Shown: positions 1 through 64,000 of the stretch, piece by piece
How positions within the stretch are numbered: position 1 is the stretch's first letter
How the letters are laid out: the number at the start of each line of letters is the position of its first letter
Origin: a virus
Virus record (IMG/VR): IMGVR_UViG_3300008450_000005
Coordinates: 32,001 to 96,000 of that record
Reading direction: 5' to 3' (one strand)
Length of the DNA: 64,000 bases
Notes under the pieces: model-generated
Database searches by the model: none
What the model saw: only the letters and a program-made list of their open reading frames with translations
What the model was told of the DNA's origin: nothing
Translations under genes and position numbers: made by a program

Positions 1-584
1 CTTACATCGGAAAAGAAATCCATGTAATGATGGAAGGATATGTTGAAGCGAAAGATATGTTTGTCGTTTCATATAAGAAGTATTTGAACAGAATCATTGA
101 TTCTAAAATTCAAGATCTTGATCTTACCAAAAAGTACAGTGGTCAGGTTACAGGAACCTCTGAATTCGGAGTATTCGTTGAGTGGGAAGACATCTATACA
201 GGTCTTCTTCATAAAACAGAGTTTGAAGACGATCAGCAAATCGAAAAATTCCAACCTGGCGACACAGTTGAATTCTATATCAAGGAAATTAAAGATAAGA
301 ATCGTTTAACCCTTTCTTTTAACGAGCCATTGGAAAAAAATATTAGATTGTCTGAGATCGCTAGTGAAATCGAATCAGGACAGGAGAAAATTTTCAATGC
401 TAAGATTAAGCACAAGAGAAGAAACGGTTGTTTGGTAGAAATTACTGAAATTGGATCATTTGCTTTAGTTCCTCAAGATAAATACAGTAAAGACATGAAG
501 AGCAAGAAAACCGGTGATGACTTACTGGTTAAAATCTACGAAGTAGATTTGATTGCTGGAAAACTATTCGCAGAACCATTATAA
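1..584 (+). CDS. S1 RNA-binding domain protein (ribosomal protein bS1-like), 5'-truncated by the window
   Basis: Frame is open from base 3. S1 repeat GQVTGTSEFGVFVEW..YTGLLHKTEF...GDTVEFYIKEI..NRLTLS is followed by a second, degenerate S1 repeat. Confidence 0.8.
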   Translation, partial: YIGKEIHVMMEGYVEAKDMFVVSYKKYLNRIIDSKIQDLDLTKKYSGQVTGTSEFGVFVEWEDIYTGLLHKTEFEDDQQIEKFQPGDTVEFYIKEIKDKNRLTLSFNEPLEKNIRLSEIASEIESGQEKIFNAKIKHKRRNGCLVEITEIGSFALVPQDKYSKDMKSKKTGDDLLVKIYEVDLIAGKLFAEPL

Positions 585-1981
585 TGGAAAATGGAAACTA
601 TTTCGACGATGCTCACGCTTTAAGTTCGGCAAATATTGGGTTCGAATTCGAATTCTTTTCACCTATGATGAAAGGCAGGTTAGCTGAAATCATATCGAAA
701 GAATTAGGAAAAAAAGTACAAGTTTCTGAGAAATATCATTCCGATCTTCCAGTAGACAGGAATACCTTCAAGTTAGAGGCTGATTATTCAGGCGGTTCAG
801 ATATGGTTGAACTGATCACTGGACCTATGCCTTATCAAGAAGCTATTCCTGTCCTTTATAAAATTCTGGCCATCATCAAAGAATATGGCTACACAAATGA
901 TCGCTGTGCTTTCCAATTCAACGTTTCGTACGATGAGATGAGAAAGGATGTTAGAACACCACTCCAGCATGTCGACAAACTCAAATTTGTTTTGTCTTTA
1001 GATGAAGGACTTATCTATGACAAGTTCGGATCTAGATTCGGAAATGTTTATGCTAAGAGCATCAAGAAGATCGTGCCTAGAAACAGGTATATGATCCTCG
1101 ACAATATTCAAAGCATAGATCCTACAATGTTTAGGTTGCCCAATGAAAAATACTACGGGGTAAATTTCACTAAGCTGAAAGATGGGTATTTGGAATTTAG
1201 ATATCTAGGCGGAAGAGATTACGAGAAAAAAGGATCATCGATCGTCAAGGTTATTGATTACATCGTTTTGCACCTATATAAAATTCTTGCAGGTGATTCC
1301 AACTACACAAAAAGAGATGTTGAGGTTCTTCAAAATATCATGAACCAATACAAGAAAGTGGTGAGAAGCTTTTCGAATCCCGACCAATTCTTTATGAACT
1401 ATCCGGATATCCATATAATGGTAGATCTGAAAGGCTGGGACGAAAACATCAAATCTCTTTGGAGTACGATCCGCGATAAAATTTTCGATTTGATCGTGGA
1501 AGGTGGACTTAGGAGAGGATATTTCAATTACGATACTTCAATAGGAAAATTCCAGATTAAAGAGGGTGAGTTCAAGGATGGAATGATCATTTCTGATGTT
1601 GACCTAGTGGAATGCAAGCTCAAAAGATGCAGCATCAATAATTGCAGGATTTTCTATTCTGAAATCAATAATTCAGAATTGAATGAAAGTCAGCTTTTCA
1701 ATAACAACCGTGTAGAGAAAAGTAAAATTAAGGACACATCAATAGAATTCTCAAATACCTGTATCGATTGTTACGTTGATAGCAAAGGTAAAAAGATCGG
1801 AGGTAAATTAGTTGGCGGCGTTTTAAGAAATGGTAACGTTACAGAATACTCTGAAATCAGTTCTAAAACTAAAATTGTTAAGACGAAAGACGAGAGCAGA
1901 CAATTCATTTCCAGTAAATCGTTTGGCGACGACAATCTTAAGCCTGTAAAGATACAGAAGTTCAAAGATCTAAATTATTAA
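584..1981 (+). CDS. Putative amidoligase (COOH-NH2 ligase) family protein with a C-terminal beta-helix-like repeat
   Basis: Motifs IGFEFEF, D.SGG..MVELITGP, TNDRCAFQFNVS, KYYGVN and YLEFRYLGG; C-terminal I/L-x-x-S/C pentad repeats. Confidence 0.65.
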   Translation: MENGNYFDDAHALSSANIGFEFEFFSPMMKGRLAEIISKELGKKVQVSEKYHSDLPVDRNTFKLEADYSGGSDMVELITGPMPYQEAIPVLYKILAIIKEYGYTNDRCAFQFNVSYDEMRKDVRTPLQHVDKLKFVLSLDEGLIYDKFGSRFGNVYAKSIKKIVPRNRYMILDNIQSIDPTMFRLPNEKYYGVNFTKLKDGYLEFRYLGGRDYEKKGSSIVKVIDYIVLHLYKILAGDSNYTKRDVEVLQNIMNQYKKVVRSFSNPDQFFMNYPDIHIMVDLKGWDENIKSLWSTIRDKIFDLIVEGGLRRGYFNYDTSIGKFQIKEGEFKDGMIISDVDLVECKLKRCSINNCRIFYSEINNSELNESQLFNNNRVEKSKIKDTSIEFSNTCIDCYVDSKGKKIGGKLVGGVLRNGNVTEYSEISSKTKIVKTKDESRQFISSKSFGDDNLKPVKIQKFKDLNY

Positions 1982-1982
1982 C

Positions 1983-2771
1983 ATGACAGAATTAGAATTA
2001 ATCCGAGAAATTGAAGACGCTTTGTCTTACTCTTGCTCTCTTCCGTACAATTTGAATCAAACCGAAATCCAGAGAATAATCAAAAGGGCTCGGGATTATT
2101 TCTATGACAATTACCAGTACTCGGTTGAGAAAAGAATCATAGTTTTAGGTAGATCTATTTTTGCAAATGCAAATTTTAGAGCTACCCGTCAGATTAAGCT
2201 TCCTGACAATATAGTTTCGATATTTGATGTTAGAGAGACCAATGGTAGCGGGATTTCTGGAAACCCTGACCGAGATTTTGGCGATTCCAAACTTTTAGGA
2301 TCGGAATTGCTTTTATCACCGTTTGTTGGTGATAACCTCGTTTACCGTACCGTTATGTATTCATATTTTGATTTGGCTAAAGCATATTTGCTTGAAACAT
2401 TCGCTTATAACTGGAACAAGAACACCAAAAAACTAACAATTCTGGGAAGAGATCCAAACCGGGTTAATACCGGAGGGGTTAATGGTGCAGGAGTTAATGG
2501 TGATTATCCCGGCGGTGTTGATGTAGCGATCTCTTGTTTCGTAAAAATCGTCGAAGATGATCTTTATGCTGACGAGCTTTTCGTTAGATACTGCATAGGA
2601 AAAAGCAAGGAAGCATTGGGTAACATGCTTTCGGTGTTTGACTATAATCTTCCAGGCGGAGTAAAAGTTAATGCTCAAGGTATAATTAGTATGGGTAAAG
2701 AAGAGGTTCAAGAGGTCATGCAGATGATAAATGACGAGAACACACCAAGCTATTTCCTGCAATGGAATTGA
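1983..2771 (+). CDS. Neck protein (T4 gp13-like)
   Basis: N-terminal IQRIIKRARDYFYDNY and C-terminal FVRY...K..LG.ML..F..NLPGGV..NA..I...GKEE, typical of the gp13 family; lies in the structural module. Confidence 0.7.
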   Translation: MTELELIREIEDALSYSCSLPYNLNQTEIQRIIKRARDYFYDNYQYSVEKRIIVLGRSIFANANFRATRQIKLPDNIVSIFDVRETNGSGISGNPDRDFGDSKLLGSELLLSPFVGDNLVYRTVMYSYFDLAKAYLLETFAYNWNKNTKKLTILGRDPNRVNTGGVNGAGVNGDYPGGVDVAISCFVKIVEDDLYADELFVRYCIGKSKEALGNMLSVFDYNLPGGVKVNAQGIISMGKEEVQEVMQMINDENTPSYFLQWN

Positions 2772-2788
2772 AAAATTAATAGGTTTAT

Positions 2789-2820
2789 GGCATATAAATA
2801 TAGAAACATATATTTATGCC
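2789..2820. other. AT-rich inverted repeat containing TATAAATA in a 200-bp intergenic gap
   Basis: ggcat(at)aaatata-gaaaca-tatatttatgcc pairs with a 2-nt bulge. Confidence 0.45.
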
Positions 2821-2953
2821 CTGTGTACTTGACAACATTGAATACTAGAGAGATAAATCTTGGGTTATCTTTTAAATTCCGGATTTATGATTCTAAAAGG
2901 AATAGAACCATAAAATAGCTTATGTTTCTAAAATTGCACACTCTCAATAGGCT

Positions 2954-2961
2954 GATATATA
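2954..2961 (+). promoter_or_regulatory. GATATATA putative late promoter
   Basis: Recurrent octamer, 7 nt upstream of the baseplate operon ATG; resembles the T4 late promoter TATAAATA. Confidence 0.7.
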
Positions 2962-2968
2962 AGTAGCC

Positions 2969-3340
2969 ATGAGGGAAATTTACAACCGGGATCCTAACGA
3001 TCCCATGTATAAATCAGATATTATAGAGGTAACTGATCCGGTAGAAATTTGTATCGGCCAGTTAAAAATGTGTTTGCTCACTAATAAAGGTGAGGTCTTG
3101 GGCGATGCATCATTTGGTATGGACTTAGAATCTATGCTTTTTGATCTTGAATTATCGGAAGATGGGCTTAGAAACGAACTAAATCTCCACTTGACCACAT
3201 ACGTACCGATCTTTTTTGACCTTGGAGGATACTATAACATTGAATTCTACCAGGGAACACAGAGGGATATTGCATATTTCGATTTTTTTCTTCCTGTAAA
3301 TGGGGGAGAAAGTCCGGTAGTTTCACTAAAATTCACATAA
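2969..3340 (+). CDS. Baseplate wedge subunit (gp25-like)
   Basis: 123 aa with LLTNKGEVLGDASFGMDLESMLFD; directly upstream of the gp6-like gene. Confidence 0.75.
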   Translation: MREIYNRDPNDPMYKSDIIEVTDPVEICIGQLKMCLLTNKGEVLGDASFGMDLESMLFDLELSEDGLRNELNLHLTTYVPIFFDLGGYYNIEFYQGTQRDIAYFDFFLPVNGGESPVVSLKFT

Positions 3341-3343
3341 GTA

Positions 3344-5059
3344 ATGAATATCTTTAGAAAAAATAATATCCTAATTGGCGGATTGCTCAGGCAATCATTC
3401 GATTTTTTGCAGCTGACTTATAACCAGACAAGAAATATTTTCACCGTTGCATCCGCTTGGGGACAAATCCTGTTTGTTATTCAGAATCTTTCACAATTGA
3501 TTTTGTATTTTATCGAGGATTCAATCACCGAACTTAATATTAATCAAGCTACTAGGGACTATTCTATAAGATCTTTAGCAAGAATTGCTGGATATGATGC
3601 AGGAAGAGCTTCTGCTGCTAGGGGCGAAATAACCATTTCATGGAATAGGAAAGAAGGAGATGTTGGTGGAGGTGCGGTTCTAATCACAAATAACACTGGG
3701 ATTAGAAACGAGCAAAATGGACTTACATACGTAATGAGACTAGCAGGTCCGAATGCTCGTATAAATTTAACCGCTGACACATCGTTGAGATGCACCATAA
3801 TACAGGGGGTAACCGATTCTGCATCTTTTACAGGAAATGGTGCTTTACTTCAAAGCTATAACGTTCCTTCCAGATCTGGAATTTACGTCGACCAATTCAA
3901 CATCGACGTTTATGTCAACAATGAGCAGTGGAAGAGATATGATTCACTCTATGACATACCTTTGAATGGAAAGGGATACCTAGTGAAAACCGGAATTTCA
4001 GAGGGCATCGATGTTTACTTCGGTAACGTTAACTTCGGAGCTACGCCTCCTCCTGGATCTGTGATTCGTGTAGATTTCATTCAGACATCAGGATTCGCTG
4101 GGAATATAGCTTCAACCAAAGACAAACCATTAACCTATACTTTCGTTAGCCAAGGCAGCGATTTATTTGGCAGAGAGGTTAATTTGAATAACTATCTGCT
4201 AATCCAGTCAACGATCGATCCGAGCTTCGGAACTGATCCTGAGCCAATACAATTGGTGAGACTTGTTGCACCTCAAACCAGTAGAGCTTTTGTTTTTGCC
4301 AATACCGCTAACTACGAAATCTACCTCCAACGTTTAGGTATATTTTCTCAAGTTCAGGCATTTACAACTTTTGATGATCAATATTTAGATGACGATAACG
4401 TTGTTTATCTTTTTCTGGTTCCTGATGTGACTTTAACTCTGGAAAGCAATGAAGACTATTTCAATATAGGTCTTAACGAATTCCTTCTAACAAAGGAACA
4501 GCGTTTAGCTATTCTAAACTTATTAGAAGAATCTGGACAAATGATAGCGACCACAGTGGTAAAAATCGTTCAGCCATCAATCTCTAAATACGTTGGAATT
4601 GCAGTTATAGATATTTTCGAAGGCTATGACCCTGATATCATCGAGTCAAAAATTAGACAAGGTATTTCAGAATACTTCATAAATTTGAAAAGAAGAGATA
4701 GAGTTCCTAAATCTGACATGATTGCTTTAATAGAAGCAATCGATGGAGTTGATTCGGTAGATTTCAGCTTCCTAGGCGATCAAAACGAGGCAAACGCAAT
4801 CAAAGCTTTAAATGCTGGTAATACCCCAAGTTCACTTGTTGGTATTGATCAATTTGGGAATATCATAATTGGCAGAAACGAACTTATAGTAATCCGCGGA
4901 GGATGGACAGACAGATACGGTACCCAATATGAAGAAGGTATCGTTCCAGGAAAACCTAGTGCTCTGAATATTACTATTCGTGGCGTTGTTCCCATGAACT
5001 ATAACGCAGAAAGAAACATAGCTCAAAGAAGAGCATTAATCGACAGTATCAATGGTTAA
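3344..5059 (+). CDS. Baseplate wedge protein (gp6/baseplate J-like)
   Basis: A.RDYSIRSLARIAGY, DVYFGNVNFGATPPPGSVIRV...SG..GN, G.DPEPI..VRL.AP and VYLFLVP motifs. Confidence 0.8.
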   Translation: MNIFRKNNILIGGLLRQSFDFLQLTYNQTRNIFTVASAWGQILFVIQNLSQLILYFIEDSITELNINQATRDYSIRSLARIAGYDAGRASAARGEITISWNRKEGDVGGGAVLITNNTGIRNEQNGLTYVMRLAGPNARINLTADTSLRCTIIQGVTDSASFTGNGALLQSYNVPSRSGIYVDQFNIDVYVNNEQWKRYDSLYDIPLNGKGYLVKTGISEGIDVYFGNVNFGATPPPGSVIRVDFIQTSGFAGNIASTKDKPLTYTFVSQGSDLFGREVNLNNYLLIQSTIDPSFGTDPEPIQLVRLVAPQTSRAFVFANTANYEIYLQRLGIFSQVQAFTTFDDQYLDDDNVVYLFLVPDVTLTLESNEDYFNIGLNEFLLTKEQRLAILNLLEESGQMIATTVVKIVQPSISKYVGIAVIDIFEGYDPDIIESKIRQGISEYFINLKRRDRVPKSDMIALIEAIDGVDSVDFSFLGDQNEANAIKALNAGNTPSSLVGIDQFGNIIIGRNELIVIRGGWTDRYGTQYEEGIVPGKPSALNITIRGVVPMNYNAERNIAQRRALIDSING

Positions 5060-5582
5060 CAAATATAGCCAATATCTTCCGGACAATCCGGAATTAGCCT
5101 ACAATGCCACTGGTGTTAAATTCCAGTCATCTGTAACTTCGCCCTTTAATAAAGAGGACCTGTACACGGATGAAGCAGTAGCATTGGCAAGGTCGGAGAG
5201 CATGGGATGTTCGGGTGCAAGAACTATTTTGGTTTCCAGTACCGGCCAATATAAATATGCGCCATGCTCAGATATTACTACGTATAGAACTATTTCTAAG
5301 CAGCTAACACAGACACAGGAAGAAAGACGTTATTACGCATTCTTCCCAGACGAGAATTTAACCGATATCAAAAATAGCATCAACGACCGTGTTTATTCTG
5401 GATTCGACTATAAAGAGGTCATTCTAAAAAGAAGCATGTCAAATGTTTTCTTCAGAGATCCTGTCAAGGACTCGATCTTAGCTACTTTTAATCGTGTTAT
5501 TTTCGGTGTGATTGAAAGCGTAAAGGAAATAAAAAACTATTTTAATTATACAGTACCAAGAAATAACAAAAGGGTGTTCTAA
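5052..5582 (+). CDS. Baseplate-region protein with a DUF3721-like Cys motif
   Basis: LYTDEAVALARSESMGCSGA....KYAPCSD resembles the DUF3721 pattern Y.T..EA...A...GC.G...MPC. Confidence 0.45.
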   Translation: MVNKYSQYLPDNPELAYNATGVKFQSSVTSPFNKEDLYTDEAVALARSESMGCSGARTILVSSTGQYKYAPCSDITTYRTISKQLTQTQEERRYYAFFPDENLTDIKNSINDRVYSGFDYKEVILKRSMSNVFFRDPVKDSILATFNRVIFGVIESVKEIKNYFNYTVPRNNKRVF

Positions 5583-8500
5583 TGTCGAATTCAGTCAATT
5601 TAAACTTAAGATTTTTTGATAAGAGCGGGAGCCCTTTAAATTTCGAATACGTCGGGCCTACCGGATCATTCCCTAGTGTAGACAACTCGTCCTATTTTAT
5701 CACCAGTCTTTCATCGTCCTCACCCGGGCAGATTAATCTTTCTACCCTAGGGTCAGGATATTTTGAAATTAACCATTTCGATAGAAATAGCTATAGTGTG
5801 CTGGCCTGGTCTCAGCGGATTGAAGAGTGGCTAAATTTCGGATCAAGCATCACCGTGGTTTTAGAAGTTCAAGGCGGACAAAGCATTGAAATCTATGTTG
5901 ATTCTATTTCTATATCGGCTAACTACTCTACCCTTAATTTTACCAGATACAATGGTAACCTGATCGTTAGTTCCGATAGAACGGTAACTGTTAAAACCGC
6001 TTATCGTGATGCACCAGGTGGTTATTATACTGGATTTATTTACTTTGACAATGTCAGCGCAGGTCTATTCGAGAACGAGCAGATCTTTATCATCCAGGAA
6101 TTCAAAGACACTTCAGGTAATACTATCTTTGGATATCCACACTCTGGATTAACCGGAACTTCTGAGCCTGTCCAATGGAGAACACGCTGGAATAATAGCT
6201 CGTACGGTAATGTCGATGTAACAGACATTATTTTCACGTATCAGATCACGGAAAGCGACCCTACAATCGGCGGTGATCCTAGTATCAGCAATTACCCCAA
6301 CCTCATCTATACCATTCCCGTTGAGTCTACCGATTCTTTGGCGGATGGATTTGCAGTTACCTCTTATAATCTTGAAGCTCCTATCACAATTAGTGCAGCT
6401 ATCAATTCATCAAACGTAGCTGCAGACGTTTATGAGAGACAGCTTATCATCGAGCAAATAGTTGGTTTGACCGGAGCAGCTCCTCTAAAAATTGCGGAGA
6501 TAAATTTCTACGGACAGATTGAAAGCGAGGATGAAAGATTTTCCACCCTGCTAGAGAATCTGGGAAGAACCCTAACAGCGGATGAAACTATGGTTTTCAG
6601 AGACCATGACCCATCAGAACCCTTGCCTAACTACGTTGAGCTAAACGTGAAGCGTAAGGAGCTTATGGTGGCTGGTGAGCAGATATTCCCATATCTCGGA
6701 TCGTATAAAGGTCTGATCAATGCTCTAAGATTTTTTGGATATCAGGACTTAAGGATCAAAGAATATTGGCTGAACATAGATTACAAGACCAATACAACTC
6801 CTGGGGTATCAGTACTTGAAAATCAGAAATATCTAGACTCTCTTAAAAAGCTTCCATACTCTAATTCTTTCATGATTGATGAAATCATAAACAGCCCTAA
6901 TTCAGGGAAGTTTAGGATGGTTCAAACATATGGCCCGGATCAGGATGGAGTTTATCGATTAGATGTAGCAAATGAGGATACTATCGTTCCCAGCGGAACG
7001 TATAAGAAAACAGCCTTATTCGGACTATACTATGACCTGAATAAGGTAACCAATACAGAAAACGAATTCGGCTATCCGATAGTTGATGACTCTTTCTTAT
7101 TTTCACAGGAGGAAGTTTTAGTTAAACTTTTCTCTCTTAAGCAAATTCTAAAAAACAAGTACCTCCCGATTAATGCGAGAATAATCGATATTACCGGAGA
7201 GGGAATCTATTTTAACGTTTATAACACTAAAAGCTGGTCCGATGTCATGGACCGCTTTGAGATCAACCTAGGAAATGATGTTGATTTCATAGTTAATCCA
7301 GATTTCGGATATCTTGAAGATCTACGAAATTTCGGTGTACGATATTCAACGTCATCTATCCAGATCCCGATGAATTATGGTGCTACTGGAGGATTTGATG
7401 TAACACTAGCCGGATCTACCGGTGGAACTTCTGCTGGCGGGGCTTTAAAATTTAGTGGCTTTTCTGGTAACAATCCAACAATAGAATTGACCCGTGGTAA
7501 AGAATATGAATTTACCAATCTTACTGGTTATGGGCTTTACATTACTACTGAGTCTTCTCTTACACAGGTTGACCCGCTTGGGATCATTTCTAACGGAGCA
7601 ACAGGAGGACAAATTATTCTGAATGTTAACCCACAGGAACAAAACTCACTCTATTATTACCTGGATGTAAATTCGGTTGTACTTAATGGACAGATCAATA
7701 TTGTCAACGCTTCAATTTCTGATCTTGGCAATACCATCCTTCCTTTAGACAGCGGACAACAGTACACGGGAGACCAGAACCTGGCAATGATTCAGGCTAT
7801 CTCTGAATTCTATACTCTTAAACAGAATGGACAGATAGTCGAGTTTATGGATTCCAAATGGGATCCGGAGGCTTATATCAATCCAGACACAGGAGAAAGA
7901 TGGGTGAATCCTGTCGGAATGCCCATAGTTTTTGAATATGACGTTGATCAATGGATGTGGGACGAGATGGACGTAAATTGGAAATCTCTGTATTCACCAT
8001 ATAGTTTAGGACTTACCGGTTCGACACCAACTAATTTCAATTCTATTTTAACTTGGAATAACATTAATTTCGGAAACTGTAACGAGATTGAATGGATCAT
8101 CACAAAAAGCGCAAGCAGTGCAGGAAGTCCTTACTATTTCTCATATCGAGGTTACATAATGGATTTCTATAGACTTGCTCACTTTGTTCCTTATACGGGC
8201 ATCTACGACGTGCAATGCAACGTTTATGATGCCAACAACTCAATCCTAAGAAAGATTGAAAAGCAAGTCTTACAGGTTGCACCCAAACTAATCGATCTTC
8301 AGGCTTGGACAAGATACAGAGAAAACGAATTTTATACCTGGGACTACACCATTAAGGATTGGGATACTTACGAGTCTAAATGGCTTTATCCTGCCGAGGG
8401 TATGACCGAAAAACAATTGGAGCAAAGACTTCCACCCGATCTTTTGGACTTTGCCTTTTATGGTAACAATGCTTCAGAGGGAGAAGAAATAGATGTTGAA

Positions 8501-9649
8501 ATAACATCAGGAGGTCGCGGTGCAACTGGCTCATTCAGCATCTCACAGAACGTATTAACCGTAACTTCTATAGGCGGTCCTAGAATAACAGGGACTCAGT
8601 TTGGATTATGCACAGTAACCACAACAACACCTCATGGACTTTCCAATGGAGATTATGTTTACATCAAAAATTCTATCGAGGTTGTCAACGGAAAGTGGCA
8701 GATAATCTACGATAGCACACTTGCTTCTAATCAATTCAAGATACCAGTAGTACTTTCACCACAAGCTGGAATCCTTGTTACCCTTTCGCAGATCACTGTC
8801 GACACATCTCTTTACCCGAACATGCAAGTTGTAGGTGAAGGGACTATATCGGTATCTGTGAATGGTAGGGTAATTGGTGCTACGGCTGGAGGATCTACGT
8901 TACAATCGACTGCAAATTCTATAGTAACCCAGATAAATTCAGTCATCACACAGCCTGATTTCTTTGCTACGACTTTTAATCCAGCTGCAAATCCTTGCTC
9001 GATTCTAATTTCATCACCATCTACTTCTGGTGCAATCTATAATGGATATCCGCTATCAATAACTGCTACCGGATCTATTCAGGTAGTTTCACAAGATATA
9101 ATTTTAAATGGTGGACAAAACATCGACAACGTGTATGTTCAATGGGACGAAAGCCAGGAGGAACTTCCAAATGCTAATTTGAAGTATTGGGGAACACAAA
9201 ATCTCGTCTGGAAGAATTTCAACGAGGTTACGTGGGACGCAGGATATGCTCATTCGTGGTGGGATTTTGAATACAATAATACTTGGTTGGGAGGATTTGA
9301 AATCCACTCTTCCTTGGTTGGAGATAGTATCAAAGTTGATACAGGAAAACAAACAACTCCGTTTGCTAACGGAGTTACTTTCGTTGGATTTGGTGCTACT
9401 GGGGCAAGCGGGTATTTAACGCTAGGTCAGGTGGCAGATCAACTTAACGCATCTACCGATCCACATATTACCAATTTCTACTATAGAGTTTTCCCGTCCG
9501 GATATGATGACTTTTTGACCATCACCGGACCTAGCAATCGTGTTATCACGAATGTATCATCACCAACAGGTACCTACCCTGCTCCTCCATCAGTTTTGGG
9601 AGCAAATCCAGTACTCTGTGTTGATTTCACTTACGCAACAGGACCATAA
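5582..9649 (+). CDS. Large baseplate wedge/structural protein (gp7-like)
   Basis: 1355 aa; YLGSYKGLINALRFFGY..L.IKEYW wedge-type motif; beta-rich and G/S/T-rich; follows gp6. Confidence 0.6.
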   Translation: MSNSVNLNLRFFDKSGSPLNFEYVGPTGSFPSVDNSSYFITSLSSSSPGQINLSTLGSGYFEINHFDRNSYSVLAWSQRIEEWLNFGSSITVVLEVQGGQSIEIYVDSISISANYSTLNFTRYNGNLIVSSDRTVTVKTAYRDAPGGYYTGFIYFDNVSAGLFENEQIFIIQEFKDTSGNTIFGYPHSGLTGTSEPVQWRTRWNNSSYGNVDVTDIIFTYQITESDPTIGGDPSISNYPNLIYTIPVESTDSLADGFAVTSYNLEAPITISAAINSSNVAADVYERQLIIEQIVGLTGAAPLKIAEINFYGQIESEDERFSTLLENLGRTLTADETMVFRDHDPSEPLPNYVELNVKRKELMVAGEQIFPYLGSYKGLINALRFFGYQDLRIKEYWLNIDYKTNTTPGVSVLENQKYLDSLKKLPYSNSFMIDEIINSPNSGKFRMVQTYGPDQDGVYRLDVANEDTIVPSGTYKKTALFGLYYDLNKVTNTENEFGYPIVDDSFLFSQEEVLVKLFSLKQILKNKYLPINARIIDITGEGIYFNVYNTKSWSDVMDRFEINLGNDVDFIVNPDFGYLEDLRNFGVRYSTSSIQIPMNYGATGGFDVTLAGSTGGTSAGGALKFSGFSGNNPTIELTRGKEYEFTNLTGYGLYITTESSLTQVDPLGIISNGATGGQIILNVNPQEQNSLYYYLDVNSVVLNGQINIVNASISDLGNTILPLDSGQQYTGDQNLAMIQAISEFYTLKQNGQIVEFMDSKWDPEAYINPDTGERWVNPVGMPIVFEYDVDQWMWDEMDVNWKSLYSPYSLGLTGSTPTNFNSILTWNNINFGNCNEIEWIITKSASSAGSPYYFSYRGYIMDFYRLAHFVPYTGIYDVQCNVYDANNSILRKIEKQVLQVAPKLIDLQAWTRYRENEFYTWDYTIKDWDTYESKWLYPAEGMTEKQLEQRLPPDLLDFAFYGNNASEGEEIDVEITSGGRGATGSFSISQNVLTVTSIGGPRITGTQFGLCTVTTTTPHGLSNGDYVYIKNSIEVVNGKWQIIYDSTLASNQFKIPVVLSPQAGILVTLSQITVDTSLYPNMQVVGEGTISVSVNGRVIGATAGGSTLQSTANSIVTQINSVITQPDFFATTFNPAANPCSILISSPSTSGAIYNGYPLSITATGSIQVVSQDIILNGGQNIDNVYVQWDESQEELPNANLKYWGTQNLVWKNFNEVTWDAGYAHSWWDFEYNNTWLGGFEIHSSLVGDSIKVDTGKQTTPFANGVTFVGFGATGASGYLTLGQVADQLNASTDPHITNFYYRVFPSGYDDFLTITGPSNRVITNVSSPTGTYPAPPSVLGANPVLCVDFTYATGP

Positions 9650-9651
9650 TT

Positions 9652-11490
9652 ATGCCAGATCCAATATTGAATATTTTACAGGGAGAGCAGGTTTACTTCG
9701 ATCCAGATTCTACGGTCGGAGCTACCGCATCTTATTCCTGGACGTTTCCGGGTGGAACCCCAGGAAATTCAGCATCACATTACCCTGTGGTGACCTACAA
9801 TAATATTGGCGATTATAATGCAAGTTTAACCGTAACTGATACCTACGGTACCTCAAGAACTTTAACTAAATACCAGATAATTAGTGTAGATAAGAACGTA
9901 CTCACAGTCAATTTCACAGTTCCTGGATCACCGGTTGAAATGAACGAATTGTTCACCATCACCGACACATCCTCACCGGTTCCAACCGATTGGGAATGGG
10001 TATTACCAGGTTTTGCAAATATTGTTGGTGTACAGAACCTAACAAACTATCAATACGGAGACTGGTATGACGCTACAGGCACTTATCTGGGTGATCCCGG
10101 GGCTACTGCTTCAATTCCGATTCAACTGACAGCAGCGACGAACTTCGACATAGGAACGAAGACCCAAAATATGGTTGTTAAAAAATTAGGAGCTGGTCAG
10201 GATGAATTTGATCTTAGCTACGAATGGGTTTCCGTTTACGGTCCAACCGCTTATGTGATGACCTCGTCATTGGGAACAACCGCTGGCGCTCCATTTACAT
10301 TAGGCTCTTACGGTCTTACAGGAAATTCAACTGGATTTATTGTTGTCGTGGATCTGACTGCTATGAGAACTTTGGGCCCGGCAGTACCAGGAACCGGATT
10401 TCAAACGAATAATTATTTCCATTCTAACGAAGAGATTGCCCAATATACCGGACACTTTGGCTATGTTGAATCGACGTCTCCATATCCATTTGGATTAACG
10501 GGATATGTGATTGTAGATTCTTCTGCATACACCACAGCTTTATTTTCCCTTAATACACCGATCACAGCTGGACGCTATATGCTTAAAGACTATGTTCTTG
10601 GTAACAGAGGGGGAATGTTCGCTGACCGTGGTGCATTTCTTAGAACCAAATGGAACGCAGTTTCTTCAGGCGGACGTGCTTGGCCTTTAGCTCTACTGAA
10701 TGAGTTCCTGAATATGGCAGCAAAAGTAAGAATGCTTTCTCGGGACGTTGAAGAACCTTATTTGTCTGTTGGCGGAACGGGAGGAGGATTCCCACCTTTA
10801 CTTTACACGAACATTTTGTCGTCCGTGCACGGTAACTTTACGATTTCAAATTATGGGGTAGTTGCTATTCCTAGCTCAGGATTTATGCTTCCCAGAACAA
10901 ACCCCGCCGGAGACCAATACTTTAAGATTTATATCACTGTACACTGGTCCAATGGTGTTGACCTGGTTCAAACCAATTTTGATGCGTCTGCAGGATTGTC
11001 CGGTAATGACGGATATGGATTTTTTAAAGCCCAGGACGTAGGTCCAAATCTTGGTATTGCATCGGTGTTAAACCAGTCGATAACAAGTTATTTCACACCC
11101 ATCGGTAGTGGTATAATTCCAATTAGGGTTAAAGAAAGCGAAGATTACAATCCTTATTTCGTGTCTACAAATTTTGTCTATGGATTAACGGGATACAATA
11201 ACAGATCTGATTACCACGGTATTCTAATCGAATCAATTGACGCAACAGTTACTAGAATAGAGATCACCGATAATTCATCACTCGTACAATGGACAGTTGT
11301 CGTAGCACCTTCAACCGGTGTAGGACTATCCGGACCTGCTGCATTCCCAAGCGATTGGCTGAATCCATCTAACGCAAGGTTCAGGTATGCTTCATGGCTT
11401 GGTTGCGTAGATGATCAGACCCAGCTTAACCCGATGCCTGGTATCATCCCAGGTCCCAGCGGAGGATGGTATTATGGTGGAAGTTTATAA
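9652..11490 (+). CDS. PKD-domain virion protein
   Basis: PKD signature SYSWTFPGGTP......PVVTY...G.Y...LTVT and a second F.D.S...PT.W.W repeat. Confidence 0.7.
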   Translation: MPDPILNILQGEQVYFDPDSTVGATASYSWTFPGGTPGNSASHYPVVTYNNIGDYNASLTVTDTYGTSRTLTKYQIISVDKNVLTVNFTVPGSPVEMNELFTITDTSSPVPTDWEWVLPGFANIVGVQNLTNYQYGDWYDATGTYLGDPGATASIPIQLTAATNFDIGTKTQNMVVKKLGAGQDEFDLSYEWVSVYGPTAYVMTSSLGTTAGAPFTLGSYGLTGNSTGFIVVVDLTAMRTLGPAVPGTGFQTNNYFHSNEEIAQYTGHFGYVESTSPYPFGLTGYVIVDSSAYTTALFSLNTPITAGRYMLKDYVLGNRGGMFADRGAFLRTKWNAVSSGGRAWPLALLNEFLNMAAKVRMLSRDVEEPYLSVGGTGGGFPPLLYTNILSSVHGNFTISNYGVVAIPSSGFMLPRTNPAGDQYFKIYITVHWSNGVDLVQTNFDASAGLSGNDGYGFFKAQDVGPNLGIASVLNQSITSYFTPIGSGIIPIRVKESEDYNPYFVSTNFVYGLTGYNNRSDYHGILIESIDATVTRIEITDNSSLVQWTVVVAPSTGVGLSGPAAFPSDWLNPSNARFRYASWLGCVDDQTQLNPMPGIIPGPSGGWYYGGSL

Positions 11491-11508
11491 TAATGAATAA
11501 ATACAGCA

Positions 11509-14500
11509 ATGCCCGCTAACGATTTAAAGATAACACAGATAAAGCTCGACAACAAGAATAGGGTTTGGGCAGTAGGACAAGATATTTCTTATTTTGATGG
11601 AGATAATTGGACATACCTAAACTATCAAAATTCTGCTCTTCCGAGCAACGATCCATATTATCTAGATACCCGGTGCTTAAGCATTGATGCTGATCAGAGC
11701 AAATGGATTGGATGCGCTAATGGACCATGCATTTCAGATGTTGCGGTCACCAAATTATATGGTCAGGACAATGAAAAATCAGAATCCTGGACATTCACCG
11801 AACTTGGCTTCACCGGAGGATACTATCAATGTCCGGTAATCGAGGCAAGCCCTTATGGATCAGAAGTTCTAGCTTTCATCAATTCTTTGAATGATGGCAT
11901 AGGTGTAACCGGAACAACAGGATTTATTGGAGCCACCGCGGGTAATTTATTAATCTATAACACAGAGGCGAGGGAGTGGAGAAATATTCTGGGAGAAGGT
12001 AATACTATTCCTCGTGTTTATACTATTCAGCCAAGAGGTTTAGATGGATTCTCTTATGAATATTGGATAGGAACATCTAACGGTATCTGGATCCTTAAAG
12101 ATTCTTATTACCAGACAGAAAATTTATACTCGGAAAGTATCTACGTACCTCACGTTAAGGTTCTTACCACTGAGAATTCTGGATTACCAGGAAATCAAAT
12201 TAGAGCAATCGAATTTGATGAAAATGGTAATGTGTGGATAGGCACAGAATCTGGATTTTGCTTCTATGATTTTAACGAATGGCAAGCATGGAACTCATCA
12301 TCATTTACCAATCTTTCGTCTAATCTTATAACTACCATAACTGTTAGACCCAATGGTCATATATTCTTTTCAGCAGGGGAAGGGGAATTGAAGCAGGGAA
12401 CAGGACTTTACCATTTTAATGGATCATTTCTTACCAATTTCGATGTATCAACGGGCGATTTACCAAACGACAACATCATCTCCGCTGAACTGATATCCCA
12501 AAATACACAAAATGATAATTTCAGGAATTACACAAACGATCTCTGGATATCTTGTTATAATGATTTAGTTCAGTTCTCATACGTAATCCCACACGTAAGA
12601 GCTACATCGGATTACGAGGGCGCAACTGGATGGGATTTTGTAGACTATACCAACACAGATTCACTCAGATTACCAAAAGCAAACAAATACACTTGGGATT
12701 ATCCATCGTGGAGCGGGGACGACTTCGATTATTTGATGAGACAGCATCCTGGGACAGATCCTAGATTGCTTTTCGTAAACTCTGATTTAGAATCTATTAT
12801 CACTGGTGAGGTAGGAAATCCTAATTTTTATTCTGCTGGACCAATTCCTTTATCCTCTCAGATCCAAACTGCAGAAGGTCTAACCGGATCTTCTTTCCTC
12901 GTTAGTGCAACAGGAGGAACCGCATACATCACAACATCTACCACCAATAATGGTAATGTAATAGTTGGTGGTTATACTAATGCAGCTGGCGTTTATTTAG
13001 GATATAAGAACGGATCAAACTATGTCCAATTCGCAAACCCGAATCCAACCAACGCAGGATCACCTGTTCCGGCTGGGTCTAATTTGAATGCTGGTTTCTT
13101 GGCTTATTATTCAAAATCGGGACAGCCTTTAGGTGCTATTCCTTTTAGAGGATATTCAACTAAGGTACTTTCGGTTTCCTCTGGATTCAACGACGAATCA
13201 ATCTTCGTAGCTGGAACTTTCCGCAGATATTTGGAAGTTGGCAAATTTGTTTATAATAACGTATATCCGAACGCTGCATCTCTAACAACAACAGGGATCA
13301 CCGGTCCAACCGGAGGACCTATTGGATTGTCTTCTTTATATTACCCAGGTATCACTGGTCCAACCTTTGAGTACCCTTGGATTCTGAATGGAGCAACCGC
13401 ATCAGTGAGTGGTCCATTTATTCCAGACCCTTCCTTGATCTCAAATGATGCAGAGTCATTATTCGTTCTAGAGATTGACCACAATCTTGGATCTAGCATG
13501 AGCTTTGGTGACATCAACTTTGGAGTAACCGGTGGATTTGAAAGATCTTATAAAGTAAAAAACTTTAGATACTTCCCGATTGCTGCAAGCGATTTTGATG
13601 CTACTGGTGTAACTGGAATCTTTGGCTATTTGAATACCGAAAGCATTCATTTGGATGCAGGGAATAAATGGGTCAATGTGGTTCTTGGTGTATCTGGAGG
13701 ATATAGCACTCTAGCAAACCAGTGGGAATTTACTAACGATCTTCCTAATAATAACCCATTTGAATTTTCATCATACTCATCAGGATATCTACAATCTGGC
13801 AGTATGATTCAGCTTGATAGAGATTTGAATCTCTATGATAGCTTCATAACAGCAGGAACTGGTAACACACACTTCAACCAGTCAGTTCAGGATTCATCTT
13901 CAAACACGATTCTGGTAACCGGATCTACAAACCAAAATTTCACATTCGGTAGTACTGGTTCAACTGCAGCTAACAATCTTGGACACGAGCCTTTCTTCTT
14001 CGTAACTGACAGAAATGGAACAGTGACAAGTAAAGGAATCCAGATTGTTAAAAGAGGTTTCTACGATGACGAGAATTATGGCGTCTTTGCTTTCTCACAT
14101 GAAGGATTATATTCTGTAGCTACCATAACTGAACAGAATCCTAATTATTCAATAAACCAAGGATCATATTCAGTTACTGGAGGCACTTCATTCTACGTTC
14201 AAAGATTCACTCCGAATGGAATGATTAAGAAAGAATTTTCTTATCCGATCAATGATTCTTTTGCTTTCTTAGACGAGTCTATCATCACCGAGAGAGATGA
14301 ATACGTTTTGAATATGAAACAGTTTGGATCGACAGGTACAACTGGCTATTACAAAGCTTATAAATTATCTTTATCTGGTACTTTGAATGATACTCTAGAT
14401 TTAACATCCAACCAAATTGAGGTTGCAGGACTATCTCTGGCTTACGATGCAGATTCTAATCTTTACTATAGCATAACTCATTCAGGAGCAACTGGAGCAA

Positions 14501-15123
14501 CCGGAATTGCTTTGCCTTCTTCGGTATCTAAAATACCTTCTGTTTTCAAAATCGCCCAGTATAATCCCCCGATCGGTATCAATTACGGAAACGTTGATTC
14601 CAGATATGGCGAAGGATCCTGGAATTGGTGCGATGTGCACATGAATGGATCTAATTTCAAAATCCCTCTCATGAGCACGGTCTTCATGACAAACTATCCT
14701 TCTGATATCTACGGGAAGAATATGAATACGTGGAGATTGCTCGACTCGAGATCTGGCGATAAGATTTTGGATGTAAGAAAAGTACCTTATTTCATTTATA
14801 CGTTTATCAAGCCTGGTTTCTATACTCTAGAAAATTCTGTAGAGGATGCAAACGGGAACGTCTATGAGATAACCCAGAATGCTTTCATCGAGGTCGTTGA
14901 TCATACCGCTAAAAAAGAAGATGATCCGGATCCGTTTGTAGTAAATTCCTCAGACTACGGCTACACAGTTCCTAAACAAACCCAGGAAGTGAAGATTAAT
15001 GATCTTTCTAAAGATCTATTAGCTGAGCAAATGAGAATATTGAGACAAGCTGGTGAGAATCTTAAAGGATCTCCGTTACTTTTGAAAAACGATCCAGACG
15101 CTACATTTAGACCTATAGATTAA
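11509..15123 (+). CDS. Beta-propeller (Reg_prop-like) virion/receptor-binding protein with a C-terminal PKD-like domain
   Basis: Blades NSALPSN, NSGLPGNQIRAIEFDENGNVWIGT, LSSNLITTI and GDLPNDNI; C-terminal YTFIKPGFYTLENSVEDANGN. Confidence 0.65.
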   Translation: MPANDLKITQIKLDNKNRVWAVGQDISYFDGDNWTYLNYQNSALPSNDPYYLDTRCLSIDADQSKWIGCANGPCISDVAVTKLYGQDNEKSESWTFTELGFTGGYYQCPVIEASPYGSEVLAFINSLNDGIGVTGTTGFIGATAGNLLIYNTEAREWRNILGEGNTIPRVYTIQPRGLDGFSYEYWIGTSNGIWILKDSYYQTENLYSESIYVPHVKVLTTENSGLPGNQIRAIEFDENGNVWIGTESGFCFYDFNEWQAWNSSSFTNLSSNLITTITVRPNGHIFFSAGEGELKQGTGLYHFNGSFLTNFDVSTGDLPNDNIISAELISQNTQNDNFRNYTNDLWISCYNDLVQFSYVIPHVRATSDYEGATGWDFVDYTNTDSLRLPKANKYTWDYPSWSGDDFDYLMRQHPGTDPRLLFVNSDLESIITGEVGNPNFYSAGPIPLSSQIQTAEGLTGSSFLVSATGGTAYITTSTTNNGNVIVGGYTNAAGVYLGYKNGSNYVQFANPNPTNAGSPVPAGSNLNAGFLAYYSKSGQPLGAIPFRGYSTKVLSVSSGFNDESIFVAGTFRRYLEVGKFVYNNVYPNAASLTTTGITGPTGGPIGLSSLYYPGITGPTFEYPWILNGATASVSGPFIPDPSLISNDAESLFVLEIDHNLGSSMSFGDINFGVTGGFERSYKVKNFRYFPIAASDFDATGVTGIFGYLNTESIHLDAGNKWVNVVLGVSGGYSTLANQWEFTNDLPNNNPFEFSSYSSGYLQSGSMIQLDRDLNLYDSFITAGTGNTHFNQSVQDSSSNTILVTGSTNQNFTFGSTGSTAANNLGHEPFFFVTDRNGTVTSKGIQIVKRGFYDDENYGVFAFSHEGLYSVATITEQNPNYSINQGSYSVTGGTSFYVQRFTPNGMIKKEFSYPINDSFAFLDESIITERDEYVLNMKQFGSTGTTGYYKAYKLSLSGTLNDTLDLTSNQIEVAGLSLAYDADSNLYYSITHSGATGATGIALPSSVSKIPSVFKIAQYNPPIGINYGNVDSRYGEGSWNWCDVHMNGSNFKIPLMSTVFMTNYPSDIYGKNMNTWRLLDSRSGDKILDVRKVPYFIYTFIKPGFYTLENSVEDANGNVYEITQNAFIEVVDHTAKKEDDPDPFVVNSSDYGYTVPKQTQEVKINDLSKDLLAEQMRILRQAGENLKGSPLLLKNDPDATFRPID

Positions 15124-15809
15124 GACCTTTTGGCCATATTTCTATATTTCCAATTTTCGTAACGCTTTACTATCTCTTTGAGGATGTCTGATCTTACAAT
15201 ATCAGCGTCAGTGAAAACCACTTCCGATACGCCTTCGATATCTTTAACCAGATCGATAAATTCGGGGAGTGCAACTTTTTCATAAGAAATATCATGCTGA
15301 GTCACGTCGCCTGCAATAACCATTTTAGAATTTTTTCCAAGACGTGAAGTGTAAAGCATTAACTGCTTCATGTCACAGTTTTGGGCTTCATCTAAAATCA
15401 TAATGCAGTCATCAAATGTCGATCCACGCATATAAGCCAATGGTCTGAATTCAATAATTCCCTCTCTTAAAAGCTGGAGAACTTTTTCTTTTGGAATAAT
15501 TTTTTCGATGGTTGAAACGAAAGAATCCATGAAAGGAGCAATCTTTTCATTTACGTCACCAGGCAAGCTTCCTAACTTTTCTCCAGACTCCTGAATGGGT
15601 TTTGTTAGAATTATTTTCTTCACCTGACCTTTGGCTAAAAGCTTCAAAGCTGAATAGCAGGCTGAAAAAGTTTTAGAACTACCGGCAGGACCCCAACAGA
15701 AAGTAATAATATTTTCTAAGATTGATTGGGAATATTTGTGCTGGTTTTTACTAAGAGAAATGTCAAAGAAATCTTTCTGAGACACGCGGATTTTTGAATT
15801 TGTCGTCAT
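15120..15809 (-). CDS. phoH: PhoH-family ATPase
   Basis: GPAGSSKT Walker A, LGSLPGD..EK..PF, PLAYMRGSTF, ILDEAQN, SRLG, GD..Q.D and DIVRS. Likely start is the ATG at 15809 (MTTNSK), not 15959. Confidence 0.95.
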   Translation of the reverse strand: MTTNSKIRVSQKDFFDISLSKNQHKYSQSILENIITFCWGPAGSSKTFSACYSALKLLAKGQVKKIILTKPIQESGEKLGSLPGDVNEKIAPFMDSFVSTIEKIIPKEKVLQLLREGIIEFRPLAYMRGSTFDDCIMILDEAQNCDMKQLMLYTSRLGKNSKMVIAGDVTQHDISYEKVALPEFIDLVKDIEGVSEVVFTDADIVRSDILKEIVKRYENWKYRNMAKRS

Positions 15810-15819
15810 ATATGAACTC

Positions 15820-15827
15820 GATATATA
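15820..15827 (+). promoter_or_regulatory. GATATATA putative late promoter, possibly bidirectional with phoH
   Basis: Lies in the 46-bp divergent gap between phoH and the 15856 ORF; the near-palindrome reads AATATATA on the minus strand. Confidence 0.65.
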
Positions 15828-15855
15828 TTCAACAGCTGAAATAAGAAAAAAAACT

Positions 15856-16761
15856 ATGTCAACGATAAGCATCACCGAAATCTTGGGAACTGATTCTATC
15901 TCTGGATCAAGAACAACCATCAATTCCAATTTCATCACTCTGGAAAACTGGGTAAACACCTATTCCACCAATTTTGGAATTGATACAAATAATGGAATCC
16001 TGGATATTTCCACCCAGCCAACCGGAAGGGTATCCGCGAAAATCGGACAATTTAATTCCATTCAGGTCCCAACAGGATCAACTGCAGCAGCACAGATTCT
16101 TTCTAATGGTGCAGGATCGTTTACCGGTCTTTCAACAACAACCTTAACTGGTTCTGGAGCAGTTACATTCAGTGGAACAACCACCGTGACCTCAACCGGA
16201 ACATTCACAGCAGGCGGAACAGCTAACTTCAACGGAAGATTAAATGCGAATTCGTCTTTGGCAATCGGTCCAGCAGGATTTACCCTCTTGGGAAATACCA
16301 CTTACACAACCGGTCTAACAGCCAGTCAGGAATTCCCTGCATCAAATAATGCTTCGCTTAGCGGTGGTGGTGTAACTTCATCACTTAACTCACCCTATGC
16401 AATCACCGGAACAGAGAATGTGATTTTCGCAGATTGCGGTCCAACAGGTTTTTACATGAAAGTTTCTGAAACGTCTGGCGGAACAGCTTCTAACATTCCT
16501 GCAGGTTTCACTGTCACTATCGTTAACACTAAGGGAGCAACGGGATACATCTTCACCGGTGTAACTGGTTCTACCTCTTATTATACAGGCTTCAATACAG
16601 CTGCAGCATACGGAAACTGGCCTTCAGCTGGTATCGTTGTCACAGCCAACTCTCAATATCAATCTTCAATCACTTTGAGATGGGAACCAAGAGTGGCTGG
16701 TGCGCAAGCAACACAAAAAGGATCATGGGTAGTACTAGGAGCTACTAACATGTCCTTTTAA
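15856..16761 (+). CDS. Tail fibre/baseplate-associated structural protein
   Basis: N-terminal I...D.......IN.NF..L motif shared with the collagen fibres; rich in G/S/T. Confidence 0.55.
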   Translation: MSTISITEILGTDSISGSRTTINSNFITLENWVNTYSTNFGIDTNNGILDISTQPTGRVSAKIGQFNSIQVPTGSTAAAQILSNGAGSFTGLSTTTLTGSGAVTFSGTTTVTSTGTFTAGGTANFNGRLNANSSLAIGPAGFTLLGNTTYTTGLTASQEFPASNNASLSGGGVTSSLNSPYAITGTENVIFADCGPTGFYMKVSETSGGTASNIPAGFTVTIVNTKGATGYIFTGVTGSTSYYTGFNTAAAYGNWPSAGIVVTANSQYQSSITLRWEPRVAGAQATQKGSWVVLGATNMSF

Positions 16762-16787
16762 TTTTAATTAAATAATAGCTCAGGAAA

Positions 16788-18998
16788 ATGGCTAAAACCC
16801 CTTTTATACAACCTTTACAGCTGACCGGCGGAACTTTTTATACGTTCACGTCCGCTGCAGAGGATCTGTCGTTTACTTTCAATAACTCAACTAATAAATT
16901 TAAGTTTTCGAAGTTTGCTCTTTTAAACATCCCAGATATTGATTATTTCGACGCAACAGGGAATACAGTTAAACTGCCTGCACCGGATTCAGCATTTCTT
17001 GATTGGAGTTCAGGAAGTAATGTTCTTGTCCCCGCTGATGGAAATGTAGCATTTTCTCAAAGTTTCCAGAGCTACTGTTTAAATCTAGAAACGACTATCA
17101 CAAGTACGGATGAATACGATCCTACTTTGAAGCAGAATATTTCAGAAAGGGTTTTCTTCAAATGGTTGAAGGAGGTTGGAGCTATGCGTTTCCAACCCGC
17201 ATCATCAACTGAGGTTGCTTCAACGCTCGACCAGAATACTGTCATAGTTACAGACGGATTACCAATCACACAAAAAAGATATGTTGAAGGTGATCCTGTA
17301 GCTGGAGTAACCGGTTCATTTGGATTGACAGGAGCAACTTACAATCGTGTTGTTCAATACGTTGGAGAATTAGACATCGTAAATTCAGTTAAGAACGAGA
17401 ATAACGCATACACTGAAGTTTATGTTTACGTTCCTACTAAAGATGGATCTACGCCAACCGTTCTCTTCAAAAATGTAGTAGATCAAAACTATACATTGGA
17501 TACAACCTGGACTAATAATCCAACCGATCCATTGAATGACGAATATTTGAGCGGAAGATCTTATACTGAAGTCAATCCTAGCGGATTGTCAACTTTAGCT
17601 ATTTTCGACGATGATGTTATTGGCCAGCCTAGTGCGACCTATACCGATACAACAAACGGAACAACAGGATCAGGAAACTGGTATTCTCCAAGAGCAGTAG
17701 CTAATACGTATTTCAACGATGCTACTTTCACCGATCCTACTTCTTTAATTTTAACAAAAACAAACACAGCAACTCCACCATACAACAGTTTAACGTATGC
17801 TAGGACAAAGCTGGATTCAATTGGAATCGATTTCGATACCAATTCTTATTATGATATTATAACAAACCCAAGTATTTCAACTTTCTCTGAGTACAACGCT
17901 ACGGCGGATGCAGAGAATTTTGATTTTAATGCGGTTCTTATTTACTATGATGTTTATGATCCTGCAAATCCAGGTGATTCGGCAACTAACCTCTATGGAG
18001 TTTTATTCTTAGATGATGTTGTAACATCAGGTGGCGAAACATACATCCCTCGTCTTAAGAAGTACAAACCAAACATCGTAACCAAACTCAACGGAAACTC
18101 GTACGGCTTCAAAATCAACCTGAAGTTTGACGTAGATGTTGACCAGACTGGTGTTGAGCAGGCTATTAACGACTACTCTCCATTCTCACTTTCCATGTTC
18201 ATGGACGCTGTGAATGTTCTTCAAGATGCTTCATCAACTTTAAATAACGGTGCAGCTCAGTTCACATCACTCGAGCAAAGAATTACCAGTCTAGAAAATC
18301 TGGTTCTAACTTCAGATTCAGCTTTGGATTTGAATCAAAGAATAAATGCTTTGGAATCAACGATTGCAGCCAATCAGGCTCTTTTCACCAATACACAGGC
18401 AATTGTAGGTTTGATTAATCAGAATTACGAATTGATCAGAGCGATTATCAATAATGATATTCCTTCTATCGAAATCTCCTATAATTTGGACGTAATTAGA
18501 CAGGGATTAGGAGTTTTGGTTAATCGCGATATTCCTAATCAGGTTACAATTTCGAACAATACTCAGAACTACACAATCGGTGCAGGAAATAACGTGGTGA
18601 CGTTTAGTACGTCATCTAATAACATTGTTCCATTGCTACCTTTTGGTAACTACTATAAACATGTTAACGGAGGTACTCCTCTCAGTTTAACATCCGATTT
18701 AACTATCCGCATTGATGATAGTTCTAATAATTGGAAAAGAGGTCAAACACTTCGTTTATCTTTCGGAGATCAAGTATATCCGAACGATTTCGTAGTAACA
18801 ATTTTGACAAACGCATTAGGAAGATATCCTTTATCTTCACCTAGTGGCATTGCATACTCAACTACTATCTTGGTCTTGGACAAGGACGATTTCGCCCAAG
18901 AGTCTAATATACCAACGATAGATATCGTTTGTGTGGACGATGAAAATTTAATTTTCCAAGCTGATATCGTAGGTAAATCTTTAACAAATAATCCGTAA
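16788..18998 (+). CDS. Structural protein with a central coiled coil
   Basis: 736 aa; LEQRITSLE...LNQRINALE heptads; in the structural operon. Confidence 0.55.
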   Translation: MAKTPFIQPLQLTGGTFYTFTSAAEDLSFTFNNSTNKFKFSKFALLNIPDIDYFDATGNTVKLPAPDSAFLDWSSGSNVLVPADGNVAFSQSFQSYCLNLETTITSTDEYDPTLKQNISERVFFKWLKEVGAMRFQPASSTEVASTLDQNTVIVTDGLPITQKRYVEGDPVAGVTGSFGLTGATYNRVVQYVGELDIVNSVKNENNAYTEVYVYVPTKDGSTPTVLFKNVVDQNYTLDTTWTNNPTDPLNDEYLSGRSYTEVNPSGLSTLAIFDDDVIGQPSATYTDTTNGTTGSGNWYSPRAVANTYFNDATFTDPTSLILTKTNTATPPYNSLTYARTKLDSIGIDFDTNSYYDIITNPSISTFSEYNATADAENFDFNAVLIYYDVYDPANPGDSATNLYGVLFLDDVVTSGGETYIPRLKKYKPNIVTKLNGNSYGFKINLKFDVDVDQTGVEQAINDYSPFSLSMFMDAVNVLQDASSTLNNGAAQFTSLEQRITSLENLVLTSDSALDLNQRINALESTIAANQALFTNTQAIVGLINQNYELIRAIINNDIPSIEISYNLDVIRQGLGVLVNRDIPNQVTISNNTQNYTIGAGNNVVTFSTSSNNIVPLLPFGNYYKHVNGGTPLSLTSDLTIRIDDSSNNWKRGQTLRLSFGDQVYPNDFVVTILTNALGRYPLSSPSGIAYSTTILVLDKDDFAQESNIPTIDIVCVDDENLIFQADIVGKSLTNNP

Positions 18999-19000
18999 GA

Positions 19001-22000
19001 ATGGCTGCTACCCAGAATTCGATAAGTTCTTTAATCGCCCAGTTTCTGAGGCTACAAACAAACGCTCTTGAAATTATTCAAGGTTTAAATCAGGTTGCTA
19101 CCTCGACAAACGAATCTGTAGAAATCCAAATTTTGGATGAAAATGGAACACCTCGAGTAGTTAGCGTACCAGGATTTGGATATCTGCAAAATCAAATCGA
19201 TAGACTCGATAATAACGTTGAAGCTTTGGCCGGTTTAGGCACAAATGCTTCTACTGTTAGAAACGCGGACGGGACGTACGCTCAAATCTATAAAGCCCAG
19301 CCACTGCAGGATCCTCCTGCATTAATTGGTTTGAATGTTCCAAAAACATTCGGAACCAAAAATAACTGGTTTTTTGAGAGCTTTTTAACGCCTCTTCTCT
19401 ACGTTCAAATCGATCTTACCAATCAGATATCAGCCTTATCAGAGAATGATAGATTGATGGTCGAGAATGCAGATCGTATCCTTTGCCGCAGAATCATCGC
19501 TAACACATTAACAGACACAGAAAGAACTTTCTTCGACAGTAATCTCAAAGGTAGGAACGATCTTACCTATACAGAATTTGTCACGGAATTGACCAACGCT
19601 GGTATCAACTATTTTGTTGACGAGGACATTTTACAACTTCCTTTGAGAACACTAGCTAATGTTGGAAATTTCAGTGTTTTAGGTGTTTATGATGATGTTG
19701 TAACTGTATATGATGCATCCGGAACAGCCAGACAGGAGACTAGAAGAAACTATTCCTTAGATACACTTAATTATACTGATGTCACTAGTAATATACAAGG
19801 AGGAAAAACCCTTGATGTAAACGATCTATTGGCAACAGAAGACGGATCAAGATATAGAATCGTTTCTATCGACAGAAGCCAAGGATCGGTTCAGGTAACA
19901 AGAGTTGCTGGATATCAGCCAATTTCTATTGGTGAGAATTCCTTAAGTTTTGTTTCCCAACAATTTTCTCCCAAGTATATCGACGTCAATGTCGGATACA
20001 ACGAAAGACAGGGTATTTTCTTCAAAACCCTAGACGATAATTTCAATCTGATTGGTTCACAATGGTCAACAGGGGTTACATTCTGGAGCTCAGAATTGAC
20101 CATCACAACTCCATTAGGGGTTCAAAGCCTTGAGACCTATTACAACACACAGGTTGCTGACATTGGTCAGATTTTCTTTGGAATGGCTAAGGAAAGAAAA
20201 GTTTCTGCCATCCAAGGTTTAATCCCGAACACTCCAGTTGTTAATACCACAGACTTCAAAGTTGTCCAGATCAATAAGCAATTAACGGATAACACAAGTA
20301 CCACGCAACTGAATGATCTGCTGGCTCAGAAATCTCAATTAAAAAGCGAAATTTCAGAGCTTGACCAGGCAATCAATAGAGTGAGATCTCAAGTGAATAC
20401 CTTACAGGGTTCGGTTGGCGTTTCTTCGCTTCCAACAAGTGGATTATCTTTGACCAGTCCGGTTTCAACGGTTCAAACGTCAGGTTTATCTTCTTTGGTG
20501 GCTATAACTCAGCCTTCCTTCAACCAGGTATCGGATCCTTCTCAGGTAAATTCTTTACAGTCACAATTAAATAGCTTAACAATTCAAAGGAATCAAAAAT
20601 CTCAACTTTATGATTCCGTTGTTCAGTCTATCAGAACAACGTCTTTGGATGTACCTCAGCTTTCTGAACCACCTAAATATCGTGTAAGAGGTTTTTGGCC
20701 TATTCCCGAGCCAAAGGAAAGTCCAGAAACGGGTCCACAGGCTGTTATTCAATTCCAAATCCGTTACAGGTATAGAAGCCAATCGGGTGCGGTTCAACCA
20801 ACCGAACAAATCGAATACCAAGATTTAAATGGCGAAAGAAAAACAGGAGCTTTTTCTAACTGGGTAGTTATTAAAACTGAGGTTAGAAAAAAGATCTATA
20901 ATATTGAATCGGGAACTTATGTTTGGGCGGATGAAAATCCAGATAATGCAGACGTTGTCAACATCAATCAGCTAGATATTGCTATCACTAAAGGTGAGCA
21001 GTTAGAGATCCAGATCTTATCGATCTCAGAAGCTGGATGGCCAGACAATCCTCTCCTTTCTCCATACTCTAATTCTGTTATTGTTACATTCCCAGAGAAT
21101 TTAACAACTGAATCGCAATTAACTACAGTATTAAACAATAGCACGGATCAAGCATTGGTCATCATGAAGCAGGAATTATCTGCTCAAGGATTGAACTCTC
21201 ACTTGTCCGAGCAATTTGAGACTAATAATAGAACCTTCTATCACACAGCAAACGGAATTGCTTCCGGTTTCTTTGGTAATGATGGAACGGTTATTAATCT
21301 CTACCAAAAATTGGTCGACCTTCAGAATCAGGTTGACGCATTACGTGCACTTGTTAACCAGCAGGTTGGGGAATTGGCAGTGGAGATCATCAGCTCAGAT
21401 CTGCAGATCCCTGCGGGTTCTGTTGCTCCCGGATCGACAGTTTCATTGGAAGTTCAACCATTTTCAAATGTTTACCAGAATCCTTTAACAACAGACGCAG
21501 GAAAGATCAGTACCACTACATTAAGCTTGAAGATTTCGAATGTAGCAGCAAGTCCTCTTGAATTATCTTCTTTGCTGCCAGGTTCTATGAGTGTTAAGGT
21601 TTCTGATTCTATCCCGCCGTTAATTGGTTATGCTCAGAATCTCAGATACGAGGATGTACCTGTAAGCCAAAGATCTTTGGAACCAGCCGATATTATCGGT
21701 CCTACAGGAAGTCCTGACAACATGTCAACCTCACAAGCACCTCCATATGCTTCAGCAAACTTATACAGCCAATGGATGTATCCAAGATACAAATCCGTTG
21801 GAGGTGATAGAACACTCTATGTAATTAATGATGCCGCTTATGCATCAAATTATGATTATGCGGGAGCGGTTCCTGTAAACGGTAACCAGCTAATTCCTCA
21901 TGATCCTACCTTGATCAGTCCAAGTGGATCTTTAAGTGGCGGATCTAACGCTTCTGTTTGGTCAGGCGGATATACAGGTGGCACCGGGGCAAGAACACCT

Positions 22001-22642
22001 ATCGGTAATGGTCCATTATCAGAATTCAGCGTGCATATTAATCATCCTTCACTTAATAACGGGAATGGAACTGCATTCCAGGAATTAGTTAAGCCTAATT
22101 ATGCAAACGGTACTATCGTTTATCCTGCGTTCAGACAATCTCTTTATTTCGAGACCGACGTAAATCAGAATGATTACTACAAACAGCTAGGTTACAGACA
22201 GGTTAATACTCCTTTTGTTACCGGTCCTTCTGGTTCTAATAGAACAGATTCGATGTATCCGATGAAATTGGGATTTGAACAGAATGACGAGTTCTTAATA
22301 GGTAAATACTCTTGTGGTTCTTATCTGTTCTTAGCACCAGCTACTAATTCGTCGATCCAAGTTCCTGGAACAACTTCTTTATCTACAACAATTATTGGGA
22401 CTGGAATTTCCAATTCAATTATCATCCCAGTGATATTCCAATTCAGACCAGTGGACAAGCTTGGTTACATAGGAGGATTTAGATTAAATGGTAATTTAAC
22501 TAATATTACTTATTCAAAAACTATCGGAATTGATATCAAACCCAGATATTCTGACGTTTTCTCTTTCGATGTAAAAGTAACAGGAAGATTCAAGACCGAT
22601 GATTTACGCTCTCCATTAACAAATGTCTCACCGAGTCTATAA
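19001..22642 (+). CDS. Large structural protein with coiled coils
   Basis: 1213 aa; heptad segments and beta-rich domains; translationally coupled within the structural operon. Confidence 0.55.
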   Translation: MAATQNSISSLIAQFLRLQTNALEIIQGLNQVATSTNESVEIQILDENGTPRVVSVPGFGYLQNQIDRLDNNVEALAGLGTNASTVRNADGTYAQIYKAQPLQDPPALIGLNVPKTFGTKNNWFFESFLTPLLYVQIDLTNQISALSENDRLMVENADRILCRRIIANTLTDTERTFFDSNLKGRNDLTYTEFVTELTNAGINYFVDEDILQLPLRTLANVGNFSVLGVYDDVVTVYDASGTARQETRRNYSLDTLNYTDVTSNIQGGKTLDVNDLLATEDGSRYRIVSIDRSQGSVQVTRVAGYQPISIGENSLSFVSQQFSPKYIDVNVGYNERQGIFFKTLDDNFNLIGSQWSTGVTFWSSELTITTPLGVQSLETYYNTQVADIGQIFFGMAKERKVSAIQGLIPNTPVVNTTDFKVVQINKQLTDNTSTTQLNDLLAQKSQLKSEISELDQAINRVRSQVNTLQGSVGVSSLPTSGLSLTSPVSTVQTSGLSSLVAITQPSFNQVSDPSQVNSLQSQLNSLTIQRNQKSQLYDSVVQSIRTTSLDVPQLSEPPKYRVRGFWPIPEPKESPETGPQAVIQFQIRYRYRSQSGAVQPTEQIEYQDLNGERKTGAFSNWVVIKTEVRKKIYNIESGTYVWADENPDNADVVNINQLDIAITKGEQLEIQILSISEAGWPDNPLLSPYSNSVIVTFPENLTTESQLTTVLNNSTDQALVIMKQELSAQGLNSHLSEQFETNNRTFYHTANGIASGFFGNDGTVINLYQKLVDLQNQVDALRALVNQQVGELAVEIISSDLQIPAGSVAPGSTVSLEVQPFSNVYQNPLTTDAGKISTTTLSLKISNVAASPLELSSLLPGSMSVKVSDSIPPLIGYAQNLRYEDVPVSQRSLEPADIIGPTGSPDNMSTSQAPPYASANLYSQWMYPRYKSVGGDRTLYVINDAAYASNYDYAGAVPVNGNQLIPHDPTLISPSGSLSGGSNASVWSGGYTGGTGARTPIGNGPLSEFSVHINHPSLNNGNGTAFQELVKPNYANGTIVYPAFRQSLYFETDVNQNDYYKQLGYRQVNTPFVTGPSGSNRTDSMYPMKLGFEQNDEFLIGKYSCGSYLFLAPATNSSIQVPGTTSLSTTIIGTGISNSIIIPVIFQFRPVDKLGYIGGFRLNGNLTNITYSKTIGIDIKPRYSDVFSFDVKVTGRFKTDDLRSPLTNVSPSL

Positions 22643-22660
22643 AACGTTATATAGAGCATA

Positions 22661-25600
22661 ATGGCAGGAGAAAAATTATACGATAGTAATACTTCGTTTC
22701 AAATTCTTAGAACGAATCCTAAACTAACTGGGAATTTCCGCATCGCGGTGGATTCCCAGAATAAAGTTTGGCTGAATTCTTTGGATGTAAACACCACGCT
22801 ATCAAATAATAGGTACAAAAAATTTGAGGTTACAGGTCAGCAATCTTATGCTACTGATGTCTTCAATTTTTTTCAAAGAGGATCAACCCCTAACGAGGTT
22901 ATCTTCGAGTCTGCCAGTCTAACAGACGGAAACCTACAGTCGAGCACCACCTTCAACGATCAGTATGATTTTTTCTACGCGTCTGGTGCTTCAACTCTGG
23001 TTGATAAAAACTATCCGGAAAATTTCAGATACTTTGCTCCTTTATGGATTAAAGATGTTATTCCTGATTACTTTGTTATATTCAAAGTTCCAAACCCACT
23101 TTCTTTTCCTTACACAACAAACGTAACAAGTATTGTTGCTGGGAAAACATATAAAGTGATCCAAAACCCTACTTCTTCTGATGTATTTTCTGTTAGCTAT
23201 GGAATCGATTTATCTGGTAATCCAGTAACTTACACAGCGGGACAGTTTATCACCGGTGTAGATTCTTATTCAACTTATACAATCATTTCTGGACAGGGTA
23301 ACGTTGCGCTTTTTGACGAGCTTGCATTTTATCCTGAGGTTAGCGATGTTTCTGCGTATTTCGAAGATCAGATACTTCCTAATTGTCAGAGTATTGCTAC
23401 TTTTGATCTTAGAGAGGGAACAACAATCGGAAATTATATCCGTAATCTGTACCGAGACCAGAATTATAACCAATCTCCGGTTACTTTCGGAATGGGCAAT
23501 GCCTACACGTATTGGAATGGTGTAAACCTGACCTCCGGAGTGCTAGGACAAAAAGGAGAAATCCTTGATTCTTATTTTAGAAGCACGAGTTCGATCCCTA
23601 TGATCGACTTCGAAGCCACAATGACTGGAGGATTTGAAAGAAATGGGATAGTTTGTGCCAATCTTTTGAATCTAGAATTCTATTTTGATGACGACGATTC
23701 TGATCTTTACACGATCAATCGTTACTTCGGAGCATACGTTTCTAGAAATGATACAGGATCTTTTAAATTAAATGGTGATTTCTTCTGGGATTACAAAGAT
23801 GAACCCGGAAATTTAAATCTACCCAAACCCACCAGAGACAATTTAGGATATTACTATAACAATGTTAGTGCTTTCCAGAGTTCAACCGGCGGTGTTCGTC
23901 TCTATTACGAGGGAGCAACCGGATGGATTCCTGGTGCATTGGACATTAACCAGAATAATCCAGATAAGCTTTTCTATATTACTGATAAGCTGGATAGATT
24001 ATATTCTTTGAAAAGAACACCGGAAGCTTCCATTCCAGATTATGCTGAATTCGGACCTTGGCTGGGCATAACAGGAGGATTTGGTACCACAGGTTTTGTT
24101 GGTGCGACTTCTGGAAGTCTAGTTATTGGTGATCAGCAAGTAAATCTATTGGACTTCACCGGTCCAGACGATAAGTTAGGATCATTCAACGGATCTACCC
24201 CTGTTGATGCAGGATGCTCTTATATCTCAATCACATTTAAGAATGAGATACCAGTTAGCAAAAAAATAGTTTTTAGAATTGCTTGGCCGGAAGGAAGCAG
24301 AGGAACGCTTCAAGAAAAATTCGATCTCGTAGAGAATGGGGATTTTTCCGGATCGCAAATACGCTGGATCCCTGGTGATTCTTATGCCGTTGGTAATGAT
24401 TATTACTTCAATGGTTTAATTGGCCAAGGTGGAACCGGTGATATTGCTAAAAGTTTTTCCGGAGCAGCTGGAGAGATTACTTCGATTGGCTGGATTTCAG
24501 CACCATCTGGGACTGATTCAGTTATTCGCTTAGTCGTACCTGGAAGTTACGGAAACAAAACTTACAGAGTTTCTGTCCACGACGATTATCAAATTTTTGC
24601 TACAAGCTATGTGGGCGATTGGAATACAACCTCATTTTATCCCACCGGCGTAATTGTTTTATATGGAGGAGAGTATTGGCAATCGATCGCCTCTGTTCCC
24701 TCTACTATCACGGGAAATCTTACCCCCGATAGTGATCCAGTTTTTTGGCAAAAATACTATTCATTAAGTGATACGTCACTTTCTGATACAATCTTTTTGG
24801 ATGGTAAGGACGCTACTTCAATTTCAGGTCCTGTCCATTTTAGAGGAGGAACTGATTCTAACCAGATTAGAGTAGTTTTTGGCAAGGAGAATGATCTTTC
24901 CGTTGTAAAAGGTAATTGGATCGAAACCACCACAGGATTCTCAATAATCAAGCAGGTTGACAAATACGTTGACTCACCTTCATTCACGAACGGATTTCCT
25001 AGCGGATGGAATGGATACAATAGTTTATCTGTAGCGGTTTTGGCTGATCAAAATGCCATCGTGAGTTTCGGTACCAATAGGCAATTCAACGCCTTTAAGA
25101 TGACCGAACTTTCAACAGGTGTATTTACATTTTTTGACGTTAGAGATCTTGATTTCGATTTCTATTCATCTGTTTATGCAACGACTCCAACACCGGAATT
25201 CTATAGATATTTCCAGCTTATTTCTAATCAGGCAGGAAACATCATTAATGGCGTAAAATATCTGGTTCAGACTGGTTCTATCACTTACAATGGAACGGTT
25301 TATACACCTGGTAAAATATTCATAGGAACCAGCTCTGCAAATCTTTTCATAGATAACATTCAGAGCGGACCAAAATCAATTGTTGTACCGGCGGAATTTA
25401 CTAAGCTTGTTTATAGTGATTCTTCGGCAACGTATAACGTTCCAGTTGATGCTGAGAACAATATTGGGAAATTCCAAGGATTTATCGGGATTGAATCAAT
25501 TTCTACCATAAATCGTGATCCCAATCTTACACCAAAAGAATATCAATTCGAAGGGAATAAACTCACGAATGAGTATGATTATCTCGAAGAGAACTATACG

Positions 25601-28132
25601 ACCGGCAGAGCCAATTTTTCTCGTATCGTTCCGATCGTAAATAAATGGGTTTATACAGGCGGTACGGATGCACGTGGAAACATGTACAGACTAAATCTGA
25701 CACCTGCTTTCTCCACTACAAACTTTTCACCTAGTTTAGAGAAAGAAACACCAGATCCTAACTATTTAACCCACGAATGGTTTGTTTTAGAGGGATTACC
25801 ACAGCAATACCCTCCTTCAGCTCTAGAAAATCAAAATAGCTATCTACCATATAAAGTAGATCTAGATACTTTGAGAAGCGCTGATCCTACTAATTCTCTG
25901 TATTTCAGCGATACCTTCACAGTCGAGGGAACAGACTATCTAGGGGCTTATTCGAATTCGACTTTACCAACGAAAGAATTTTTCACTCCTCTATATTTCA
26001 ATAAATCCAATGGTTTTTATGAAACACTATTCAGAGGGGTAAAGATCCAATTCAGAAAAAGATCAACCTTAACCAACCCGACTAACGATCTTGATCGGTA
26101 TGTTCCTAATTATCGTGGATACGAAGGATATAAATTTTCAGCTATCTTACGGATAGTAGAAGAGGATAGCACCTCAATCCAAAGTCCGGTACAGTATGAG
26201 GTAATCGAAAATGCAACCCAGCAATTTGTTCTTCTGGTTTGCTACGTTACGATTAATGACTACCGTGCTAATGTATTAGGACACACCGGTGCAACCGGTT
26301 TTTCACCGTATCTGGATTACCTCTTGATGTATTCTCTGATAGACAAGAAGAAAAATAGCGGTATAGGTTTAACCGCTAGCACACCTCAAGAACTTTATAA
26401 GATAGGAGACACAAAGCTCAGCGTAGCTCTTGATTTGAGCGTGACGTCTGGAAGCTCAGTTACTTCGTTCACTGATCCGGGTGTTATCTATTCGATTCCG
26501 AACCCAGATTATGATAGTGATTTGAGAGAAGAGATTAATCTTTTCTACCCACAAGGAGCAAATACTCTGATTGGATCAACCGGGGCTGGAAGTTTTTCGG
26601 TTCCTAGCAACACATCAACCTATCCTTGGCCAACCGGAAGATCTATTTCTTTTGTTAATTTTGGACCAATTGATTCTCTCAATTATACTTTTAATATTCC
26701 GTTCTCACCAACCTCACCAGCGACAATCCCTCTCGGATCAAAGCTCACTTATGAGGATAAACCGGTTTTCCAATTATCGGGCGGAGAGAACTACTTTGAT
26801 TTCATTATAAAAAGGATATCCACTGCAGAGATTGCAAAAAGGTTTAATAACTTAAACCCCTATATCTCATATAATTCGTACTATTGGGATTCAGCCACAT
26901 CTTCTACTTTGGTAGATACCCAATCATTGAACATGAACTTCTTGAAGCCTAGTTATCTTTCAAGAAATACTGGTTTAAGACCGGCTCCATCAGTTCAAGG
27001 ACCATCTACCCTGGGTGTTTCTACGATTACAACTTACGACATTGTTGATGGTGGAATACAATATGCTTCTGACCTAGCTCGTTATAATGGTGGGTATGAG
27101 CCTTTAACTCGCAAAAGCATTCTATTCAAAAACGATAAGACTGATACTATTGTTGGATACACCGCTATAGATCTTTCTTTCAGAAATTGTACTTTCGCTC
27201 CTAACCAGAAGGGATTTGGACTAATCAAGAATTTGTGTTATACCAAGGTGAGCACGAATAAGGGATTGCTGGACAAGGCCGCTAATCTCCCTCAGGGACC
27301 TGTTTATCCATTGGTTGGTTTAACCCCAGTGGCTAAAAAGGATTTCTCGATCTTCCAATCCAATTGGGAATCTGGCTATTATAATTTATTCAGCGACGTT
27401 TTTTCTGAAACACCAGTTGCTGGAACCAGGTCTATGAAAGAATATAACTCTTTCTTTGGCTCGAAGATGATGAGAACCCCTGATAATATTTTGGCTTCTA
27501 CATTCATCACATTGCCAGTTTCACGTTTGAGCGGTAATAGTAATGTTGATGAAATAAATCTCGCTGCAGCAGCTGCAGTTACCCAGATCCAAAATATGCC
27601 TATCACATCCAGCGGGACTGGAATAGGACAATTGGACACTGCTTTTGTTTCAGTAGATCTTCAGGTTCTTGATCTGAACATATATCCTGATGTTGAAGTA
27701 TTCTATCAGCTTCTTGATTCGAACCAATTATTCGGTATTATCAGATTAGATAGAATTCTAAGAAGATTCTTGTTGAATGCTGGAGTAAAGAATGTTTTCC
27801 AGCAGAATATGATATCTGAATTTGGTGTGGGCAATCCAAACAGCATTGAAGATGATATCAGAGAATATATCGCATTGAACGTAATTCCGATCTTCACTGC
27901 ACAATCATTTAACCTCTATGTCAAGCAGGTTTCCGATCCATCCACAGATAATGGCGGTCTGCGTTACGTAGTAGGTGATATTTTAGGTAAGGATAGATAC
28001 AAGGAAGGCTATAAACCGGAGGATGGTTTAAGCCTGGTTAAAATAAGTGAATTGGTTTACACGTTCACTTATGATGTACCAGCAACCTCTAATTGGTCTC
28101 TAAACTTCAGTTTTGGAATACAAAAAATTTAA
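22661..28132 (+). CDS. Very large virion structural protein
   Basis: 1823 aa and beta-rich; includes a W.....Y..G.IV.Y.G..W CBM5/12-like motif. Confidence 0.55.
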   Translation: MAGEKLYDSNTSFQILRTNPKLTGNFRIAVDSQNKVWLNSLDVNTTLSNNRYKKFEVTGQQSYATDVFNFFQRGSTPNEVIFESASLTDGNLQSSTTFNDQYDFFYASGASTLVDKNYPENFRYFAPLWIKDVIPDYFVIFKVPNPLSFPYTTNVTSIVAGKTYKVIQNPTSSDVFSVSYGIDLSGNPVTYTAGQFITGVDSYSTYTIISGQGNVALFDELAFYPEVSDVSAYFEDQILPNCQSIATFDLREGTTIGNYIRNLYRDQNYNQSPVTFGMGNAYTYWNGVNLTSGVLGQKGEILDSYFRSTSSIPMIDFEATMTGGFERNGIVCANLLNLEFYFDDDDSDLYTINRYFGAYVSRNDTGSFKLNGDFFWDYKDEPGNLNLPKPTRDNLGYYYNNVSAFQSSTGGVRLYYEGATGWIPGALDINQNNPDKLFYITDKLDRLYSLKRTPEASIPDYAEFGPWLGITGGFGTTGFVGATSGSLVIGDQQVNLLDFTGPDDKLGSFNGSTPVDAGCSYISITFKNEIPVSKKIVFRIAWPEGSRGTLQEKFDLVENGDFSGSQIRWIPGDSYAVGNDYYFNGLIGQGGTGDIAKSFSGAAGEITSIGWISAPSGTDSVIRLVVPGSYGNKTYRVSVHDDYQIFATSYVGDWNTTSFYPTGVIVLYGGEYWQSIASVPSTITGNLTPDSDPVFWQKYYSLSDTSLSDTIFLDGKDATSISGPVHFRGGTDSNQIRVVFGKENDLSVVKGNWIETTTGFSIIKQVDKYVDSPSFTNGFPSGWNGYNSLSVAVLADQNAIVSFGTNRQFNAFKMTELSTGVFTFFDVRDLDFDFYSSVYATTPTPEFYRYFQLISNQAGNIINGVKYLVQTGSITYNGTVYTPGKIFIGTSSANLFIDNIQSGPKSIVVPAEFTKLVYSDSSATYNVPVDAENNIGKFQGFIGIESISTINRDPNLTPKEYQFEGNKLTNEYDYLEENYTTGRANFSRIVPIVNKWVYTGGTDARGNMYRLNLTPAFSTTNFSPSLEKETPDPNYLTHEWFVLEGLPQQYPPSALENQNSYLPYKVDLDTLRSADPTNSLYFSDTFTVEGTDYLGAYSNSTLPTKEFFTPLYFNKSNGFYETLFRGVKIQFRKRSTLTNPTNDLDRYVPNYRGYEGYKFSAILRIVEEDSTSIQSPVQYEVIENATQQFVLLVCYVTINDYRANVLGHTGATGFSPYLDYLLMYSLIDKKKNSGIGLTASTPQELYKIGDTKLSVALDLSVTSGSSVTSFTDPGVIYSIPNPDYDSDLREEINLFYPQGANTLIGSTGAGSFSVPSNTSTYPWPTGRSISFVNFGPIDSLNYTFNIPFSPTSPATIPLGSKLTYEDKPVFQLSGGENYFDFIIKRISTAEIAKRFNNLNPYISYNSYYWDSATSSTLVDTQSLNMNFLKPSYLSRNTGLRPAPSVQGPSTLGVSTITTYDIVDGGIQYASDLARYNGGYEPLTRKSILFKNDKTDTIVGYTAIDLSFRNCTFAPNQKGFGLIKNLCYTKVSTNKGLLDKAANLPQGPVYPLVGLTPVAKKDFSIFQSNWESGYYNLFSDVFSETPVAGTRSMKEYNSFFGSKMMRTPDNILASTFITLPVSRLSGNSNVDEINLAAAAAVTQIQNMPITSSGTGIGQLDTAFVSVDLQVLDLNIYPDVEVFYQLLDSNQLFGIIRLDRILRRFLLNAGVKNVFQQNMISEFGVGNPNSIEDDIREYIALNVIPIFTAQSFNLYVKQVSDPSTDNGGLRYVVGDILGKDRYKEGYKPEDGLSLVKISELVYTFTYDVPATSNWSLNFSFGIQKI

Positions 28133-28135
28133 CAG

Positions 28136-29662
28136 ATGGCTGAACCAAGTATACTATCATTTAATTATTCCGACGATCAGTTAGAGATTGTAAGAAAATT
28201 AAATTACAATTTCGAGCAGATCTCCGCCGCAGATGGTGGGGTTCAAGGACCAATCGGCCCAACTGGTGCTACTGGATTAATAGGACAGATCGGTCCAATT
28301 GGTCCAACCGGTAATACCGGTCCGAGAGGAAGTAGATGGTTTGTAGGCGGGATTGAAGCACCGACTGGAGGATATGGAGATGTAACGGTTGAAGGAGACT
28401 ACTGGATCGATACCGATGCTATAGAAAAAACTCTTTATGTTTTTGGTCCATCGGGATGGCTTGATACAGGCTATGACTTGATACCCGAGGACGAGTTTAA
28501 GTTTATCCCTGATCTAATTACAGCCACTGGTGCAACTTCTAATTTTTTGGCAATTGTCCAGAACACTCTTTTACCATCGTCAAACACATTCGTTTTAAGC
28601 GACGGTAATCCATCTATTGAATTAACCAATCCCGATTATACAAATTTCCTGATCACGACAGACCCTGGGGTTAATCAGTATCCGATCATGGAGTTCTCTC
28701 GCAGCGATGCGACTATAATTGGAGCTTCAGGTTATTTCAAAAGACCAATTTGGAGATGGACTGGCGGGGATAATGACTATAACTTGGCTTTCGCTGTCCC
28801 TAGCGATAGGCTAACTATTTTGACCAAGTCGGGAATAACCGGAACCGTCACAAATAAGGCAAATTTCCAGGCGGATGATTCACTCTTTTTGACCAGCAAA
28901 TCAACAATAGATTTCACTTCAGGAGGTCCTTCATTCTTCAATACTCCCGGATCTTTGGGTATTACAGCATCAAATTTATCACTAAATAGTACAAGGCTGG
29001 AAACTGATGTTGATTTGAAAATCCAGACTATACCTGGTAAATCTCCATCAAATGATCCAGTTTTCGGTAATTACTCTCTCTGGATAGACAACCCTTCAGG
29101 GACATCCTTATTCTTGGGAGCAACCGGTATTGCCACAGGTGGCAATCATTTAATGGTTGCAAAGAAGGATCAAACCAATTTACTCGAAGTTAGAAGCGAT
29201 GGAGTATTTTACGCTAAGAAAAGAACCACATACAATAAAAGGCCGGTTTTCAATTCTTCAAATTCTATCTCAATAGATTATGGAAGTGGATTGATAATCT
29301 CCTGGTATTTCATAACTGCATCTAGCCTGTCCTACAATAATACATTCCTTATTGATGTAAATCCGGCCAACGATATCGGTGTGGCCGTTAACGTAAGATC
29401 TGGAGACGGTGATAACGTTATGAACTTGCTAGAAAAATACCAGTCCATGAAAATAAACGTTCTAACTAGCACGAACGATCCGATGAAAAAAATCAAATAT
29501 CTAGGATATTACACTGGTTCTCCACCATTGGTAGGCCAATATATAAAATTTGGCTCAGGATTGAACCAGGCTGAATTGGAAGTTCTCAGAGGAGACGGTA
29601 TCACAGCAACTAGCAGTAGAATTCTTTATTCATCGAATCAGGGGTCGGGTAGATTGCTTTAA
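28136..29662 (+). CDS. Collagen-like tail fibre, paralogue A
   Basis: KLNYNF, then 11 Gly-X-Y triplets, GSRW and GDYWI. Confidence 0.7.
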
Positions 29663-29673
29663 TAGATAAATTT

Positions 29674-29859
29674 ATGTTGACTTGCGGAAATTCATGCGAC
29701 ATCAAATGGGAAATCTCGGTCTTACATGAGACGAAAGATGGTTTACTAGTTATGACACCAAACGGTGACCTGAACTGGATGAGCCATATAGATTATCAAA
29801 ATTTTTTAAACCAAAGGAAGTTAAGATCCAAATCCGTGCTGGAAGAAGATGATAATTAA
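29674..29859 (+). CDS. Small hypothetical protein
   Basis: 61-aa ATG ORF filling the gap between fibre genes. Confidence 0.5.
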   Translation: MLTCGNSCDIKWEISVLHETKDGLLVMTPNGDLNWMSHIDYQNFLNQRKLRSKSVLEEDDN

Positions 29860-29883
29860 TAATAGGGCCGTTTAGAGATTATC

Positions 29884-29891
29884 GATATATA
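29884..29891 (+). promoter_or_regulatory. GATATATA putative late promoter
   Basis: 5 nt upstream of the ATG at 29897. Confidence 0.7.
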
Positions 29892-29896
29892 AATAC

Positions 29897-31504
29897 ATGG
29901 CCGATTTAAAGCTTGTTCGGATTACAAAAGGAGATACCCAAACGGTACTCATAAATAAATTAAATCAAAATTTCGGAAGGATACTTTCTTCCGGCGGAGG
30001 AACCTATGGAAGGACTGGACAGGCAGGAACAATTGGCAACCCTGGGCTAACAGGTCCAACTGGAGACTATGGATCACCTGGTATCAGAGGATCTAAATGG
30101 TTTGTCTCGAATCTAGAACCACCCACAGGACTAACCGGATATTATGATGGTGACCATTGGGTAGTATCAACTGATGACTTCAAAGATTACATTTTAACTG
30201 GCGGGGTTTGGACTCCAAGCGGTTTATTTCTAACCGGAACTCAGTTTTTCACCAAAATCGAAGACATCAAGGATAGAACCGGCGATCAGACTAAAAATGC
30301 AATCGTCGAATTCACATCTACCCCATCTTCAACAACCATGGTTTTGTCTGATACCACCACGAGTACTTCGTATGGTAACAGTCAATATTCAAAATTCCAA
30401 ATATCCACTATTGGATCAGCTGGTAGAAATGTCCTAGAATTCTCTAAATCTGAATTACAGGACGGAACCGGTGCGGAAGCTTCGAAACATCCATATTTTG
30501 CATGGGAATTTGATGCAACACCGAATGATTACAGTCTAGTTTGGGGAATGACCGGCGGAGGATTCTTTTTGTCTGCTTCTGATTTGGCTATGATATCCCA
30601 AACTTCTGACTTTGAAATAGGAGTTACCGGAGCGATCATTTTTGATAATTCAAGTTCTCTGTTTCAATTTTCTAAAGAAAACATTGAGGTATCAACCGGG
30701 TCAGATTTTTATCTTTCATCAACAAGCACAAGTTTAGGAGCTACCGGTCTATCACTCTCCGGCAGTTTAAAGATTAACTCGGATTCAGCAACGGTTCCGG
30801 GAGTTACTTCAGATTCGTATATTACTGACGGTGGAAATGTTAGAATAACCTACACTACACCAAGCTCACTCAATCTACAGGATTCTCAAATCTCCTTAGT
30901 TAACGTAGTCCACGATTCAATCACAAACCCACTGTTCTTAAGCACAGCAGACGGCGAAACGAGATTTGCAAATTTATCTGAATCATATAACCAGGACCTA
31001 ACCGTTTTATCTGGCGCAACGGGAGCATATACCCGTGGTGGCACTGGATATTATATAAATTGGGCATCGGTTTCTCCAGCACCGGTCGGACCTACTGCCG
31101 ATCGTTCTCTTGCATACTTTAACACCGTAATAGTAAGTCCTTCGGGATTAACAGGTGGTGGAACAGCGGGCAATCCATTTAATGGGGTCAGCTTTTTAGG
31201 CACTTACGGATCAGGAATGAATAATAACCCTCTTGCTAAGATGATCGAAGAAAATAGATCATTCTCCCTCACTGTAACAGGGACTACGCAAGACCATTCA
31301 TTTAAAGCTGTTGGGATTGGAACTTATTCTAATCCAGCATCTCCTTTCCCGAATCCGTCAGTTGGTTCCGAATGGCAGATTTTACCATTTGCGTCACCGG
31401 CTGTTACTTTCCATGTCATGAGATTACCAAACAACGGAGCAACTGGTAGCTGGAGGGTTTTCTTCGAGGCTAATAAATTTTCAGGATTACTTTACGAGGC
31501 ATGA
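29897..31504 (+). CDS. Collagen-like tail fibre, paralogue B
   Basis: KLNQNF, then 11 Gly-X-Y triplets, GSKW and GDHWV. Confidence 0.7.
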   Translation: MADLKLVRITKGDTQTVLINKLNQNFGRILSSGGGTYGRTGQAGTIGNPGLTGPTGDYGSPGIRGSKWFVSNLEPPTGLTGYYDGDHWVVSTDDFKDYILTGGVWTPSGLFLTGTQFFTKIEDIKDRTGDQTKNAIVEFTSTPSSTTMVLSDTTTSTSYGNSQYSKFQISTIGSAGRNVLEFSKSELQDGTGAEASKHPYFAWEFDATPNDYSLVWGMTGGGFFLSASDLAMISQTSDFEIGVTGAIIFDNSSSLFQFSKENIEVSTGSDFYLSSTSTSLGATGLSLSGSLKINSDSATVPGVTSDSYITDGGNVRITYTTPSSLNLQDSQISLVNVVHDSITNPLFLSTADGETRFANLSESYNQDLTVLSGATGAYTRGGTGYYINWASVSPAPVGPTADRSLAYFNTVIVSPSGLTGGGTAGNPFNGVSFLGTYGSGMNNNPLAKMIEENRSFSLTVTGTTQDHSFKAVGIGTYSNPASPFPNPSVGSEWQILPFASPAVTFHVMRLPNNGATGSWRVFFEANKFSGLLYEA

Positions 31505-33009
31505 AAATTAACAATAAATATATTAGAACAGGCGACCCTGCTTCTACAATCATCGATAAATCGAATTTCAACTTCGATCAAATTCTAGCGAGTGGATTTG
31601 GTGGAACCGGCTTCAATGGAGTTAAGGGACCAACCGGCGTAATAGGAAAAATTGGGCCTGATGGACCACAAGGAGCTACAGGTGTAAGAGGTTCTAATTG
31701 GTATCAGCAGAACACTTCTCCTTCAACAGCAGGAGCAAGTCCTTATGATTACTGGATAAATACTTCTAGCACGAATCAAGACCAGGTTTATTACTATGCC
31801 GGACCAACTTCTGGTTGGGTTGATTCGGGAGCATCTCTCAGAACTAATGGGGTCTTTGCTGGTGTTCAATCACTTTTGGGACCAGAAGGAGCTACAGGTT
31901 ATTCCGCAATTGTTATTAACGGCACTGGCGGAAGCCAAGCCAGAACTACTTTTGTCTATTCTGACACTGTATTTTCGGCTATCAACGCCAATCCCAATTT
32001 AGCGAAGGTTTTAATTAGTACTGATAGCGAATCGAACGATGGAGCGATCCTCGGATTTTCTAAGACAACCACGAATGCACCAGGTTATCCAAGTTTCTAT
32101 TGGGCTTCTACCGGAACAGATTACAGTCTTTCGTTCGAAACCAATTCTGCTTTGAGCATTACATCAGGCAAAGAATTTGGAATACATTCAGATTCAACTT
32201 TTTATCTTTCTTCTTCCGTCCTAGATTTTAAATCAGGAGGAGTTTTTTCTCTAGGAGCAACTGGAAACATTTCAATAACATCCGATCCTTCTATCCAGAT
32301 AACTTCCACCGAATTAAGCTTTAGAGGAAATCAAAACACTTTGAACGTTCCTCTTATCTTGAGCAAAGCAATAGGATCAACCGGCTCATACAAGATCGAT
32401 GTCGAGGGCAGCCTATTCAAAAGTGGATTGATACTGACGTCAGCGGGTGCAACATCTAGCCCAGATTTATTAAAAATCAACAATACTGATGGCATAAACC
32501 TTCTTAAGACCAAGCAGAATTCACAGACTGTAATTGGGCTTACCGGGTCAACCGGTGCACACATCGTTGATGGCTTCAGAAGCATCGATTGCAAGTTTAT
32601 CCCAACCGGATCAACTGGATCAATCACTTATGGTATTGTCGATTTGACAAGTCCCGATTACTTCAACGTCAATAAAATCTATTTGGCTTTCCCGTCGAAC
32701 ATAAACACGTCATACGTCGATCCCAGATTTTACGTTTCACTTCCTTCACCATCTTTAGACATAAAGATATCCAATCCCGGACATGTTTCTGTTTATAAGA
32801 TTTTTAATGGTGGGACCGGTTACAAATTGAATGGCATTGCATATCAGGAAAAGAAAAACATTGGTAATAATGCTGTTATACTGGAAAGGAGAATAGATTT
32901 TCCAAATCCAGATGACGTAGAAATCCTAACTTTAACATATACAGGAGATCAATCCTCATTCTTTTATAATATTGGAGCGACCGGTGCTTTTGTTAATATG
33001 AACGCTTAG
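31501..33009 (+). CDS. Collagen-like tail fibre, paralogue C
   Basis: KSNFNF, then 11 Gly-X-Y triplets, GSNW and YDYWI. Confidence 0.7.
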   Translation: MKINNKYIRTGDPASTIIDKSNFNFDQILASGFGGTGFNGVKGPTGVIGKIGPDGPQGATGVRGSNWYQQNTSPSTAGASPYDYWINTSSTNQDQVYYYAGPTSGWVDSGASLRTNGVFAGVQSLLGPEGATGYSAIVINGTGGSQARTTFVYSDTVFSAINANPNLAKVLISTDSESNDGAILGFSKTTTNAPGYPSFYWASTGTDYSLSFETNSALSITSGKEFGIHSDSTFYLSSSVLDFKSGGVFSLGATGNISITSDPSIQITSTELSFRGNQNTLNVPLILSKAIGSTGSYKIDVEGSLFKSGLILTSAGATSSPDLLKINNTDGINLLKTKQNSQTVIGLTGSTGAHIVDGFRSIDCKFIPTGSTGSITYGIVDLTSPDYFNVNKIYLAFPSNINTSYVDPRFYVSLPSPSLDIKISNPGHVSVYKIFNGGTGYKLNGIAYQEKKNIGNNAVILERRIDFPNPDDVEILTLTYTGDQSSFFYNIGATGAFVNMNA

Positions 33010-33043
33010 TGGAAACTAAATATTAGATAACTGGATACAATGG

Positions 33044-33325
33044 ATGAAAGATAAATACATGGGACAAAAATTAGAAAAAGAAGATCTGGACAAAGTAAAA
33101 TTATTGATGCTTAAATACAAAGAATGTCACGACGAGATTAAGGGGTTGGAGCAAAAAATGGAGGAAATCTCGAATGACATGAATTTTAAACTAAGCGATC
33201 TCAATGGTTTGAGAGACGAAGAAAGAATTCTTTACGAAAAATTGGCTCAAACTCACGGATCGGGATATCTCGATACGCAAAATTTAGAATGGATAAACCA
33301 AAACGATGAAAACAGCATACACTAG
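33044..33325 (+). CDS. Small coiled-coil hypothetical protein
   Basis: 93 aa; heptad-rich, ending in L...HG.G.LD. Confidence 0.6.
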   Translation: MKDKYMGQKLEKEDLDKVKLLMLKYKECHDEIKGLEQKMEEISNDMNFKLSDLNGLRDEERILYEKLAQTHGSGYLDTQNLEWINQNDENSIH

Positions 33326-34097
33326 CTTATTATTCTTGGCTATAGGAATTTTAGCTTTCTTACTACTAAAACAATGTAACTCAAGTTCTGCGGCCGAGGA
33401 AGAATTGGCAAGATTGCAGAGAAATGCTCTGGCTATGTCTGACACTTTGAAGATTATTAAATCTGAGAATGGCAGAATGGTTGTAGAAAAAAGTTCTTTA
33501 GAGCTCAAAGTTTCCGAACTCAATTCAGATCAAAAAGCTTTGATTAAAAGATTGGAATTTTCCAATGCTAAGCAGCCTGAGATGATTATTCAGACTGAAG
33601 TGGTTTACAGAGACACCGGTATTAAGGCAACTTCTACCGTGGCGAAGACAACCGATTCGACAGGAAACTTTAAATTAGCTTACACACCAACACTTCCAGG
33701 CAAAAATAAATTTGCTATTTCAGGAGATGTACCTTATCTTCTCCGAAAATTGAGGGATAGCGGATCATTATCAAAATATGCTGTGTTTCCAAACGGAGAC
33801 GCCAAGCTAACAGTTGAACAAACCATCGATGTTGTTGCTGGGCTATACACAGATCCAGAAACTAAGCTTCTCAAAATCAGATTATCGACAGATTTCCCGG
33901 GCATCAGCTTCGCAAACGTCAACGGAATTAAAATAGTTGACAACGCTGAAAGCAGAAGAGCTCTGAGAGATAGTCGGAAAAATTTCGGAGTAGGATTCAA
34001 TCTTGGATATGGCTTGGGCTTCACCCCAAGCGGCTATAATCTTGGCCCATATCTTGGAATTGGAATACACTATTCACCTAAAATCTTACAATTCTAA
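33306..34097 (+). CDS. Membrane-anchored coiled-coil protein with a C-terminal beta-hairpin (spanin-like)
   Basis: N-terminal hydrophobic helix ending LLLKQC, a coiled coil, then C-terminal FGVGFNLGYG...GPYLGIGIHYS..LQF. Confidence 0.5.
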   Translation: MKTAYTSLLFLAIGILAFLLLKQCNSSSAAEEELARLQRNALAMSDTLKIIKSENGRMVVEKSSLELKVSELNSDQKALIKRLEFSNAKQPEMIIQTEVVYRDTGIKATSTVAKTTDSTGNFKLAYTPTLPGKNKFAISGDVPYLLRKLRDSGSLSKYAVFPNGDAKLTVEQTIDVVAGLYTDPETKLLKIRLSTDFPGISFANVNGIKIVDNAESRRALRDSRKNFGVGFNLGYGLGFTPSGYNLGPYLGIGIHYSPKILQF

Positions 34098-36493
34098 TGG
34101 CAACATATTCAACGACATCTAAATACGTTCAGCTGACCTCCTGGTTGTTGATGGAGTACATGTATGCGGACAATCCAAATCCCGAGGTGTACACAACAAA
34201 TGACGTTGGATATAATAGAATCGTCAACGGGTACAGAGATAATGATGTCCAGGCTTTCAACCTGAATGGTGACTATACTCAAACCCAAAATACAGCTGCA
34301 GTTTCTGTAGTACAGGTCAGCGATCAGAGATTTGTTACACTTAACCAAGATCTGATTGTTCCTTATAACGATTACACATCACAGCTAACACCTTCGTCAC
34401 AGATGACCGTGTCATTTCCTTCGAATCTATCAATAACTTACGATTCGGTAAGATATTGGATACTTGCAGGATATAACCTTTCAAACATCGATGGTGTTAT
34501 CGTTCAGATACAAGCTCAGGACCAGGATTTAAGTTTCGTGACATTGTCACAGATTCTACTTAGAAGAACTAGCGCTGATCTCTATACTTTTTCTCCTAGT
34601 CCTCTTTCAGTTGGATCGAGCATCTACGACAAATATTTCGAGATAAGCATTCCGAGTTTACCGTCCATGATGAACTCATACGAAGCGGCTCCGGCTGGTA
34701 GTAAGAGTGCTCAGTTAGCATCGAAGATCTCCAAGAGTGGCTTTGGATTTGTAACGAATTCACCTCTTAGAATTACAGCTTTCCAGGTAGGTTCGATTCA
34801 AACCGTTGATGGTTATGATAACTATTTAACCCAAACAATTGATACCCTAAGTCTCGAAGCTGAAGATCCATTCTCAGAAGTTGCAGCTTACATTGCACCA
34901 TCAGTTAATGGACAGTTTTTTGAATACTTTGCCACTTACGATGGCGGATTCATTGAAGATTTTATTCTCTTCCAGAATTCAATCGGAAACGCTTATGTGA
35001 TTTCCCACCAGATTGAAGTTTTGGAGCAGATCGGAGCAGCTTTGATTGAAACTTCCAATTTCACATCTCTTCAGACAACCGGATACGATATACCAAATCT
35101 TTACCGTCCGATCATCAGAAATGCAGCGGTTGCAGTTTCTTTCACATTAAAGTATACTATGACCCTTGTCAATAACGCAAATCAACAGCGTGTTGTCAGA
35201 GTAAGCTCATACACCAGCACTGATCCACATTCATACGGTACCACAATTCAGCCAATAACGCTGTCTAATGCACCTCAGGTTCAGAAAATCTATAATAAGA
35301 TTCTTTCAGCACCTGCCATTCAGCTATCATCTGACGTGTTTAACTCTCAGCTGGGAGCTAGGGAGGTTATCCGTATCAATAACGTTTTTGTAGATAATAC
35401 GAATGTTAATCTAGGCATAACCAATCTTGCGATTAATAATAATTCAATCACCCCTGATCCATCTGGAAGTTCTACCTCGGCTAGAATTATCTATTATGGA
35501 AAGGGCAAATCAGAGATTGATATTTCTCCGTTCGATAATTACTTTAAGTTTACTGTCATTCTTGGCTCAACAGGCACAACACCTAAAGCCATGAATTTCG
35601 ACACTGGTGGTACTTATTACATCCAATTCATTGATAACAACGGAAAGAAATTATCAATACCTAATATTTCGAATTCAAATATTGCTAATCCAGCCAAAGG
35701 TGAGTTGGCTTTTAAAATAGACGAGACTTTCTCGACAAAGATACTTCAGTTTACTGATCGTACCTTCTATATCACAAATAGATCTCCGCAGCCAGGGGAA
35801 GATAATCAGGTTAAGGATAATACTGTCTCTACCGCGGTATCGATTCAAGATGTTCGTGCTACTACAACGTCTTCAAATAACATATCTCTAAATAATATCT
35901 TCGGCATCCCCGCTTCTTCAGTGGTTTATTGGGGATATTGGAAATCTGAAAAAGAATCTTCAAGATTTATTGGAGCAACCGGAGCAACCGGTCCGATCAG
36001 AAGTACTAGACCATTCGGTCCTACAGGACCTATAGCTGCTTCCAATCAGCCCGACGGTGTTAATCTATTAAGAAATACACCTCCTGTCGCTGCAGCCGGT
36101 TTAACTGGTGGTTCAGCAATAGGCAGATCCGGTGGAAGCCGTCCTCTTAACACATCCAATCTAACTCTCGATGAAAAACTCTCTGCAGTTTCTGCTTCAG
36201 TTGAAGGATTTGTAGACAAGGGGTGGACAATAGAACGCATAATTGCATACTTCTTGAAGCCAGGTGAAATTGGATATCGCTTATACAACTTATCCAAAGA
36301 GGACTTCAAATTAGCTGTTGTGGGGATTTTCTCTGCTGCTGATCTAGGTCTAATCGATAACTTTGGCAACACGCAGAGCGGAAGAACAAATGGTGGACAG
36401 GCAGCAAATAAAGGGAGAGTAACTCAAACCGGTGGTGGAAATACATCAAATGATCTTGAAAATAGAGCAACAAAGGGAGGTAGAATGCTATGA
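34097..36493 (+). CDS. Structural protein
   Basis: 798 aa and beta-rich with GATG/GPTG motifs; coupled to the tail-tube-fold gene. Confidence 0.5.
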   Translation: MATYSTTSKYVQLTSWLLMEYMYADNPNPEVYTTNDVGYNRIVNGYRDNDVQAFNLNGDYTQTQNTAAVSVVQVSDQRFVTLNQDLIVPYNDYTSQLTPSSQMTVSFPSNLSITYDSVRYWILAGYNLSNIDGVIVQIQAQDQDLSFVTLSQILLRRTSADLYTFSPSPLSVGSSIYDKYFEISIPSLPSMMNSYEAAPAGSKSAQLASKISKSGFGFVTNSPLRITAFQVGSIQTVDGYDNYLTQTIDTLSLEAEDPFSEVAAYIAPSVNGQFFEYFATYDGGFIEDFILFQNSIGNAYVISHQIEVLEQIGAALIETSNFTSLQTTGYDIPNLYRPIIRNAAVAVSFTLKYTMTLVNNANQQRVVRVSSYTSTDPHSYGTTIQPITLSNAPQVQKIYNKILSAPAIQLSSDVFNSQLGAREVIRINNVFVDNTNVNLGITNLAINNNSITPDPSGSSTSARIIYYGKGKSEIDISPFDNYFKFTVILGSTGTTPKAMNFDTGGTYYIQFIDNNGKKLSIPNISNSNIANPAKGELAFKIDETFSTKILQFTDRTFYITNRSPQPGEDNQVKDNTVSTAVSIQDVRATTTSSNNISLNNIFGIPASSVVYWGYWKSEKESSRFIGATGATGPIRSTRPFGPTGPIAASNQPDGVNLLRNTPPVAAAGLTGGSAIGRSGGSRPLNTSNLTLDEKLSAVSASVEGFVDKGWTIERIIAYFLKPGEIGYRLYNLSKEDFKLAVVGIFSAADLGLIDNFGNTQSGRTNGGQAANKGRVTQTGGGNTSNDLENRATKGGRML

Positions 36494-37053
36494 TTTTAAA
36501 TTCTAGAGCCAGTAGTTTCTACTTTGTTTTCCCTAAGGGATTTTTTCCGGAGGTCGTTGTTGAGAAATATATGCCCTATGTTAAGAGCTTGCAAACTCCG
36601 TTTGATACCTTGACGCAGTTCATGAATTCTACTATTCAGAGTATAAATTTTCCAGGCATGAGCATGGGATCAACCCAGCAGGTTAGATATCTTGGCAAAA
36701 AGGTGGTTTATAAGGACGCAACCCCGGTTCAGGATCTATTCAATCAGGAATTTTCTGTTAGCTTTAGAATGACTGATGGATTTGTAAATTATTGGATTAT
36801 GCTAGATACGATTTTGAATTTCCAAAATTTCAAAAACGAGCAGCTCTATGTTCCAACTTTGCCACTCCGTTTTTTGAACACAAATGGTGATATTTTGGTT
36901 ACGAACAACTTCGAAAACGTTATAATTAGCTCCATTTCGGACGTTCAGCTCAATTACACACAGAATTCACCCCAGGTCAGCACATTCAGTGTCGGCTTCA
37001 AAAGTAATTTCATGCACATCCAACTTCACATGGATCAAAAAGTTACTGGGTAA
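36490..37053 (+). CDS. Tail tube-fold protein (gp3/gp54/gp19-like)
   Basis: 187 aa; QSINFPGMS...FSVSF....F.NY...F.......IS.VQL.Y.....TFSV.F pattern. Confidence 0.6.
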   Translation: MILNSRASSFYFVFPKGFFPEVVVEKYMPYVKSLQTPFDTLTQFMNSTIQSINFPGMSMGSTQQVRYLGKKVVYKDATPVQDLFNQEFSVSFRMTDGFVNYWIMLDTILNFQNFKNEQLYVPTLPLRFLNTNGDILVTNNFENVIISSISDVQLNYTQNSPQVSTFSVGFKSNFMHIQLHMDQKVTG

Positions 37054-37060
37054 GAGTTTA

Positions 37061-37068
37061 GATATATA
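37061..37068 (+). promoter_or_regulatory. GATATATA putative late promoter
   Basis: Intergenic, upstream of 37097. Confidence 0.7.
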
Positions 37069-37096
37069 GTAAACAAATAGAAATAAAAGCAAGACA

Positions 37097-37330
37097 ATGA
37101 AAACGTTTTCCCAAATACAGAGACTTAATGAAATGAAGTACGGACAACCTTTGTACGACGAGAAGGATCTGATGAAAAACCATCTTATCACTGCAGCAGG
37201 AAACGATGTAAGAGTATTGAACGACATCGTAGCTTGTTTAAGTGAGGATCAGATGAAGAAGTGTTACGATAAACTTGTTAAAGAATACGCTTTCACTGGC
37301 AAACAAGGTGAAAACGTACCAAGCAAATAA
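37097..37330 (+). CDS. Small protein with a capsid-targeting-like leader (MKTFSQIQRLNE)
   Basis: N-terminus resembles T4 internal-protein leaders (MKTF/MKTY...xE). Confidence 0.6.
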   Translation: MKTFSQIQRLNEMKYGQPLYDEKDLMKNHLITAAGNDVRVLNDIVACLSEDQMKKCYDKLVKEYAFTGKQGENVPSK

Positions 37331-37333
37331 TGA

Positions 37334-37675
37334 ATGTCTGGTCTCGTTGGAATAATCTATGGCTGGGATAGCTCCGGTAAGACCCTATCGGTTTTAATTA
37401 ATCCCGATTTGGTTACAACCACGGAATCTACTTCTACGACTTTCTCTATCGTTTCTAAAGCTGTTAACTCCACGGTTGATCTATCTGTGACCAACCCCGG
37501 TCATGAAGCTTATGGTACTGCTTATAATTTTACTGGTCCGGCGGGAAGCGGTGATTTTATGAATTCATCATGGCAAAAAGCTGTTAACAATACAACATCA
37601 ACACAAACGTTCATCTTTTTAGATTTCGCTTCTCAAGGTTACATCACGCAGAAAAGAATTTTAATATATCCCTAA
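37334..37675 (+). CDS. Hypothetical virion-associated protein
   Basis: 113-aa S/T-rich ORF in the operon. Confidence 0.55.
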   Translation: MSGLVGIIYGWDSSGKTLSVLINPDLVTTTESTSTTFSIVSKAVNSTVDLSVTNPGHEAYGTAYNFTGPAGSGDFMNSSWQKAVNNTTSTQTFIFLDFASQGYITQKRILIYP

Positions 37676-37679
37676 GATA

Positions 37680-38504
37680 ATGGAATATGTTCAATTCATA
37701 CTGAATACAAATAGTTCGGGACAGAACACTACCCAATCATTCCCGCTGGAAGCAATTTCGGAGATATATTCAACCGAGGATGCTGTGGTTCTATTTTTCG
37801 ATTCAGTTTCTGCAACTTTAGCTGGTGAGATAAACAGTAGAAAATACTATTACGGAACTAGAATTACCCTTTTCAAAACTGGAAATGGCAACAATATTCT
37901 TGGTGGTTTATTAAACGCTCTATCTAAAGCTTATTGGTCCGATGCTGTTTTCCCTACCATTATAAATTTAACACAACTTACAAATACCATAACCGTTGAA
38001 GATATTGTTGGTTCTAGCTATCCTGCGGGAGGAACCGGCGCATTCATGCCATGCGGGTCATTTTATGATACAACATCACAGCTGAGCGGTGGTATAACTG
38101 CTGCTAATATTATTACATTTAACACCACGACTATAACCAATGGCGTTTATGTGACTGGCGGATCCAGGATGACCGTACAGTATCCCGGAATTTATAATAT
38201 CCAATTCTCCGCACAAATAGACAAAACGGATAGCGGTATCGATTTCGTAGATCTTTGGCTCTCTAAAAATGGAGCAAACCTCCCCGATAGTAACACCTCC
38301 CTGTACCTTCCTGGAAATAACGCTAAAGTGGTTGCCGCATGGAACTTCGTGATCGCGGCTTCGGGCGGAGATTATTTTGAATTAGTTTGGTCTTCGACCG
38401 ACGAAGATGTTTTATTGTATTATCAAGGACCTACCTCAGGTCCATTACGTCCGGCAATCCCCTCTGTCATTGCATCGGTGACCTGGGCGGGAGCTACAGC
38501 TTAA
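37680..38504 (+). CDS. Protein with a C-terminal C1q/TNF-like (BclA-CTD-like) jelly-roll domain
   Basis: GSFYDT..Q...ITFNT...GIYNIQFSAQ...WL.KNG...WNFVI...GDY.EL...PSVIASV. Confidence 0.55.
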   Translation: MEYVQFILNTNSSGQNTTQSFPLEAISEIYSTEDAVVLFFDSVSATLAGEINSRKYYYGTRITLFKTGNGNNILGGLLNALSKAYWSDAVFPTIINLTQLTNTITVEDIVGSSYPAGGTGAFMPCGSFYDTTSQLSGGITAANIITFNTTTITNGVYVTGGSRMTVQYPGIYNIQFSAQIDKTDSGIDFVDLWLSKNGANLPDSNTSLYLPGNNAKVVAAWNFVIAASGGDYFELVWSSTDEDVLLYYQGPTSGPLRPAIPSVIASVTWAGATA

Positions 38505-38519
38505 ATTGTAAAAATTCGC

Positions 38520-39254
38520 ATGAACAACACCTGCTATATAGGAATAGATTTTTCACTCAACTCCCCAGCTTTTTGTATAATTACTGAAAAAGAAACAATG
38601 TGGGGCAGTTTGACCCGCACGGATAGGACCTCCGAATCTCTAAAAAAATCTAAGGACAAGCCCTATGCCATTTTGGATGGATTTGAACAGTTCGATCTTT
38701 TCTTTCTTGATAAGAAGGAATTGCCGGATGATTACAGTCAGAAGGAAAGGGTTAAAATCGCATACTTTCAGGAGCTTGTTGAAGTTTTCTGGAATAAAAT
38801 ACTAAGCCATGTAGACGTAACCAACGCTTACGTAGCTATGGAAGGACTAAGTTTTATGTCGGCTGGAAATGCTCTGATAGACATTTCCATGGCCACCGCT
38901 TTGATCCGAAAAAAAATCATTGACTCTATAGATAGCGAGAGGTTCCACGTTTTTTCGCCAACAGAAATAAAAAAATTCGCCGGAAAGGGCAACTTTAAGA
39001 AGGATGAGATGTATGATTCTCTAATAGCTTCCAAAAGAATTCCCTTGCTCTGCGACATACTTGAAAAAAATCGAAACAATTGGATAACCCCATCTCTACA
39101 GATTAATAAACCGGTAGACGATTTAGTTGATGCCACATGGATATCACTCTTTTTAAAAGACATCGTTGAAGGAAATTTTGAACAAATTGAAACCAAAAAG
39201 AAAAAAACAATTAAAAAGAAAACAACAAAAACAAAAAAAATTGAGAAATTATGA
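38520..39254 (+). CDS. RuvC-like Holliday junction resolvase
   Basis: IGIDFS (catalytic Asp), VAMEG, P.EIKKFAGKGN..K..M and DDLVDA. Confidence 0.8.
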   Translation: MNNTCYIGIDFSLNSPAFCIITEKETMWGSLTRTDRTSESLKKSKDKPYAILDGFEQFDLFFLDKKELPDDYSQKERVKIAYFQELVEVFWNKILSHVDVTNAYVAMEGLSFMSAGNALIDISMATALIRKKIIDSIDSERFHVFSPTEIKKFAGKGNFKKDEMYDSLIASKRIPLLCDILEKNRNNWITPSLQINKPVDDLVDATWISLFLKDIVEGNFEQIETKKKKTIKKKTTKTKKIEKL

Positions 39255-40249
39255 GTAATTTAAATGACATCTTCAATCTGAGCAACGACATGTTCGTTAC
39301 CCAAACACAACAAAAAGAATCAAGAGATCTTGAATTTTACAAACCCTATGCTGAAAATGGCAAAGATGGCGTGTACAAATCCCTGATCAGATTCGTTCCG
39401 AATCCTGTTGAACCTGCTAAAAGCAAAATCCACAAGTACTATGTGTATTTGAAAGATCCCGTTACCGGAGACGCTTTTTCAGTTGATTGTCCTAGCACAG
39501 TAGGAAAGAAAAGTGTCTTGAAAGATCTTTTCTGGAAGCTAAAGCAATCCCATTCGGCAGCAGATCAAGAATTATCAAAAAGCTTCTCACGTAAAGAAGA
39601 TTTTTATTCTTTGATCCAAATCGTGAAGGATCCTAATAAACCCGAATTGGAAGGCAAAGTGATGCTTTGGAAATTCGGTAAGAAAGTAAATGATATGATC
39701 GAATCTCAGTTAAAGCCTGAGTATGGAGAAGCTTGCAATCCTTACGATCTTTTTGATGGTAAACTTTTCGCTGTCCATGTAAGAAAGGTTGGCGATTGGA
39801 ACAACTACGATCTTTGCCAATTTATCGGCGAAAGAACTTCAATCGAAGTTGAGGGTCAAAAAATGCAGAAAAAACAGGACGACATGGAAAAGATCGTTGA
39901 GTATCTTAAGACCGGTCCTTCTAACCTAACAAGTTTCGATTATAAAGATTGGGATGACGAATTGACCGAGAAAGTTATGACGGTTATTCGTAACACAGTC
40001 CCAGACGGTAGGTTGATCAACGAGATCACAAGCGGAGCAAGCAGTCAAAAATCTAGCTCTTCGTCTTATTCCCAGCCTAAACAAAATACATCTCCATCAG
40101 CACCCGCTAAAAATGAGACTAAGGAAACCGGCATTGACGATTTCTTTAACTCTTCAGAAACACCAGCGGCAAAGTCACAGCCATCTAATTCAGGCTCGAA
40201 CAGCGATGATAAGATGTCTTCTCTCGAGGATTTATACGCTGATTTATAA
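39251..40249 (+). CDS. Single-stranded DNA-binding protein (T4 gp32-like)
   Basis: IRFVP, IVKDP..PELEGKV.LWKFGKK, NPYDLF.G and NYD motifs; acidic C-terminal tail LEDLYADL. Confidence 0.9.
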   Translation: MSNLNDIFNLSNDMFVTQTQQKESRDLEFYKPYAENGKDGVYKSLIRFVPNPVEPAKSKIHKYYVYLKDPVTGDAFSVDCPSTVGKKSVLKDLFWKLKQSHSAADQELSKSFSRKEDFYSLIQIVKDPNKPELEGKVMLWKFGKKVNDMIESQLKPEYGEACNPYDLFDGKLFAVHVRKVGDWNNYDLCQFIGERTSIEVEGQKMQKKQDDMEKIVEYLKTGPSNLTSFDYKDWDDELTEKVMTVIRNTVPDGRLINEITSGASSQKSSSSSYSQPKQNTSPSAPAKNETKETGIDDFFNSSETPAAKSQPSNSGSNSDDKMSSLEDLYADL

Positions 40250-40265
40250 TTCTGATTGTTCATCG

Positions 40266-40297
40266 AAAAGCCTGCCCTTCAGGGTGGGCTTTTTTTT
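40266..40297 (+). terminator. Intrinsic terminator after gp32
   Basis: aaaagcctgccc-ttca-gggtgggc followed by T8. Confidence 0.85.
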
Positions 40298-40303
40298 CCC
40301 CTA

Positions 40304-41374
40304 ATGATGGATATTAACAGAGTTCAATCGCTCGTACAGGATATTCTAGCCAGCGAATTTCCTAATGATGCGAGAAGGCAAAAGGTCTATGTCTCCGGAA
40401 ATAGACTAAACTTCTCCTGTCCTTATTGTGGAGATTCAAAATCAGGTCACAAGAAAAGGGGTAATTTCTATCTGGATACGCTTAGTTTCAAGTGCTACAA
40501 TGGTGGATGCTCTATATTCAAGGATGGCATAACTTTCCTGAAGGATTTTAGAAAATTTGATAATCTTAATTCTGGTGAAAAGACGGATATACTTTTCCAG
40601 ATACGTGAGAACAAAGAAAAGAGGGTAACCAGATATGGTGATTTTGATGTTTTTGAGGTATTGGATGGTGATTTTAGCGATATTGTAATTCCTAGATCTT
40701 TCCTGATGAAAAAACTTTCTCTCGTTTCCGTCATAGGAACAGAGATTGAAGGGTATATCAGATCCAGAAATCAAGTTCCAGATGATAGGTTCCTATGGGA
40801 TGCATACGGAAAGAGAATATTCATTCTGAATCTCACAAAGGATAAAAACATACTGGGTCTCCAGACAAGAAACATGGAAAGCAGATATCCCGGATCTTCC
40901 AAATATCTGACCTATAAGCTTTCTGGAATCTGGACTAAAATGCTAAAAGCAACGGATAGTGAATTCATAGAAAAAACTTATCGGCTAGATCCCATTTCGA
41001 GTATCTTTGGGATAGGTACTGTTAATCTATCACTACCGGTTACAGTGTTTGAAGGACCTCTCGATTCTTTCCTTTATCCAAACTCGATTGCAACATGCTC
41101 TGTAGAAAACAAGGTTCCTTTCGAGATGGATGGACTCCGATTCTGGGATGACTGGGACGACGCGGGAAGAAGTAAATCAACCGAAAGATTAATGAATGGC
41201 GAATTTGTATTCAATTGGGGGAAATTCTTAGCTGACCATTCCATATCGACTAATGGGAAATGGGATTTGAATGATCTGGTGAATTATTTAAGATCCACCG
41301 GGACTAAGATAAAAAGATTCGAAGGATACTTCACAAACGATAAATTGGATATTAGATGGTTTATAGAAGGATAA
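40304..41374 (+). CDS. DNA primase (T4 gp61-like)
   Basis: Zn ribbon CPYCGDS...CYNGGC; TOPRIM VFEGPLDS and DWDDAG; KWDLND. Start placed after the terminator. Confidence 0.9.
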   Translation: MMDINRVQSLVQDILASEFPNDARRQKVYVSGNRLNFSCPYCGDSKSGHKKRGNFYLDTLSFKCYNGGCSIFKDGITFLKDFRKFDNLNSGEKTDILFQIRENKEKRVTRYGDFDVFEVLDGDFSDIVIPRSFLMKKLSLVSVIGTEIEGYIRSRNQVPDDRFLWDAYGKRIFILNLTKDKNILGLQTRNMESRYPGSSKYLTYKLSGIWTKMLKATDSEFIEKTYRLDPISSIFGIGTVNLSLPVTVFEGPLDSFLYPNSIATCSVENKVPFEMDGLRFWDDWDDAGRSKSTERLMNGEFVFNWGKFLADHSISTNGKWDLNDLVNYLRSTGTKIKRFEGYFTNDKLDIRWFIEG

Positions 41375-41394
41375 ATAGAAGAATAGTTTCTGTA

Positions 41395-41616
41395 ATGGAA
41401 CACGAAGGAATAGATGCTCAGAACAATTGGGAGGATTCGCTTGAGAAAGATTCTAAGCCGAAGTTCAGATTCCCACTTTTTTTCAGCGAAGAAAAATTTG
41501 ACAACATTAAATTAGAATTTCCGGTCCCTGAAATTAGAGAGCCGGAGAAGCCACGTAATATGAACAAAGTAAAAACCATACAGTTGGGTAAAAAAGGTAA
41601 AGGAGGATTATTCTGA
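41395..41616 (+). CDS. Hypothetical protein
   Basis: ATG follows the GATAAATA variant at 41370; stop overlaps the next start. Confidence 0.55.
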   Translation: MEHEGIDAQNNWEDSLEKDSKPKFRFPLFFSEEKFDNIKLEFPVPEIREPEKPRNMNKVKTIQLGKKGKGGLF

Positions 41617-42059
41617 TGACCGAAATAAAAGAGGATTTTTCTAAAATTTTTGATGATGAAAGAGCTGAGTGGACTGAGAAGATCAAAGTCTATGCTCTTC
41701 ACCTGAAAGATATAAGGACCGTAGCGACAGCCCAGGTTGATCTGTTCGGAGCCCGCCAAATACTGCTGGAGTATTCGTACAAATTGGCTAAAATATATTC
41801 CAGGCTGAATACCAAATACAAAACTGACAAAGCAAGAAAACTCCGTGAGATCAGCGAGAATGCGGATTATAAATACGGGAGTAATGAAAAAACAATGATC
41901 CTCGACGGCTTACTCAGCGAGATAGTTTCCAAGATGGAACTAGTTGATGGTCATAGAAAATTTATAGATCAAACAGTACAAACTGTTGATCACATGCTAT
42001 ACGGCATACGTCAAAGAATCGCTCTGGAGGAATACCTCCGCGGCAGCACAGTAAAGTAA
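41616..42059 (+). CDS. Recombination mediator (UvsY-like)
   Basis: 147-aa helical protein directly upstream of UvsW; size and synteny match T4-like phages. Confidence 0.55.
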   Translation: MTEIKEDFSKIFDDERAEWTEKIKVYALHLKDIRTVATAQVDLFGARQILLEYSYKLAKIYSRLNTKYKTDKARKLREISENADYKYGSNEKTMILDGLLSEIVSKMELVDGHRKFIDQTVQTVDHMLYGIRQRIALEEYLRGSTVK

Positions 42060-42063
42060 TTTT

Positions 42064-43587
42064 ATGCTGAAATTCGTAGTAACAGATGATAGAAAATGGT
42101 TGCAGCTCGTTCACTTCGACGAAGAAGTGGAGAGGAAGCAGATTGAGCTTTCTTTAACTAAAAAAATACACAATCACTTTTTTCATCCCCTTGTGAAGAA
42201 AAAATTGTGGGACGGGGCTATTTGCTTCGTCGATAAGAAGGGACCGCAGTGGCGTGTTCCGATTGGTCTATGGAGGGAGATCCTACAGATTGCAGAAGAC
42301 TATTCTTTAACTATTGAGGTTGAAGGTAAAAGCAGAATATTTCACAACGAATTGACCCTGGAGCATTTTACGAATTGGGTAAACAAATTTTTTGAGGACT
42401 CCACTTATAAGCCTAGAGACTATCAAATAGATTCCGCATGGAGAATATTGAAATATAGGTATTCGGTCAGCGAGATCGCTACCTCCTCTGGAAAGACATT
42501 GATCTCTTTTCTTGTTCTGGCTTATCTAAAGTCGAACAATCTGATCAGAAAATTCCTGATGATCGTACCTAATACAAACCTCGTAATCCAAGGAACAGAG
42601 GATTTCGTAGATTTCGGTTTACATAAATTGGGATGCAAAATCCAGCAAATAGGTGGTGGAGCAAAGCAGCGTGGTGACTGCGATATTATCATAGGAACAT
42701 ATCAATCACTTGTTAAATTTGATGAGGAATTTTTCACCGAGATTGATGCGGTTTTTGTCGATGAGGCACACGGTACATCATCAATGTCGATCAAGAAGAT
42801 AATATCAAAATGCTTGGACTCCGGATGGCGTTTCGGATTAACCGGTACCCTAACTAAAAGAGGATCTGCTGAATACCTAACTATCCAGCAATTTCTGGGT
42901 CCATTGGTTATGGAGATTACACCTAAATTTCTTTTCGATAACAATTATGCAACTCCGGTTTCGGTGAAAGTTGTGATTATGGACTGGCTAGATGACGAGA
43001 TCAAAAATAAATTAGCCGATCTAAAATTAAACTCGAATAACATTGAGGGAAATGAAGTTTACAATCTCGAACGAAAACTGGTGATCGAATCTAAGAAAAG
43101 ACTTGATTTCATTGTTGATTTTATAATTAAGGCCAACAAGAATTCGTTGGTTCTTTTCCAGTCGGTTATGAATGAATACGGTAAGCAGATATTTCACAAG
43201 ATAAGAGAATCTAGCCAAGGCAAGGAAGTATTCTATGTGGATGGAGATACGGAGGAGAAAATACGGGAAGAATATAAATCAAGGATGGAGAAAGGCGACA
43301 ACAAGATACTGATTGCCACCTATGGTACTTTTTCAACTGGTATTTCGATTAAAAACATCCATAACATCTTTCTGGTAGAATCATACAAGAGCGAAGTGCT
43401 AATTAAGCAGTCTTTGGGAAGAGGTATGCGTCAGATGGAAGGCAAGGAGAAAGTTAATGTAATCGATTTCGTTGATGATTTCTCTAGCGGCAAGTATGAG
43501 AATTATCTGATGAGACATTCCAAGGCAAGGATAGACATTTACAAGAGGGAAAGATTTGAATACAAGATATTCAATGTGAAATTGTAA
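42064..43587 (+). CDS. uvsW: SF2 DNA helicase UvsW
   Basis: PRDYQ, ATSSGKT, VDEAH, GLTGT, ATYGTFSTGISI and QSLGRGMR. Confidence 0.92.
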   Translation: MLKFVVTDDRKWLQLVHFDEEVERKQIELSLTKKIHNHFFHPLVKKKLWDGAICFVDKKGPQWRVPIGLWREILQIAEDYSLTIEVEGKSRIFHNELTLEHFTNWVNKFFEDSTYKPRDYQIDSAWRILKYRYSVSEIATSSGKTLISFLVLAYLKSNNLIRKFLMIVPNTNLVIQGTEDFVDFGLHKLGCKIQQIGGGAKQRGDCDIIIGTYQSLVKFDEEFFTEIDAVFVDEAHGTSSMSIKKIISKCLDSGWRFGLTGTLTKRGSAEYLTIQQFLGPLVMEITPKFLFDNNYATPVSVKVVIMDWLDDEIKNKLADLKLNSNNIEGNEVYNLERKLVIESKKRLDFIVDFIIKANKNSLVLFQSVMNEYGKQIFHKIRESSQGKEVFYVDGDTEEKIREEYKSRMEKGDNKILIATYGTFSTGISIKNIHNIFLVESYKSEVLIKQSLGRGMRQMEGKEKVNVIDFVDDFSSGKYENYLMRHSKARIDIYKRERFEYKIFNVKL

Positions 43588-43592
43588 AATCC

Positions 43593-43600
43593 GATATATA
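43593..43600 (+). promoter_or_regulatory. GATATATA putative late promoter
   Basis: Intergenic, after uvsW. Confidence 0.65.
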
Positions 43601-43638
43601 AGTCTACCCAGATTATAAAAATCTTGAAGACTCATACA

Positions 43639-44094
43639 ATGGAAAATCAATCACTAGCACATATTAATCCTCAGGAGATGATTTTTGGAAGCATTGTATT
43701 TTTCAGTGGAGAAGTTCCTTCGAAAATCCTAAATGGCGAAGAAGGGGTTATCTTCCTCACCAAAGAAGAGGAGATCGGTGAATTCATCAGGAATGACAAG
43801 TCTTGGGAAATGTGGATCGGCGGTGAGCTTCAGTATAAACTTGAACCAGCGATCTATGATTTTATTACCAGAGAGATTAAAATCTCTTCTTTATCTGATT
43901 CTAAGCAAACAATAAAGGAACTTCTTTTGAATCCAAATATACAATATAAATCTAAAATATTTCTTTCCATAATTTACGATCAACTCCTCAGAATGATAAT
44001 ATTTGGTAACAATAACGGGATTCATAAAATGGATACTCTTCCATTTGCTATAGCTAAAACTAAATGTGGGATTTTCATATCTTGCTTAAATTAA
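43639..44094 (+). CDS. Hypothetical protein
   Basis: ATG at 43639 follows the promoter motif; abuts the next gene. Confidence 0.6.
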   Translation: MENQSLAHINPQEMIFGSIVFFSGEVPSKILNGEEGVIFLTKEEEIGEFIRNDKSWEMWIGGELQYKLEPAIYDFITREIKISSLSDSKQTIKELLLNPNIQYKSKIFLSIIYDQLLRMIIFGNNNGIHKMDTLPFAIAKTKCGIFISCLN

Positions 44095-44095
44095 T

Positions 44096-45991
44096 ATGTC
44101 TGGGATAAATCACTTATACGATATCTACAAAAAGAAAGGTGAGGATTTCCTCAAGGAATTATTCAACTCTGAAGTTACCATCAACGAAAAGATGGATGGA
44201 TCATGCTTCAGCTTTGAAAAAACACCATCCGGAAAATTCCTATTTTTCAAAAGAGACCAAAGCAGCCCTATAACTCTGGTTGATCGTACTTTAATGAAGT
44301 ACTACGAGAAACCGATTCGCTATGTCGAATCTCTTCCACCTTATGTGATTTCTAAAATCCCAGTTGGCTGGAGATTTGGTACCGAGTATTTCTCATCATC
44401 CAAACCGCAGGAGATTGAATATGACGAGCTTCCTAAGAATAATCTAATTCTTTCTTACATTCATAAGAGAGATCAGAATGGGAATATCGTTGAGACCATC
44501 CACGACAAGGAAAAACTCGATCTTTGGGCTGAGGTCTTAGGTATATCTAAACCTCCGATTGTTTTCCAAGGTAAATTGAGCGAGGATCAAAAACAATCCA
44601 TTTTGGAATTTGTTAATACCCCTCTTTCCGATCTCGTTGAAGAATTTCAAACCAAAAGTTTCGTGAGATTCATTCTTTCGATCCTCAATCCGGAAATGGA
44701 GAAAAGCACACTTAACAGCGATTTGGATAAACCCATAGAAGGATTGGTTTTTAGATTCGGAAACGAGGAAAAAGATCCGGTAGTAGCCAAAATGGTAGAT
44801 CCTGTTTTTTCAGAAATTGCCCGGTCAAAAGAACCCATCGGTGGACACAAGAAATCAAATGATATCCTGGCTATAGTGGTTTTGGATGTGATGAATTTTA
44901 TACTCAGTAAAGGATTAAAATCATTTTCCATTGAAGGTGAAACCGACGACGAAAGATACGTTAGCTTCATCTCTGATGTTTTTGTGAAATTCATGAATGA
45001 GTATTCCGATCGCTACCAAGGTATGGATCTCAATGAGCCAGAGCATCTGAAAAAAGAGGAATTCGGACTTAATTCAGAAATGCTAAAATCCAGAGCAGCA
45101 AGAAAATGGGTTCAGGAAGACGATTCTTTTGAAAGCCTATTCAAGCTGATCTTAAATTCTTTCCGCAAAATCAGAAAGAAGCCCGGCAGCATTGTTACAC
45201 CAGACATGCTGGGTCAATTCAACATTTTGGTTAAGGATATTGAAAAATACGTAAGAACTCCTGAAAAAGCTATCACCGAATCTGAAATAGAGTTCACAGA
45301 TTTCTTGAGCTTCAGACAGAAGTATATTAATGAGAAAGTAGATTACCTGACAGAGGAAGACGATGAAAATTCTACTTCCGATAAATTTATCGATGCGATA
45401 GAAAGTCAGGATAAAGAGAAGACCAAAATTTTACCGATGAAGAAGCCTTCATCCGAGAATGAGGTGAATCTTATCATCGGGAAATTCCAGCCGTTCGATA
45501 ATTTAGATCTGAAGATAATCGATCATCTCTACGAACAAAATGGGTTGAAAACAATTATCTGTATCGTTCATCCTGGATTTGACCACGAAGGCGAATTCCC
45601 TATTTCATACCCAACGATTAAGGATTCTATAGATTCTCTAGCATCATCAAATGATAAGATTCAGGGCGTAATTAGGACTAAGAAGCATCTTTTGACTAAT
45701 GCACTAGAAGATTGCTATGAAAAAAATCTGCATCCTAAGTTGATTGGAACAGAGACGAAAAATCTAGAAGATTTCAAGAAGCAGTTGGAATACTTCAATA
45801 AATTATATTCTTTCCCTGACGGTGTAGAAAAACCAGAGATCGCAGACCTCAAATTACCAACGAGGGACGAAAGCATTTTGAAACTGATTAAAGAGGGTAA
45901 CTATACACTATTTAAGAAGCTGGTTCCAAAAGCTATCCATGTTAATTTCTTCGAAAAGTTCAAGCAAGAGCTTGATTCGAAAGAAAGTTAA
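44096..45991 (+). CDS. RNA ligase-like nucleotidyltransferase fused to a degenerate HIGH-family nucleotidyltransferase domain
   Basis: Ligase motifs NEKMDG (I), FGTEY (III), EGLVF (IV) and AKMV (V); C-terminal IIGKFQPFDNLD, where HxGH is replaced by DNLD. Confidence 0.6.
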   Translation: MSGINHLYDIYKKKGEDFLKELFNSEVTINEKMDGSCFSFEKTPSGKFLFFKRDQSSPITLVDRTLMKYYEKPIRYVESLPPYVISKIPVGWRFGTEYFSSSKPQEIEYDELPKNNLILSYIHKRDQNGNIVETIHDKEKLDLWAEVLGISKPPIVFQGKLSEDQKQSILEFVNTPLSDLVEEFQTKSFVRFILSILNPEMEKSTLNSDLDKPIEGLVFRFGNEEKDPVVAKMVDPVFSEIARSKEPIGGHKKSNDILAIVVLDVMNFILSKGLKSFSIEGETDDERYVSFISDVFVKFMNEYSDRYQGMDLNEPEHLKKEEFGLNSEMLKSRAARKWVQEDDSFESLFKLILNSFRKIRKKPGSIVTPDMLGQFNILVKDIEKYVRTPEKAITESEIEFTDFLSFRQKYINEKVDYLTEEDDENSTSDKFIDAIESQDKEKTKILPMKKPSSENEVNLIIGKFQPFDNLDLKIIDHLYEQNGLKTIICIVHPGFDHEGEFPISYPTIKDSIDSLASSNDKIQGVIRTKKHLLTNALEDCYEKNLHPKLIGTETKNLEDFKKQLEYFNKLYSFPDGVEKPEIADLKLPTRDESILKLIKEGNYTLFKKLVPKAIHVNFFEKFKQELDSKES

Positions 45992-46073
45992 CTCATTGAA
46001 AATGAAATTTTTCTAAGTTTTTTACTAAGAATAGTAACCGATTTAACGATCGGATAAATATCTTATTCAATTT

Positions 46074-47576
46074 ATGGCAAAAGTTATTCTACCAGCTCTG
46101 GTTGGAAAGTACTCCGATGAAATTTTAGATCTGAACGAAAAAGGTTACTCCTCATCACAGATTGCTAAAATCTTAGTTTCCGAATTCGATATAGATTTAG
46201 GAAATTATCAAATTGACTCGCTCCGAAGAGCTATTAGTTCGTATGTTAAATCAATCGAGGATGGCAAATTCGTAGAAGCACTAATCGATGAAACACTTGA
46301 GAGCGAATTAGATCCTGATGATTTGGACGAAAAATATTCTCCTTCATACCAGCATCACAGTTCTTACTACTACGACGATGCAAAAGATCTCTACATAGTT
46401 TACATTAAATCGAAGCCTTACAAATTCACAGGAACGATAATCCGTGATATGAAGTCTAGATACTCAAACATGGACGGTTCTCCGGAATCAATCAACCAGA
46501 TTTGTAGGAACTTCGAAATACCCAGAAACATCTTTACCCAACTGAAAACCATCCTTGGATGGAGCCATGATTCAGAACCTTTCACTGACGAGGAAATGAT
46601 GAATCGTGACGAGGAGGAAATGGTGAGAGATGCCTTGCAAAAGAGAAAGTTTTCTTTCTTCCAGAAATACACTAGGAAGGAAGAGAAGATGATCCGGGAC
46701 GCTGCTAACAATTGGTGGGCTTTCAAGGGATTAACTCTAAACCCTTTGATCGAGAAGCTGGAGGAAACCCTGGCAAGTCCTATCGTTCCGAAACTCCAAT
46801 TGCCTCCGGGCGAAAAACATGCTGTAGTCATCAGTCCTTTCGACCTACACTACGGCAAGTATGCTTGGGGAGGTGAAGTCATGGAGGAATACAATCGTCA
46901 AATTGCGCGTGATCTCCTCATCTCAAAAACTAACGAGTTAATTAGCGACATCGTGAAATATGATGTTGATAAAGTGATCATTCCAGTAGGGTCCGATTTT
47001 TTTCATATCGATACACTTTCGGGCACCACAACAAAAGGAACACCACAGGACTGCGACGGAACATTTATCCAAATCATGGTCGAAGGACAAAAATTGATGA
47101 TAGAGTTCATTGAGATGATGAGAAAAATTGCTGACGTTGAGATCATTCTCACCGCAGGAAATCACGATTTCACATTATCACACGTTCTGCTCGAGCATTT
47201 AGCCGCTTATTACAGACAGTGCACCGATGTAACTGTTACCAAGTGTCATAGATTCAGACAATACTTCAACTACGGAAACACCTTGATGGGATTCACGCAC
47301 GGGGATTCTACGAAATTAACCGATCTTCCATATAGAATGGCAGCGGAAGCACCAGAACTTTGGTCCAAAGCCAAATACAAAGCGTTCTTCACAGGTCATT
47401 TACATCACGAGATGGTTAAAGATATCAACGGTGTTAAAGTGTTCCAGATGCCAAGTTTATCAGGATCTGATAGATGGCACCACAATAATGGATACGAAGG
47501 ATCAACAAGATCTTTACATGCTTATGTCGTCCACAAGGAAAAAGGAATTAGATCTACCCTGATGGCAAATGTCTAG
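46074..47576 (+). CDS. Calcineurin-like metallophosphoesterase with an N-terminal HTH
   Basis: DLHYG, GSDFFH, GNHD, HGD and GHLHH motifs; N-terminal GYSSSQIAKIL helix-turn-helix. Confidence 0.85.
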   Translation: MAKVILPALVGKYSDEILDLNEKGYSSSQIAKILVSEFDIDLGNYQIDSLRRAISSYVKSIEDGKFVEALIDETLESELDPDDLDEKYSPSYQHHSSYYYDDAKDLYIVYIKSKPYKFTGTIIRDMKSRYSNMDGSPESINQICRNFEIPRNIFTQLKTILGWSHDSEPFTDEEMMNRDEEEMVRDALQKRKFSFFQKYTRKEEKMIRDAANNWWAFKGLTLNPLIEKLEETLASPIVPKLQLPPGEKHAVVISPFDLHYGKYAWGGEVMEEYNRQIARDLLISKTNELISDIVKYDVDKVIIPVGSDFFHIDTLSGTTTKGTPQDCDGTFIQIMVEGQKLMIEFIEMMRKIADVEIILTAGNHDFTLSHVLLEHLAAYYRQCTDVTVTKCHRFRQYFNYGNTLMGFTHGDSTKLTDLPYRMAAEAPELWSKAKYKAFFTGHLHHEMVKDINGVKVFQMPSLSGSDRWHHNNGYEGSTRSLHAYVVHKEKGIRSTLMANV

Positions 47577-47582
47577 ATCGAT

Positions 47583-47590
47583 GATATATA
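47583..47590 (+). promoter_or_regulatory. GATATATA putative late promoter
   Basis: 13 nt upstream of the ATG at 47604. Confidence 0.7.
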
Positions 47591-47603
47591 GAGAATACGT
47601 TTT

Positions 47604-48146
47604 ATGACAAAGCACATTCTTTCTTACGATTCTTTCCTCACCAACGGGGTGAATGAGTCCGATGGGTTCGGAACTCTCCCATTTTTGGAGAAAAGAACCG
47701 GCAACATCTACAACTACTTTTTCAAGGTTGAAGATGAGGATCAGAGCGAGAATTGCTTCTTCCTGTCATTGGGTAAATACTCGGAATTCCAAGACACACC
47801 CGGTCCTAAAAACTCTTATACTGTTATGAGATTGAACAAGATCTCTGAGCAATTATTAGAGGACCTAGCAATAGATAAAGCCGATGTGCCTCTATTGAAT
47901 AAGGAGAAATTTGTGGTTAAAGGAATGATGGCTACGAGATTATTGGAAACTTGCGCACAAGCTTTGCTCGATTACCTCCAGAATAATCCTCAGGTTATCA
48001 GAATTTTCGATGAAATGCAGGTCAATGCTGATTTCCCAGATCGTGACTATATAGATGACATGAAGGTAACCGCATCACAATTTCTTGGTGATGAGTGGTC
48101 AGTACAGCAGGGTCCAAACCCTGAAAGTTTGATAATCAGTCGTTGA
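47604..48146 (+). CDS. Hypothetical protein with a capsid-targeting-like leader
   Basis: MTKHILSYDSFLTNGVNE. Confidence 0.65.
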   Translation: MTKHILSYDSFLTNGVNESDGFGTLPFLEKRTGNIYNYFFKVEDEDQSENCFFLSLGKYSEFQDTPGPKNSYTVMRLNKISEQLLEDLAIDKADVPLLNKEKFVVKGMMATRLLETCAQALLDYLQNNPQVIRIFDEMQVNADFPDRDYIDDMKVTASQFLGDEWSVQQGPNPESLIISR

Positions 48147-48200
48147 TTTTTGAAACTTTTCGGTTATTTTTGCTAAAGTAATCAAATAAATTACAAACAG

Positions 48201-48380
48201 ATGGAGAAATTCAATCAATTAAAAGCGTTGTTGGAATCTGCAGAGCAGGATGCTATCAAGTTCTACGACAAGGGTAACAGCAGCGCAGGCACACGTCTTC
48301 GCACTTCTTTGCAACAGATCAAAAAGCTTTCGCAGGATCTGCGTTTGGAAGTACAAGAAATTAAGAACAAAGTAGCTTAG
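48201..48380 (+). CDS. Histone H1-like (Hc1-family) nucleoid protein, 59 aa; missing from the ORF track
   Basis: Translates as MEKFNQLKALLESAEQDAIKFYDKGNSSAGTRLRTSLQQIKKLSQDLRLEVQEIKNKVA, with the KFY.KGN..AGTR.R signature. Confidence 0.9.
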   Translation: MEKFNQLKALLESAEQDAIKFYDKGNSSAGTRLRTSLQQIKKLSQDLRLEVQEIKNKVA

Positions 48381-48404
48381 GTTTAGTCACAAGTTCTTAT
48401 TCTC

Positions 48405-48433
48405 AAAAAAAGCAGTCTTCGGACTGCTTTTTT
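48405..48433 (+). terminator. Intrinsic terminator with a cUUCGg loop
   Basis: A7-gcagtc-ttcg-gactgc-T6. Confidence 0.9.
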
Positions 48434-48439
48434 GTTGTG

Positions 48440-48447
48440 GATATATA
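48440..48447 (+). promoter_or_regulatory. GATATATA putative late promoter
   Basis: Immediately after the terminator, 6 nt before the ATG at 48454. Confidence 0.7.
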
Positions 48448-48453
48448 GCAAGT

Positions 48454-48660
48454 ATGGCTTATTACAACACAAAAGTAAACATTGACACAGGCGAGTTAAA
48501 TCGCAAAGGAGAACCGGCTTACACCAAAGCTGAATTTTTAGTGGTAGCTGAATCTGTTCTAGAAGTAGAAACGAAAGTTGCCGAGCATTTTAGAGAAACA
48601 ACGATGTCTTATGAGGTCGTGAATGTAGCAAAGAGTAAAATAGAAGCAGTACTAGATTAA
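48454..48660 (+). CDS. DUF4494-like small protein
   Basis: YY.TKV........G.....EFLV.A.SV.EVE.KV......EV..V..SKI..V resembles Bacteroidota DUF4494. Confidence 0.6.
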   Translation: MAYYNTKVNIDTGELNRKGEPAYTKAEFLVVAESVLEVETKVAEHFRETTMSYEVVNVAKSKIEAVLD

Positions 48661-48662
48661 TC

Positions 48663-49616
48663 ATGAGTGATAAATCTTATCTCCCACCACAGTCTCCAAT
48701 CCTTATCCAGCCAGGAGATAAAGGATTTGAAACAGTTGGTAAAGCATACAACCGTATGATCTGGACCTATGGAGATTGGGCAAAACGAAAGAAAAAGATC
48801 GTTAACCCTAATAAACTCTGGGACAAATACGGTAAGAAAATGACCAAAAAGGAGATGGATGCTGTTCTTAAGAATGCTTACCTCGAATCGGCTAATCCCG
48901 ATGGAATCAATGAATCATCAGAAAACAAAAATTACACTAACAACATGTATCAAATGAATGAAAAGTCCGTTTCATCAGCTCAGCAAAGATTGATGGGACA
49001 AGCTTGGGCTTTAAGAACAGGAGAAATTGATGCTGAAGACATCAATCCAATCTATCGCGATGCTATTGAAAAGATTGCATTCGGAGATATGACCGATAAA
49101 GAACTGAAGAAATTCGCTCAGACCAAGACTAAAGCTCTCCCACATCACGTGAGAGATAATGGGCCTCAGCCCGGTCCTGCTGGTGTTGAAGAAACAGCAT
49201 CACCTAAGCAGATTCCTTCTAATTACATTGGAGCAGTTCCAGGCGGATCCTCTGATCTACAAACAACACCTAATTTCAATTGGGACGCGGGGAAGGGAAA
49301 ATCCTGGTGGGAAAACACCGGAAAAAAAGCTCCTTCGAGAATGAAGTTTATCAAAGAGTTTGATAATTTTTTAAATACCCACGGGGTCAACGAAATGCGC
49401 ATGTCAGAAAGAGATAAGGTTGATGCTTTAATTGACCACTTAAAAGAAGTTCTTGATCCATTCAGCTTCAGAGTAGCTTATGATAAAATGTTAGGATTGG
49501 TTATTGATCTAATGATCCCCGATTACGAAACGTTTTTCAATCGCTTCAAAAGCGTACTTACCCGCGACGTTATTGAAGGTATTCCTGGATCCCTTAAACC
49601 AAGCACTGCAAAATGA
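48663..49616 (+). CDS. Hypothetical head-internal-type protein containing a DUF3008-like domain
   Basis: SVSSAQQRLMG.A.A.R.GE...MTDKELKKFA.TK.K.LP.HV; several I/M/V-N-E sites and an internal MKFIKEFDNFL.....VNE. Confidence 0.6.
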   Translation: MSDKSYLPPQSPILIQPGDKGFETVGKAYNRMIWTYGDWAKRKKKIVNPNKLWDKYGKKMTKKEMDAVLKNAYLESANPDGINESSENKNYTNNMYQMNEKSVSSAQQRLMGQAWALRTGEIDAEDINPIYRDAIEKIAFGDMTDKELKKFAQTKTKALPHHVRDNGPQPGPAGVEETASPKQIPSNYIGAVPGGSSDLQTTPNFNWDAGKGKSWWENTGKKAPSRMKFIKEFDNFLNTHGVNEMRMSERDKVDALIDHLKEVLDPFSFRVAYDKMLGLVIDLMIPDYETFFNRFKSVLTRDVIEGIPGSLKPSTAK

Positions 49617-50023
49617 GACATCTGAGGGTCTTCGAAAAATATAGCCCATTTAAAGAATATAAGGCCGATAGTCGTCGTTCATTGGATCTTGAAAAAGTCC
49701 GTTCGATGCAGGAGTATCGGGACATTATTGATTTGGGATTCAAAGAAGACACCTCGTTTCAGCAAGAGTTGAATAACACCATCAAGTTTGTTCGTTCGAG
49801 ACATAAACAGTCAGAGGACGGATTTGGTGAGGTGTTTTACACTATCCATCCATCTGGTTCTATTAGAAGATACAACCCGCCGAAAAGCGAGGAAACCCCT
49901 GCAGGTAGCGGAAATGTATTATTCAAATATCCAAAATTTAAGGACGAATCGGATTATAGAAGAGCTTTTTTGTTCCTATGGCAATACCTTAGGCGCAAAG
50001 CAAACCTTGGCGATTTCAGATAA
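49613..50023 (+). CDS. Hypothetical protein with a capsid-targeting-like leader
   Basis: MRHLRVFEKY; start overlaps the upstream stop. Confidence 0.65.
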   Translation: MRHLRVFEKYSPFKEYKADSRRSLDLEKVRSMQEYRDIIDLGFKEDTSFQQELNNTIKFVRSRHKQSEDGFGEVFYTIHPSGSIRRYNPPKSEETPAGSGNVLFKYPKFKDESDYRRAFLFLWQYLRRKANLGDFR

Positions 50024-50250
50024 TGTGTAATTGTAATAGACGGGCACAGGAATATTCAAAAGCGGATCATGCAAAATACGCTGAGCCATTTCGCTTGGAA
50101 AAAAAGACCGTGATCGACTATAAAGGGAATGAGCTTTTGATACTAGAGGCAATTAGAGATTCATATCGAGACATCGTGGGATATATAGCAATAGATAAAG
50201 GCGGTCAAACAGTTAGGATCGCCCAGAACTTAATCACAAAAATTCTATAA
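50023..50250 (+). CDS. Hypothetical protein
   Basis: Coupled 75-aa ORF; contains a GATATATA at 50180-50187. Confidence 0.6.
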   Translation: MCNCNRRAQEYSKADHAKYAEPFRLEKKTVIDYKGNELLILEAIRDSYRDIVGYIAIDKGGQTVRIAQNLITKIL

Positions 50251-50251
50251 T

Positions 50252-50932
50252 ATGTTCTATCCAACAGGAAAAACAACAGGAGGAAGAATCATCGTTTGCA
50301 AATGCTGTAACGAAGATGAGATGGCCCCAATTAAATCAAATGATACAATAGCTCTTCATGAGCTTAACAAATGGTTAGATGAGAACAACTACTGCATGGA
50401 AACATGGCAGGTCAAGGAGTATCTCAACGAGATGGGTATTGCTTCGGAAGAGGTTAACGAGACCATGAATGAATATGAAGAGGAAGTAAGATTTAGATTC
50501 TTGAATAAGTCAGCTGAGGAGTCTTTCGAAGGCTCTGATCTGTATTCTATGGCTGATCTTAATGAGGAAGGTGATTTCGTTGCAGACAAAAAGACTTTTA
50601 ATGCTATCAGCACATACCTTCAGCAGGAAGGATATAATTCATCAGATTATGAGGTTTTAGTTGGAGAGGATTCTGCTTCTGCAGCAGCTCCTGGAGCGCC
50701 CGCTGCTGGATATGCAACAGTAGCAACAGTTCAAGGTATGGGAGACGTTGTTTCTCCTACTAATACAGGAACAAACGCATCTTTTTACGATCCCTCAGCA
50801 GTTGGATCAGGTGATAGATTAGATGCCAGAGGAATGTATAAATTGCCTAAGGGCAAAAAGGACAAGCCAAAAAAATATCTTGCAATAAAGAACTTTGATG
50901 ATTTCATCGCTACAATGAAGAAAATGCAATAA
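50252..50932 (+). CDS. Acidic hypothetical protein with multiple L/V/M-N-E sites
   Basis: YLNE, EVNE, TMNE and DLNE; C-terminal IKNFDDF. Confidence 0.65.
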   Translation: MFYPTGKTTGGRIIVCKCCNEDEMAPIKSNDTIALHELNKWLDENNYCMETWQVKEYLNEMGIASEEVNETMNEYEEEVRFRFLNKSAEESFEGSDLYSMADLNEEGDFVADKKTFNAISTYLQQEGYNSSDYEVLVGEDSASAAAPGAPAAGYATVATVQGMGDVVSPTNTGTNASFYDPSAVGSGDRLDARGMYKLPKGKKDKPKKYLAIKNFDDFIATMKKMQ

Positions 50933-50938
50933 TTTTCA

Positions 50939-51193
50939 TTGATGGCAGAATTCAGCAAACAGTACGACGAAGCTTTTGGCTTCGGCTTAAATGATTTCGA
51001 TTACCAGGAAATCTTCAATACTTTAGAAAACAATCATTACCAATCCCAAATTTGTGAGGGGCTTGGAACTTATGCTGTTGCTAAATCAACAGAAGGTAAA
51101 ATGCTTCTTGCAGTTGATTCTCAAGAAGACTCGGATATGTTTGAATGGGTTTCCCTAGAGGAAGCAATCTCCCGAGCAACCGATCATTCTTAA
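50939..51193 (+). CDS. Hypothetical protein
   Basis: 84-aa ORF containing ICEGLG; fills the gap before the dnaK leader. Confidence 0.6.
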   Translation: MMAEFSKQYDEAFGFGLNDFDYQEIFNTLENNHYQSQICEGLGTYAVAKSTEGKMLLAVDSQEDSDMFEWVSLEEAISRATDHS

Positions 51194-51201
51194 TTTAAGA
51201 A

Positions 51202-51300
51202 ATTTTGTCACCTCAAGATTTCAAAAATCTTGATTTCTAAGAGATTTTGTCACCTTTTTGGGACGAAATTTCTAATATTTCCTGGTGGCACAAATTTTTC
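51202..51300 (+). promoter_or_regulatory. dnaK upstream region: direct repeats, an inverted repeat and a sigma54-like TGGCAC element
   Basis: ATTTTGTCACCT at 51202 and 51244 (42-bp spacing); inverted repeat tcaagattt/aaatcttga at 51213-51233; TGGCACAAATTTTTC at 51286. Confidence 0.55.
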
Positions 51301-51329
51301 AATAAGCTTATTAAAAATTAGAAAAAATT

Positions 51330-53228
51330 ATGAGTAATAAAATTATCGGTATTGATTTAGGAACAACAAATTCTTGTGTTTCCGTCTTAGAGGGTGGAAA
51401 ACCTGTAGTAATCGTTAACAACGAAGGAAAGAGAACAACTCCAAGTATTGTGAGTTTTAAAAATGGAGAAATTAAAATCGGCGATCCAGCAAAACGTCAG
51501 GCCGTGACCAACCCAACTGAAACATTATTTTCTGTAAAAAGATTTATCGGGTCTAAATTCTCTGAGCTGAAGAAGGAAGCTCAAAGAATGCCTTACAAGG
51601 TTAAAAAAGGAACTGGTGATAAAGTTTTGATCGAAGCAAACCAGAAGGAGTATATCCCTCAAGAGATTTCTGCTATGGTTTTACAGAATCTGAAAAAGAC
51701 TGCGGAAGATTACCTGGGAGAAACAGTTTCCAAAGCAGTGATCACCGTGCCTGCTTATTTCAACGACAGTCAGAGACAGGCAACAAAAGAAGCGGGCGAA
51801 ATTGCTGGATTGGAAGTTTTGAGAATTATCAACGAGCCAACCGCTGCAGCACTAGCCTATGGATTGGACAGAAAAGACAAAGACCAAAAGGTAGTTGTTT
51901 TTGACATCGGCGGAGGTACCCACGACGTTTCAATTCTAGAAATTGGTTCTGGTGTATTCGAGGTTCTTTCAACCAGCGGGGATACTCATTTGGGTGGTGA
52001 TGATTTTGACGAGAGAATTGTTGACTGGATCATATCAGAATTTAAAAACGAAAGCGGGATCGATATTGGTCAGGATGCAATGGCTTTACAGAGGGTTAGA
52101 GAATCAGCGGAGAAGGCAAAGGTTGAACTTTCCTCTTCTGTTGAAGCTGAGATCAATTTACCATACCTTTCAGCAGGAAGCGAAGGTCCTAAACACTTCG
52201 TCTCTAAATTAACAAGAGTAAAATTTGAGCAGATGATAGATGATCTAATTAAGCGATCATTGGCTCCTTGCTCAACAGCAATGGTAGAAGCAGGATTGTT
52301 AAATTCGGATATTGATGAAGTGATCCTGGTTGGTGGAACAAGTAGAATCCCTAAGATCCAGGAGGAGGTCGAAAAATTCTTTGGTAAAAAACCAAGTAAG
52401 AGCGTAAATCCAGATGAAGTGGTTAGTCTCGGTGCAGCAATTCAAGGAGGAGTTTTAGGTGGAGAGGTTAAAGACGTACTACTTCTTGACGTTACACCAT
52501 TAAGCTTGGGTATTGAAACTATGGGTGGTGTATTTACAAAACTAATTGAATCTAATACAACAATCCCAACGAAGAAAAGCCAAATGTTCTCAACCGCTGT
52601 GGATAATCAGCCAGCAGTTGATATCCACGTTCTACAGGGAGAACGCCCCATGGCATCAGACAACCGAACACTAGGAAGATTTCAGCTTACAGATATCCCA
52701 CCTTCAATGAGAGGAATCCCTCAGATCGAGGTTACCTTCGATATTGACTCCAATGGTATTTTGAGCGTGACTGCTTTGGACAAAGGAACTGGAAAAAAAC
52801 AAAACGTGAGGATCGAATCAGGATCAAAGCTTTCTGAAGAGGAAATCGAAAGACTAAAAAACGAGGCAAGAGAAAACGAGGAGGAAGATAAGAAAAGACT
52901 GAGAAAATCCCAGATTATTAATGATGCTGAGAATGCTTGCATGCAGTCGGAAAAGGCTTTGGATGATTTCGGGAACAAAGTTTCCGATGACGAAAAATCA
53001 AAAATCAATGACAAGATATCCGAAATCAGGAAATTGAAAGATGCCGAGAATATCGATATGTTAGAAAAAGAAATTGATGAGTGTATGAAATTGATGAACG
53101 CGATTTCTGCTAGTATCTACTCAACTCCAAATTCTGAAAGCGAAAGCACGAGTACAACCGGGACCCAAGAGGGTCAAGAGAATTTCGAGGATGTAGAATT
53201 CGAAGAAGTAGGCTCCAAATCAAAATAA
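51330..53228 (+). CDS. dnaK: Hsp70 chaperone DnaK
   Basis: [55 protein letters not shown] and C-terminal EDVEFEEV. Confidence 0.98.
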
Positions 53229-53253
53229 TCGGATCACTCATACAAGCAAGTTC

Positions 53254-53282
53254 AAAAGTCGGCTTAATGCCGACTTTTTTTT
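53254..53282 (+). terminator. Intrinsic terminator after dnaK
   Basis: aaaagtcggc-ttaat-gccgac-T8. Confidence 0.9.
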
Positions 53283-53292
53283 AGTAAATTCT

Positions 53293-53300
53293 GATATATA
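53293..53300 (+). promoter_or_regulatory. GATATATA putative late promoter
   Basis: Between the terminator and the ferritin ATG. Confidence 0.7.
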
Positions 53301-53318
53301 GATAAAACAAGGAAATTC

Positions 53319-53882
53319 ATGGAATCATTTAAGCACTTCAAAGGTAATAATAACGAGGCAATCGAATTGAGTATGGTGGCTATGCCCGAAATTACAAAGC
53401 CTAAAACTTTACCTGCGGACATCGTAACAGAGATCGAAAAAAGAATTGCAGGAGAATATAACGCACATTATACCTACAGAAATGCAGCTAACTGGTGCAA
53501 GAATATGAACTACAAAAAGGCTGCGGCATTCTTCGAAGCTGAGGCAGCTTACGAATTGGAGCATGCTAACATGTTGATGGATTACCTTACCCAATGGAAT
53601 ATCATTCCTAAGATGATGCCTGTAGATCCAAACATTCAATTCAAATCATTGGTTGGAATCGTTGATGTAGCTTACGATGTTGAATATAATCTATTGCTTA
53701 ATTATTCAGCGATGCAGAGTGCATTGTCTGATACACATCCAGCAACTTTCAATTTCATTCAGAAATTCGTTGATATCCAAAACGAATCAGTAGCAGAATA
53801 TTCTGATCTATTGAATGCTCTCGAGCTTGTGAATATCAATAACAAATTCGAGATCCTTTACTTCGAACAAACTTATTTCTAA
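53319..53882 (+). CDS. Ferritin (non-haem, Ftn-like) with an N-terminal extension
   Basis: E.NAHY.Y...ANW......AA.FF...A..E.EHA..L..Y, AY..E, D..TFNFIQ.FV..Q four-helix pattern. Confidence 0.85.
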   Translation: MESFKHFKGNNNEAIELSMVAMPEITKPKTLPADIVTEIEKRIAGEYNAHYTYRNAANWCKNMNYKKAAAFFEAEAAYELEHANMLMDYLTQWNIIPKMMPVDPNIQFKSLVGIVDVAYDVEYNLLLNYSAMQSALSDTHPATFNFIQKFVDIQNESVAEYSDLLNALELVNINNKFEILYFEQTYF

Positions 53883-53900
53883 TTCTAAATACTTTTTATT

Positions 53901-53940
53901 AAAGAAAGATTTCCATAATTTCGTGGAAATCTTTTTTTTT
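53901..53940 (+). terminator. Intrinsic terminator after ferritin
   Basis: aaagatttcca-taatttcg-tggaaatc followed by T9. Confidence 0.7.
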
Positions 53941-53942
53941 GT

Positions 53943-54356
53943 ATGCAGGATTTTTTTGAAACGGAAAGGCTAATTCAGGAAGAATACATCCATGATAAAT
54001 GGAAGATGGTCGTTGTCTGCATACTATTAAATCAAACCAACAATAAACAGGTTAGGCCTATACTCGAAGATCTGTTTAAGCTCATCCCAGATGCTGGAAA
54101 GGCATCAGCAACGGGTATCCAACAGATAGCTGAAATAATCAGACCGACAGGATTTCAAAATGTGAAAGCCGACCGCATCGTAAAGATGAGTAAAAAGTGG
54201 GCATCGGGTGATCAAGAAATTTCAAAACTTCCTGGTGTTGGTAAATATGCACTAGAGTCCTGGAGAATTTTTGTTGACAGGGACTTTGGATTCACTCCAA
54301 CCGATAAAAAATTAAATATTTTTTTGCAGGAAGGTGGTAACGATCGGTTACCTTAA
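53943..54356 (+). CDS. HhH-GPD DNA glycosylase (MBD4-like)
   Basis: W..VV.CILLNQT, IRPTGF..VKA.RI, HhH LPGVGKYA and the catalytic Asp in PTDKKL. Confidence 0.8.
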   Translation: MQDFFETERLIQEEYIHDKWKMVVVCILLNQTNNKQVRPILEDLFKLIPDAGKASATGIQQIAEIIRPTGFQNVKADRIVKMSKKWASGDQEISKLPGVGKYALESWRIFVDRDFGFTPTDKKLNIFLQEGGNDRLP

Positions 54357-54655
54357 GAGAGGTGCTTGGTGTAAAGCCAATCTTTAATAAATTCGATAAC
54401 CTTCTTAGCACCCAATCCTTCTGAGCGTAAAAGATTGACGAAGTCCTCGTTAGTTGATAACTCATCGAGGTGGATATAGATTTTATCCTTTTCAAACATG
54501 GGGTCAATTACCATCGGAAGAGGCTGTTTCTTATCTACATAATTAACAGAATTTACATTGTCTTTATACCATTCGCCAGGGACTACAACCGATCCAGGCG
54601 ATGCTGAAATGTAATATTCTGCAACATAATTTTCGAAACTTTCGACTATCCTCAT
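54353..54655 (-). CDS. Hypothetical protein with a capsid-targeting-like leader
   Basis: MRIVESFENYVAE; preceded on the minus strand by GATACATA (54670-54663). Confidence 0.65.
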   Translation of the reverse strand: MRIVESFENYVAEYYISASPGSVVVPGEWYKDNVNSVNYVDKKQPLPMVIDPMFEKDKIYIHLDELSTNEDFVNLLRSEGLGAKKVIEFIKDWLYTKHLS

Positions 54656-54663
54656 AATAATGT

Positions 54664-56079
54664 ATGTATCCAGATATGATAGTTGATATTGAAGCTAAGA
54701 AAGACCACCTGCACATTTCTACTTTTACCGAAGAGGGGGAACCAACATTCATCAACGTTCCAATCCCAGAAGAGGAAAGGTTCGTCTGGGAGAAGTGCCC
54801 GCATAATGACGCCAAGAAAGATCCTGTTTGGAGATCTTGGGACGGCGGCCATGTCAAAAAAGTAAAGTCTAACAAATTAGACAAATACCGCATTGCACAA
54901 ATACTCGAGGAAGCTGATCGGGAATTAACTGCTCCACTATGGGCACACCAAAATCCTCGCAAATACTTTGTCGATATTGAGGTTGAGATTACTGAGGAGA
55001 TGAAAGATGCATTGGACACAGAAAACGCCAAAAATCGAGTTCTCAGTATCGGTATAGCAACGGACAAGAACAAGATGATTGTCTTGGGTCTCGATGATCT
55101 ATCAAGCGAGCAGATCGGATCGATTCATAAAAAGCTTAACACGCATTTTGAAAAGTTCGGAGAGGAATGGAGTTTCAAATACAGAAAGTTCGTTTCAGAA
55201 TTCGACATGCTCTATACGTTCTTTAAAGATCTAGCTCCCAAAATGGCTTTGATTACTGGATGGAACTGGTTCGGATATGACTGGCCCTATTTGGTTAATA
55301 GAGCAAAAAGACTCAATATCGACCCTGCTATTATTTCAGCTTCCAGATATCTAATTGGAAAGAATCAATTACCCCAACACTTACTAATGGTCGATTATCT
55401 CGATATCTATAAAAAGTGGGACAGGGTGATCAAGATCAAAGAAAGCAATCGATTGGACTACGTTGGAGAAAAAGCTATCGGTCTGAAGAAGATTGAATAC
55501 AGCGGAAGTCTTAGAGATCTTTATCAATCGGACTTCGAAAAATTCATTTTCTATAACGCGGTTGACTGTGTTCTTCTGCACTACATCGATCAGAAGCTGA
55601 AAACAATGCTGACGTATTTTAAGATTGCCGGAGTAACTGGAGTGGAGATATCCCGTGCACTTTCGCCAGTCTGGTCAACGGAGGTAATGATGCTGAGAAA
55701 ATTTTTAGAGAGAAAACAGGTTTTGCTGAATATCCCTAAAGATGATAATCACGTCAAGTTCGCTGGTGGTTACGTAAAGGAACCAACTGTAGGATTACAT
55801 GAATGGGTAGCTTGTTACGATTTTGCATCACTTTATCCTAACGCTATCGTGCAGTGGGGGATTTCGCCGGAAGCATATAAGGGAAAGAATGTAGCGGATC
55901 CAAAAGAAGAATGGGTAAGAACTGCTTCAGGAGCATATTTTGGAGGGGAGGAAGAAAAACCTATTCTCCGCACGATTGTAAAAGATCTATACTCAAAAAG
56001 AAGAAAAACCAAGGATCAAATGTTAGCACTTCAGTTAGAAATTGACAAATTACAAAAAGAATTGGAAAATTTCAAATAG
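54664..56079 (+). CDS. Family B DNA polymerase, N-terminal subunit (exonuclease plus motif A; split gp43A-like)
   Basis: ExoI DIE, ExoII GWN...YDWPYL.NR, ExoIII YNAVD, GGYVKEP and motif A YDFASLYP; ends after KRR..K with no motif B or C. Confidence 0.88.
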   Translation: MYPDMIVDIEAKKDHLHISTFTEEGEPTFINVPIPEEERFVWEKCPHNDAKKDPVWRSWDGGHVKKVKSNKLDKYRIAQILEEADRELTAPLWAHQNPRKYFVDIEVEITEEMKDALDTENAKNRVLSIGIATDKNKMIVLGLDDLSSEQIGSIHKKLNTHFEKFGEEWSFKYRKFVSEFDMLYTFFKDLAPKMALITGWNWFGYDWPYLVNRAKRLNIDPAIISASRYLIGKNQLPQHLLMVDYLDIYKKWDRVIKIKESNRLDYVGEKAIGLKKIEYSGSLRDLYQSDFEKFIFYNAVDCVLLHYIDQKLKTMLTYFKIAGVTGVEISRALSPVWSTEVMMLRKFLERKQVLLNIPKDDNHVKFAGGYVKEPTVGLHEWVACYDFASLYPNAIVQWGISPEAYKGKNVADPKEEWVRTASGAYFGGEEEKPILRTIVKDLYSKRRKTKDQMLALQLEIDKLQKELENFK

Positions 56080-56103
56080 GGGTGGGGACAAAAAAATGGG
56101 GTT

Positions 56104-56111
56104 GATATATA
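56104..56111 (+). promoter_or_regulatory. GATATATA putative promoter
   Basis: Intergenic, upstream of the dUTPase-nrdB-nrdA operon. Confidence 0.6.
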
Positions 56112-56165
56112 ATCATCCCAAACGATTCTCACATCATTTTTAAAACAAAGAAAACGGAAAATAAG

Positions 56166-56651
56166 ATGGAACAAAATTTAACAAATTTTCAAGAGTGCTC
56201 TCATTTAGAGATCGAGGATCACTATTCAAACAGCACCGACACGCTGAACGAATTATTAACTATGCAAAAGAATATTCAGGAGGGTGTGTACGGTTACGAC
56301 TTTGAAAAAATCAGAGAAACTTTGGGGTCATTGAAATCATTTTGTGATATGAATTATCACGCAGATCAGGACGAGTGGAGAGAATTTTTCAACGCTCTAG
56401 GAGGTGTTCACTCACACGGTGCAGCAATTTGGAAACCCTGGAAGAGTAAACACAAAGAGGCACAAGAAAAAAAGTTTACAGACCTAACTCCTGAAGAATT
56501 AAAAGAATTGCAAATGGAAGTAGTCGACCGTTGGCATTTCTTATTTAACGTAACTCTTGCGGTCGGCTTAGACGCAAAAACTCTTTTCAATTATTATGTT
56601 GCTAAAAACAAGCACAACATAGAAAGACAGCAAAGACCAGGGGGTTACTAA
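56166..56651 (+). CDS. Dimeric all-alpha dUTPase/dCTPase-like NTP pyrophosphatase
   Basis: LL.MQK, DEW.E, WKPWK, EVVD.WHF and Y..KN..N.ERQ..GY. Confidence 0.85.
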   Translation: MEQNLTNFQECSHLEIEDHYSNSTDTLNELLTMQKNIQEGVYGYDFEKIRETLGSLKSFCDMNYHADQDEWREFFNALGGVHSHGAAIWKPWKSKHKEAQEKKFTDLTPEELKELQMEVVDRWHFLFNVTLAVGLDAKTLFNYYVAKNKHNIERQQRPGGY

Positions 56652-56678
56652 TCCAAAAAAATTTAATATAAAAAAGAT

Positions 56679-57650
56679 ATGACGGAACAGAGTTATTCAG
56701 GGACCGAGCCCATTCTTGTCGAGAATCCGCACCGGTTTGTTATTTTCCCAATCCAATACGATGATATTTGGGAATTCTATAAACAGCACCAAGCTGCCTT
56801 TTGGACTGCGGAGGAGATTGACTTAACTAACGATTTGAAAGACTGGGATTCCCTTTCTGACAACGAAAGATTTTTCATCAAGAACGTTTTGAGTTTCTTT
56901 GCTGCTAGTGATGGAATTGTTAACGAGAATCTGGCTGAGAATTTTTATCGAGAGGTCCAATACCCAGAAGCTAAATTCTTCTACGGATTCCAGCTGGCGA
57001 TGGAAAATATCCATTCGCTTATGTACAGTCTTTTGATTGACACATACATCTCTAACCACAAAGAAAAATTGGAATGCTTCACAGCTATTGAGCATTTACC
57101 TGCGGTTCAAAAGAAAGCTAGTTGGGCTTTGAATTGGATTGAGAATGCATCCTTCCAAGAAAGATTAGTTGCATTTGCTGCAGTTGAAGGTATTTTCTTT
57201 TCAGGATCTTTTTGCTCCATCTTCTGGTTGAAAAATAGAGGTTTGATGCCCGGTCTTTGCAACGCAAACTCGCTGATTTTCAAAGACGAAAATTTGCATT
57301 GCGATTTTGCGATCCATCTTCTGAATAACCATTGTGTCACCAGGCCCAGCGAAAAAAGGATCAAAGAGATTCTACTTTCTGCTTTGGAGATTGAAAAAGA
57401 ATTTATTACAGAGAGTTTGCCTGTGTCCCTAATAGGAATGAATTCCAATCTGATGAAACAGTATTTGGAATTTGTCGTTGATGGATTGCTCGTAAAATTC
57501 AACTGTTCAAAAGAGTTTAAAGTGGAGAATCCTTTCAAATTCATGGAACAGATTGCTGTTGAAACTAAAGGAAATTTCTTTGAAGGTCGCACCGTTGAAT
57601 ATCAGAAGGTGAAACTGAACGAAGGATTTTCAATCGATGAGGATTTCTAA
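56679..57650 (+). CDS. nrdB: Class Ia ribonucleotide reductase beta subunit
   Basis: [44 protein letters not shown] and NFFE.R..EYQ. Confidence 0.97.
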
Positions 57651-57668
57651 AAAAAATTATTAAGCACT

Positions 57669-60089
57669 ATGTTTTTGAAAATTATCAAAAGAAACGGAGA
57701 AGAGACATCATTCAACCCACAAAAAATTTATACTAGAATTAAGAGATCGTCGAAAGGATTATCTGTTAACCCAGACGAGATTTTTATCGCCGTCATCACC
57801 TCGGTTCCGACAGAGGGTGAGATCACCACAAAGCAATTGGATAAATTGATTGCCGACATTTCAGCCTCGTACACTGGTACACACCATGACTATTCGAGAT
57901 TAGCGGCACAAACATCGATTTCTTCATTCCACAAAGAAACACTTCCTAGTTTTTCTGAGACTATGAAAGTCCTCTTTGAAGAAGGTATCATTAATGCTAC
58001 CTTCCACGAAAGAATTCAAAGCTATGGACCGGAAAAAATCGATGCTTTGGTAAACCACGAGAACGATTTCAATTTTGATTACTTTGCATGGAGATCTCTG
58101 TACGAGATGTACCTGCTAAAGAAATCTAATGGGCAAGTTTTCGAAAGACCCCAGCACATGTATATGAGAGTTGCTCTTTGGGTTACAGATTCCTTTGAGA
58201 GCGCAGCGGATTATTACAATTCATTATCTAATCAGCTCATCTCACCTGCGACTCCTATTATGATCAACTCAGGAACAAAGATTCCTCAGCTTTCATCTTG
58301 TGTTCTCCATTATAATGATGGCGATTCACGTGAAGGTTTGTTGAACACAATGAGAGACATTTCAACCTATTCATCTGACGCAGCTGGAATTGGTCTTTGC
58401 ATGTCGAACATTCGAAGCAAAGAAAGCAGAATCGCTGGTTCGGGAGGTTATGCAGGAGGTCTTTTGAAGTATCTAAAGATCGTCAACGAATCACTGAGAT
58501 TCTTCAATCAGCAGGGTAGAAGACCTGGCTCGGCTGCGATTTACATCGAGCCTTGGCACAAGGATATTTTCGACCTTCTTGAGATCAAGAAAAATACCGG
58601 TGCTGATGAATTGAGAGCACGTGATCTGTTCACCGCATTATGGATTCCTGATAACTTCATGGAAGCTGTTAAGGACGGTGGGGATTGGTACCTATTCTGT
58701 CCTAACGATATTCTAAAGGCTGGTATCAAGCCACTTCAGGAATGCTACGGTTCAGAATACGAATCCAACTACAACAAGGCTGTTGAAATGGGATTGGGTA
58801 AAAAAGTGAAAGCTCAGGACGTTTGGTTCAAGATCATCGAATCTCAGGTAGAAACAGGAGTTCCTTACTTGGCATCAAAAGATAGTGCCAACAGGAAAAC
58901 CAACCACCAAAACATCGGTGTTATCCGTCAATCCAATCTTTGCATCGAAATCTTCCAAGCAACTGATGAAAAAACCACAGCCATCTGCACACTTTCATCT
59001 TTAGTTCTGAAGAATTTTGTAGATAAAACCAGAGGGTCTTTCAACTTAACAAAATTGTTTGAAGAAACCAGAAAGATCGTCAGAGCTCTTAATATTGTAA
59101 TCGATGTAAACTCCTATTCAACCAAGAAAGGTGAGAAAGGAGGATTTGAACAAAGAGCTATTGGAATTGGTACTCAAGGTCTAGCTGATGTATTCTTCCT
59201 CATGGATGTAATCTTTGATTCAGAAGAGGCAAAAAGTTTGAACAAGAATATCTTTGAAACGATCTATTATGCTGCTCTTTTCGAATCTAACGAATTGGTT
59301 AAGGGTGGCAAATACAAACCATATGATTACTTCAAAGGATCACCTGTTTCCGAAGGCGTATTCCAGTTCAACATGTGGGGATTGAGTAGTTCAGATCTTT
59401 GCGGCCTGTGGGATTGGGAAAGCTTGAAAAATGATATTGCAGAATACGGAATTTGTAATAGCTTGGTAACTGCCCAGATGCCCGTCGCATCTTCTGCTAA
59501 GGTTACAGGATCTTTCGAAATGACTGAACCAGCACACTCAGCTCTTTTTAACCGAAGAGTGGTTGGCGGTGAAATCATGATAGTGAATAAATATCTGATT
59601 CAGGATTTTGAAAAGATCGGAATATGGTGCGAGGATCTGAAAAACGAGATTATCATGAATGATGGATCGGTCCAAAATATCAATTTCAACAATTACCTGG
59701 ATTCGGAGGATAAGAACTACAACAAAAGAGTTCAAAGAATAGAATTCTTGATTCAGAAGTACAGAACCATTTGGGAAATACCTCAGAGATCTTTGATCGA
59801 TATGGCAGCCGACCGTGCACCTTTCATAGACCAATCACAGTCGATGAACCTGTACATGGCAAATCCAAGTGTTTCGAAGATATCTTCCGCTCACTTCTAT
59901 TCATGGAGCAAGGGACTGAAAACTCTCTCCTATTACATCAGAACCAAAGCTATCTCAACAGGAGCTAAGCATTTGGCGATGGATATCGAGAAGAAAGAAA
60001 AACCCAAAGCGATTGAGAGCAAGCCCGAAATAGTGCAAAACTCCAGACCGGAGAATAGCGATTTCGAATGCTTCGGTTGCTCTGCTTAA
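57669..60089 (+). CDS. nrdA: Class Ia ribonucleotide reductase alpha subunit with an ATP cone
   Basis: KRNG ATP cone, SPATP, LSSC, SNLCIEI, AICTLSS, MPVASS, DQSQSMN, GLKTLSYY and C-terminal CFGC. Confidence 0.97.
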   Translation: MFLKIIKRNGEETSFNPQKIYTRIKRSSKGLSVNPDEIFIAVITSVPTEGEITTKQLDKLIADISASYTGTHHDYSRLAAQTSISSFHKETLPSFSETMKVLFEEGIINATFHERIQSYGPEKIDALVNHENDFNFDYFAWRSLYEMYLLKKSNGQVFERPQHMYMRVALWVTDSFESAADYYNSLSNQLISPATPIMINSGTKIPQLSSCVLHYNDGDSREGLLNTMRDISTYSSDAAGIGLCMSNIRSKESRIAGSGGYAGGLLKYLKIVNESLRFFNQQGRRPGSAAIYIEPWHKDIFDLLEIKKNTGADELRARDLFTALWIPDNFMEAVKDGGDWYLFCPNDILKAGIKPLQECYGSEYESNYNKAVEMGLGKKVKAQDVWFKIIESQVETGVPYLASKDSANRKTNHQNIGVIRQSNLCIEIFQATDEKTTAICTLSSLVLKNFVDKTRGSFNLTKLFEETRKIVRALNIVIDVNSYSTKKGEKGGFEQRAIGIGTQGLADVFFLMDVIFDSEEAKSLNKNIFETIYYAALFESNELVKGGKYKPYDYFKGSPVSEGVFQFNMWGLSSSDLCGLWDWESLKNDIAEYGICNSLVTAQMPVASSAKVTGSFEMTEPAHSALFNRRVVGGEIMIVNKYLIQDFEKIGIWCEDLKNEIIMNDGSVQNINFNNYLDSEDKNYNKRVQRIEFLIQKYRTIWEIPQRSLIDMAADRAPFIDQSQSMNLYMANPSVSKISSAHFYSWSKGLKTLSYYIRTKAISTGAKHLAMDIEKKEKPKAIESKPEIVQNSRPENSDFECFGCSA

Positions 60090-60096
60090 AATACAC

Positions 60097-60128
60097 AAAT
60101 CCCCCTTCTTTTCAGGAGGGGGATTTTT
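60097..60128 (+). terminator. Intrinsic terminator after nrdA
   Basis: aaatcccccttc...ggagggggattttt. Confidence 0.85.
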
Positions 60129-60131
60129 GTG

Positions 60132-60139
60132 GATATATA
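60132..60139 (+). promoter_or_regulatory. GATATATA putative late promoter
   Basis: Directly after the terminator, 8 nt before the ATG at 60148. Confidence 0.7.
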
Positions 60140-60147
60140 GATTGGAT

Positions 60148-60783
60148 ATGAAAAATATATTGGACTTTTCATCATTTCTTTTTGAGAGAGAATTACCTGA
60201 TTCACAGGGAAAAATTATAGTGATTTTAGGCCCTCCAGGATCTGGTAAAGGAACAGTCACAAAAATTCTGAAAAACGATTACGAATTTCAGGAGGTCAAA
60301 GTGAAAGAGCTGATGACCAGCGATCCTACGAAAGCTTCCAAAGACAACGTGGTAACAGAAAGAGGAATGATGGATCTTTTGAAAGAGAGAATCAAATCAT
60401 TGGATCTTAGCAAAAATATAGTTTTTGACGGATTTCCTAGAACCAGAAAGCAATCGGTTATTCTGGATAAGGTTTTGGGGGAAATGGGGATAGGCTTAAA
60501 TCATGCAGTTTTCCTTGATATAGAAAAAGACGTTGCTGTGAATCGTCTAAGAAAGAAAGCTGAGAAAGATGGAAAGAAATTTGATTCCGCAGCTGTAGAA
60601 GAAAAATTCCAAGATTACGAAGTTCGTACCCTTCCGGTAATAGACCAATATAAGAAGAGCAGGAAAATGATCGAGATTAAAGATCTCGGTGATGCTGAAA
60701 AGGTTTCCGAAAAGATTGTCAAAAGACTGAAGATCAAAAAGATCGCAAGCGAAAAACCGGAAGCCGAAAACAAGAAGGCCTAA
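60148..60783 (+). CDS. Adenylate kinase-like protein (degenerate) with a capsid-targeting-like leader
   Basis: GPPGSGKGT, FDGFPRT..Q and Y...T.PV...Y motifs; leader MKNILDFSSFLFE. Confidence 0.8.
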   Translation: MKNILDFSSFLFERELPDSQGKIIVILGPPGSGKGTVTKILKNDYEFQEVKVKELMTSDPTKASKDNVVTERGMMDLLKERIKSLDLSKNIVFDGFPRTRKQSVILDKVLGEMGIGLNHAVFLDIEKDVAVNRLRKKAEKDGKKFDSAAVEEKFQDYEVRTLPVIDQYKKSRKMIEIKDLGDAEKVSEKIVKRLKIKKIASEKPEAENKKA

Positions 60784-60851
60784 ACTTTTCTGAGTACACA
60801 CGAAAACATTTCTAATTTGTTCGGTATAATCTGTGTTTCAATACATTCTAT

Positions 60852-62078
60852 ATGTCTTTAGCACCCAACCAAACAGATTCAATCGTTATCACGGAACACG
60901 TCGTTCCGACAAACAGTTCAAAACAAGAAATCGAACTTTGCTTAGTGATGATAGTAAAGGACGAAGAAGACAGCATTGAAAAATGCTTGAAGTCAGTTGC
61001 TCCTTACATTTCATACTGGGTGATTGTTGATACAGGATCTTCCGATGATACGCTCAACGTAATCAAGAAGGTAACTGAAGAATTGGGCATCCCTGGCGAA
61101 TTGCACGAAAGACCATGGGTAAATTTCGAAGTAAATAGAACTGAATCGCTGGAACTTGCAAAAGGCAAGTGCGATTTCAGATGGATCATCGATGCGGATG
61201 ATGAATTTATAGTGGAGGATGGCGTTAAAAATCCTTTTGCTGGATTAAGTGGAGAAGGTATTGACTGCTTCCAGTTGAAGTACAAATTGAGCGGACTCCA
61301 ATATTACCGAGCACAGATCGTTGAATCCGGTCAGGAATGGTGCTACAAAGGTGTTTTACATGAATATTTGCATTCCGACAAGGAACAGCAGAATCATGCT
61401 CAGGTCAAAGGATGCTACGTTAAGGCTGATATCTCCCCGCTCAAAAGAGCTTCTTCTGTCGAGGAAAAATATGCAAATGACGCAAAAATTCTCGAGAAAG
61501 CTTTAGATGCAGAGCCTGAAAATCACAGATACATGTTCTATCTTGCTCAAAGCTACCGCGATTCACAGCAAGACGATAAAGCTTACGCTGCTTACAAAAA
61601 AAGAGCAGAGGCTGGAGGATGGGAAGAGGAAGTTTATTATTCACTTTATATGATGGCCAAGATTAAAGAAAAATTGAAGGCATCATCTGATGATATTATT
61701 ACGCATTATTCAAAAGCATGGGAATATAGACCGCAAAGATTAGAGGCTGCATTTCATACGATGCGAAAGCTGCGTGAGCAAAAAAGATTTGTCCTAGCAT
61801 TTGCATACGGAAACGTTGCTACGAAGAGCCCAGGATGCTCCGATATCTTGTTCGTAGAGCCTGAAATGTGGCAATGGAGACTTCTTGATGAATATGCTCT
61901 AGCTGCATATTACACAGGAAATCCAGAGATTTCGATTGAGAAAACCACAGCTATAGTTGAGTCGGATTTTTTCAAAACTCTGAACCCTAAGGAGCAAGAA
62001 AGACTCACCAGAAATTTAGATCTTTATAAAAGAGGTTTTGATGCGAAAAAAAGTAAGGTAGGATCATTGAAAAGTTAA
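60852..62078 (+). CDS. GT2 glycosyltransferase with C-terminal TPRs
   Basis: LCLVMIVKDEE..I.KCL.SV, IVDTGS.D.T, DxD motif IDADD, Y.G.LHE, and TPRs RYMFYLAQSY / AWE.RP.RLEA. Confidence 0.9.
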   Translation: MSLAPNQTDSIVITEHVVPTNSSKQEIELCLVMIVKDEEDSIEKCLKSVAPYISYWVIVDTGSSDDTLNVIKKVTEELGIPGELHERPWVNFEVNRTESLELAKGKCDFRWIIDADDEFIVEDGVKNPFAGLSGEGIDCFQLKYKLSGLQYYRAQIVESGQEWCYKGVLHEYLHSDKEQQNHAQVKGCYVKADISPLKRASSVEEKYANDAKILEKALDAEPENHRYMFYLAQSYRDSQQDDKAYAAYKKRAEAGGWEEEVYYSLYMMAKIKEKLKASSDDIITHYSKAWEYRPQRLEAAFHTMRKLREQKRFVLAFAYGNVATKSPGCSDILFVEPEMWQWRLLDEYALAAYYTGNPEISIEKTTAIVESDFFKTLNPKEQERLTRNLDLYKRGFDAKKSKVGSLKS

Positions 62079-62096
62079 ACATTTTTATTATATTTG
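62067..62096 (+). promoter_or_regulatory. Bacteroidota-type primary-sigma promoter (-33/-7)
   Basis: TTG (62067-69), a 19-nt spacer, then TATATTTG (62089-96); matches TTG-N19-TAnnTTTG. Confidence 0.55.
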
Positions 62097-62124
62097 CTTT
62101 TCTCTCGTTTAATTTTTAAACGAA

Positions 62125-62132
62125 GATATATA
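62125..62132 (+). promoter_or_regulatory. GATATATA putative late promoter
   Basis: Intergenic, upstream of 62172. Confidence 0.7.
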
Positions 62133-62171
62133 AAGATAGAAAAACCTAAGCTAATCTAAAATATAAAGAGA

Positions 62172-62696
62172 ATGAGACACTTAACCCTTTACGAAAATTT
62201 TTCTGTCAAAGAGGTATTCGAAGCCGCTATTCCAGTTTACAATGAATTGGAAGTGTCAGCATCGGGTGCTGCTGAGCCAGATTTCACCGCCAAGTATTCT
62301 GAACTGATCGACATCATCGAAGAATTCTTGGAAAGAAAGAAAGCCGGAGAGATCGAAGAGATCACCGTTGTTGCTGATGTCCCCACACAGGGAAAAGGTG
62401 CACCTGACTACGTTCAGGACATCATCAGAAAAGAAAGAGAAAGAATTGCTACACAAATGCGTTCACAGGGCTACGATCCTGAAGAAGACGACATCGACAT
62501 CGACCGTTTCGGCGATAAGAGAAATATCTTCTTCGATTCAGAATTCGTAGTTGATTCAGTTGAAAAAGATGCTGATGGAAAAGGTGGAAAAATTATTGCA
62601 ATTCCATATTCTTTCTACAAAAAAGGTGACTACACCAAGAAAGCTCACATCGATCCATTGAAAATAGACGAGGTATTCTACAAGCCAAAAGCTTAA
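62172..62696 (+). CDS. Acidic hypothetical protein with a capsid-targeting-like leader
   Basis: MRHLTLYENFSVKEVFE. Confidence 0.7.
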   Translation: MRHLTLYENFSVKEVFEAAIPVYNELEVSASGAAEPDFTAKYSELIDIIEEFLERKKAGEIEEITVVADVPTQGKGAPDYVQDIIRKERERIATQMRSQGYDPEEDDIDIDRFGDKRNIFFDSEFVVDSVEKDADGKGGKIIAIPYSFYKKGDYTKKAHIDPLKIDEVFYKPKA

Positions 62697-62719
62697 TACC
62701 TTATAACTTCATTATTTTT

Positions 62720-62742
62720 AAAAGGCCGGCAACGGCCTTTTT
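62720..62742 (+). terminator. Intrinsic terminator
   Basis: aaaaggccg-gcaa-cggcc-T5 with a GNRA loop. Confidence 0.85.
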
Positions 62743-62782
62743 CTTTGAAATAAAATCGTGATATCACAATAAAATATTTGGA

Positions 62783-64000
62783 ATGAAGAAAGCATCGAAA
62801 GAAATTAAAGTTTTATCAGATTTTGAACACATCGTTACCAGACCCACCTTATATGTTGGATCGGTGAAAATCAGCGAGGAAACTATTCCTATACTGAAAG
62901 GATCCCGGATACATCTTGAGGATAGAAAAGTCTCGGTTGGGATGTACAAATTATTCGATGAGATTTTTTCGAACTGCGTGGATGAGGCCAAGAGAATGAC
63001 TAAGCAGATGAAATCTATTGATGTGTCTGTGAATTCAGCAACTAACATGATTGAAATCTGTGATTCTGGCGACGGCTTTCAGAATGGATCAGCGATTAAT
63101 TCAAAGAGCGGGATGAGCAACGTTGCTACCGCTGTATCGATGTTGAGAGCAGGATCAAATTTTGATAATGACGGTATTGAAGAAACATTGATCGGTACAA
63201 ATGGACTTGGTGTTTCGTTGGTGAATGCGTTGAGCGAGACATTCAAAATCTGCACTAGCAATTCATCCGAAACGTATGAGCAGGAATGGAAACGATTTGA
63301 ATCCACCCAACCTAAGATTAAGAAGAGAAAAAATTCTTCCACCGGGACAGCAGTTTCGTTCGTTCCCAGATCGGATGTATTTGATAACTGCTCTTGGGAG
63401 AAGGAGATTATTTACACAACTCTCGTTCTGAAGAAAAGAGTTTTACAGAGTGATCCTAAGACTTCCAAGATCAAAATAAATTTCACATGGGATGGCGATC
63501 CAATTGAAATAGATACAAACCTTCCCGATTACATAGCTTATCCTCACGAGCTTGGCGAATTATTGCTAGCAAAGTCTTTCGAAGGTTCTGGCACAATCTC
63601 CTTCGTAAATTCGGCGATCTGTACCGGTGTCCATATTAAGATCGTGCAGGATCAAATCAATAGAGTATTGGATGATTCTTTAGGACACCACTTTTATGAT
63701 ATGATTCTTATTCTTAACCTGCCACCGATTATGGTTAGATTTGGTGATCAGAATAAGACAAAATTTGTCACTAAAAGGGAAGAGATTGAAACCACCATCT
63801 TGCACTCGCTCGGAAACAAGCTTTCCCAATTCTACAAGACCCCTCTGTTTAAAGAAATAAAACAAGAGGTAGATCAGAGAAAAAAATCGGAGGAGATAAA
63901 GAAGATTAGGAAGGAAAGGAAGAATATCAATGTGAAATTTTCGCATAAGTATTTTCCTGCCTCGACAAAATCACCAGAAAATCTTTTTATCGTAGAAGGC
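62783..64000 (+). CDS. Type IIA topoisomerase ATPase subunit (gp39/GyrB-like), 3'-truncated; absent from the ORF track
   Basis: MKKASKEIKVLSDFEHIVTRPTLYVGS...KLFDEIFSNCVDE...DSGDG...AGSNFD...GTNGLGVSLVNALS; reaches the TOPRIM motif LFIVEG at the window end. Confidence 0.93.
   Translation, partial: MKKASKEIKVLSDFEHIVTRPTLYVGSVKISEETIPILKGSRIHLEDRKVSVGMYKLFDEIFSNCVDEAKRMTKQMKSIDVSVNSATNMIEICDSGDGFQNGSAINSKSGMSNVATAVSMLRAGSNFDNDGIEETLIGTNGLGVSLVNALSETFKICTSNSSETYEQEWKRFESTQPKIKKRKNSSTGTAVSFVPRSDVFDNCSWEKEIIYTTLVLKKRVLQSDPKTSKIKINFTWDGDPIEIDTNLPDYIAYPHELGELLLAKSFEGSGTISFVNSAICTGVHIKIVQDQINRVLDDSLGHHFYDMILILNLPPIMVRFGDQNKTKFVTKREEIETTILHSLGNKLSQFYKTPLFKEIKQEVDQRKKSEEIKKIRKERKNINVKFSHKYFPASTKSPENLFIVEG

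Follow-up and report, generated by a model that had tools for sequence, protein, structure and literature searches.

A G-x-T-G motif spread through the outer tail proteins of a large phage, and a GT2-TPR enzyme as its candidate glycosyltransferase

The four-residue motif G-x-T-G is strongly enriched in 12 adjacent baseplate and fiber ORFs of the window (the whole 64,000-nucleotide stretch of viral DNA that was analyzed), and the same window encodes a glycosyltransferase with a GT2 (GT-A) domain and a TPR part. Sequence comparisons support the view that G-x-T-G is a specific, protein-level short motif that occurs across unrelated tail proteins and bears signs of selection. We consider it possible, at somewhat less than an even chance, that the Thr of this portable motif is O-glycosylated by the phage GT2-TPR enzyme; the case for pairing the enzyme with the motif is circumstantial.

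The source contig is 116 kb long and an estimated 42% complete, its close relatives being 250 to 290 kb, and a nucleotide search of the phage collection did not find a near relative of it. All 12 ORFs of the module are on the plus strand. The first encodes a 1355-aa baseplate-distal protein (phrog_28177; 5582..9649) with 9 sites, 7 of them isolated, i.e., with Gly at neither -3 nor +6 and hence outside GXY runs. It is followed by a 612-aa protein with an N-terminal PKD domain (9652..11490; 4 sites), a 1204-aa protein with a Reg_prop/HTCS-like propeller blade (11509..15123; 15 sites), and a 301-aa fiber-like protein that is conserved across all clades (15856..16761; 3 sites, GPTG195, GATG227, and GVTG235). 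Structural proteins of 736 aa (16788..18998; 3 sites), 1213 aa (phrog_29329; 19001..22642; 3 sites), and 1823 aa (phrog_31887; 22661..28132; 7 sites) come next, and then three fiber paralogues of 508 aa (28136..29662; 6 sites, with a short N-terminal collagen-like run), 535 aa (29897..31504; 11 sites, 8 isolated), and 502 aa (31501..33009; 11 sites). A 798-aa structural protein encoded upstream of the tube-like gene (34097..36493) has 5 sites, and a 274-aa ORF (37680..38504) has a single site, which is not above chance. These counts, made on the window translations, agree exactly with those of the initial annotation and come to 78. The collagen-like runs of the window fibers comprise about 8 to 10 triplets and, at 16 to 17.5 bits, do not reach the Pfam Collagen (PF01391) cutoff of 27.2. 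Sequence searches of the PDB with four large proteins returned nothing usable except one propeller blade.

The comparison with composition-shuffled proteins that the initial annotation had proposed gave an expectation for the 12 ORFs of about 8 sites when whole proteins were shuffled (z of about 23 to 25) and of 9.6 to 11.1 when shuffling stayed inside windows of 15 to 50 residues. About 45% of the 78 sites sit in GXY register and 43 are isolated, versus 7.5 to 8.2 isolated sites expected, which bears out the earlier claim that sites extend beyond collagen tracts. Among gapped tetrapeptides in the 12 structural ORFs, G.TG was the most enriched by a wide margin (9.4-fold), and G.TA, a variant already noticed to recur, ranked second (21 versus 5 expected; 4.1-fold). 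G.SG (1.1-fold), A.TG (1.0-fold), S.TG (0.7-fold), and GT.G (1.35-fold) were not enriched in the structural ORFs, and reversed and neighboring patterns were flat in the same table. The residue right after the motif is A, S, or G at 39 of the 78 sites, and the one just before it is often hydrophobic (35 of 78). The ORFs of the 116-kb contig outside the motif module hold six G-x-T-G in all; in the window, the nonstructural ORFs hold two, in the helicase gene at 42064 and in the N-terminal part of PolB at 54664, exactly the two that had been claimed for the replication and metabolic genes. Gly and Thr are abundant in these proteins, and ACC is overused for the motif Thr (47% versus 28%), as would suit an artifact of composition, paralogy, or a DNA-level signal. 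We rejected that explanation as hardly credible: local 15-residue shuffles yield just about 11 sites, neighboring and reversed patterns show nothing comparable, and paralogy among the motif proteins is limited to the trio at 28136, 29897, and 31501, so that the proteins are otherwise unrelated, as first described. Codons are mixed at every position of the motif, which places the signal at the protein level.

The motif had been called virion-wide, a description that does not hold on this contig, where the major head protein has one site and the head protease, adaptor-like, wedge, and tube-like proteins have none. A complete sister genome has six G-x-T-G in the portion of its sheath protein that lies outside the conserved core (an outer insertion) and three in its capsid protein.

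Across orthologues that are 29 to 66% identical, the motif Thr was conserved in 53% of cases versus 35% for other Thr residues (Fisher P = 0.003), and Ser accounted for 15 of the 34 replacements. The sites lie in variable surroundings, with flanks 32% identical versus 43% overall and with alignment gaps closer by (median of 8 versus 18 residues; P = 4e-6). Whole sites were kept in just 23 of 77 and 23 of 46 cases in the orthologue comparisons, indicating that positions turn over; all members of the fiber family nevertheless keep 4 to 11 sites (expected, 0.5 to 1), partly at different places. Five of the nine sites of the 5582 protein are conserved in orthologues of 47% identity, and 4 of the 15 sites of the 11509 protein are conserved in its orthologue from genome G002. 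GVTG235 and the PTGF of the 301-aa protein are conserved in every clade, the pattern expected of fold elements, and judging from these alignments some G-x-T-G sites are ancient, fold-conserved turns. An AF2 model of the 301-aa protein (pLDDT 73) placed all three of its sites in loops at strand ends and was the one usable model. The model of the 535-aa fiber (29897; pLDDT 47.9 with a 15-sequence alignment) was too poor for site mapping, and a Foldseek search of the PDB with the 301-aa model found nothing beyond weak matches to tailspike, gp9, and gp10 entries (E values above 0.01).

The candidate writer is a 408-aa protein encoded by an intact gene (60852..62078, plus strand), and the assignment as a GT2-TPR enzyme in the initial annotation proved correct. 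Residues 31 to 119 match PF00535 at 30.8 bits against a cutoff of 23.3 (31.8 bits in the genome scan), and this is the only PF00535 match on the contig. The best solved relatives are SunS (E = 4e-7) and GmaR (E = 1e-5), along with ThuS-like matches; the D-A-D within the sequence IIDADDEF aligns with the IDAD of both SunS and GmaR, and the SunS alignment spans D-A-D and continues through residues 200 to 250 into the first TPR. The TPR part itself gives a weak ANAPC3 match (E = 8e-4), and cluster relatives of the enzyme carry the TPR matches PF13432, PF13431, and PF12895. These comparisons support placing the enzyme in the GT2 branch that glycosylates peptides or proteins at Gly-flanked residues. 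The gene lies about 22 kb past the final structural ORF, next to genes for RNR, adenylate kinase, a 174-aa unknown ORF, and a GHKL ATPase, with a topoisomerase-like gene also nearby, and no collagen-like substrate gene was found beside it in the window. Directly upstream, the sequence reads GAAAAC-N17-TATAAT (60784..60851, plus strand), a putative promoter. The motif GATATATA(A/G), which is present upstream of 13 of 36 genes, many of the structural genes among them, is absent before the glycosyltransferase gene. The window encodes a gene of the thymidylate synthase family and no sugar-nucleotide genes. Two further GT2 genes (ORFs of 240 and 565 aa) occur in the complete sister genome, and a pangenome analysis of the lineage reported four glycosyltransferase orthogroups (PMC12619734).

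Syntenic orthologues of the enzyme were found in clades A' and C, the clade C enzyme being 46 to 49% identical to that of the window. The lack of an enzyme match in genomes G003 and G004 does not amount to absence, both contigs ending before the syntenic place. Clade B contigs are cut off within a repetitive collagen-like gene, and a longer contig of this clade holds a divergent homologue further on. In both clades B and C the enzyme has collagen-like neighbors of the GxT or G[ST]S type. In about 12 of 17 clade C loci, a collagen-like GxT ORF lies 2 to 5 kb upstream of the enzyme orthologue; the clade C collagen-like ORFs are 108 to 809 aa long with up to 176 G-x-T-G, and such neighbors pass the Pfam Collagen model at 243 bits (the longest) and 108 bits. 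On the clade B contig, two collagen-like ORFs lie about 6 to 9 kb upstream of the 26%-identical homologue (E = 1e-19), which is accompanied by a second GT2 downstream of these ORFs. The large baseplate orthologues of clades B and C have 0 or 1 sites, and the clade C baseplate module shows no excess of scattered sites (8 isolated versus 4.6 expected); since clade C has the enzyme, the enzyme alone does not predict scatter. Near the wedge gene, no motif enrichment was found in Lak-B5, LR756500, LR756504, MaF61, and PTm1, which have no glycosyltransferase match, or in LR745206 and LR756501, though both have one. The structural genes of the cultured phages MaF61 and PTm1 and of the huge-phage records are not syntenic, making them a weak control, and the lack of enrichment in these distant relatives bears on structure rather than on the enzyme link.

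In the model that we favor, G-x-T-G would be the unit of the phage's Thr-type collagen-like runs, acting as a short portable motif placed in the loops and short collagen-like segments of baseplate-distal and fiber proteins. Its Thr would be O-glycosylated inside the infected cell by the soluble GT2-TPR enzyme, the GT-A domain with its D-A-D taking a host NDP-sugar and the TPR part binding the protein substrate. In related clades, the same enzyme family adjoins a long collagen-like protein of the GxT or G[ST]S type that would be its dedicated substrate; in this clade, which has no such neighbor, single units are spread across the outer tail proteins and would give a sugar coat at the host-facing end of the virion. 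A sequon of this kind, portable and modified by a phage enzyme, had been put forward in the initial annotation; the specific, spread motif, the peptide-glycosyltransferase family, and the collagen-like neighbors of the enzyme in two other clades favor it, and the lack of scatter in clade C and the additional GT2 enzymes of relatives count against it. Also against the model are the location of the gene among RNR, adenylate kinase, and topoisomerase-like genes without the upstream motif of structural genes, the lack of sugar-nucleotide genes in the window, the resemblance of GVTG235 and PTGF to fold elements, and the fact that SgtA, the glycosyltransferase of Clostridioides difficile, accepts Ser in vitro (PMC7157674) while GxSG is not enriched here.

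A purely structural motif is a rather unlikely but substantial alternative. G-x-T-G would then be a minimal collagen- or polyproline II-like unit or a tight turn with an unmodified Thr, the beta-branched residue being kept for its conformation and hydrogen bonding in beta-rich trimeric tail proteins. The share of sites in GXY register and the true short collagen-like runs with which the fiber paralogues begin fit this explanation, as do the strand-loop-strand turns at all three modeled sites, the retention of GVTG235 in all clades of the 301-aa family, and the hydrophobic residues that often precede the motif. Thr is favored at the Y positions of bacterial collagens, and the strict preference for Thr over Ser would fit. 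However, the beta-rich major head, wedge, and tube-like proteins of the same genome have at most one site each, the orthologous large proteins in the baseplates of clades B and C likewise have 0 or 1, and the positions of sites turn over while the excess above chance persists. The motif moreover spans unrelated proteins, and a general turn preference would not be confined to one clade or module. Were the motif purely structural, it would still be an unusually clean, lineage-specific case of convergent motif gain in unrelated tail proteins.

Two other explanations concern the enzyme. It is improbable that the motif is a modification site whose writer is another phage glycosyltransferase, encoded outside the 42%-complete contig, or a host system, so that the GT2-TPR enzyme would act solely on true collagen-like segments or on some other protein. 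The two additional GT2 genes of the sister genome, the four orthogroups of the pangenome (PMC12619734), and the presence of GT2-TPR without scatter in clade C would accommodate a different writer, but GT2-TPR has the only PF00535 match on the contig, its family acts on Gly-flanked peptide residues, and it is linked to collagen-like genes in two clades. Still less probable, and indeed very doubtful, is action of the enzyme on a nonvirion target, for instance the bases of the phage DNA or a protein of the host, with the motif independent of it. The position of the gene among nucleotide metabolism and replication genes agrees with this, as does the thymidylate synthase-family gene, whose family includes hydroxymethylases. 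We know of no phage DNA glucosyltransferase that is a GT2-TPR protein, TPR domains bind proteins, the closest solved relatives are all peptide or protein glycosyltransferases, and the collagen-like neighbors in clades B and C suggest that the enzyme acts on proteins.

A broader form of the favored model, which we hold more tentatively, is that G-x-T-G arose from the collagen triplet as a minimal sequon for O-glycosylation and is written throughout this lineage of large Bacteroidota phages by a conserved SunS/SgtA-like GT2-TPR. The substrate would have moved from a single dedicated BclA-like protein, with its gene adjoining that of the enzyme as in clades B and C, to dozens of separate sites in loops of baseplate, fibers, sheath insertion, and capsid in the present clade, coating the virion with sugar. 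The clade comparison suggests that a sequon could spread in this way from one dedicated substrate to many proteins. To our knowledge, mycobacteriophages are the only phages whose enzymes have been shown to glycosylate virions, and we know of no defined sequon for this modification. If the model is true, glycosylated phage surfaces would be predictable from metagenomes through a four-residue acceptor motif, the retention of several glycosyltransferases by these large aquatic phages would be explained, and a small tag-and-enzyme pair would become available for glycoengineering.

The large aquatic Bacteroidota phages described as 'Moraphages' resemble the present phage in traits that include kinship with Lak phages, possession of a DnaK homologue, and several orthogroups of glycosyltransferases; the G-x-T-G motif is not mentioned in that paper (PMC12619734). 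The window encodes DnaK, and its wedge protein has matches in Lak phages as well as in other phages of Bacteroidota. Mycobacteriophage glycosyltransferases are described as decorating the phages' own virion proteins (Freeman et al. 2023, as cited in PMC12619734), much as the candidate system would do. There, the glycans are at the Ser/Thr-rich C termini of capsid and tail tube subunits and the glycosyltransferase genes stand beside structural genes, whereas the candidate sites here are in internal loops of baseplate and fiber proteins and follow a defined four-residue pattern; the head protein has one site, the tube-like protein has none, and the glycosyltransferase gene is about 22 kb from the structural ORFs. 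GmaR, the flagellin O-GlcNAc transferase of Listeria (PDB 22ao), matches the GT2 catalytic domain and likewise modifies a surface filament protein before assembly, but its alignment covers just the N-terminal 94 residues. We know of no sequon common to GmaR and the phage enzyme.

The alignment of the phage enzyme with the glycocin enzymes SunS, ThuS, and PalS (PDB 7msn, 7msp, and 7msk) takes in the GT-A core, the D-x-D, and the beginning of the TPRs. The glycocin enzymes add sugar to a nucleophile that sits in a loop between Gly residues, Gly-Cys-Gly-Gly/Ser, and ThuS can O-glycosylate Ser as well (PMC6405829). This nucleophile, a Cys or Ser, has Gly at -1, in contrast to the candidate Thr with Gly at -2 and +1. 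The glycocin enzymes act on small peptides stapled by disulfides, whose genes occur together with those of a transporter and of thiol-disulfide enzymes; no small Cys-rich precursor, ABC transporter/peptidase, or thiol-disulfide oxidoreductase was found among the window ORFs. In C. difficile, SgtA adds O-GlcNAc to Thr residues in the GPT repeats of BclA3, a collagen-like glycoprotein of the exosporium (PMC7157674). The phage system differs in that the window has no adjacent collagen-like gene, in that more than half of its sites are single units in noncollagen proteins, and in that GxSG is not enriched, Ser being accepted by SgtA in vitro. By described architecture, however, SgtA likewise combines an N-terminal GT-A domain with C-terminal TPRs, the acceptor Thr of BclA3 lies in G-x-T-G, and in clades B and C the enzyme gene stands beside a long collagen-like gene, as sgtA stands beside bclA3.

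The hand counts of the initial annotation agreed for every ORF, with 78 GxTG sites in 12 consecutive ORFs (5582 to 38504) and 2 in the remaining ORFs of the window. Its proposed enrichment was upheld by whole-protein shuffles, which gave an expectation of about 8 sites (z about 23-25); shuffles within 15-50-residue windows, which preserve local Gly/Thr-rich patches, gave 9.6-11.1, and none of 300 trials exceeded 23. Isolated sites (no Gly at -3 or +6) numbered 43, compared to 7.5-8.2 expected. Among all gapped tetrapeptides, G.TG was unrivalled in enrichment and G.TA ranked second (21 versus 5 expected), while G.SG (1.1x), A.TG, S.TG, G.TS, and the reversed GT.G were flat; by arithmetic on these counts, neither the dipeptide TG nor G.T remained in excess once motif sites were removed. 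Position x was A, L, P, S, G, V, or I and was charged at 1 of 78 sites, and the residue after the motif was A, S, or G in 39 of 78. Since codons were mixed at all three fixed positions, with only a moderate preference for ACC, the signal is not a DNA word. BLAST among the 12 proteins detected no similarity except within the trio 28136/29897/31501 and no internal repeats. The GxTG observation is thereby confirmed and robust.

The motif had been described as virion-wide, but this contig does not bear that out: its major head protein (genome positions 8738-10441; phrog_138) has 1 GxTG, and the head protease and the adaptor-like, wedge, and tube-like proteins have 0. Here GxTG is instead a hallmark of the baseplate-distal and fibre module. 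The sheath gene does not lie within this 116-kb contig; G002, a complete sister genome, encodes a tail sheath (phrog_34521) with 6 GxTG, all before residue 780 and outside the conserved sheath core, and a capsid orthologue with 3.

When 11 proteins were aligned pairwise with their G002 orthologues (29-66% identity), Thr was conserved at 39 of 73 motif positions versus 276 of 779 others (P = 0.003), and Ser accounted for 15 of 34 replacements of the motif Thr; motif Gly was conserved no differently from other Gly (64% versus 65%). Conservation of the flanks was 32%, against an average of 43%, and motif sites lay closer to alignment gaps (median, 8 versus 18 residues; P = 4e-6). This indicated that the motif occupies variable, probably loop, regions, yet is itself retained. 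Only 23 of 77 whole sites were common to both genomes (23 of 46 in the reverse direction), so sites have been gained and lost; in the fibre-family alignment, each of 15 sequences carries 4-11 GxTG (0.5-1 expected) in partly different columns. Module totals were 78 for the window's contig and 48 for G002; the clade-B genomes G003 and G004 and the clade-C genome G005 had 12, 13, and 15, with isolated sites near expectation (7-8 versus 4-5 expected). More distant phages had no GxTG excess near their wedge genes. The scatter across very large baseplate proteins belongs to a single clade. In the structural module of G004 (L073-L078), from clade B, tetrapeptides of a Pro/Thr/Ala repeat predominate (P.PA, 41 versus 2.3 expected; A.TP, 43 versus 2.9), resembling a PT-rich linker or a mucin-like segment and not GxTG.

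Mapping of sites onto predicted structures, where surface loops had been anticipated, succeeded for the 301-aa protein (pLDDT 73; C-terminal domain, 70-91) but not for the 535-aa fibre, which gave no usable model (pLDDT 48). GPTG195 and GATG227 join consecutive strands and GVTG235 comes after a strand, placing all three sites in loops. Separately, residues 224-268 of the 1204-aa tail protein (11509-15123) match a Reg_prop beta-propeller blade (PDB 3v9f; E = 1e-10). The blade type is that of the hybrid two-component systems by which Bacteroides senses glycans, and the module may have come from a host and bind sugar.

The predicted glycosyltransferase also stood: the ORF at 60852-62078 (+) passes the GT2 model, has a D-A-D motif, and runs into TPR-like helices. 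Its best solved sequence relatives, SunS (E = 4e-7; residues 30-250 aligned), GmaR, and a ThuS-like enzyme, are without exception peptide or protein glycosyltransferases. The residue glycosylated by SunS, ThuS, and PalS is the Cys of a Gly-Cys-Gly-Gly/Ser loop, and ThuS O-glycosylates Ser too (PMC6405829). SgtA of C. difficile is a GT-A plus TPR enzyme whose gene adjoins bclA3; it modifies Thr in collagen-type GPT repeats with beta-O-GlcNAc and also accepts Ser in vitro (PMC7157674). Metagenomes contain many members of the GT2-TPR family, often on 200-430-kb contigs. In every clade, the enzyme gene is directly followed by a 174-aa ORF of no known family (62172-62696; 33-52% identity), with a GATATATAA motif upstream, which could encode an enzyme partner.

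In clades A' (62-68% identity) and C (43-48%), every locus long enough to show it has the enzyme orthologue at a matching position, past the RNR and adenylate kinase genes. In about 12 of 17 such clade-C loci, the two RNR genes flank a collagen-like ORF that lies 2-5 kb before the enzyme gene; these ORFs encode 108-809 aa with up to 176 GxTG, e.g., (GPTGET)n. The apparent lack of the enzyme in G003 and G004 is an assembly effect: clade-B contigs are all cut off within a collagen-like G[ST]S/GxT gene that comes right behind the polymerase gene, a break that mimics the absence of genes further downstream. Five independent contigs (L086-L089, L104) stop within the same repetitive gene, about 2 kb past the polymerase. 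A longer clade-B contig has, in order, a pair of collagen-like ORFs, three paralogous ORFs, a DUF6445 protein, a GT2 enzyme, and a 373-aa homologue of the window's enzyme (26% identity over 238 residues; E = 1e-19), aligned across the GT-A domain and into the beginning of the helical part. The paralogous ORFs (L090:15516-19653; 743, 305, and 314 aa), flanked by the collagen-like genes and by the DUF6445 and two GT2 genes, share the N terminus FQLPGTVQTNNPVLLHEWAGPFSG, and the largest is Cys rich. Elsewhere, a GT2-TPR homologue lies about 3 kb from a baseplate wedge gene in the 635-kb huge-phage record LR745206 (546390-552067). In the 735-kb phage record LR756501 (L081), the homologue (168635-169798) is apart from the module just downstream of the wedge, which as a whole has 31 G.SG (2.1 expected); the 695-aa ORF (30598 +) that holds this module's four GxTG probably carries the G.SG as well, which would make it a collagen-like protein of the Ser type.

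GxTG behaves like a selected short motif in outer tail protein loops, and Thr O-glycosylation by the GT2-TPR enzyme is the best single explanation, if a tentative one. Its strongest circumstantial support, from few independent lineages, is that collagen-like gene and scattered motif are complementary by clade: clades A and A' lack a collagen-like gene in the enzyme region, yet it is they that have the scatter. The proposed pairing across relatives was borne out in part only, since clade C has the enzyme without scatter and enzyme presence alone is no predictor. GxSG is also unenriched, although SgtA accepts Ser. Moreover, the enzyme gene is preceded by GAAAAC-N17-TATAAT and lacks upstream the GATATATA(A/G) motif. 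That motif, a candidate late promoter, recurs in 13 of the 36 intergenic regions, 10-60 bases ahead of a start codon and in many cases ahead of a structural gene (upstream of 2969, 15856, 29897, 37097, 43624, 53319, 56166, and 62172, among others on the contig). Expression timing is only inferred, and enzyme made earlier could persist.

Conservation of GVTG235 and the PTGF element of the 301-aa protein in all clades indicates that some sites are old fold elements. A purely structural role for GxTG is somewhat less likely than glycosylation by the GT2-TPR. A different enzyme as the writer is less likely still; pointing that way are two further GT2 genes in the complete sister genome and four glycosyltransferase orthogroups reported for the lineage (PMC12619734). 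There is a small chance that the enzyme instead serves DNA modification, given a thymidylate-synthase-family gene.

The window spans bases 32001-96000 of a single 116,157-base virus contig with an estimated completeness of 42%, and almost all of its genes are on the + strand. The wedge-like protein (3344-5059; phrog_219) has relatives at 64% identity in uncultured IMG/VR contigs of 250-290 kb, with more distant matches in Lak megaphages and in Tenacibaculum, Flavobacterium, Chryseobacterium, and Sphingomonas phages. Among the window's products are DnaK, a gp32-like protein, RNR, a UvsW-like helicase, and a family B polymerase of which only the N-terminal portion is present. That 471-aa ORF (54664-56079) has just the exonuclease and motif-A part; the remainder must lie at another locus, so the polymerase is split. 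This content and the wedge relatives fit the "moraphages," recently described large aquatic Bacteroidota phages (PMC12619734). A phage DnaK is a trait reported for that group (PMC12619734), and the full-length Hsp70/DnaK at 51330-53228 (831 bits to PF00012) matches it.

Follow-up and report, generated by a model that had tools for sequence, protein, structure and literature searches.

Tandem fibre-like proteins with a fixed-length Gly-X-Y rod in uncultured jumbo phages: an unannotated family and its possible modes of assembly

The window, the whole 64,000-nucleotide stretch analysed here, belongs to a 116-kb contig of an uncultured giant phage and contains three adjacent, related tail-fibre-like genes, termed A, B and C. 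Their products are ~30% identical (pairwise 29–33%) and roughly colinear. The genes, their Gly-X-Y rods and the neighbouring elements are arranged as follows.

22661–28132, plus strand: 1823-aa structural protein directly upstream of A, 34% identical over 1553 aa to L006
28136–29662, plus strand: gene A, 508 aa, A-group fibre paralogue
28238–28336, plus strand: A rod, 11 Gly-X-Y triplets (GVQ...GSR), residues 35–67, followed by W68
29674–29859, plus strand: 61-aa ORF in the gap between A and B, a putative gene
29884–29895, plus strand: GATATATAAATA, immediately 5′ of the ATG of B
29897–31504, plus strand: gene B, 535 aa, B-group fibre paralogue, its stop overlapping the start of C (ATGA)
29999–30097, plus strand: B rod, 11 Gly-X-Y triplets (GTY...GSK), numbered as in A, followed by W68
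31501–33009, plus strand: gene C, 502 aa, C-group fibre paralogue
31600–31698, plus strand: C rod, 11 Gly-X-Y triplets (GGT...GSN), residues 34–66 (a one-residue shift), followed by W67
33044–37053, plus strand: downstream conserved flank, with a 93-aa helical ORF, a 263-aa protein (weak DUF6549 match), a 798-aa protein and a 187-aa tail-tube-like protein (phrog_45, E 6e-12)

The 1823-aa protein is conserved next to the same slot in relatives with one, two or three genes. The A/B/C block also includes a baseplate wedge gene and the tail-tube-like gene, which provide a virion context. GATATATA precedes many genes across the window and could be either a late promoter or an initiation signal.

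A first-pass annotation of this DNA had assigned to each protein a K.N.NF motif, an 8-residue spacer and 11 Gly-X-Y triplets closed by a tryptophan. This anatomy was confirmed in all three proteins, including the triplet starts at residues 35, 35 and 34. In A, K21-L-N-Y-N-F26 is followed by 8 residues and then by the rod; the rods end with GPRGSRW in A, GIRGSKW in B and GVRGSNW in C. The colinear blocks placed further downstream are borne out by columns invariant across the three proteins, among them D88, W90, W108, A139-I-V141, T151, V153, S155-D156, F187-S188, P204, W208, D214-Y215, L217 and F219. The similarity in total length (508/535/502) holds among the window's close relatives but is lost elsewhere (512/560/847, 603/558/578 and 394/563/575). 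No other Gly-X-Y run of at least 6 was found in any frame of the whole 116-kb contig, which excludes a chance origin of the three rods. Each rod is 33 residues long and Pro-poor, with 3–5 prolines per chain. The run amounts to about half the length of the Pfam Collagen model (PF01391), with uninterrupted Gly-X-Y periodicity; B and C score 17.5 and 16.2 bits, below the gathering cut-off of 27.2, and A gives no match at E 0.01. No specific Pfam family was found for A, B or C, the sub-threshold Collagen matches being limited to the Gly-X-Y run.

The AF2 model of A contains an N-terminal strand, a helix (residues 15–31), the collagen rod (residues 35–67), a β domain (residues 68–124), a β-rich shaft and a β-sandwich knob (residues ~370–508). 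The mean pLDDT of this monomer is 66.8 and falls below 50 over residues 34–63. Fold searches with the model gave no match at E 1e-3 or Z 5. Foldseek matches have E values of 0.06–0.5 and TM scores of 0.1–0.2, the model being a monomer of a presumably trimeric fold. Trimerisation domains of collagen XV/XVIII matched residues 63–147 at Z 3.7–4.6, within noise. The fold and profile matches that rank highest, all of them weak, include the prophage hyaluronidase fibres HylP1/2/3 of Streptococcus (2c3f, 6wv2, 6x3m), in which a short run of ~10 Gly-X-Y near the N-terminus precedes a β-rich trimeric shaft. The VIA-align matches to HylP reach Z 2.8–3.0 (6wv2, rmsd 5.3 Å over 67 residues; 2wb3, 2.8 Å over 41; all Z <5). 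Unlike A, B and C, HylP is the product of one gene, a homotrimer and an enzyme, has neither the K.N.NF helix nor the Trp-rich domain, and is similar in sequence to A/B/C in the Gly-X-Y run only.

About 150 relatives of A/B/C were collected, all of them on uncultured jumbo-phage contigs, and all keep the register whatever the copy number. Judged by sequence, A, B and C belong to an unannotated family of predicted fibre proteins that is widespread in such phages. No homologue in cultured phages was found by blastn with the region or by tblastn with two queries, A and the N-terminal part of a single-gene relative, and matches in a PDB sequence search are limited to Gly-X-Y. Annotated tail fibre families, including phrog_3904, phrog_366 and phrog_5073, match at E 2e-6 to 1e-2, mainly over residues 30–93; a few weak PHROG matches extend to residues 170–208 in B and C. 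Among the family proteins read, the 8-residue spacer and the triplet count are constant within a clade: 11 triplets in A, B, C, the AB-type proteins and the single-gene clade, 10 in another clade and 13–14 in a further one. The window and all trio relatives have 11/11/11 triplet positions.

The rod glycines are invariant in 46 aligned relatives, and the X and Y residues drift nearly freely over very deep divergence. The replacements tolerated in family rods are Ala or Ser at the last glycine and one Glu near the N-terminal end, and no others were seen; the 11th glycine is Ala or Ser in most C orthologues and never in A or B. This pattern bears on whether the run is a rod at all. A fixed-length, flexible Gly-rich linker without a triple helix, in proteins that need not be trimers, would suit the short, Pro-poor run, the Pfam scores under the cut-off and the low AF2 confidence over the run. 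A linker would not be so conserved at every third residue with X and Y left free, its substitutions would not be so restricted, and the weak fold matches are to trimeric fibres; we consider it the least likely of the readings weighed here.

Outside the rod, the N-terminal peptides are conserved and specific to the A, B or C group. The single-gene protein and A have in common only their first 230–243 residues, at 34% identity, the usual layout of what appears to be a conserved anchor followed by a variable distal part.

The same syntenic slot, with homologous flanks, holds one gene (~930 aa), two genes (AB-type and C) or three genes (A, B and C). One-gene slots with the 8-residue spacer and 11 positions are found in L005–L014 and L084–L089, and two-gene slots with the same register in L109–L112 and L120–L128. 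With family members in brackets, the L006 slot reads 1171 aa, 1869 aa, [938 aa], 265, 782 and 183 aa, the L120–L127 slot [~500 aa + ~527 aa], and that of the window and L002 [A, B, C]. In whole records, one family member, with 10 triplets, was counted in a complete 271-kb genome bounded by terminal repeats, one in an 85%-complete record and three in a complete 319-kb record. One A, one B and one C occur in the window, L001–L004, L013, L082 and L113–L115; in L083 and L085 a contig end cuts the locus and two of the three genes are visible. Further trios in the database were deduced from parallel identities and equal listed sizes, a procedure that produced one false pairing (P0063/L044, both 60,648 bp, different contigs).

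The first-pass annotation had read three genes with a locked helix length as fitting a single A-B-C triple helix, with three homotrimers on a length-constrained docking site as the alternative, and looked to relatives for three copies with matched triplets. The matched register of 11 was recovered in the trios; the copy number is 1, 2 or 3, a variation that the annotation had listed as counting against its proposal. The locked length itself proved not to be diagnostic, the same register being present in one- and two-gene phages. Since rod length is fixed family-wide, including in these phages, a matched triplet count cannot show a mixed fibre; and since the rod always has 11 positions across the one-, two- and three-gene clades, co-variation of rod length is not observable.

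In every trio lineage seen, the three genes are kept 1:1:1 in the order A-B-C with congruent inner trees. No lineage has more than three copies, and in the trio slot the added fibre genes come without any additional adaptor gene. A, B and C diverge in lock-step, with no independent knob swap. An AU test did not reject a monophyletic trio set against the single-gene clade (p 0.16), and the tree gives that clade no firm placement. The retention, order, congruence, lock-step identities and ceiling of three copies, together with a trio that occupies the single-gene slot without added neighbours, would suit a mixed trimer in which one A, one B and one C form a single fibre with a heterotrimeric rod, shaft and knob. 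Such a fibre would have arisen from a single-gene homotrimer, as in C1q or the collagens of animals, and AB-type and C chains would combine 2:1 in the two-gene relatives. That the 11th glycine is relaxed in the C group alone would be consistent with a fixed stagger of the chains in which C comes last. We regard the mixed trimer as plausible but somewhat doubtful. Its rod carries few charged residues, and no complementary pattern was seen by eye in orthologue rods; a charge-pairing score between rods is meaningless because charged residues are too few. Moreover, the helix length never varies, so that the signal first proposed is absent, and the slot itself holds 1, 2 or 3 genes. To our knowledge, the phage fibres characterised so far are nearly all homotrimers.

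Complex prediction bears directly on the distal parts. For the C-terminal 310–340 residues of A, B and C, which are 16–31% identical between paralogues, the ABC assembly gave an ipSAE of 0.82 against 0.24 for the best control, a pass by a mark that 58 of 80 solved complexes and 2 of 110 mismatched pairs reached. Replacing B lowered the score to 0.24; the runs agree in no fewer than 76% of contacts, and partner pLDDT is at least 70. This result argues for the mixed trimer and against separate homotrimers. The prediction covered the C-terminal parts of ABC, the tool comes with a warning that near relatives of a genuine partner can pass as well, and the pass may reflect no more than homologous chains completing each other's trimeric fold.

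The shafts differ in length. Between conserved anchors they measure 146/159/174 residues in L113 and 183/174/204 in L003 (outside the window's clade), so that chains of one phage differ by up to ~30 residues, which speaks against a mixed trimer. In L003 and L004, all three shafts lengthen together, as a mixed trimer would suggest; the co-variation appeared strong with five lineages and, with more lineages, rests on two. Chain-specific extras comprise a 117-aa insert, a 67-aa insert and a C-terminal Hint-like domain. In three contigs (L004, L082 and L083) a separate ORF encodes the knob of A, an arrangement that favours the mixed trimer in that a split-off knob is more readily imagined where two tethered knobs keep it in place. 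Unequal total lengths were also considered as an argument against co-assembly, and this argument is weakened by the short A of L004, which is a split gene with its knob as the next ORF, and by the long C of L002, which combines an insert with a Hint-like tail.

The reading that we favour over the mixed trimer, tentatively and at a little short of even confidence, is that A, B and C assemble into three separate homotrimers. The fixed register characterises the whole family, whether the slot holds 1, 2 or 3 genes; shafts are unequal outside the window's clade, and extras occur on one chain only; the anchor alone is common to A and the single-gene protein; virion genes lie in the same block; and the nearest solved analogue, HylP (6wv2, 6x3m), is a homotrimeric phage fibre with ~10 Gly-X-Y, albeit through weak fold matches. 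Homotrimers sharing a length-constrained docking module fit the family-wide pattern at least as well as an ABC helix. The strict 1:1:1 retention, the lock-step divergence and the absence of an added adaptor gene count against separate homotrimers.

A, B and C are best explained as paralogous fibre proteins, of the baseplate or the tail, in an uncultured jumbo myophage. The trio arose from a single fibre gene through tandem duplication in steps (1 to 2 to 3, giving A/B/C). Each protein has a common N-terminal anchor of ~230 residues, consisting of a short strand, the K.N.NF helix, the 8-residue spacer, the 11 Gly-X-Y rod and a Trp-rich β domain, followed by a variable β-rich shaft and a C-terminal β-sandwich knob. 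The 33-residue rod would measure ~9.4 nm if triple-helical. Short and Pro-poor, it is probably triple-helical only by virtue of trimerising domains that clamp it on both sides, and such clamping would explain why rod length never changes in the family. In the homotrimer reading, the single-gene relatives are presumably homotrimeric too, and the three fibres of a trio phage would dock by their group-specific N-termini and differ in their knobs.

Homotrimers could also be joined to each other, in series or with branches, each docking through its N-terminal module on the knob of the next, as do the T4 long tail fibre segments or the branched CBA120 tailspikes. The conserved, group-specific N-terminal peptides and the lack of extra adaptor genes are consistent with this arrangement, as is a likeness of the A knob to the β-sandwich of CBA120 TSP4 residues 1–335 (Z 4.5, rmsd 3.8–3.9 Å over 90 residues, in the noise range). 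A single invariant module (the K, N, N, F, Gly positions and W) would then need to suit a baseplate socket as well as a knob, and the fold matches lie under a meaningful Z; we judge the arrangement quite unlikely.

Several known systems frame the choice between separate homotrimers and a mixed trimer. Complement C1q A/B/C, like other animal heterotrimeric collagens, has three tandem paralogues with a short N-terminal part, a matched collagen stalk and a β-sandwich head. Co-assembly of the C1q chains has been physically shown; that of A, B and C of the phage is a prediction, made for their C-terminal parts. Unlike C1q, with which they have no homology, the phage proteins have no evident hydroxyproline or disulfide system, and their family has a copy number of 1–3. 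Measured against heteromeric collagens, they are distinct, co-encoded chains with equal triplets, but their number is not fixed and no joint change in length is seen. Two viral systems serve as precedents for a mixed trimer. In the tail trio of Dishui Lake virophage 2 (DSLV2), the choice between a heterotrimer and three homotrimers was settled by comparative prediction and 1:1:1 co-purification (PMC12724248). Its three consecutive, conserved paralogous fibre genes resemble A/B/C; unlike A/B/C, its proteins are gp37-tip-like, much shorter and devoid of collagen (PMC12724248). For phiKZ gp131–gp135, a common fibre base of three gp131 with gp133, gp134 and gp135 has been proposed as a candidate from low-resolution density (PMC13250141). 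These jumbo-phage paralogues likewise lie in tandem, resemble one another in the N-terminal domain and diverge at the C-termini, but the base is a helical bundle rather than collagen, and no sequence relation to A/B/C was found. FibU gp68 of Staphylococcus phage 80alpha (6v8i; PMC7048315) is a fibre attached to the baseplate and has a collagen-like segment of ~30 residues, which the profile of the N-terminal module matches at E 1e-5 in the Gly-X-Y part only; it differs in its BppU-like Ig N-terminal domain, its siphophage origin and its single gene.

The rod of this family, frozen in triplet number and free in residues, would, as a triple helix, be a clean natural example of collagen as a rigid spacer of set length between trimerising domains, and the family signature can be used to locate fibre genes in such phages. 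Should the homotrimer reading hold, the three genes amount to an ordinary array of fibre paralogues. If the mixed trimer is true, they would form a heterotrimeric collagen-like helix outside animals, evolved by duplication of a homotrimer gene and with C tolerating loss of the last glycine, and the one-, two- and three-gene relatives would be a series from homotrimer to heterotrimer.

Genes A, B and C, three neighbouring paralogues encoding fibre-like proteins, share an N-terminal module in which a K.N.NF motif and a short spacer precede a collagen-like Gly-X-Y rod.

28136–29662, + strand: gene A; K.N.NF, 8 residues, 11 Gly-X-Y triplets, Trp
29897–31504, + strand: gene B; K.N.NF, 8 residues, 11 Gly-X-Y triplets, Trp
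31501–33009, + strand: gene C; K.N.NF, 8 residues, 11 Gly-X-Y triplets, Trp

The register of motif, spacer and triplets was recovered exactly, residue for residue and nucleotide for nucleotide, as the first-pass annotation had described it, and the colinear blocks it had named downstream of the rod are common to all three proteins, which are 29–33% identical. Elsewhere in the whole contig, no Gly-X-Y run of six or more triplets was found. Pfam searches with A, B and C returned Collagen only, below threshold, and tail-fibre matches in PHROGs were essentially confined to the GXY run.

An AF2 model of A was built from an alignment of 46 sequences (mean pLDDT 66.8). In the model, K.N.NF sits on a helix (residues 15–31), and the rod is followed by a β domain (68–124), a poorly defined β-rich shaft and a knob modelled confidently as a β-sandwich (residues ∼370–508, pLDDT 83–92). 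The collagen run itself is of low confidence, as expected when one chain of three is modelled; that it forms no triple helix at all is very improbable. Fold matches of the model were weak (Foldseek E ≥ 3e-3, VIA-align Z ≤ 4.8) and mostly to trimeric phage fibres or tailspikes, HylP, T4 gp34 and CBA120 TSP4 among them.

The source is a single viral contig of 116,157 bp, of which the window covers bases 32001–96000. CheckV estimates its completeness at ∼42%, from which a jumbo phage genome of some 275 kb would follow. The long ORFs are all on the + strand, and the trio is set among the following genes.

Upstream, 3344–5056: gp6-like baseplate wedge gene (phrog_219, E 5e-23)
Upstream: a series of giant structural ORFs (1355, 612, 1204, 736, 1213 and 1823 aa)
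Downstream: a 93-aa ORF, then 263-aa and 798-aa proteins
Downstream: tail-tube-like protein (phrog_45, E 6e-12)
Downstream: replication module with RuvC-like resolvase, SSB, primase, helicase, DNA polymerase and RNR
Downstream, 51330–53225: phage-encoded DnaK/Hsp70, 632 aa

The baseplate and structural genes upstream, together with the gene content downstream, place A, B and C at the end of a myophage baseplate and fibre block. The 93-aa ORF after C (33044–33325), whose position is taken by ORFs of 88–92 aa in the related contigs L004 and L085, could be a candidate fibre assembly factor; a 61-aa ORF occupies the gap between A and B (29674–29859). G-[AS]-T-G motifs, such as IGATGATGP, recur in A, B and C beyond the collagen rods and also in neighbouring structural proteins (5582–38504). 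The DnaK is 54–62% identical to DnaK genes of huge uncultured phages (LR745206, LR756502) and other records, and the DNA polymerase matches at 54664–56079 span part only of a family-B polymerase (phrog_2062, phrog_262). A short sequence, GATATATA, lies a few bases 5′ of many start codons, B's included, A's and C's not; its sites include 2954, 15820, 29884–29895 (before B), 37061, 43593, 47583, 53293, 60132 and 62125. At 29884–29895 it occurs as GATATATAAATA, which includes the T4 late-promoter-like TATAAATA. The looser pattern GATANATA showed no clear enrichment (20 sites vs 13.4 expected).

About 150 relatives of A, B and C, all uncultured, were gathered from viral and metagenome contig scans and from protein searches. 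The module is present in every one of them, with the motif starting at residue 21–23 and a spacer of 8 residues across the family (6 in one subclade). Each clade keeps to a set number of triplet positions, with 11 in A, B, C, a single-gene clade and the AB-type (the first gene of two-gene relatives, related to A and B), 10 in another clade and 13–14 in a further one. Trp directly follows the rod in A, B, AB-type, nearly all C and the single-gene clade, these being the clades closest to the window. The X and Y positions vary almost freely, orthologues included, and departures from Gly periodicity are confined to the rod ends; the 11th Gly is replaced by Ala or Ser in most C orthologues, and the second by Glu in A of L004 and L082. 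Comparison of these sequences thus shows a locked rod length throughout a large new family. The matched register of the window was therefore inherited and is kept by selection on the module, and by itself it is uninformative on which chains share a helix.

The syntenic slot holding these genes varies in content. It carries one gene of 886–951 aa in L005–L012; in single-gene metagenome relatives (L084, L086, L087, L089) the gene runs to 893–1,109 aa, and the single-gene copy of L014 ends at the contig edge. Two genes, an AB-type of 487–510 aa and a C-type of 522–688 aa, occupy it in L109–L112 and L120–L127, and the contig of L128 ends after the AB-type gene. Three genes are found in the window, L001–L004, L013 (526/542/559 aa), L082 and L113–L115; in L083 and L085 contig ends truncate the trio. 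Across the one-, two- and three-gene types the giant flanking proteins are homologues (34% identity over 1553 aa). In searches of whole records, a complete genome of 271 kb with terminal repeats yielded a single full module, as did each of two further records (85% and 81% complete), and a complete 319-kb record yielded three. The expectation that relatives keep three copies with matched triplet counts was therefore borne out for the counts, which match within clades, but not for copy number, which ranges from 1 to 3. The argument that three genes with a locked helix length fit one A-B-C helix does not stand, the rod length being locked regardless of how many copies are present.

Trees built on the N-terminal 260 residues gave three well-supported clades (SH-aLRT: A, 95; B, 97–98; C, 97–99). 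Each trio phage contributes exactly one member to each, and the inner topologies are congruent. AB-type, A and B form an unresolved trichotomy (support 94), the partner of AB-type nests within the C clade, and the single-gene clade had no firm placement. The simplest history would run from one gene to AB + C and then to A + B + C.

Apart from two systems, characterised phage fibres are, to our knowledge, homotrimers. Three consecutive virophage tail proteins co-purify at 1:1:1, and their heterotrimer is reported to be predicted clearly better than any homotrimer (PMC12724248). For phiKZ, a common fibre base has been proposed that joins the paralogues gp133, gp134 and gp135 to a gp131 trimer (PMC13250141). 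That the A, B and C fibres are joined in series or branched is improbable. Separate homotrimers have nearly an even chance, and a single mixed trimer, a somewhat less probable but serious contender, agrees with the strict 1:1:1 retention and fixed order of the trio without added neighbour genes. Identity drops by region in parallel in the three chains (in one relative, A/B/C anchor 68/65/73%, shaft 49/45/56%, knob 55/63/53%), with no knob swapped independently. The last Gly is relaxed in C only. In L004 (10001–11729), L082 and L083, gene A exists as two ORFs, one of 394 aa for anchor and shaft and another of 174 aa that matches the A-group knob (A residues 387–502; hhalign probability 88%, E 3e-6), a separate knob also consistent with mixed assembly.

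Complex prediction was run on A198–508, B193–535 and C191–502, ABC being the combination predicted. It passed with an ipSAE of 0.82, against 0.24 for the best control, at a mark met by 58/80 solved complexes and 2/110 mismatched pairs; no fewer than 76% of contacts were shared between runs, the partner had a pLDDT of 70 or higher, and replacing B lowered the score to 0.24. Relatives of a true partner may also pass such a test, and the result calls for caution, since A, B and C are homologous chains of the same fold and any three may complete the model.

Against a mixed trimer stand the variable copy number and the unequal shaft distance between chains, measured from W208 to the Gly of the S/T-x-G motif, two conserved anchors.

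Shaft distance (A/B/C unless stated)
Window's clade: 148/150/148
L113: 146/159/174
L004: 165/156/191
L003: 183/174/204
Two-gene phages: 142/156

Single chains also carry additions that the others lack, namely a Hint-like tail or a large shaft insert (117 aa in one A protein; 67 aa and Cys-rich in one C protein); the insert domains are gained or lost in one chain alone. The rods have few charged residues, and no complementary pattern was seen by eye among orthologue rods. Among database relatives, P0012 and P0013 (96–99% identical), and likewise P0063 and P0064, are near-identical fibre proteins set apart by one of these shaft inserts. Gene C of L002, a 319-kb relative, ends in a ∼150-aa Hint/intein-like domain (L002:15264–15803) that starts with Cys-Pro-Thr-Pro-Asp and ends with Ser-His-Asn; Ile follows, leaving it without a +1 nucleophile. 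It matches Pfam Intein_splicing below the cut-off (E 1e-4, 22.6 bits vs 35.8) and may be a candidate self-cleaving C-terminal module. The heterotrimer is still a live hypothesis for these fibres, on grounds that are softer and separate from the lock on rod length.
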